Numbered from the stretch's first letter, positions 1 to 24,916 are shown. The stretch: 24,916 nucleotides of DNA from Deinococcales bacterium (GCA_031414595.1 JANNVX010000119.1:1-24916), one strand, 5' to 3'. Program-made: numbers and translations. Notes: generated from the letters alone by a model not told the origin.

Positions 1-3
1 GCA

Positions 4-77
4 GGACAGACACAGGGGTCTGTCCCTACAAAAATCATAAAAATACGTCAGGTAGGGGCGGACCCCCGTGTCCGCCC
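4..77. repeat. Inverted pair of GTAG-family REP elements (REPIN/BIME-like)
   Basis: 4-29 reverse-complements to GTAGGGACAGACCCCTGTGTCTGTCC; 52-77 reads GTAGGGGCGGACCCCCGTGTCCGCCC. Each is GTAG plus an 8-bp hairpin; 21/26 identical, separated by an A-rich spacer. Confidence 0.85.
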
Positions 78-156
78 TGTGACCAATTGTATGTTCTTGG
101 TTTAATTGAAATCGGGAAGTTATTCTGGGACAAATCCTTAGTGCATCAGGAGAACC

Positions 157-210
157 ATGACACAAACTCGAGAATTGATAACTCGGCTCGAGACACGGCG
201 GGTCAGATGA
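157..210 (+). CDS. Putative 17-aa uORF MTQTRELITRLETRRVR
   Basis: AGGAG at 148-152, ATG at 157; its TGA (208-210) overlaps the permease ATG (207-209) as ATGA. Confidence 0.45.
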   Translation: MTQTRELITRLETRRVR

Positions 211-1166
211 GTGCCGTGGCTGCACCAAGGCGGCAGGCTCGAGTACGCGGCTCGTTCTTGGCGCTCAACGAGACCAATCCGCTTGTGCCTTACTTATTTT
301 TGCTGCCCCATGCGATTTTTTTTCTGGTGTTTATTGTTTATCCGGTGGCGTTTGGTTTTTATGTCAGTTTGCATCAGTGGGATTTACTCAGTGGCAATTC
401 GCCATTTGTGGGTTTGAAGTATTACACCCAAATTTTTGATGGCTCGAGTCCGCAGTCGCAATTTTTTTGGAGTACACTCTTAAACACCACTTTTTTTACA
501 GTCGTCAGCGTGCCGCTTTTGGTGGCAACGGCGCTGGGTTTAGCGTTGTTGTTATACCGCCCGATTTTTGGTCAAGCTATTTTTCGAGCGATTTTTTTTA
601 TGCCGGGGATTTTATCGGTTTCGGTCATGGGTATTTTGTGGCGTTGGATGTTTGATAACCAAAGCGGTTTAATCAATGTGGTGCGTGAACAGTTTTTTGG
701 GGTGGCAGTAATTCAATTTTTAACCACCGAAGGCTGGGCGTGGGTGCCGATTATTATTGGTACGGTCTGGTGGACAATCGGTTTTAACATGACCCTCTAC
801 TTGGCGGCGCTGGGTGGGATTAACCAAAGTTATTACGAAGCCGCCCAGTTAGATGGGGCTGGGGCATGGGCGCAATTTCGGTTTATCACCTTGCCGCTAC
901 TTGCCCCAACCACGCTGTTTATTGCTGTCACCACGGTACTGGCAAGTTTTCAGTTATTTGGACAATCTGCACTGATTACTGGCGGTGGTCCAACCCGCAG
1001 CACCCAAAGCGTGATTCAGTACATCACCGAAGAGGCGTTTGGCAATAATCAGCAATCGAGCGCTTCGGCAATGGCATTTGTTTTTGGTGGCTTAATGCTG
1101 GTCTTTACAGCTTTCCAGTTTCGCCTGATGGCAATGGATTTACGTGCCAGCCGAAAGGAGCAATAA
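207..1166 (+). CDS. Carbohydrate ABC transporter permease (MalF/UgpA-like)
   Basis: Multiple TM helices, PYLFLLP start motif, FVGLKYY, EAA loop YYEAAQLDGA, TGGGP. Start moved from TTG 87 to ATG 207. Confidence 0.93.
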   Translation: MSAVAAPRRQARVRGSFLALNETNPLVPYLFLLPHAIFFLVFIVYPVAFGFYVSLHQWDLLSGNSPFVGLKYYTQIFDGSSPQSQFFWSTLLNTTFFTVVSVPLLVATALGLALLLYRPIFGQAIFRAIFFMPGILSVSVMGILWRWMFDNQSGLINVVREQFFGVAVIQFLTTEGWAWVPIIIGTVWWTIGFNMTLYLAALGGINQSYYEAAQLDGAGAWAQFRFITLPLLAPTTLFIAVTTVLASFQLFGQSALITGGGPTRSTQSVIQYITEEAFGNNQQSSASAMAFVFGGLMLVFTAFQFRLMAMDLRASRKEQ

Positions 1167-1168
1167 GT

Positions 1169-2032
1169 ATGCTGACCGCATCAGTCTCGAGTCCAAGAAA
1201 AAAACGCCCCGCTTGGCTGTCGGACGCACCTCGTTTTGGGCTACTGTTGATTCTGGCAATTATTTTTTTAGCCCCGATTTATTGGATGTTGTCCACCAGT
1301 TTTAAGCCAGAAACGGACGCGATTTCGATTCCAATTCAGTGGATTCCAGCCCGTCCGACTTTAGAAAATTACACCGAAATTCTCAATTCACCCGATGGCA
1401 ATTTGTGGCGCTGGACATTTAATTCGGTTTTTACGGCGCTGGCGTTTACTTTGGCACATTTAACACTTTGTGTGCTAACCGCCTATCCATTAGCCCGCCT
1501 TAAATTTGTAGGGCGCGAAACTTGGTTTTGGATTATTTTATCTTCACTGATGATTCCTGGCATCGTCACCTTGATTCCAAGTTACATCATGATGCTGCAA
1601 CTCAATTGGATTGATTCCTACCACGCCCTAATTTGGCCTGGGGTGGCTGGGGTCTTTGGGGTCTTTATGTTGCGCCAATTTTTTACCAATATCCCCTTTG
1701 AACTCGAGGAAGCCGCCCGTTTGGACGGCGCAAATAGTCTGCAAGTCATTCGCCATGTGATTTTGCCGCTCAGTGTCCCTGCTTTGGTTTCGCTGGGTGT
1801 CTTTGCCTTTATGGGTTCATGGAATAATTATGTCTGGCCCTTGTATGTGGCAACCTCGCCCGATATGCAAACCCTCCCTGTGGGGATTACTTCGTTCTCG
1901 CAGCGCTATGTGACCGAGTACGGCAAACTGATGGCGGGTACTGCCATCGCTGCCATTCCAGTCTTAATTGCCTATTTATTTGCCCAACGTTTTTTAATCA
2001 GTGGCATTGCCTTAACGGGGATGAAAGACTGA
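1169..2032 (+). CDS. Carbohydrate ABC transporter permease (MalG/UgpE-like)
   Basis: PIYWMLSTSFK, PTLENY, EAA loop LEEAARLDGA, WNNYVWP, QTLPVG; AAGGAG SD upstream. Confidence 0.95.
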   Translation: MLTASVSSPRKKRPAWLSDAPRFGLLLILAIIFLAPIYWMLSTSFKPETDAISIPIQWIPARPTLENYTEILNSPDGNLWRWTFNSVFTALAFTLAHLTLCVLTAYPLARLKFVGRETWFWIILSSLMIPGIVTLIPSYIMMLQLNWIDSYHALIWPGVAGVFGVFMLRQFFTNIPFELEEAARLDGANSLQVIRHVILPLSVPALVSLGVFAFMGSWNNYVWPLYVATSPDMQTLPVGITSFSQRYVTEYGKLMAGTAIAAIPVLIAYLFAQRFLISGIALTGMKD

Positions 2033-2060
2033 GCATCTTGAAAGCCAAAGGAGTCTCGAA

Positions 2061-3059
2061 GTGAATCTTTTGCGTGTCCTCTGCGTTATTTTATTTGGTC
2101 TAGCCGCCACCGCCCAAACTCCAAAAACCGCCATGACCTATATTAATCCTGTCTACAATTCCGATTTCCCCGACCCTTTTGTGTTGCGGGTTGGCTCGAG
2201 CTATTATGCCTATGCCACCAATGGCGGCGGCGCAACGGTGCAAATTTTGCAATCCAGCGATTTGGTCAATTGGCAAGCCTTATCCGATGCGTTTGGTAAT
2301 CTGCCTGCTTGGGCAACGCCCGGTTGGACTTGGGCACCCGAAGTCGAAGCCGTGCCGAATGGCTACGTGATGTACTACACCACCCGCCACAGCGACAGCC
2401 AAAAACAGTGTATTGGGGTGGCATTTTCAAAATCGCCAAAAGGTCCGTTTACCGACACCAGCAGCCAACCTTTGATTTGTCAACTCGAGGATGGTGGCTC
2501 GATAGATGCCAGCCCATTTACCGACCGCGATGGCAAACGCTATTTGTACTGGAAAAATGATGGCAACTGCTGTGGCTTACTGACTTATTTGTATGTTCAG
2601 CGCTTATCCAGCGATGGCTTGAAGCTCGAGGGTAAAGCAACGGCTTTACTGCACAACACCGAACTCTGGGAAGGAAACTTAATCGAAGCGCCAACCATGT
2701 ACCGGCGCGGCAACAAGTATTATTTATTTTATTCGGCTGCCGATTACAGTAACGACACTTACGCAGTTGGCTATGCCTACAGTGCCAGCCCACTTGGACC
2801 GTTTATCAAATGGCGCGATAACCCAGTCCTGAAGACCACAGGGCAAGTGGCAGGACCCGGGCATCAGTGCATCATCACCGATGAACTCGGGCAGCCGTGG
2901 ATGGTCTACCACGCTTGGACGACGGGTAAAACTGGCTATCCCAATGGGCAACGCACCATGCGGCTTGACCGTTTGGATTTTAAGGATGGTGTGCCAGTGA
3001 TTATTCCGACCACCAGCCGTCAGAATGCACCAAATGCCAAACCAAAAACAGGAAAATAA
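2061..3059 (+). CDS. Secreted GH43 glycoside hydrolase (arabinanase/arabinofuranosidase/xylosidase-like)
   Basis: Signal peptide ending ATA-Q; FPDPFV (base), WAPEV, SIDASPF (pKa modulator), IEAP (acid), GPGH. AAGGAG 2048-2053 before GTG. Confidence 0.92.
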   Translation: MNLLRVLCVILFGLAATAQTPKTAMTYINPVYNSDFPDPFVLRVGSSYYAYATNGGGATVQILQSSDLVNWQALSDAFGNLPAWATPGWTWAPEVEAVPNGYVMYYTTRHSDSQKQCIGVAFSKSPKGPFTDTSSQPLICQLEDGGSIDASPFTDRDGKRYLYWKNDGNCCGLLTYLYVQRLSSDGLKLEGKATALLHNTELWEGNLIEAPTMYRRGNKYYLFYSAADYSNDTYAVGYAYSASPLGPFIKWRDNPVLKTTGQVAGPGHQCIITDELGQPWMVYHAWTTGKTGYPNGQRTMRLDRLDFKDGVPVIIPTTSRQNAPNAKPKTGK

Positions 3060-3061
3060 CC

Positions 3062-4033
3062 ATGACTCGAGCCTACACCAACCCGGTTTATCCAAATTAC
3101 TTTGCCGACCCATTTGTGCTGCGTTATGATGGCGTGTATTACGCTTATGGCACAGGTTTACACGCCCAAACCAACGGCTTGGTCTTCGAGGTGCTGCGTT
3201 CAAATGATTTGATTGATTGGCACAGTTGCGGTGGCGCACTCGAGCCACTTGGCGCTGGTTTTGAGGATTATTGGGCACCCGAAGTGGCATTTTGTAACGG
3301 CACATTTTATATGTACTACTCGGCGGGAATTGGCGATACCGGGCATCGTTTGCGGGCAGCCACAGCCAAGCAACCCACAGGACCATTTACCGATTGCGGA
3401 CTGGTGCTGACCCCCGATGAGCCGTTTTCGATAGATGCTTGCCCTTTTTGTGACGATGACGGGCAGTGGTATTTGTTTTATGCCAAAGATTTCCTTGATG
3501 GGCAGCGCCTTGGGACAGCCCTTTGTGTGGCAAAACTCGAGGACATGACCCGTTTAGTCACACCGCCACAAACGGTATTACGCGCCAGCCAAGATTGGCA
3601 ACTGTACGCCAAAGACCGCACAATGTACGGACAAGTGCTTGATTGGTATACCCTCGAGGGACCCAGTGTGGTTAAACGCTTTGGGCGCTATTACTGTTTT
3701 TATTCGGGTGGCGCATGGACAAACCTCAGTTATGGGGTTTCGTATGCAGTGGCAGACCATCCGATGGGACCTTGGAGCGAACCTGTCTCGAGTACCCCAA
3801 CGGTCTTAAAAACCATTGCCAATCAGGTCATTGGACCTGGACACAACAGCCTTGTGGTGTCCCCAGATGGTCAGGATTACTTGGTCTATCATGCTTGGGA
3901 CATGGCACAAACAGGACGGCGAATGTGCTTAGACCGACTCGATTGGACTAACCAACAACCCAGTACAAGCGGACCAACCTTTACGCCTCAAGTCGTACCG
4001 CGAAAGCAGCAACTCGAGGCGAGCCATGACTGA
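3062..4033 (+). CDS. Cytoplasmic GH43 glycoside hydrolase
   Basis: FADPFV, YWAPEV, SIDACPF, TLEGP, GPGHNS; no signal peptide. Confidence 0.92.
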   Translation: MTRAYTNPVYPNYFADPFVLRYDGVYYAYGTGLHAQTNGLVFEVLRSNDLIDWHSCGGALEPLGAGFEDYWAPEVAFCNGTFYMYYSAGIGDTGHRLRAATAKQPTGPFTDCGLVLTPDEPFSIDACPFCDDDGQWYLFYAKDFLDGQRLGTALCVAKLEDMTRLVTPPQTVLRASQDWQLYAKDRTMYGQVLDWYTLEGPSVVKRFGRYYCFYSGGAWTNLSYGVSYAVADHPMGPWSEPVSSTPTVLKTIANQVIGPGHNSLVVSPDGQDYLVYHAWDMAQTGRRMCLDRLDWTNQQPSTSGPTFTPQVVPRKQQLEASHD

Positions 4034-5102
4034 GTTTGAGCATAAATTACAACAAGTCCGTGCTGTGATCAAAACCACGCAACTGGCAGGCATTGTTTTT
4101 CGGTCTCATGCTTGGTTTGCTTGGGCAACTTGCGGCGGCAGCAATGCTGTGCTGCTGACCACCGATTCTGGGGTTGCCGAAGTGCTGATAACACCAAACG
4201 GCGCTTAGATTCTGACCGATAAAATCGAGGCTGCCCGTCTAAAACAAGAAGAAATCCCCAACGGCTTTGAGTGGTTGATTCACTCTTGGGCGGATTCAAA
4301 AGCTCGAGGCAAATTTATCAGGGAAGTGGCAAGCGATTTAATCGCCTCGGATATGCCGCGCTCCGGTGAAATAGAATTGCCACCACAACTGGCAGTGATT
4401 CGGGCTTCTTTGCATCCAGCCGAACTCGAGCGGTATCGAGTGCTTGGGCGTGATGCGGCTTGTGCCATGACCGATGTTTTGCTGCAAGCCAAGCCAACTT
4501 GGACTGGGTATCAGTTGGCGGGTGCGGCTTCGGAGCGTTTGTGGGGCATGGGGATTCATCCAGCCCTAACGCTTGTGGGGGATGAACAGCGCTTACCGCT
4601 TTACAGGCATTCGACCGCCCACAGCAACCCAATTGGCTCGAGAGCGATGCTGGTGTTTTGTGCCAGAAGGCATGGGTTATACGCCAACCTGACTCGTTTT
4701 GTGTATTTCAGGAAACCCAGCCAAATCGAGCTAAAAATAAATTCAGATGTGATGCAAATTGAAGCCGAAATTTTAGCGGCTTCTCGGGTCAGTGCGAGCC
4801 TAGGCAGTGTTTACCAAAAATCAGTGGCTGCTTACCAAAATTCTGGGCATGAACACGGCGAAAATAAGCATCATCAGGGTGGAACGTGTGGTTATGGCGC
4901 TCGAGATGCGATTGCACTGCCAGACTCGAGGGTCAAAATTAGGGAAAACAATGCCGTGGCTTGGAATCCCTCTTTGCCGGGTGCAAAAATTGAGGACACG
5001 ATGGTTGTCTCGAGTACGGGGATTGAGGTGCTGACCACCGACCCGAGATGGGAAAACACAACAATCAACAAAATTCCTAGACCGAATTTACTCCTGCGTT
5101 AA
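4026..5102 (+). pseudogene. M24 (pita-bread fold) peptidase/creatinase-like hydrolase interrupted by one in-frame TAG at 4206-4208
   Basis: ORFs 4026-4208 and 4275-5102 share a frame; the join reads ITPNGA*ILTDKIEAARLKQEE with no other stop. C-terminal GLYANLTR, HHQGG, WNPS, KIEDT fit M24-family proteins. Confidence 0.8.
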
Positions 5103-5266
5103 AGGGTTTTCTACAGATTACTGTTTGGGGCGGATGTTAGTAGTATTACCTACTAGACAAATTTTTTAGTATTTCCAAAGGTGCTTTGAAAGCAGACTCG
5201 AGAAGCAAAGAAATTATTGGTACTTAGGATACCTGCCCCATTCATTTCACGGTACAGTAGCAGCCT

Positions 5267-5671
5267 ATGTCTATTGAACGTACTTTTGCAATGGTAAAAC
5301 CCGACGGTGTGCGCCGTGGTTTGGTTGGCGAGATTATCTCGCGTCTCGAGAAAAAAGGCTTTAAGATTGTGCAGCTAAAAATGCTCACCCCAAGCCGTGA
5401 AATGGTGGCAGAACACTATGCCGAACACAACGGCAAGGGCTTTTTTAATGGCTTGGTGGATTTTTTAAGTGGTGGTGCTGTGGTTGCCATGGAACTCGAG
5501 GGTGAAAATGTAATTGCCGAATGGCGACGCATGATGGGAGCGACCCGTCCGTGGGAAAGTGCGCCCGGTACGATTCGTTTTGAATTTGCCACGACAGTAG
5601 ACGAAAACGTGGCGCATGGTTCGGACAGTTTAGATAGTGCTGCTCGAGAATTGGCTATTTGGTTTAAGTAG
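5267..5671 (+). CDS. ndk: Nucleoside diphosphate kinase
   Basis: ERTFAMVKPDGVRRGLVGEII, PGTIR, NVAHGSDS (catalytic His). Confidence 0.98.
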   Translation: MSIERTFAMVKPDGVRRGLVGEIISRLEKKGFKIVQLKMLTPSREMVAEHYAEHNGKGFFNGLVDFLSGGAVVAMELEGENVIAEWRRMMGATRPWESAPGTIRFEFATTVDENVAHGSDSLDSAARELAIWFK

Positions 5672-5681
5672 GTCTTTCTAG

Positions 5682-5710
5682 TGGCGGCGCTTGGAGCGCC
5701 GCCATTTTTT
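5682..5710 (+). terminator. Intrinsic terminator of ndk
   Basis: TGGCGGCGCT-TGG-AGCGCCGCCA followed by T6. Confidence 0.9.
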
Positions 5711-5759
5711 ATTCTTGGCTGGCTGGTCGCGGTAAGATAAGGCAGAAACGGAGGTTTTT

Positions 5760-7259
5760 ATGACGATAGAATTGAAACGCATCTCGAGTTGGGTCAATGG
5801 GGCAGCCCATCCAAGTTCTTCTGGACGCAGTGGTAAGGTTTTTAATCCAGCCACGGGTGAACATGCCGCCAATGTGGATTTTATGTCCGTCGAAGAAATT
5901 GATACGGTCGTGGCTGCCTCTAAAGCGGCGTTTGCGGCTTGGCGAGGGACTGGTTTAAGCCGCCGTGCCGAAATCATGTTTCGTTTCCGTGAGTTGCTCG
6001 AGGCAAATAAAGGCAAACTCGCCGAGATTATTTCGCTTGAACATGGCAAAGTCCCGTCCGATGCGGCGGGTGAAATTGCCCGTGGTTTAGAGAATGTCGA
6101 GTTTGCTTGTGGTATTCCGCATCTCTTAAAAGGTGGCTATTCGGAACAGGCTTCACGCGGCATAGATGTCTACAGTATTCGTCAGCCGCTTGGGGTGGTG
6201 GCTGGTGTTACCCCATTTAATTTTCCTGCCATGGTTCCCTTGTGGATGATGGCAAATGCGATTGCTTGTGGCAATACCTTTATTCTTAAGCCTTCAGAAA
6301 AAGACCCGAGTTCGGCGCTGTTTTTAGCCCAATTACTGCAACAAGCTGGGCTGCCCGATGGTGTTTTTAATATCATTCAAGGCGATGCTGTGGCGGTCAA
6401 TGCAATTCTTACGCATCCAGATATTGCGGCGGTTTCTTTTGTCGGCAGCACCCCGATTGCCAAATATATCTACGAAACGGGGACAAAGCATGGCAAACGA
6501 GTCCAAGCCTTGGGTGGCGCAAAAAACCACATGATGCTGCTGCCCGATGCCGACCTCGAGATGGCAGCCGATGCCGCCGTCAATGCCGCGTATGGCAGTG
6601 CTGGAGAGCGCTGTATGGCGATTAGCATGGTGATTGCGGTGGGTGACATTGCCGATGCCTTTATTGAAAAAGTCAAAGAGCGTTTGCCGAAAATTAAAGT
6701 CGGTCCTGGCACAGACCCAAGTGCCGAAATGGGTCCTTTAATCACCAAAGAACACCGTGACCGTGTGGCATCGTATCTCGAGAATGCGCCGCTTGAAGGG
6801 GCTACACTGGTGGTGGACGGACGTGAGAATGTGGTGGCAGGCAATGGCTACTTTCTGGGCGTGAGTTTAATTGACCACTGCAAACCCGGTATGAAATGCT
6901 ACGACGATGAAATTTTTGGACCCGTACTGGGTGTGACCAGAGTTGCCACCTATCAAGAGGGCTTGAAGCTGATTAACGACAACCAATATGGCAACGGCAC
7001 CGCTATTTTTACCAGAGATGGTGGCGCAGCCCGTCAATTCCAGGTTGAGGTCAATGTTGGCATGGTCGGGATTAATGTTCCGATTCCAGTCCCTGTTTCG
7101 TATTACAGTTTTGGCGGTTGGAAAGCCAGTTTATTTGGCGACACCCACATGTACGGACCAGAAGGAATCCAGTTTTACACAAGGGGCAAAGTCGTGACTT
7201 CGCGCTACCCAGACCCCAGCACCAGTAAAATAGATTTGGGCTTTCCACAGAATCGCTAA
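5760..7259 (+). CDS. mmsA: CoA-acylating methylmalonate/malonate-semialdehyde dehydrogenase (MmsA/IolA)
   Basis: TPFNFPAMVPLWM, KPSEKDP, FVGSTP, GGAKNH, SAGERCMA (catalytic Cys), EIFGPV, GINVPIPVP; GGAGG SD. Confidence 0.95.
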   Translation: MTIELKRISSWVNGAAHPSSSGRSGKVFNPATGEHAANVDFMSVEEIDTVVAASKAAFAAWRGTGLSRRAEIMFRFRELLEANKGKLAEIISLEHGKVPSDAAGEIARGLENVEFACGIPHLLKGGYSEQASRGIDVYSIRQPLGVVAGVTPFNFPAMVPLWMMANAIACGNTFILKPSEKDPSSALFLAQLLQQAGLPDGVFNIIQGDAVAVNAILTHPDIAAVSFVGSTPIAKYIYETGTKHGKRVQALGGAKNHMMLLPDADLEMAADAAVNAAYGSAGERCMAISMVIAVGDIADAFIEKVKERLPKIKVGPGTDPSAEMGPLITKEHRDRVASYLENAPLEGATLVVDGRENVVAGNGYFLGVSLIDHCKPGMKCYDDEIFGPVLGVTRVATYQEGLKLINDNQYGNGTAIFTRDGGAARQFQVEVNVGMVGINVPIPVPVSYYSFGGWKASLFGDTHMYGPEGIQFYTRGKVVTSRYPDPSTSKIDLGFPQNR

Positions 7260-7267
7260 TTTTTATG

Positions 7268-7296
7268 ACCTCGGGTGGGCTAGACCCGAGGTTTTT
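7268..7296 (+). terminator. Intrinsic terminator of mmsA, overlapping the 3' end of the convergent kinase gene
   Basis: ACCTCGGGT-gggctag-ACCCGAGGT followed by TTTT. Confidence 0.75.
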
Positions 7297-8554
7297 CTAT
7301 TTTTAGAACTGCCCGTAAACCATGCGGCACGGTATTCTCGAGTTGTAAAACCCCACCGTGGGCTTTGGCAATTCTGTCCACCACGGCTAAACCTAAGCCA
7401 CTACCATACGCCTTTGTACCAGCCGCTCGGTAGAAGGCTTCGGTGGCTCGAGCTAAGGCTTCGGCAGTCATGCCCAGCCCCGTATCGGTCACAGAAATCA
7501 GCACTTGGTCTGGCTTGGTCTCGAGTTGTACGGTAATAACTGTCTTTGGAGCGTGCTTACTGGCATTCTCGAGCAGGTTCTCTAAGGCTCGTTCAAGTAG
7601 GATTGGATTGCCATGCCAGAGCCAATGATTTGTACCAGTAAAAGTCGCATGGCGTTTAGTTGCCAATTCAAAAACCATCTTGCCAAGGTCAAATTCCATC
7701 ATTTCGGTGCGACCTTCTCTTGCCAAGACCAGCAATGCCTCGGAGAGTTTGGTCATACGTTCAACTTGGGTTCGAGCCGTGGTGAGGGCTTCTTCGGGGC
7801 TTGCCCAACCATTGGCTTGGGCATCGAGTTGGGCTTGCATCGCTGCCAAAGGAGTACGGAGTTCATGGGCGGCGGTGCGGGTAAAATCAATTTCGCGTTC
7901 CCGAAAACTTTGTAAGCGTTCAAGCATCTGATTAAATGTTCGCCCTAACCGCTCGAGTTCACCTTGTCCTAGCCCATGCGGGACCCGTTCGGCTAAATTA
8001 CCCGATTCGGCAACCCGACCTGAAGCCGCAATCAGGGTCTCGAGCGGCTTGAGGGCTTGAGCGCTCAGTAACCACGCCGCCAATGCCCCTAAACCCGCAA
8101 AAAGCGGCACAGTCAAGGCAAGGGTGCTGAGGTAATTGCTTGCCCCGAGGCGTTGCTGCCCTAAATTGGTGATGGCTTCAAAACGAGCGCCGTTGGGTAA
8201 ATCCACCGCCAAGGCTCGCCATTCACCGATGGTCGAAAATCCACCTTTCAGAACAGTAAAACCTTTTGGGAATAGTTCACCAAAGGATTGCAGCAGCAAA
8301 TTATTCTTTTGGACTCGAGCGCGAACATTAGAATCTGTGTCTAAATGAATCTTCGGGCGGTCTCCACGCCCACCATCACGCCCACCATCACGCCGAGGTG
8401 GACGAACCTGCTCCTCGAGAAAATTTTGCAAGATACGGTCGGCTTCGGCAAGACCAAGCCGTTCAAAACGGACATAGCCAACCGCACCTTGGGCAATCAC
8501 GGCGGCAGCAATCAAAATTGCAATCAGTAAGGCAAAACGCAAGCGCAAACTCAT
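7280..8554 (-). CDS. Sensor histidine kinase (2 TM, HAMP, HisKA, HATPase_c)
   Basis: AAHELRTPL H-box, NLLENA N-box, DTGLG and GSGLGL G-boxes; ATGA overlap with the regulator stop. Confidence 0.95.
   Translation of the reverse strand: MSLRLRFALLIAILIAAAVIAQGAVGYVRFERLGLAEADRILQNFLEEQVRPPRRDGGRDGGRGDRPKIHLDTDSNVRARVQKNNLLLQSFGELFPKGFTVLKGGFSTIGEWRALAVDLPNGARFEAITNLGQQRLGASNYLSTLALTVPLFAGLGALAAWLLSAQALKPLETLIAASGRVAESGNLAERVPHGLGQGELERLGRTFNQMLERLQSFREREIDFTRTAAHELRTPLAAMQAQLDAQANGWASPEEALTTARTQVERMTKLSEALLVLAREGRTEMMEFDLGKMVFELATKRHATFTGTNHWLWHGNPILLERALENLLENASKHAPKTVITVQLETKPDQVLISVTDTGLGMTAEALARATEAFYRAAGTKAYGSGLGLAVVDRIAKAHGGVLQLENTVPHGLRAVLKIEKPRV
8365..8394. repeat. 12-bp tandem repeat (CACGCCCACCAT x2.5) encoding RDGGRDGGR in the kinase sensor loop
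   Basis: Directly visible, frame-preserving. Confidence 0.7.
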
Positions 8555-9210
8555 GGCAGACCCAATTGATAGCCGTTTTTATTACTTTTGACCACCTCAG
8601 CCCCAAGTTTTTCACGCAGACGGTAAACCGTGACTTTGACCACCCCAAGCGAACTGGCGGCATCTCCCCAAACCGCATCGAGCAATTCTTCAGGGGCAAA
8701 AACTCGAGACGGCATTAAGACCAAACGCTCCAACAGTGCGTACTCTCTAGAACTCAAATCGGTTCTGATTCCCGCTAACAGCACTTCTTGGCGGGTTAAA
8801 TCCACTTCCAGAACCCCAAAAGTCAGATGACTGGTCTTGGCTTCGGTCGGACGGCGCAATAATGCCCGCACTCGAGCCAGCACCTCGAGCAGTAAAAACG
8901 GCTTGACCACATAATCATCGCCACCACCATCCAAGCCCTGCACTCGGTCAGACAAGGCATCTCGAGCCGTCAAAAACAAAATGCTGCCGATAAACCCCGA
9001 GGCTCTGGCTTCACGCGCCAAGATAAACCCACCATCTTCAAATTCATGCAAACGGACATCTAAAATCATCAAGTCTGGTTCGCGTTCTAGCAGTGCCTCA
9101 CGACCAGATTCAAGGTCATGGCAAACCGTGACTTCTAAACCTTGGGCTTTTAAGGCTCGAGCCAAAGGTGTGGCAATATCAATTTCATCTTCGACCAGTA
9201 AAACCCGCAT
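8551..9210 (-). CDS. OmpR/PhoB-family response regulator
   Basis: MRVLLVEDE, PDLMILD, FLTARD, DDYVVKPF, winged-helix C-terminus. Start moved to ATG 9210; CATACT -10 lies 6 nt upstream. Confidence 0.95.
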   Translation of the reverse strand: MRVLLVEDEIDIATPLARALKAQGLEVTVCHDLESGREALLEREPDLMILDVRLHEFEDGGFILAREARASGFIGSILFLTARDALSDRVQGLDGGGDDYVVKPFLLLEVLARVRALLRRPTEAKTSHLTFGVLEVDLTRQEVLLAGIRTDLSSREYALLERLVLMPSRVFAPEELLDAVWGDAASSLGVVKVTVYRLREKLGAEVVKSNKNGYQLGLP

Positions 9211-9267
9211 CTTCACAGTATGCCCCAAAACGGTAACAGGCGAGTAACAAGGCACACGGCACTTGCG

Positions 9268-9792
9268 TTAGATGGTTAAACCGTACTTTTCGCGTAGCAA
9301 TTGCTGGTGGTACATCGCATGACCAACGATAATATAGGCACAGGCTCGAGGGGTCATGGTGTGACCACTGGCAACCCCGTGTTGTAACCACGCAGATTGG
9401 TTTAAGCTCGAGCATAAGCTAATGGCAGCCGCACGCACACCGCGCCACTCGAGCAGTAAATCGGCTAAGTTGCGGCTGGCAAAATCCACATTTTTTGACC
9501 ATCTGTCTTGGTCAAAACTGGGCAATGGGCTGGGGTCGCCTCTGGCAATATGTAGCCCCCGAAACGTAAAAACCCGTTCGGTGTCGGATAAATGCCCAAG
9601 TACCTCGAGAACATTCCATTTGTCTGGCGCATAGCGAAACTGGGCTTGTTCGGGGCTTAGGCTGGCGAGGGCTTGGTATAAAGGCTCGAATTGCGTCTCG
9701 AGTAAAGTGTTTATATCGCCGTCTGGCACAAGGTCTATGTATCTCGAGAAATACGGCAGGTGTTCGTTTGGGCTTGGGCGTTGTGGGTTCAT
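9268..9792 (-). CDS. DinB/DinB_2-family protein
   Basis: RYAPDKWNVLEVLGHLSDTERVF, LPSFDQD, GHAMYHQ His pattern. Confidence 0.88.
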   Translation of the reverse strand: MNPQRPSPNEHLPYFSRYIDLVPDGDINTLLETQFEPLYQALASLSPEQAQFRYAPDKWNVLEVLGHLSDTERVFTFRGLHIARGDPSPLPSFDQDRWSKNVDFASRNLADLLLEWRGVRAAAISLCSSLNQSAWLQHGVASGHTMTPRACAYIIVGHAMYHQQLLREKYGLTI

Positions 9793-9911
9793 GCTGCTTA
9801 GTTTAGCTGATTCTGTTTGGCTCGAGTAGCACCACCTGGTAGTAAAACACCCAGACCAATAGCGTTTTTCTTAGGTGTGCCGCTCGAGATGAGCTTAGGT
9901 AGCACTGAACT

Positions 9912-11429
9912 TTATCCAATCGCCCAATCTGAAATTTGTTTCTGCTCGAGGTCAAACAGCACACCAACTTTAACCACGGGTTTACTTAGACTATCGGCGT
10001 AACGACTCGAGTCTATTTGATTTAAGGCTTCTTGTGCCGTACCTGTAATCTTAAATTCAAAAATAATGCTGAACTCAAAAGTGGTGGTTAGCGTGTCCAT
10101 TCGCCCAAGACTGGTTTGAACTTGGCTTTGGGTTTGAAAGCCCGTACTAATCAGCATTAAGTGCATTAAACTATGCACATACGATTCTTTTTTCGGGAAA
10201 ATCTCGTATGGAATTCCCGCTAACACCCTGTTCGCAACTTCAAAAAATTTCACCCAATCCAAAACCAGCAGTGCATCTTGCAACTCGAGACTAAAACTGC
10301 CAATATAACTTTGGCTTTGGCTGTACTCGAGCAGTAGGCTCTTAGAAAATGCCTGACGCACTTCTTCGTTTGGGTATGACAGCAAATACCGTGTCCCAAG
10401 GGTGTTGCGGGTTTTGGCAATCATCGTTAAATAACCCGTTTGGAACATTAGGCTAACAGGTTCAAGATTCTCGACATTGGTGCTGCTGATGCTCATTTCA
10501 TCCAAAGCTATCGAATCAAAACGCATCGGGTCAAACTGAGCCTGGCGAATCATTTCGACCAGAAAAGTGGGTGTGCCTGTTTCGTACCAAAAAGACCTGA
10601 ATTCTTGATTCTCTAAAAAAAGCAAAAACGAGAAGGGGCAGAACATTTTATGCACCCCGTCCCATGAATAGCCGTTGTACCAAAAAGTAATCGCTTCCCA
10701 TAAAACTGGCATTGAAACACCTAGAACAACAGCTATCGGCTCGAGCCACGCTGTAAAATGCGTTTCGATTTCGTCGCGGCTGTACCCACAAACCTGAGCG
10801 TACTTTTGATTCAAGCTAATGTCTTGCAAATTGTTCAGGTCAGAGAACAAACTGAGCTTACCGATTTTAGAAACACCTGTTAAGAACACCAGATGGATAT
10901 GGGCATCGAGCGGTTTGAGGACACCATAAACACTTTTTAGAATCGCTTGATGTTCGCCACGTTTTTCTGGCTCGAGCAGATGGTCGGTGATTGGTTTGTC
11001 GTACTCGTCTATTAAAACCACAACTTTGGTATTTTTTGATAACTCGAGAATCAGTTCCCGAAAAGCATCTCTGGCATTTAAGCTCTGTAAGGTATAGCCG
11101 TACTCGAGCGCATTGATACGCAACCAATCCACAATTCCAGCGTCTAGCGGCTTAGAAGTAAAATTGATGTTGCTAAAATCAAGCCGAATCACTGGGCGCG
11201 GCGTAAAATCATGCCGTTGCTCGAGCCAGAGATTAGCAAATAAATCCTTGCGCCCCACAAAAACCGCTTTTAAGGTAGTCAGCAGCAATGACTTGCCGAA
11301 TCGTCTTGGACGCGCCAAAAAGTAACGCCCTCCAGCCAGTAATGGTTGTAAGAGCATGGTTTTATCCACGTAAATATAATTTTCTTCACGTAAATGCGTA
11401 AAATCTTGAATTCCAGTCGGGAGGCGCAT
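9912..11429 (-). CDS. AAA-ATPase-like protein with C-terminal PD-(D/E)XK nuclease (DUF1703-type)
   Basis: LPTGIQDF..YVDKT, RPRRFGKS Walker A, LIDEYDKP Walker B, WYNGY, GRMD..IFEFK..ALNQI. Start moved to ATG 11429; TACAAT -10 lies 6 nt upstream. Confidence 0.9.
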   Translation of the reverse strand: MRLPTGIQDFTHLREENYIYVDKTMLLQPLLAGGRYFLARPRRFGKSLLLTTLKAVFVGRKDLFANLWLEQRHDFTPRPVIRLDFSNINFTSKPLDAGIVDWLRINALEYGYTLQSLNARDAFRELILELSKNTKVVVLIDEYDKPITDHLLEPEKRGEHQAILKSVYGVLKPLDAHIHLVFLTGVSKIGKLSLFSDLNNLQDISLNQKYAQVCGYSRDEIETHFTAWLEPIAVVLGVSMPVLWEAITFWYNGYSWDGVHKMFCPFSFLLFLENQEFRSFWYETGTPTFLVEMIRQAQFDPMRFDSIALDEMSISSTNVENLEPVSLMFQTGYLTMIAKTRNTLGTRYLLSYPNEEVRQAFSKSLLLEYSQSQSYIGSFSLELQDALLVLDWVKFFEVANRVLAGIPYEIFPKKESYVHSLMHLMLISTGFQTQSQVQTSLGRMDTLTTTFEFSIIFEFKITGTAQEALNQIDSSRYADSLSKPVVKVGVLFDLEQKQISDWAIG

Positions 11430-11466
11430 AGGAGCATTGTACTCGAGTAAGTGCGTGGCTGCTACA

Positions 11467-13182
11467 TTAAAAATTTTCAACTTCGTTTCGCAGCCGTGCT
11501 GCCCTAGTTTGTAACTGCTCGAGATTGGCTTGGGTTTGGGCATAACGTTCGGTTTCGGCACGAATAAACCTTGTAAATGGGGCTATCGCGTCGCGTAATC
11601 TGCCTTGGGCGCGTTCCCCTTCTAAGCTATGTTCACGCAGCAGCACTTCGGCGAGCCGTTCACGGGTTTCACGAATGCGGGTCTCGAGTTCGGCTTTGGC
11701 TTGGGCGCGTTTGCGCGGCAGAATCAAAAAACCCAGTCCAGCCACGGCAATACCCAGCAGAATCCCCGTAAAATCTGCCAGTAATGTCCCGAACACCCCA
11801 GCCAGCAATGCGCCCAGTCCGATTCCACTAACACTGGTTAGTCCACCACGCACCACCGCACTCGAGGCATCGGTGGCGAGTTGGCGGGCAAATTCTCCGC
11901 CTTCAAAACGGGCAATTTCGGCATTGGCGGCTTGCCCTAAGCGCTCGAGTAAACCTTGACGGTCATAATCAAATTGTGCGCCGCGTACCAGTGCGGCACG
12001 GGTTTCATCGGCTTGTCCTCGGGTGCTTAGAATTTGCACCGTGTCGTTCCAGAATTTGACGTTGCGTTCTAAGAAGCGGTCTATGATGTCGGACACACGG
12101 CGCTCAAGTTGTTGCGGCGCATCGGCAACCACTTCGCGTTCAAAACGCCCACGGATTTTATCGGCGTTCAGTAATTCTAGGGTTTTAGAGACCCGCAAAG
12201 TATCGTCTATAAAAATCTCACCGCGTTTTTGTACCCCGTCTAGCACGTTATAGACATTATTTAACTGCGCCTCGAGTTGGGTTTTTAAGTCGTTTTGATG
12301 ATGCAAAAATTCTTGTTCGATGTCGTTTAAGAGCTTACTATCGGCGGTTAGCAATTCTTGACTGGCTTTAACCCGTGCTACAGCCCGGGTTAAAAGTTCG
12401 CTCGAGACCCCAAGCGGCGAAAGCAACTTCAGGCGTACCCGATTTTGTTCGCCCAAGACCTCACGCAAGTGCTGCTCGAGGGCAAGAAAACCCGTGTCGT
12501 TGTGTTCGCGTTTTTGTCGTCTTGCCGAGACCATAAAAATTGGCGGGGTTTCGCCAAGCGTGGCAAGGGCATTGGATTTTACAAAGTCATAGACTGTGGT
12601 TTTATCGGTGTCCGACTCGAGTAAATCTATTTTGTTAATCACCATCACGACTTTGCGCGACCAGGCTCTGGCAAGGCTTAAAAATTGGCGTTCGGATTCA
12701 GAAAATGGGCGGTCTGCACTGGTTAAAAACAGCAGCAAGTCAGCCCTTGGCAAAAACCCTTCGGTGATAATTTGGTGCTGCCGAATAACGGCGTTTGTAC
12801 CGGGTGTATCTACCAAGGCTACGCCTTCTAAAAAACCAAAAGGTAGTTCTCGGCGTATCACAAACGCATCTTGGAGCGGTTCGTAGGGCGTGATTGTATC
12901 TTGTGTACCATGCACTAAAATCTGAACTTTATCGGTGGTCGGTGTGACTCCCTCGAGCAGCGCATCACCACCCAGTAAAGCGTTCAAGAGTGAAGATTTG
13001 CCAGAATTAAATTCGCCCGCCACGACCAATAAAAAACTCTGCTCGAGACCAGTGGCGGCGGCTCTAGCATCGCGCAATTCGCTTTCTGGGGCAAGGCTGG
13101 CAGTCAGGGCTTCGCGTAAATCACCCAGAAAAGCACGATGTAAGGTTAGGCGCTCGAGAACACGAGGGTCGAGGAGATTCAT
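11467..13182 (-). CDS. Bacterial dynamin-like GTPase (BDLP/FZL-like) with C-terminal membrane hairpin
   Basis: GEFNSGKS (G1), TPTT (G2), DTPG (G3), NKID (G4), helical stalk, hydrophobic GIGLGALL...GLGFLILP segment. Confidence 0.9.
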   Translation of the reverse strand: MNLLDPRVLERLTLHRAFLGDLREALTASLAPESELRDARAAATGLEQSFLLVVAGEFNSGKSSLLNALLGGDALLEGVTPTTDKVQILVHGTQDTITPYEPLQDAFVIRRELPFGFLEGVALVDTPGTNAVIRQHQIITEGFLPRADLLLFLTSADRPFSESERQFLSLARAWSRKVVMVINKIDLLESDTDKTTVYDFVKSNALATLGETPPIFMVSARRQKREHNDTGFLALEQHLREVLGEQNRVRLKLLSPLGVSSELLTRAVARVKASQELLTADSKLLNDIEQEFLHHQNDLKTQLEAQLNNVYNVLDGVQKRGEIFIDDTLRVSKTLELLNADKIRGRFEREVVADAPQQLERRVSDIIDRFLERNVKFWNDTVQILSTRGQADETRAALVRGAQFDYDRQGLLERLGQAANAEIARFEGGEFARQLATDASSAVVRGGLTSVSGIGLGALLAGVFGTLLADFTGILLGIAVAGLGFLILPRKRAQAKAELETRIRETRERLAEVLLREHSLEGERAQGRLRDAIAPFTRFIRAETERYAQTQANLEQLQTRAARLRNEVENF

Positions 13183-13439
13183 AATTTAAGGCTATCACTT
13201 TGCTGCCCTCGAGTGGGATGGCTTACTATTTTAAGACTTTTGCTGTCAATCGCAACTTTATGCACTTTGTTTTTGAAGTTTTTAGTACAGACAGCGCTTA
13301 CGATTGTATTTAATAGTTCAAGTTTTTTAAGTACCCTGTGAGAAACAATAAAATCGTGGGCTGGACTGGTTTTTGATTGTCATGCCGAGCTTGGTTCTTG
13401 AGGCAAGCAATTGCGTAAGCTCGCATCCGAGGTAAATAT

Positions 13440-13937
13440 ATGAAAAAATTCTTTGCACTTGGATTAACCGCCGCCATGCTCTCAACCGTTGTTGCCCAAA
13501 CTGCTCCCGGAACAATCGTGGACGTAGCGGCTGGTAATAGCGCCTTTGCCACTTTGGTGGCTGCCGTCAAAGCTGGCGATTTGGTCGGAACACTTTCGGG
13601 TCCCGGTCCGTTCACCGTTTTTGCCCCAACCAACGAAGCCTTTGCTAAACTCCCAGCAGGCACAGTGGCAACCCTCTTAAAACCAGAAAACAAAGCCACC
13701 TTGGTCAAAGTCCTGACCTACCACGTCGTTTCGGGTAAAGTCATGGCAGCCGATGTTGTCGGTATGAACCGCAAAAAAGTTAAGACCGTACAAGGCGGCG
13801 AACTGACCATTTATGTGCTGAATGGTGGCGTTTCCTTGCTTGACGAATCTAAGCGCCTAACCCGTGTTGTGGCTACCGATGTTGGCGCAAGCAACGGCGT
13901 GGTTCATGTTATCAATAACGTTCTCTTGCCAAAATAA
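13440..13937 (+). CDS. Secreted fasciclin (FAS1) domain protein
   Basis: Signal peptide, [37 protein letters not shown]. Confidence 0.95.
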
Positions 13938-13951
13938 TTTTACTGCTCTTG

Positions 13952-13983
13952 AATATCCCCAGTCTTTTAGGGGATATTTTTTT
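13952..13983 (+). terminator. Intrinsic terminator after the fasciclin gene
   Basis: AATATCCCC-agtctttta-GGGGATATT followed by a T run. Confidence 0.8.
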
Positions 13984-15423
13984 ATGCTGATTCACCTCGA
14001 GAAGGCTGGCGTAGAACTTAATCATCAAGTCTTACTCGAGAAGATTAACTTAGAAATTCGCCAAGGTGATGTACTGCATTTAATCGGCGCAAACGGTTCA
14101 GGTAAAAGTACCCTCTTAAAACTCTTATCAGGCGATTTTTGGCACTCGAGCGGCACACGAAGCTACTACTTTACGCATCCGCCACGCAGCAGTCCAATTG
14201 GCGCTAAACAACATATCGCCTTGGTCAGTCCAGAGCTTCAAGAACGGTATCAGCGCCTGAATCATGACCGTAACGCCTTAGAGGTTTTACAGACGGGTTT
14301 TATGCAAAGCGATTTTTTATATACTCCACTCGAGCCAGCCCAACAAAAGGCGGTGCTTGAGGCTGCCGAGCGATTCAAAATTACAGCCTTTCTCGAGCAG
14401 CTCTTTAACCAACTTTCCAAGGGTCAAATGCGTCAAGTGCTGCTGACCCGCGCCTTGTTGCTCGAGCCAAAAGTATTGCTGCTGGATGAGTTTTTTAGTG
14501 GTGTGGATACGAGTTCTCGAGCCAGACTGCGTGGAGTTGTCAAAAATTACCTTGAACATGGTGGAACACTGGTTTACACCACCCACCGCCAAGAAGAACC
14601 TTTTGCGGCATCCGAAAAAACCTTACTGCTCGAGAACAAAACCATTTGTTGGTACAGCCCCAACAAAAAAATTCAATCAATTCCAGTCAAACAAGCTCGA
14701 GTTAAAGCACAAACCGAAATTTTAGTCCAAATCAAAAATGCCAATCTGTACCTTGGTGAACCCAAAGACGATGCCACCGCCCCAGACGGACACGCCATCA
14801 GCCAAAAAAAACTGATTCTCGAGCAAATCAATTTTACTTTGTACCGCCACCAACACTGGCTGATTACTGGACACAACGGCGCAGGAAAAAGTACCTTTGC
14901 TCGGCTTTTACGCGGCGACATCCCAGCCGCACACGGCAGTCAAATAACTTGGTTCGGTTCAGAAAAAACCCCAATTTGGCAACGCCAAGCCAGAATTGCC
15001 CTTGTCTCGAGCGACATGCAGGCATGGCACAGGGTAGACGCTAGTGGGTACGAGATTGTTGCCAGTGGATTTTCTGGCGGTATTGGCTGGCATAGACCAC
15101 TCGAAGCTCACCAAACGTCTCGAATCGAAAAGCTGTTTGCACAACTCAAGATTGAATACTTAGCGAGTCGCAACGCCCTGCACACCTCCCAAGGTGAATT
15201 ACGAAAATTACTTCTAGCAAGGGCTTTGGTCACAAACCCAGAAATTATTATTTTAGATGAAGCCTTTGACTACCTAGACCCACCCTCGAGAGACCTGATT
15301 TGGACGGTTCTAAGCCAGCAAAACGCGACGCTGCTGATTATTGCACATCGCAAAGACGACAAGCCGCCATTTGCTACACTGCACTTGGAACTCGAGAAAG
15401 GAAGAGCAAGGGTGAAAAAATAA
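13984..15423 (+). CDS. ABC ATP-binding protein with duplicated NBDs (ModF-like)
   Basis: Walker A GANGSGKST and GHNGAGKST, signatures LSKGQ/TSQGE, Walker B LLLDE/IILDE; no TM. Start moved to ATG 13984. Confidence 0.85.
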   Translation: MLIHLEKAGVELNHQVLLEKINLEIRQGDVLHLIGANGSGKSTLLKLLSGDFWHSSGTRSYYFTHPPRSSPIGAKQHIALVSPELQERYQRLNHDRNALEVLQTGFMQSDFLYTPLEPAQQKAVLEAAERFKITAFLEQLFNQLSKGQMRQVLLTRALLLEPKVLLLDEFFSGVDTSSRARLRGVVKNYLEHGGTLVYTTHRQEEPFAASEKTLLLENKTICWYSPNKKIQSIPVKQARVKAQTEILVQIKNANLYLGEPKDDATAPDGHAISQKKLILEQINFTLYRHQHWLITGHNGAGKSTFARLLRGDIPAAHGSQITWFGSEKTPIWQRQARIALVSSDMQAWHRVDASGYEIVASGFSGGIGWHRPLEAHQTSRIEKLFAQLKIEYLASRNALHTSQGELRKLLLARALVTNPEIIILDEAFDYLDPPSRDLIWTVLSQQNATLLIIAHRKDDKPPFATLHLELEKGRARVKK

Positions 15424-15436
15424 AAACCTTAACCCT

Positions 15437-16330
15437 TTAACCCTGCCCGTATTCCCTCGCCGCCAGCGCAGCCCCAATCACACCAGCATCGCTGCCAAGA
15501 ACAGCTTTGTAAATAACAGGAACAGCAAATCCTTTGGCTTCGGCTTCGGCTACAGCTCGGATTTTATTTAAGAAGAAATCGCCGACCTCCGAAACGCCGC
15601 CACCCAGCACAAAAACTTCTGGGTCGAGATTTTTTTGTAGGTCGGCAATGGCGCAACCAATGTAGCGAGCCGCTTGGTCTACAATTTTGACGGCTCGAAA
15701 TTCGCCATTTTGTGCCATCACAAAAAGTTCTTTGGTATCCACGGCTCGAGCAAAGGCATAAGTGGCATCGCGAGACAGGGCAGTACCACTGGCAACCGCT
15801 TCTAATGCCCCAGACACGCCACTGCCAGCAATCACCCCGCCGGGCAAGGAAATAATATGTCCGATTTCACCAGCGATTCCATTTGCACCGCGCCAAATAC
15901 GGTTATTAAGGATAATTCCGCCGCCAATCCCGGTCGAAATGGTGATGAAATAACTTGAACTTGCGCCGCGTCCAGCCCCGTAGGTGTGTTCGGCAAGTCC
16001 GGCGGCATTGGCATCGTTCTCGAGTTCGATGTGTAAACCCAAGCCAGCTTGTAAGGCAGCCACCACAGGCGCATTGACGATGCCGTTAATGTTTGGAGCA
16101 AATTTAATTTCACCTTTTTTGAAATCGAGTGGTCCGGGTACGCCAACCCCAACTCGAGTGGCAGGAGCGGTTTTTAGAACTTCTTTAGCCGCTTCAATCA
16201 TCGCGGCAAAAACACTGTCCGCACCATCTTTTGGGGTTGGGATAACCACTTTAGCAATAATTTTACCGTCTTGTACGGCTGCGGCTGCGATTTTTGTACC
16301 ACCAAGATCAATTCCAATGAGCGTTTCCAT
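15437..16330 (-). CDS. glk: ROK-family sugar kinase (glucokinase-like)
   Basis: IGIDLGGTK, GVPGP, ENDANAAGLAE, STGIGGG, GEIGH; no N-terminal HTH. Confidence 0.85.
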   Translation of the reverse strand: METLIGIDLGGTKIAAAAVQDGKIIAKVVIPTPKDGADSVFAAMIEAAKEVLKTAPATRVGVGVPGPLDFKKGEIKFAPNINGIVNAPVVAALQAGLGLHIELENDANAAGLAEHTYGAGRGASSSYFITISTGIGGGIILNNRIWRGANGIAGEIGHIISLPGGVIAGSGVSGALEAVASGTALSRDATYAFARAVDTKELFVMAQNGEFRAVKIVDQAARYIGCAIADLQKNLDPEVFVLGGGVSEVGDFFLNKIRAVAEAEAKGFAVPVIYKAVLGSDAGVIGAALAAREYGQG

Positions 16331-16381
16331 CTGTCCAGACTACCATGTGATTACTCGAGAGCCGTCCGTGGGTGATTAGAC

Positions 16382-16418
16382 AAAAAAGCGGACATCGAGC
16401 GGGAGGTCTCGATGTCCG
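16382..16418 (-). terminator. Intrinsic terminator downstream of fba
   Basis: Minus strand CGGACATCGAG-ACCTCCCG-CTCGATGTCCG-C-TTTTTT: 11-bp stem plus U6. Confidence 0.9.
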
Positions 16419-16424
16419 TTACAA

Positions 16425-16455
16425 ATCATGGAGTCTGACGTGGTGTTAGAGTCAA
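16425..16455 (-). promoter_or_regulatory. MerR-type promoter/operator with 19-bp spacer
   Basis: Minus strand TTGACT (16455-16450), 19 nt, CATGAT (16430-16425); dyad ACTCTAAC-ACCAC-GTCAGACT starts inside the -35 and fills the spacer. Confidence 0.55.
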
Positions 16456-16510
16456 GAGGTTTTTGTGACATTCTGGACACACTTTTTTGACTCGAGTCTA
16501 CTGTCGTGTG

Positions 16511-17437
16511 TTATACGGCTTTTCCCGCACTGCCCAAAACCTGCATTCGGTGCGCCGCGATTTCTTTCATCACATCTTTGGCAGGTCCGAGGATTTTACG
16601 CGGGTCAAATTCGGCAGGGTTTTTCATCAGCACTTCACGCACCGCCGTGGTAAAGGCAAGGCGTAAATCGGTATCTATATTGACCTTGGCAATGCCAAAT
16701 TTGGTGCTTTGTTTGAGGTCGTCATCGTGAATTCCAGCCGCTTCGCCAATTTCGCCACCAGAAGCCTTAAACCTATCGGTTAGCCACTGTGGAACGCCAG
16801 AAGCCCCGTGCATCACAAGTGGAATCGGGGTTAGGGAAGCGATTTTTTCGATGCGGGCATGGTCAATAAACGGTCTGCCTTTGCCTTTGTACGCGCCGTG
16901 ACTTGTGCCGATGGCTATTGCAAGGTAATCCACACCTGTTAATTCAATAAACCGAGCCGCTTCTTCGGGGTCGGTTAAAAAGGCATCTTCGGCAGAGACA
17001 TCCACATGCTCTTCGATGCCACCCAAACGCCCAAGTTCGGCTTCGACCGTCACGCCATGGGCATGGGCATACTCGACCACTTCTTTGGTGATTCGCACAT
17101 TCTCATCGAACTGGTCATGCGAAGCATCAATCATCACACTGGTAAAGCCAGCCGCAATTGCACTTTTACAAATCTCTAAACTCGAGCCGTGGTCTTGATG
17201 AATGGCTACAGGTACGCTCACACGGCTTGCCATATCAGCAATCATGTGTGCCAGATTTTCTGTGCCAGCGTACTTTCTAGCGCCTTCGGAAATTTGTAGA
17301 ATTACGGGGCTGCGTAGTTTCTCGGCGGTTTCCAGAATGGCTTGGGTGAATTCCAAGTTGTTTGTGTTGAAAGCACCAACGCCGTACTGACCTGCGCGGG
17401 CTGCGCTTAAAATTGCTCCACCAGTGACTAAGGGCAT
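16511..17437 (-). CDS. fba: Class II fructose-1,6-bisphosphate aldolase
   Basis: GAFNTNN, HQDHG, SVMIDAS, VEAELG, GTSHGAYK, MHGASG, KVNIDTD, FDPRK; AGGAGG SD. Confidence 0.97.
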   Translation of the reverse strand: MPLVTGGAILSAARAGQYGVGAFNTNNLEFTQAILETAEKLRSPVILQISEGARKYAGTENLAHMIADMASRVSVPVAIHQDHGSSLEICKSAIAAGFTSVMIDASHDQFDENVRITKEVVEYAHAHGVTVEAELGRLGGIEEHVDVSAEDAFLTDPEEAARFIELTGVDYLAIAIGTSHGAYKGKGRPFIDHARIEKIASLTPIPLVMHGASGVPQWLTDRFKASGGEIGEAAGIHDDDLKQSTKFGIAKVNIDTDLRLAFTTAVREVLMKNPAEFDPRKILGPAKDVMKEIAAHRMQVLGSAGKAV

Positions 17438-17532
17438 AATAATCCTCCTAAGACCTCGGTTCTCGAGGTTTAGGGTATCGTAACCCAGTCTGCCTTCAAA
17501 GTGCTTGTACCAAGTCTAGTCTCATGGCTCTA

Positions 17533-17552
17533 ATTGAGAATAAATTATCATT
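17533..17552. promoter_or_regulatory. Fur/Zur-like operator overlapping the -10 of the metal-binding protein gene
   Basis: TGAGAAT-AA-ATTATCA resembles the TGATAAT-N-ATTATCA Fur-family box but has a 2-nt centre; overlaps TATCAT (17546-17551), 6 nt before ATG. Confidence 0.55.
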
Positions 17553-17557
17553 AAGTA

Positions 17558-18433
17558 ATGAAACCTTTGATTATCAGTATTTTTCTGCTCTCGAGCCTCG
17601 CCCAAGCCCAAACCCTACAAGTCGTGACCAGTTTTTCGATTCTCGAGGATTTGGTCAAAAACGTTGGTGGCAATAAAATCCAAATTGTAAATTTTGTACC
17701 TCGAGATGGCGACACCCACAGTTACCAACCAAGTGCTACCGATGTCAAAGCCCTTGCCAAAGCGAGGATTGTGTTTACCAGTGGACTTGGACTCGAGACA
17801 TGGTTCGCGAAACTGGCTAAAAATGCTGGGGGAAAAGCCCAGATGATTGAATTATCCAAAGGTCTAATCACCCGCAAATTTAGCGAAGGCGACGAAATTG
17901 GCGAATCCGACCCGCACATCTGGTGGAATACAATCAATGTGGTCAGCTATGTTAATAAAATTCGTAACGCTTTAAGTGCTGCCGACTCGAGTAACCAAGC
18001 CACGTATTGGAATAATGCCGCCAAATACACCCGAGAACTCGCCAATCTGGATACTTGGGCAAAACTCGAGGTGCAAAAAATCCCAGCCACTAATCGTAAA
18101 ATTGTCACCAACCATGACGCACTGGGTTACTTAGCTGACCGTTACGGCTTTCAGGTGATTGGCACAGTGATTCCCGGTGGCAGTACCGAACGCGCCCCAA
18201 GTGCCAAAGAAACGGCTGATTTAATCCGCATCATTCGCCGTGAAAAAGTCAAAGCCATTTTTACCGAAAACGTTATTAACGCTAAACTTGCCGAAACAAT
18301 CGCCAGAGAAACCAATGCCAAAATTGCTCCAGCCCTGTATACCGATGCGCTTGGTGCAATTGGCTCGAGCGGCGAGACGTTTTTGAAGGCTTTTCGGCAC
18401 AATATAGAAACCTTAGTGGCGGCTTTGCGTTAA
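17558..18433 (+). CDS. Zn/Mn ABC transporter substrate-binding protein (ZnuA/TroA family)
   Basis: Signal peptide ending AQA, VVTSFSIL, DTHSYQP, DPHIWW, TNHDALGY, YTDAL (3 His + Asp ligands). Confidence 0.93.
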   Translation: MKPLIISIFLLSSLAQAQTLQVVTSFSILEDLVKNVGGNKIQIVNFVPRDGDTHSYQPSATDVKALAKARIVFTSGLGLETWFAKLAKNAGGKAQMIELSKGLITRKFSEGDEIGESDPHIWWNTINVVSYVNKIRNALSAADSSNQATYWNNAAKYTRELANLDTWAKLEVQKIPATNRKIVTNHDALGYLADRYGFQVIGTVIPGGSTERAPSAKETADLIRIIRREKVKAIFTENVINAKLAETIARETNAKIAPALYTDALGAIGSSGETFLKAFRHNIETLVAALR

Positions 18434-18453
18434 AAATTAACTGCGGATTCATT

Positions 18454-18975
18454 TTACCTCGAGAACGACGCAAAGAAAACATCGGTATTGTTAAGTGCAA
18501 CATAAACCGAAACATAGGTAGCCAACAGCAACCACAAAACCCGAAATCCAATCATGGTTGCGGCTCGGCGGTCAATTCTCCAAGCCAGCAAAAAATTAAA
18601 CAAAGCAATCAATAAGCCAAAAACTGTATCTATTGCCCCTAAAATTGGACTTTGTATCCAAAAGTATAGGGTGTTAAAAACAGCAAACAACACCCAGCCT
18701 ACTATCTCGAGCTTAATAAAAGTTTGCTTTTGGTGTGTTTGGCTGTTTGAGTTGACCACCATTGCAAGAGCAATCAGCGATGTGACATTCAAAAAAAACC
18801 ACATCGGCACAAATAACCAGTCTGGGGGTGCAATGGCTGGACGTACAAAATTGTTATAAAAGGCTTCATCACCGTTAATTCCCGCAGGAAGAACACTGAT
18901 GGCATTGGCAATCATAAAAATAGCAAGTCCATGCCACCATCTGAATGGCTGAATGACAAATAGAATCGTTTTCAT
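18454..18975 (-). CDS. tspO: TspO/MBR tryptophan-rich sensory protein
   Basis: About 5 TM segments, FYNNFVRPAIAPPDWLFVPMW motif, C-terminal WLLLATY..LN. Confidence 0.85.
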   Translation of the reverse strand: MKTILFVIQPFRWWHGLAIFMIANAISVLPAGINGDEAFYNNFVRPAIAPPDWLFVPMWFFLNVTSLIALAMVVNSNSQTHQKQTFIKLEIVGWVLFAVFNTLYFWIQSPILGAIDTVFGLLIALFNFLLAWRIDRRAATMIGFRVLWLLLATYVSVYVALNNTDVFFASFSR

Positions 18976-18977
18976 GC

Positions 18978-19655
18978 TTATTCGCTCTGTCCTTCAAGTC
19001 GCATTCGGTATTTGCTGCTGCCCGGAAACGCATGGTCAAAGTATTCTGCGCCGTAACGGATATACAATTGAAAACCGATGGCTTCGTAAGCTCGTTGGGC
19101 GGCTTCGTTTCCTGTGGTCACAGAAATCCCAACATGGCTGTGACCTAACTTACGCCCTTCGGTAAACAGTGCAGCAAATAATTTTTTGGTCATCCCGCGC
19201 CCTCGGGCTTTGGGGATTACTGCCACCGATTCAATAATCCAAGACGCTTGCGGGGCTAGGCTCGAGTCCAGAGGGTCACTCCAAACTTGTTGATACATTT
19301 CTTGGAAAGCCAAGGTTGCAGTTGTGTCCCAGCCTAAGCGTTCGGCAATAACCCCTAAACGCTCGAGTCTTAATGGGCGGTAATCTGTCTCTGACATGGT
19401 AAAAGCCGATGCACCAGCGATGGCTTGTCCTGCTTGCTCGAGGATAAAAAACTGCTCGACCTGACCCCAAGCCAGTGCGTTACTCTGAAATACAGCTTCG
19501 AGAAAGGTTTGGCTCGAGGTTTTGGTCTGGGCTAAAAGTGGGTCCCAGTAACAAAATTCAGGTGCGGGTGAAGTGGCTTCACGGTTGCACCATGCCAAAA
19601 AAGGAATATCGGTTGGTATGGCTCGACGGGCTATGATTTCGGGATTCATATTCAC
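18978..19655 (-). CDS. GNAT-family N-acetyltransferase
   Basis: IESVAVIPKARGRG (motif A) and NEAAQRAYEAIGF (motif B); ATGA overlap with the upstream gene. Confidence 0.85.
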   Translation of the reverse strand: MNMNPEIIARRAIPTDIPFLAWCNREATSPAPEFCYWDPLLAQTKTSSQTFLEAVFQSNALAWGQVEQFFILEQAGQAIAGASAFTMSETDYRPLRLERLGVIAERLGWDTTATLAFQEMYQQVWSDPLDSSLAPQASWIIESVAVIPKARGRGMTKKLFAALFTEGRKLGHSHVGISVTTGNEAAQRAYEAIGFQLYIRYGAEYFDHAFPGSSKYRMRLEGQSE

Positions 19656-20191
19656 TCCAGTGTGCCGAACATTTTGTTGCGATTGGTTTGCTTAACAAAA
19701 TGTTCAAGTCGTTTTTTGAAAACTTCGGGTTGTCGGCGAACTTCTTCGATGTAACCAATACGAATGCGCTGATACAAGGCTGAAAAGGCTTGGAAATTTG
19801 CCCAAGTTTCAGGGTTGGTTTTAAGGGTATTTTGAATGTCCTCAGCGATTTTGAAGGCTTCTACAGAAAGGTCTGGCAGAACTGCGCTGCCTGCCTCGGT
19901 CATTAGGTTCTGGGCTATCAGTCCTCGAGCGCGTTCTTTATTAAGTTCTGTCCAGTGGCTTTTTTGGCGGCGTGGCGTGAAGCGCTGTGCCAAATGCGCT
20001 TCGTCATGGCGCTTGGCGATGCCATCTATCCAGCCGTAACACATTGCCTCGAGAACCGACTCGAGGTAGGTCAGGGTGGGCTGGGTTTGATTGTGCAGTA
20101 GCCAAATCTCGGTTTTGTCTTGATGATATTTTGCTAACCAAGCCCGCCATGCTGCGCGGTTAGAGACTTTGAGTGTTTCTGTGATTTTCAT
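19652..20191 (-). CDS. YdeI/OmpD-associated family protein
   Basis: WRAWL, EAMCYGWIDG, RFTPRRQKSHWTELNK, MTEAG, C-terminal OmdA-like region. Confidence 0.88.
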   Translation of the reverse strand: MKITETLKVSNRAAWRAWLAKYHQDKTEIWLLHNQTQPTLTYLESVLEAMCYGWIDGIAKRHDEAHLAQRFTPRRQKSHWTELNKERARGLIAQNLMTEAGSAVLPDLSVEAFKIAEDIQNTLKTNPETWANFQAFSALYQRIRIGYIEEVRRQPEVFKKRLEHFVKQTNRNKMFGTLE

Positions 20192-20260
20192 ATGTTATCC
20201 AAATGTTGTAAAACGATTTTAGATTTAACGACTGTTAGGTAGATTTTATGCAATCCAGAT

Positions 20261-20845
20261 TCACCCCTTTTCATTTTCTAATCCCTCAACAAACATCGTT
20301 ATTAAGGCTCGAGCCAATTCTGAGGGTTTCATCTCTGGGAAATCAGCCATTTCCGAAAGCAAACCCATAAACGCCCAAGCACTTAAAAGGGTATTGTGCA
20401 AACGCAGTTCTTGGTTTTTAATACCAATTTCAAAAACTTGGTGAACAACATTGAACTGCTTTGTCCTAAAGCGCTGGAAAACCTTCTGCTGGTGTTCTGG
20501 GCCGATAAAACGTAAAGCATCTCGCAGTACCCGAGCGCCATCAGTTCGTTGTGTAAAAGCATATTCAGCAATAGCGCACAATTGTTCTCGAGCCGTGCCT
20601 TGTGACTGATAGGCGTTTTCAATTCCAATTTCATCCTCGCTCATCATCTGGTCAGCAACCGCCAGAACAAGTTCCTCCTTACCGTCTGGGAAGTGGTAGT
20701 ACAGTGTGGCTTTGCGAACCCCAATAGCTTTGGCGACATCATCCATCGAAAACCCTTGATACCCATATTGGTGCATCAATGTGTTGGCTGCCTTGAGCGC
20801 AAGGTGACGTGTATCTTGGGCTTCCTGTTTTTTTGGTCGCGCCAT
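20261..20845 (-). CDS. TetR/AcrR-family transcriptional regulator
   Basis: MARPK..GYQGFSMDDVAKAIGVRKATLYYHFPDGKEEL HTH. Confidence 0.95.
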   Translation of the reverse strand: MARPKKQEAQDTRHLALKAANTLMHQYGYQGFSMDDVAKAIGVRKATLYYHFPDGKEELVLAVADQMMSEDEIGIENAYQSQGTAREQLCAIAEYAFTQRTDGARVLRDALRFIGPEHQQKVFQRFRTKQFNVVHQVFEIGIKNQELRLHNTLLSAWAFMGLLSEMADFPEMKPSELARALITMFVEGLENEKG

Positions 20846-20849
20846 AAAT

Positions 20850-20867
20850 ATCTGCCGGTTGGTAGAT
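20850..20867. promoter_or_regulatory. Candidate TetR autoregulatory operator
   Basis: Imperfect palindrome ATCTGCC-GGTT-GGTAGAT, 4 nt from the tetR ATG, overlapping a minus-strand TAATCT -10 (20869-20864). Confidence 0.6.
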
Positions 20868-20927
20868 TACTGGGATTAACTGCCAGTAACCATGAAGCAG
20901 CTTACAATTTGGTTGCTCGAGTTTTGA

Positions 20928-21869
20928 TTAACCATAAAACCACTGCACAAAATCATCCTCGAGTGGCAACAACAAATCCAAGTATTTTCCATCATGTCCA
21001 GCCACAAAACCAGTTATCTTGGTCGAAAAATACGGGCGATGATCCACCCGAGTCAATCCCAAACCGAGGCGTGTAAGCTCAGATGCTAAATGTTCACAAA
21101 TGCGCTCGCCTTCGGCTTGACTCCCGAGCTTGGCGGTGAGCAGTGTACGACCATCCCCAAATTCGAGTTTACCTTCAGGTCCTCGAGCCAAAATAAGTGC
21201 TAGTAACCCCGAATAGCTCGAGGCTACACCCTGCTCGAGTGCAAAAGCGACTCGAGCCTCAAAGGTTGTGAGCCGCACCCGAACTTCAAGCCATGTGTCT
21301 TGTTGCAGGACTTGAACTCGAGCATCCGTTCCCTCGAGCATCTGCGCTTCACGCTGAATTCGTTCTTGCGTAGCATTGGCTAGATTTATTTCACCACAAT
21401 CAAGTAAAGCAATTGCCCAGCCGTGATGTAATTCTGGTTTGGCATTCCAACCACCAAGCAGCAGCACCTCGAGTAAACCTAAAGCTCGAGTTGGTAGATT
21501 AATTGGGTTTAGCCCTAGTATTGAATCAGGCGAAAAATTTTGTTCAGTGATCCATTCTTGCCAAGTGGTTTGTACACCTGTGGATAAAGTCACGGTCAGG
21601 GCATTAGTATCAATCAAGCACCACGGCATGGTTAAGAGCGGTTTGATTTTCTCAAAATGCCATGATTCTATTGGGTTTCGTGCCAGTAAATACAAATGCT
21701 TCACTTGGTCAGATTCAATAAAATACGCATCTTGATTACTTTTTTGGTACTCAACCACCCAAGCATTGATGATTGAATCCGTTCCGATTCGTACAGGGAA
21801 ATTAGTAAGGGCATGGTCTCGAGTAGCCGCAAAATGCCACGCCATTTGATTCCAAACAAAGTGATTCAT
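20928..21869 (-). CDS. Hypothetical protein (313 aa), no family recognised
   Basis: Long ATG-initiated ORF filling the gap between tetR and the mutS2 promoter region. Confidence 0.75.
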   Translation of the reverse strand: MNHFVWNQMAWHFAATRDHALTNFPVRIGTDSIINAWVVEYQKSNQDAYFIESDQVKHLYLLARNPIESWHFEKIKPLLTMPWCLIDTNALTVTLSTGVQTTWQEWITEQNFSPDSILGLNPINLPTRALGLLEVLLLGGWNAKPELHHGWAIALLDCGEINLANATQERIQREAQMLEGTDARVQVLQQDTWLEVRVRLTTFEARVAFALEQGVASSYSGLLALILARGPEGKLEFGDGRTLLTAKLGSQAEGERICEHLASELTRLGLGLTRVDHRPYFSTKITGFVAGHDGKYLDLLLPLEDDFVQWFYG

Positions 21870-22058
21870 AGTTAATCCATGTTACACCGAAGCAACAACT
21901 ACACCCAGTAAAAATTCGCCCTCCCAAGATTAAGCATATTTAATTCAATCTACGCCATAATATAAACCATAGCTACGCCGTTAAGCGCATTCAATTTGGG
22001 CTTTAAGGGATTTATAATCTTCGGCTGAGATGTTATTTTCATCTCGAGTGGAGATGTC

Positions 22059-24350
22059 GTGATAACAAGTCGTGCCTTAGAAGTCCTTGAATTTCAACCT
22101 ATCCGTGAAGCCATTGCGGAGCGTTCAAGCACAGTCATGGGTCGAGAACTGGCGCTGGCGCTTCATCCAACTTCGGATGCTTACGCTGTTCGTACCATGA
22201 TTGAACAACTCGAGGATGCCCTGATTGGCTCGAGTCTGCACCTTGGTGGAATTACCGATGTGCGCGGGGTCATCAGTAAACTCGGACAAGGACAATTGGT
22301 GGGCGCACCTGAACTGCTCGAGGTTGCTTATACCTTAGATGCTGCCATGACCTTACGCCGCAGCATTGCCCAGCACAGTTTGGGTCCTCTGATGCACGTT
22401 GCCGAAAAAATTGGACAGCACACGATTTTAACCCGCAGTATTTTAGAAAAACTCAACCGCGATGGGTCGGTACGCGACGATGCCAGCCCAAAATTGCGCC
22501 AATTACGCCGCCGACTCGAGCCGCTTCGCAGCCAAATTCGTGACAGCCTAACCCGCATCATGGAACGAAACGGCGAGTACCTGCAAGACAAAATTATCAC
22601 CATTCGCCGCGATAGGTATGTGATTCCCGTCCGCTCGAGTTTTGAAAATCAAGTCCCCGGAATTGTGGTGGATTCAAGTGCCAGCCAACAAACCGTGTTT
22701 ATCGAACCTGCCAGTGTTGTACCACTCAATAACGAACTTGCCCGCACCGTCATCGAAGAAGAACAAGAAGTTGCCCGAATCCTGCTCGAGCTAACCCGCA
22801 TGGTGGCTGATGAACCGGGGCTTTGGGAAACACTACGGGCTGTTGCCGAACTCGATTTAATTGCTGCTAAAGCCGCCCTGTGCAAAGACTGGGATTTAAC
22901 CCGACCCGATGCCAGTCCCGAAGGCGATTTTGAAGTTATAGATATTCGCCACCCGTTAATTAAAGATTGCATCCCCAATTCATTTCGCCTCGGTAAAGAA
23001 CGGCGTTTACTTTTAATTACCGGACCAAACATGGGCGGCAAAACCGTCACCCTAAAAAGCCTAGGTTTAGCCATTGCAATGCACCAAAGCGGTTTATTTG
23101 TTCGGGCATACAGTGCCAAATTACCGATTGTCCAAGAAATCCTGTGCGATATTGGCGATGGTCAGAACCTGCTCGAGAGCCTAAGCACCTTCGCCGCCCA
23201 TCTTAAAAACCTCAGTACGATTCTCGAGCGAGCCAAATCTGGCACGCTTGTTTTAATAGATGAACTCGGAAGCGGCACAGACCCTTCTGAGGGCGCGGCA
23301 CTTTCTCAAGCCATGATTGAACAGTTATTAACCCAAGGCGCTCGAGGGATTATTACAAGCCACCTCACGCCCCTAAAAATCTTTGCATCCGAACGCCAAG
23401 ATGTGGTCAATGCCAGCATGAGCTTTGATGTCGAGAATTTGCGCCCAACCTATAAACTCTCAATTGGCGCACCCGGACGTTCCTATGCTCTCGCCATTGC
23501 ACGGCGCTTGGGCTTTCCAAACAGCGTGGTCTCGAGGGGCGAAACGATTTTAGGACCCGAAGGGCTACAAGTCGAAAAACTGCTCGAAGCGCTTGAAGTC
23601 GAACGCAAAAACTTAGAAACCGATGCCGCCGCCGCCAGAGTTGCCAAAGAACACAGCGAGCGCCAAGAAAAAGAACTCCGCATTAAACTCGAGCAATTAG
23701 AACAACAAAAAAACCAGTTTCTACTCGAAGCCCAAGCCAAAGCCGATAGCGTTTACCGCAACGCCATTGAACAAGTTCGGCAACTTAAAAACCGCACCCA
23801 AACCGACCTACAAACTGAACGCCCCAAAGTCATGCAGGAATTACGCGACCTTCGGGCGGCCGCCCAAGCCGAACGCCCACAAATGAGTGCTGTGCAACGC
23901 GAACCAGAAGCGCTAAAAGCTGGCGCGAGTGTTGAAGTTCCAAGTTATGGCACAAACGGCAAAATTCTCGAGTTACGCGGCGAAGATGTACTGGTGCAAA
24001 TGGGGTTACTGAAAGTGACACTTAAGCGCCGTGATGTGCGCCTAAAACAAAATGGTGTTAGTGTCAAAGCCGCCAGTGGCGGGGTGTACGTTTCCCCCTC
24101 GAGTTTCACCAAAGAACTAAATTTGCGTGGCGCTCATGTTGAAGAAGCGATTGAAGAAGTGCGGAATTTTATCACCGAAGCCCAAGCCTTGCGCGAAGGG
24201 CAAATTCGGATACTGCACGGCAAGGGCGAAGGGATACTCAGGCGCGTGGTGCGGGATTACCTGAAAACCGACAAGCGCATCTCGAGTTACAGCGACGCGA
24301 ACCCCAACGAAGGTGGGCATGGCGTGACCATAGCTAATATTCGGGTGTGA
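22059..24350 (+). CDS. mutS2: MutS2 endonuclease/ATPase with C-terminal Smr domain
   Basis: LEVLEF start, ITGPNMGGKT Walker A, LSTFAAH, LIDELGSGTDP, coiled coil, LNLRG..ILHGKGEG..GGHGVT Smr; GGAG SD before GTG; TATAAT at 22013-22018. Confidence 0.97.
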   Translation: MITSRALEVLEFQPIREAIAERSSTVMGRELALALHPTSDAYAVRTMIEQLEDALIGSSLHLGGITDVRGVISKLGQGQLVGAPELLEVAYTLDAAMTLRRSIAQHSLGPLMHVAEKIGQHTILTRSILEKLNRDGSVRDDASPKLRQLRRRLEPLRSQIRDSLTRIMERNGEYLQDKIITIRRDRYVIPVRSSFENQVPGIVVDSSASQQTVFIEPASVVPLNNELARTVIEEEQEVARILLELTRMVADEPGLWETLRAVAELDLIAAKAALCKDWDLTRPDASPEGDFEVIDIRHPLIKDCIPNSFRLGKERRLLLITGPNMGGKTVTLKSLGLAIAMHQSGLFVRAYSAKLPIVQEILCDIGDGQNLLESLSTFAAHLKNLSTILERAKSGTLVLIDELGSGTDPSEGAALSQAMIEQLLTQGARGIITSHLTPLKIFASERQDVVNASMSFDVENLRPTYKLSIGAPGRSYALAIARRLGFPNSVVSRGETILGPEGLQVEKLLEALEVERKNLETDAAAARVAKEHSERQEKELRIKLEQLEQQKNQFLLEAQAKADSVYRNAIEQVRQLKNRTQTDLQTERPKVMQELRDLRAAAQAERPQMSAVQREPEALKAGASVEVPSYGTNGKILELRGEDVLVQMGLLKVTLKRRDVRLKQNGVSVKAASGGVYVSPSSFTKELNLRGAHVEEAIEEVRNFITEAQALREGQIRILHGKGEGILRRVVRDYLKTDKRISSYSDANPNEGGHGVTIANIRV

Positions 24351-24416
24351 TGCTAGACTTGCTAAAGTTTTACATTCAGAATAATGTCTATAGCTTCTTA
24401 GTATGAGAGGAGTCTT

Positions 24417-24783
24417 ATGAAAATGAGCTTCAAGTCTACTTTTATAATCGTTTCTATTATTAGTTTTATTTCTGTAAGTTGTGCGATTCAATATCCAATA
24501 GTTCAACAAGCATCACCTATAAATTTGCAGAGTGAGATTCAAAGTGCTATATCTCGAGGTCAATCAAGTTTAACCTTACCCTCAGGTACTTATCGAGTTG
24601 AAAATCATTTGATGATTGCTAATGCAAAGAACTTTATTTTAGATGGTAATTATTCCGATATTATATTTACGAGTAAAGCTGGTAAAATTCTTATTTATAA
24701 TTCGGAAAGCATAACAATTCGCAACTTAAAAATTGACTACGACCCTTTACCCTATACACAAGGAACGATTACGTCAGTTGAAT
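24417..24783 (+). pseudogene. 5' part of an AT-rich putative lipoprotein with right-handed beta-helix, interrupted by an IS
   Basis: AGGAG SD, lipobox-like ISVSC, LPSGTY..FILDGN..ITIRNLKIDYDPLPYTQGTI typical of pectin-lyase-fold/GH110-like N-termini; the residues after TSVE are IS-derived. Confidence 0.7.
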
Positions 24784-24916
24784 TGTCAAGAAGTCGTGGA
24801 CATGAAGGTCGGTACTTGAGCCTTACACCAGTTTTCCTCGAACTCAGCAGGTGATTTATAGCCAATTGTGGAGTGTAGCCGTTTCCGATTATAGAACACT
24901 TCAATCCACTCGAACA
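24784..24916 (-). mobile_element. Right end of an IS3-family insertion sequence (transposase C-terminus plus terminal IR), running off the window
   Basis: Minus strand 24914-24786 reads [29 protein letters not shown]...TTS*, the IS3 OrfB YN..R.HS.LGY.SP motif; the element ends GTCCACGACTTCTTGACA (TG...CA ends). Not in the supplied ORF track. Confidence 0.9.

Follow-up and report, generated by a model that had tools for sequence, protein, structure and literature searches.

A clade of Deinococcota almost certainly has CTCGAG as a genuine highly iterated palindrome. In the window, that is, the whole stretch of 24,916 nucleotides from an uncultured Deinococcales bacterium related to Deinococcus that was analysed here, this hexamer occurs exactly 137 times, or once per 182 bases, with the first copy at 167 and the last at 24553-24558. 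Base composition alone gives about 6 copies by arithmetic, and 100 dinucleotide-preserving shuffles of the window averaged 3.25 copies and peaked at 8, none of them reaching 137. The excess is about 20-fold on the base-composition null, as the first-pass annotation had estimated from a hand count of about 137 copies versus about 6 expected, and about 42-fold on the dinucleotide null. A literature search found no published report of this CTCGAG excess.

Abundance of CTCGAG in the Window and the Genome

In the 4.49-Mb genome (G000), CTCGAG is the commonest hexamer, with 23,235 copies, or about one per 190 bases. This is about 24 times the number expected from composition; a highly iterated palindrome is one that exceeds expectation genome-wide by at least an order of magnitude. 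The word is not confined to one contig, since all 120 contigs of the genome bear it at 2.3-8.6 per kb. Its recognition looks all-or-none: the 18 one-letter neighbours lie near or below expectation (0.17-1.23 times, versus 24 for CTCGAG). GAGCTC, the non-complemented reverse of the word, has 6 copies in the genome and 0 in the window. Each of the 12 flanking positions on either side holds less than 0.05 bit, and the unit is therefore the bare hexamer CTCGAG.

The 23 listed ORFs of the window hold 128 sites, of which 69, 28, and 31 are in phases 0, 1, and 2, respectively. Nine sites lie outside these ORFs (Table 1), namely all eight that the first-pass annotation had called intergenic and one that it had missed; its three examples of codon phases likewise proved to be in phases 0, 1, and 2.

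Table 1. Positions of CTCGAG features in the window, counted from its first nucleotide.
Feature	Position	Strand	Remark
Span with all 137 CTCGAG sites	167..24558		Count; no GAGCTC
Intergenic site, between ORF ending at 5102 and ORF starting at 5267	5197..5202
Intergenic site, spacer 9793-9911	9821..9826
Intergenic site, spacer 9793-9911	9883..9888
Site outside listed ORFs, after ORF 11467-13182	13208..13213
Intergenic site, between ROK kinase and aldolase genes	16354..16359
Intergenic site, between ROK kinase and aldolase genes	16491..16496
Intergenic site, between aldolase and ZnuA genes	17462..17467
Intergenic site, spacer 20846-20927	20916..20921		Missing from first-pass list
Intergenic site, upstream of mutS2	22043..22048
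Phase-0 example, CTC GAG = Leu-Glu, nucleoside diphosphate kinase gene 5267-5671	5495..5500	+	Offset 228 from start codon
Phase-1 example, nCT CGA Gnn, nucleoside diphosphate kinase gene 5267-5671	5643..5648	+	Offset 376
Phase-2 example, nnC TCG AGn, aldehyde dehydrogenase gene 5760-7259	5783..5788	+	Offset 23
Sole CTCGAG in aldolase gene	17181..17186	-	Gene position 251, phase 2

Independence from Codon and Protein Usage

Genome-wide, CTCGAG is as dense in non-coding DNA (5.32 per kb) as in coding DNA (5.15 per kb), and its density stays level where genes start and end, with no positional preference relative to genes. The 19,975 coding sites comprise 11,880 in phase 0, 3,901 in phase 1, and 4,194 in phase 2, and the word fills 60%, 46%, and 37%, respectively, of the positions at which it is synonymously possible. 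When synonymous codons were shuffled, keeping each protein and the codon usage of each gene, 1,950 coding sites resulted, a tenfold deficit relative to those observed, and the enrichment thus does not vanish after a codon and dipeptide control.

These data bear on the rival reading that the CTCGAG excess simply follows from the usage of codons, dipeptides, or oligonucleotides, for instance from a preference for the pair Leu-Glu or for the codons CTC and GAG. The predominance of phase 0 (CTC GAG) among coding sites might suggest such an origin, as might the high-GC Thermus-like genomes, which raise CTCGAG and GAGCTC about equally. However, GAGCTC is nearly absent from G000, and CTC and GAG, at 16% of Leu and 33% of Glu codons overall, are both mostly confined to CTCGAG. 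CTC makes up 86% of Leu codons before GAG versus 16% before GAA, and the odds ratio for spelling Leu-Glu as CTCGAG, computed from codon counts, is about 31 (ln about 3.4). Together with the equal non-coding density, the synonymous shuffle, and the filling of phases 1 and 2, this refutes a usage origin, whose chance we regard as negligible. The proposal of the first-pass annotation that a DNA-level, genome-wide process is at work, rather than an amino-acid pair, is upheld by the same results, as well as by the bare flanks and the flat density.

The excess has been strong enough to change proteins, and its cost consists of amino-acid changes. Leu-Glu is the most over-represented dipeptide, at 2.23 times expectation, versus 0.99 for Glu-Leu. 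Over 79 orthologue pairs, Leu-Glu occurs 516 times in G000 versus 305 times in a genome that is free of the word, G142, and the G142 residues facing Leu-Glu of G000 are mostly one base away (LD, IE, LK, and LQ).

Distribution and Retention in Deinococcota

A survey of 364 genomes showed that CTCGAG density is graded from 0 to 8 sites per kb. The word is carried by 12 of 12 relatives within the family of G000 in one comparison and by 19 of 19 genomes of this family, at 4.3-6.8 per kb, in another, so the absence from relatives' assemblies that the first-pass annotation had considered as a counter-indication was not encountered. Although the GC content of loci in this family varies between 44 and 63%, each of them has 4-7.7 sites per kb, and the excess is therefore independent of composition. 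Several other Deinococcota groups, Meiothermus among them, have 2-8 per kb. The enrichment that the first-pass annotation had mentioned for Meiothermus-like genomes is confirmed by two 'Meiothermus sp.' loci, which have a GC content of 65-67% and site densities of 3.6 and 4.45 per kb, and by three genus-level groups of the Meiothermus family with 1.4-3.5 sites per kb. The excess is lacking in a large Deinococcus-like genus and in one sister genome, G142, whose density differs about 24-fold from that of its sister G141; these two share 82% identity in one protein, the aldolase.

Individual sites are retained between genomes. At about 75% DNA identity, 72-78% of CTCGAG sites are kept versus 24-25% of all hexamers, and at positions with conserved amino acids, 38 of 42 sites persist versus 32% of control hexamers. 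Other pairs within the family retain 82-90% of sites versus a background of 48-60%. Meiothermus pairs gave just 2 sites for this comparison. The sole site of the aldolase gene of the window is aligned with CTCGAG in 15 of 25 orthologues from Deinococcota, one of the 15 being a Meiothermus locus. Aldolase sites at positions 102 and 251 are common to the family of G000 and Meiothermus, and on alignment this would fit common descent or parallel filling alike.

Spacing, Low-GC Islands, and CRISPR Spacers

The spacing of CTCGAG is near-random (coefficient of variation 0.99) and, between islands, slightly more even than random, with gaps of 480-1000 bases at 0.75-0.83 of expectation. Gaps longer than 1.8 kb are low-GC (36-45%) stretches, most of which are accessory-type gene clusters, and long genes free of the site (29 of 1,842) have a mean GC content of 40%. 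An Rfam scan of eight site-free stretches gave no match, and these eight are therefore not rRNA operons. The densest kilobase is the CRISPR array, and elsewhere the sites are evenly spread. Eight of the 27 CRISPR spacers hold CTCGAG, and the spacers, at 7.9 per kb, are as rich in the word as the host; none of the spacers matches the host genome at full length, and a spacer search in cultured phages gave no match. The word is, then, missing from low-GC accessory islands and present in invaders recorded by CRISPR. In addition, viral contigs scanned for three close sites yielded at least 120 stretches, most of them single chance hits, among which at least five have 4.1-5.9 sites per kb and no GAGCTC.

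The CRISPR repeat of G000 itself contains CTCGAG, which would be in line with a dispersed mobile element of the REP or MITE type. However, no conserved sequence extends beyond the core, and the near-random spacing also speaks against such an element. An assembly or library artefact is contradicted by the equal excess in all 19 family genomes, which come from many assemblies, and by contigs from four runs of three other studies, which span most of the window at 85-99% likeness. Both readings are refuted by these findings, and we give them virtually no credence. Among the 40 listed of 2,317 differences between the window and the contigs of other studies, one falls in a site (6557) versus about 1.3 expected, which is too few for statistical power.

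Search for a Reader or Writer

The first-pass annotation had suggested a methyltransferase acting on CTCGAG or TCGA together with biased repair. A model of this kind has been put forward by Elhai for highly iterated palindromes; applied to the present case, an orphan methyltransferase would mark CTCGAG, or its TCGA core, and methyl-directed mismatch repair would copy the methylated, word-bearing strand. G000 has about 24 methyltransferase genes. None of four DNA-methyltransferase families was matched in G142, without the word, whereas each word-rich genome profiled, among them its sister G141, has at least three matches. Elhai also ties HIP1 and alternate highly iterated palindromes to cognate methyltransferases (PMC4390886), an orphan CTCGAG methyltransferase is described in Nocardia by Blow et al. 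(PMC4752239), and, according to a 2026 preprint, members of one host-phage group from a hot spring have the methylated motifs CTCGAG and TCGA in common.

However, orthologue clustering of C5, N4/N6, N6, and Eco57I-type methyltransferases, at 30-35% identity or more, revealed no orthologue common to the word-rich genomes G000, G009, G011, G141, and G022. The D12 class, the fifth family covered, has no members in G022 or in G173, which is also word-rich. The only C5 enzyme of G022 and its two large enzymes of the Eco57I type are unrelated to the methyltransferases of G000. A TaqI_C-type methyltransferase of G000 (G000:C4:28798-30786) was rejected as a family-wide cause, as its orthologues occur only in G001 (88%) and G003 (68%), or 2 of 20 relatives. 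NCBIfam names for 23 methyltransferases gave generic classes only, and the solved structures that they matched were distant ones only, of type I and BseCI-like enzymes. Unrelated methyltransferases could have one common specificity; overall, we consider the methylation model improbable.

Vsr (PF03852) had no match among 18 candidates scored in this 94%-complete genome, and the neighbours that deamination would produce are not depleted (CTTGAG/CTCAAG at 1.07 and TTCGAG/CTCGAA at 1.23 times expectation), so that Vsr-type repair was rejected as a source. Across all one-letter neighbours, no single type of mismatch is specifically depleted. The XhoI family (PF04555) had no match in G000, which is weak evidence because it had none in 14 control genomes either. 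In these respects, the suggestion of a methyltransferase with biased repair is not confirmed.

Among nucleases, an AddAB/RecB-type enzyme was rejected as a Chi-like reader, as its presence is not correlated with CTCGAG abundance. PDDEXK_1 was not found in G007, G009, and G010 (a 256-residue protein only in G000) and occurs in several word-poor genomes. The copy number of Uma2 endonucleases is a suggestive correlate of CTCGAG, with exceptions both ways: the word-rich G022 has 0 copies, and the word-poor, Thermus-like G016 has 10. Of the 14 control genomes, Uma2 was found in just 3, those of a cyanobacterium, Thermus, and Deinococcus. In the families searched, no protein emerged that would read or write CTCGAG.

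Candidate Mechanisms

We prefer an explanation in which a force on the DNA itself, acting on the exact hexamer only, would push any convertible position towards CTCGAG and hold it there. A putative protein with restriction-enzyme-like, all-or-none specificity for CTCGAG would act in mismatch or heteroduplex repair, or in recombination after DNA exchange, and the allele bearing the word would be copied over the allele without it, which amounts to biased gene conversion. The force would then be a conversion or repair bias, not selection, and one hexamer-specific protein would read the word. We regard this explanation as evenly poised between right and wrong. Thermus and Deinococcus are naturally competent members of the phylum, and the putative Thermus and Deinococcus groups have no CTCGAG excess, which counts against this explanation, as does the failure to find a reader or writer among the families searched.

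The retention of sites and the parallel filling of positions fit conversion bias and weak selection equally. Under weak natural selection, each CTCGAG would bring a small benefit, for example through nucleoid-protein binding, as a self-tag for defence or DNA-end processing, or as a HIP1-like uptake or recombination signal, and thousands of sites would be held in the manner of codon bias. The much better retention of CTCGAG than of control hexamers would agree with this, and selection on codon usage has scaled strengths similar to the value of about 3.4 computed here. The mildly even spacing is what a benefit falling with local density would predict, and the host-like density in CRISPR spacers, which record invaders or exchanged DNA, is what mimicry of a self-tag would predict. 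Furthermore, Kamoku and Nielsen describe a transformation up to >100-fold higher with methylated HIP1 in a cyanobacterium. However, the sites show no preference relative to genes, and amino-acid changes are tolerated at thousands of places, which is a cost; a Chi-like role is contradicted by AddAB/RecB-type nucleases, which do not track CTCGAG (they were not found in G007, G009, and G010). In addition, we know of no CTCGAG-binding protein, which also counts against selection, and this rival appears rather unlikely, if less so than the methylation model.

A broader proposal, which we rate as a long shot, is that CTCGAG could be a methylation-independent identity tag of a gene pool, with a hexamer-exact, nuclease-like reader that would bias each repair and recombination event towards CTCGAG, so that host, phages, and exchanged DNA would converge on the word. 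Nearly all other palindromes have been purged from these lineages, which may be policed by solitary endonucleases, such as the greatly expanded Uma2 family, instead of being protected by methylation; the iterated words of cyanobacteria and Deinococcota would then be two products of one kind of system.

Comparison with Known Systems

Very-short-patch repair by Dcm/Vsr raises CCWGG and lowers CTAG-type words in Escherichia coli. The proposed bias would resemble it as a sequence-specific repair bias that shifts oligonucleotide frequencies, but Vsr was not found in G000 and the neighbour predicted to be depleted is not. By reasoning, a bias confined to one position could not yield a 24-fold excess. 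DNA uptake sequences, namely the USS of Pasteurellaceae and the DUS of Neisseriaceae, have 9-12 letters, are non-palindromic, occur about once per kb, and pile up genome-wide, genes included, because their transmission is biased and not because the gene benefits. CTCGAG is similar to these in being a short word accumulated genome-wide, also in genes; to our knowledge, no uptake specificity is known in Deinococcota. The Nocardia orphan methyltransferase, described as a solitary enzyme outside restriction, recognizes the same word, but its motif is reported to cluster near dnaA and the replication origin, whereas CTCGAG is evenly spread in G000 (Blow et al., 2016, PMC4752239).

The cyanobacterial highly iterated palindrome HIP1 (GCGATCGC; Elhai, 2015, PMC4390886; Xu et al., 2018, PMC5861425) is the closest parallel. 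Both are GC-rich palindromes far above expectation across a whole lineage, both occur in genes in all frames and between genes, and both are kept between genomes beyond what codon usage explains (for HIP1, as described by Xu et al., PMC5861425). In both cases, members without the word stand beside members with it, the word lies within a CRISPR repeat (for HIP1, PMC6604393), and the cause is unexplained. Elhai (2015, PMC4390886) also describes alternate highly iterated palindromes, derivatives of HIP1 and other GC-rich palindromes, in HIP1-poor cyanobacteria. CTCGAG resembles these in that a different palindrome fills the role in some lineages at similar densities, but those are described as each having a specific methyltransferase, with no enzyme assigned to CTCGAG in G000, and are all cyanobacterial. 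CTCGAG differs from HIP1 in having six letters rather than eight, as another word in another phylum, and is denser, at about 5,180 per Mb versus 300-2,700 per Mb (PMC4390886). Its fold excess is lower (24 versus 55-228), a co-occurring cognate orphan methyltransferase was not found in the genomes profiled, and CTCGAG clearly affects proteins, as the Leu-Glu excess shows.

The puzzle of hyper-abundant palindromes has stood for about thirty years. CTCGAG adds a second case to it, independent of the first and from a different phylum, in which the word is shorter and denser than HIP1 and visibly rewrites proteins. The gradient of 0-8 sites per kb in 364 genomes and the G141/G142 sister pair are tools with which this puzzle can be approached. 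The Meiothermus-like groups include word-rich genomes assembled into one to three contigs, which are probably isolates and would allow measurements of the methylome, repair bias, and transformation. Finally, CTCGAG is of practical use in these genomes as a marker of foreign DNA.

Abundance of CTCGAG in the Window and the Genome

The excess of CTCGAG is confirmed and lies far beyond chance. The window holds exactly 137 copies, against about 6 expected from base composition alone and a mean of 3.25 (maximum 8) in dinucleotide-preserving shuffles; both nulls are far exceeded, and the over-representation claimed in the first-pass annotation stands, as do its occurrence in all three codon phases and all eight intergenic sites named there (Table). 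The gene content of the window is ordinary for a chromosome, comprising ABC permeases, two GH43 hydrolases, nucleoside diphosphate kinase, aldehyde dehydrogenase, a two-component pair, class II aldolase, ZnuA, and MutS2.

The genome assembly (G000; 4.49 Mb in 120 contigs, 47.2% GC, 94% complete, 0.5% contaminated) contains 23,235 copies, or one per 193 bases, which is 24 times the number expected from composition and makes CTCGAG the commonest hexamer of all. It occurs in every contig, at 2.3–8.6 per kb, and in all 19 genomes of the family, ruling out confinement to the contig of the window. The concern that the enrichment is a library artefact is answered by contigs from four sequencing runs in three other studies, which cover 20–29 of 30 bins of the window's first 20 kb at 85–99% likeness. 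One such contig, from run X5, connects window positions 9858 and 11465 through six other letters, so an AAA-ATPase gene with a PD-(D/E)XK domain is missing from this related strain; the gene looks like an accessory insertion.

Coordinates of features in the window and in its genome (G000; C, contig; L, locus)
Feature	Location	Details
CTCGAG sites within ORFs	Window	128 of 137, in 23 listed ORFs; phase 0, 69; phase 1, 28; phase 2, 31
CTCGAG sites between ORFs	Window 5197, 9821, 9883, 13208, 16354, 16491, 17462, 20916, 22043	9 sites
AAA-ATPase gene	Window 9912-11561	PD-(D/E)XK domain
ORF without Pfam family	Window 20928-21869 (-)	313 residues
ORF without Pfam family	Window 24417-24854 (+)	145 residues
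CRISPR array	G000:C11, about 14150-16150 (L323:1653-3644)	28 repeats of 35 bases
Probable type II restriction-modification unit	G000:C4:28375-31586 (L061:6375-9530)	
Site-free stretches (2.4-4.9 kb, in 36-42% GC regions)	G000:C46:36667-41608	
	G000:C30:4279-7534	
	G000:C14:37565-40431	
	G000:C96:7391-10013	
	G000:C49:33402-35798	
	G000:C18:74211-76579	

Independence From Coding and Spacing of the Sites

Gene calls for the genome were crude (longest non-overlapping ORFs of at least 120 codons; 3,610 genes, 86% coding), and the resulting densities are 5.15 per kb in coding DNA versus 5.32 outside, where "outside" includes short genes. The excess survives a shuffle of synonymous codons within each gene that preserves all proteins and per-gene codon usage, with 19,975 copies observed in genes versus 1,950 after shuffling. 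CTC makes up 86% of Leu codons before GAG but 16% before GAA, and GAG makes up 93% of Glu codons after CTC but 29% after other Leu codons. Where the word is synonymously permitted, it occupies 60% of positions in phase 0, 46% in phase 1, and 37% in phase 2.

The flanks carry less than 0.05 bit at each of twelve positions on either side, and therefore the unit is the bare hexamer rather than a longer element. Its density is flat, at about 5.2 per kb, from −300 to +300 bases around ORF starts and ends, with 3.8 per kb in the first 30 ORF bases and a slight rise to 6.4–6.7 around stops. Gaps between sites average 191 bases (median 138; coefficient of variation 0.99). Compared with a shifted exponential, gaps below 30 bases are too few (0.33–0.81), those of 60–240 bases slightly too many (1.15–1.17), those of 480–1000 bases again too few (0.75–0.83), and those above 1,500 bases strongly over-represented.

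Of the 15 gaps above 1.8 kb, eight were inspected for gene content. These are 36–45% GC, and most hold accessory-type genes, among them polysaccharide/O-antigen genes and genes for DUF2326, NOV_C, a clostripain-like peptidase, and a pretoxin-HINT protein; one of them (44.5% GC) contains ABC-transporter genes, and an Rfam scan of the eight stretches matched no RNA. CTCGAG is missing from only 29 of the 1,842 genes above 900 bases, and these 29 have a mean GC of 40.0%, versus 47.4% overall. The low-GC deserts are probably recent horizontal arrivals that have so far not acquired the word, which would therefore mark residence time.

Distribution Across Deinococcota

The word was surveyed in 364 Deinococcota genomes, with per-kb densities based on rounded genome sizes. 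All 19 family genomes carry CTCGAG at 4.3–6.8 per kb, and GAGCTC, its non-complemented reverse, is nearly absent from most of them (0–25 copies in 16 of 19). Because family loci span 44–63% GC and all hold 4–7.7 per kb, density is roughly constant whatever the composition. In a genus of 111 genomes, which we take to be Deinococcus, counts of 26–1,372 per genome are at or below expectation; the family of that genus also includes G022, G140, and G141, at 3.6, 8.6, and 7.0 per kb. Only 0.30 per kb is seen in G142, which is assigned to the genus of G140 and G141; the aldolase of G142 is 82% identical to that of G141, equal to the G140–G141 value. Within the Thermus family, three genus-level groups have 1.4–3.5 per kb, and the enrichment in Meiothermus-like genomes that the first-pass annotation had mentioned is indeed seen in loci titled Meiothermus (3.6 and 4.45 per kb); a Thermus-like group has 0.6–1.6 per kb, not above GAGCTC. 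Several genera of the family with Trueperaceae-titled loci have about 2–2.8 per kb, with GAGCTC depleted. The survey includes the unpublished genome G324, on which none of these statements depends.

Palindromic hexamers in G000 are generally scarce: 58 of 64 lie below expectation and 34 below 0.1 of it, with GGGCCC at 0, TGCGCA at 2, CGATCG at 3, and GAGCTC at 6 copies in 4.49 Mb (0 for GAGCTC in the window). The tetramers GGCC and GATC are at 0.011 and 0.14 of expectation. The profile of word-free G142 differs and is much milder: a 400-kb sample (L157–L176; 49.5% GC) is ordinary, as CTCGAG stands at 1.25 times expectation and only 3 of the 64 palindromic hexamers fall below 0.1; TGGCCA reaches 2.26, and CTAG palindromes are nearly absent (ACTAGT 1, GCTAGC 4).

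Retention Between Relatives and Effect on Proteins

Between relatives at about 75% DNA identity, 72–78% of window sites are kept, versus 24–25% of all hexamers; at about 90% identity, retention is 82–88% versus 62%. In codon alignments at middle divergence, 38 of 42 sites with conserved amino acids are intact, versus 32% of control hexamers. Other family pairs keep 82–90% of sites, compared with 48–52% of all hexamers and 51–60% of hexamers of the same composition, and a more distant pair keeps 22 of 40 versus 23%. As the same pressure acts on both lineages, retention measures that pressure and not common descent of each site.

The word also reaches the proteome. Of all dipeptides in G000, Leu-Glu shows the strongest over-representation (19,768; 2.23 times expectation), with Glu-Leu at 0.99, Val-Glu at 0.72, and Met-Glu at 0.53; in four word-poor, high-GC loci (L013–L016, three titled Deinococcus; crude ORFs) Leu-Glu is at 0.94. 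In the 400 kb of G142 it stands at 1.27, which, with slightly raised transition neighbors of the word (CTTGAG 1.59, TTCGAG 1.43), weakly hints at what could be a fading relic. Across 79 orthologue pairs (32,958 aligned residues, 57.7% identity), Leu-Glu occurs 516 times in G000, with CTCGAG encoding 339 of these, and 305 times in G142. Of those in G142, 54% are also Leu-Glu in G000, but only 32% in the reverse direction, an asymmetry showing that, on balance, one lineage has gained the dipeptide or the other has lost it. The G142 partners of CTCGAG-coded Leu-Glu are mostly LD, IE, LK, or LQ, all of them a single base change away. Taking the asymmetry and the dipeptide figures together, we read these as amino-acid replacements driven by the word.

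CRISPR Spacers and Viral Contigs

The densest kilobase of G000 (20 CTCGAG) is a CRISPR array in which each repeat contains one CTCGAG and one CTGCAG, the repeats supplying 28 of the 51 CTGCAG of the genome. Its 27 spacers (1,011 bases, 47.3% GC) hold eight CTCGAG in eight spacers at varying offsets, where composition expects about 0.2. At 7.9 per kb, the spacers therefore record invading DNA as rich in the word as the host. The source could be phages, plasmids, or DNA of kin; the longest match to the rest of G000 is only 17–18 bases, and cultured phages gave no match. A scan of viral contigs gave at least 120 stretches, of which at least five carry CTCGAG at 4.1–5.9 per kb and lack GAGCTC; L315 (57 sites over 9.7 kb) is the longest of the word-rich stretches listed.

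Candidate Enzymes

G000 has about 24 DNA-methyltransferase genes of the Eco57I, N6, N4/N6, and C5 families, most of which hold CTCGAG at normal density, plus one gene of the D12 class. In the probable restriction-modification unit on C4, the methyltransferase is 663 residues long, has an HTH at its N terminus and a TaqI-type target domain, and lies between two ORFs (148 and 246 residues) that match no Pfam family; the unit was found only in G000, G001, and G003. The methyltransferase with this TaqI-type domain was rejected as a family-wide writer, having orthologues in only 2 of 20 relatives searched, and an AddAB/RecB-type nuclease was rejected as reader, its presence not tracking the word. 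Four methyltransferase families were profiled in G009, G011, G141, G142, and G022. G142 matched none of them, G022 has a single C5 enzyme and two large ones of the Eco57I type, and the D12 class is absent from word-rich G022 and G173. Orthologue clustering at 30–35% identity or above gave no methyltransferase group common to all word-rich genomes profiled, and Vsr is absent from the 94% complete G000. Gene content thus lends no support to the methyltransferase with biased repair proposed earlier, and a methyl-directed version of repair bias now seems unlikely. The XhoI endonuclease family had no match in G000, and its control also matched nowhere.

The putative endonuclease family Uma2 (PF05685) is greatly expanded: G000 has 24 matches, and relatives have as many as 42 candidates at first look. 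With all candidates scored, ten word-rich genomes have 24, 27, 11, 32, 19, 3, 0, 15, 17, and 23, and five word-poor genomes have 1, 1, 10, 0, and 0; of the 14 control genomes, just three carry it, namely Synechococcus elongatus, Thermus thermophilus, and Deinococcus radiodurans. Copy number partly follows CTCGAG excess and GAGCTC depletion. However, there are exceptions both ways, as G022 is word-rich with none and the Thermus-like group word-poor with many, and Uma2 is a lead, not an answer.

Mechanism and Relation to Known Systems

One-letter neighbors of CTCGAG are at 0.17–1.23 times expectation, versus 24 for the word itself. Five letters of six gain nothing, and there is therefore no graded preference; such all-or-none reading is in the manner of a restriction enzyme or methyltransferase, not of a loosely binding structural protein. 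The three transition neighbors are the commonest (1.07–1.23), a spectrum that fits the ratio of about two transitions per transversion among differences in the contigs from other studies (927 versus 447 in X5). Vsr repair, or any other bias confined to one position, cannot produce a 24-fold excess, and the pressure must therefore favor the complete word over every neighbor.

The most likely cause, to which we give an even chance, is a protein exact for the hexamer that would bias conversion or repair towards complete CTCGAG. Such a bias would account for the indifference of the word to gene features, the accepted amino-acid changes, the constant density across 44–63% GC, and the sharing of the word with DNA passing through cells. 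The main rival, weak selection at each site, is a possible but rather doubtful explanation. The mildly even spacing fits it, and the odds of Leu-Glu being written CTCGAG, about 31 times expectation from codon use outside the word, correspond to a computed scaled strength of about 3.4, similar to codon bias.

No published report of CTCGAG abundance in Deinococcota was found, subscription journals and supplementary files lying outside the search, and the abundance is provisionally regarded as unreported; the literature naming both CTCGAG and Meiothermus appears to consist of enzyme cloning and characterization studies. The mechanism behind this abundance is now open to testing. The closest known systems are HIP1 and the alternate HIPs of cyanobacteria. 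Although a cognate methyltransferase is their mechanistic correlate and no shared one was found for CTCGAG, the word resembles them in every descriptive criterion.
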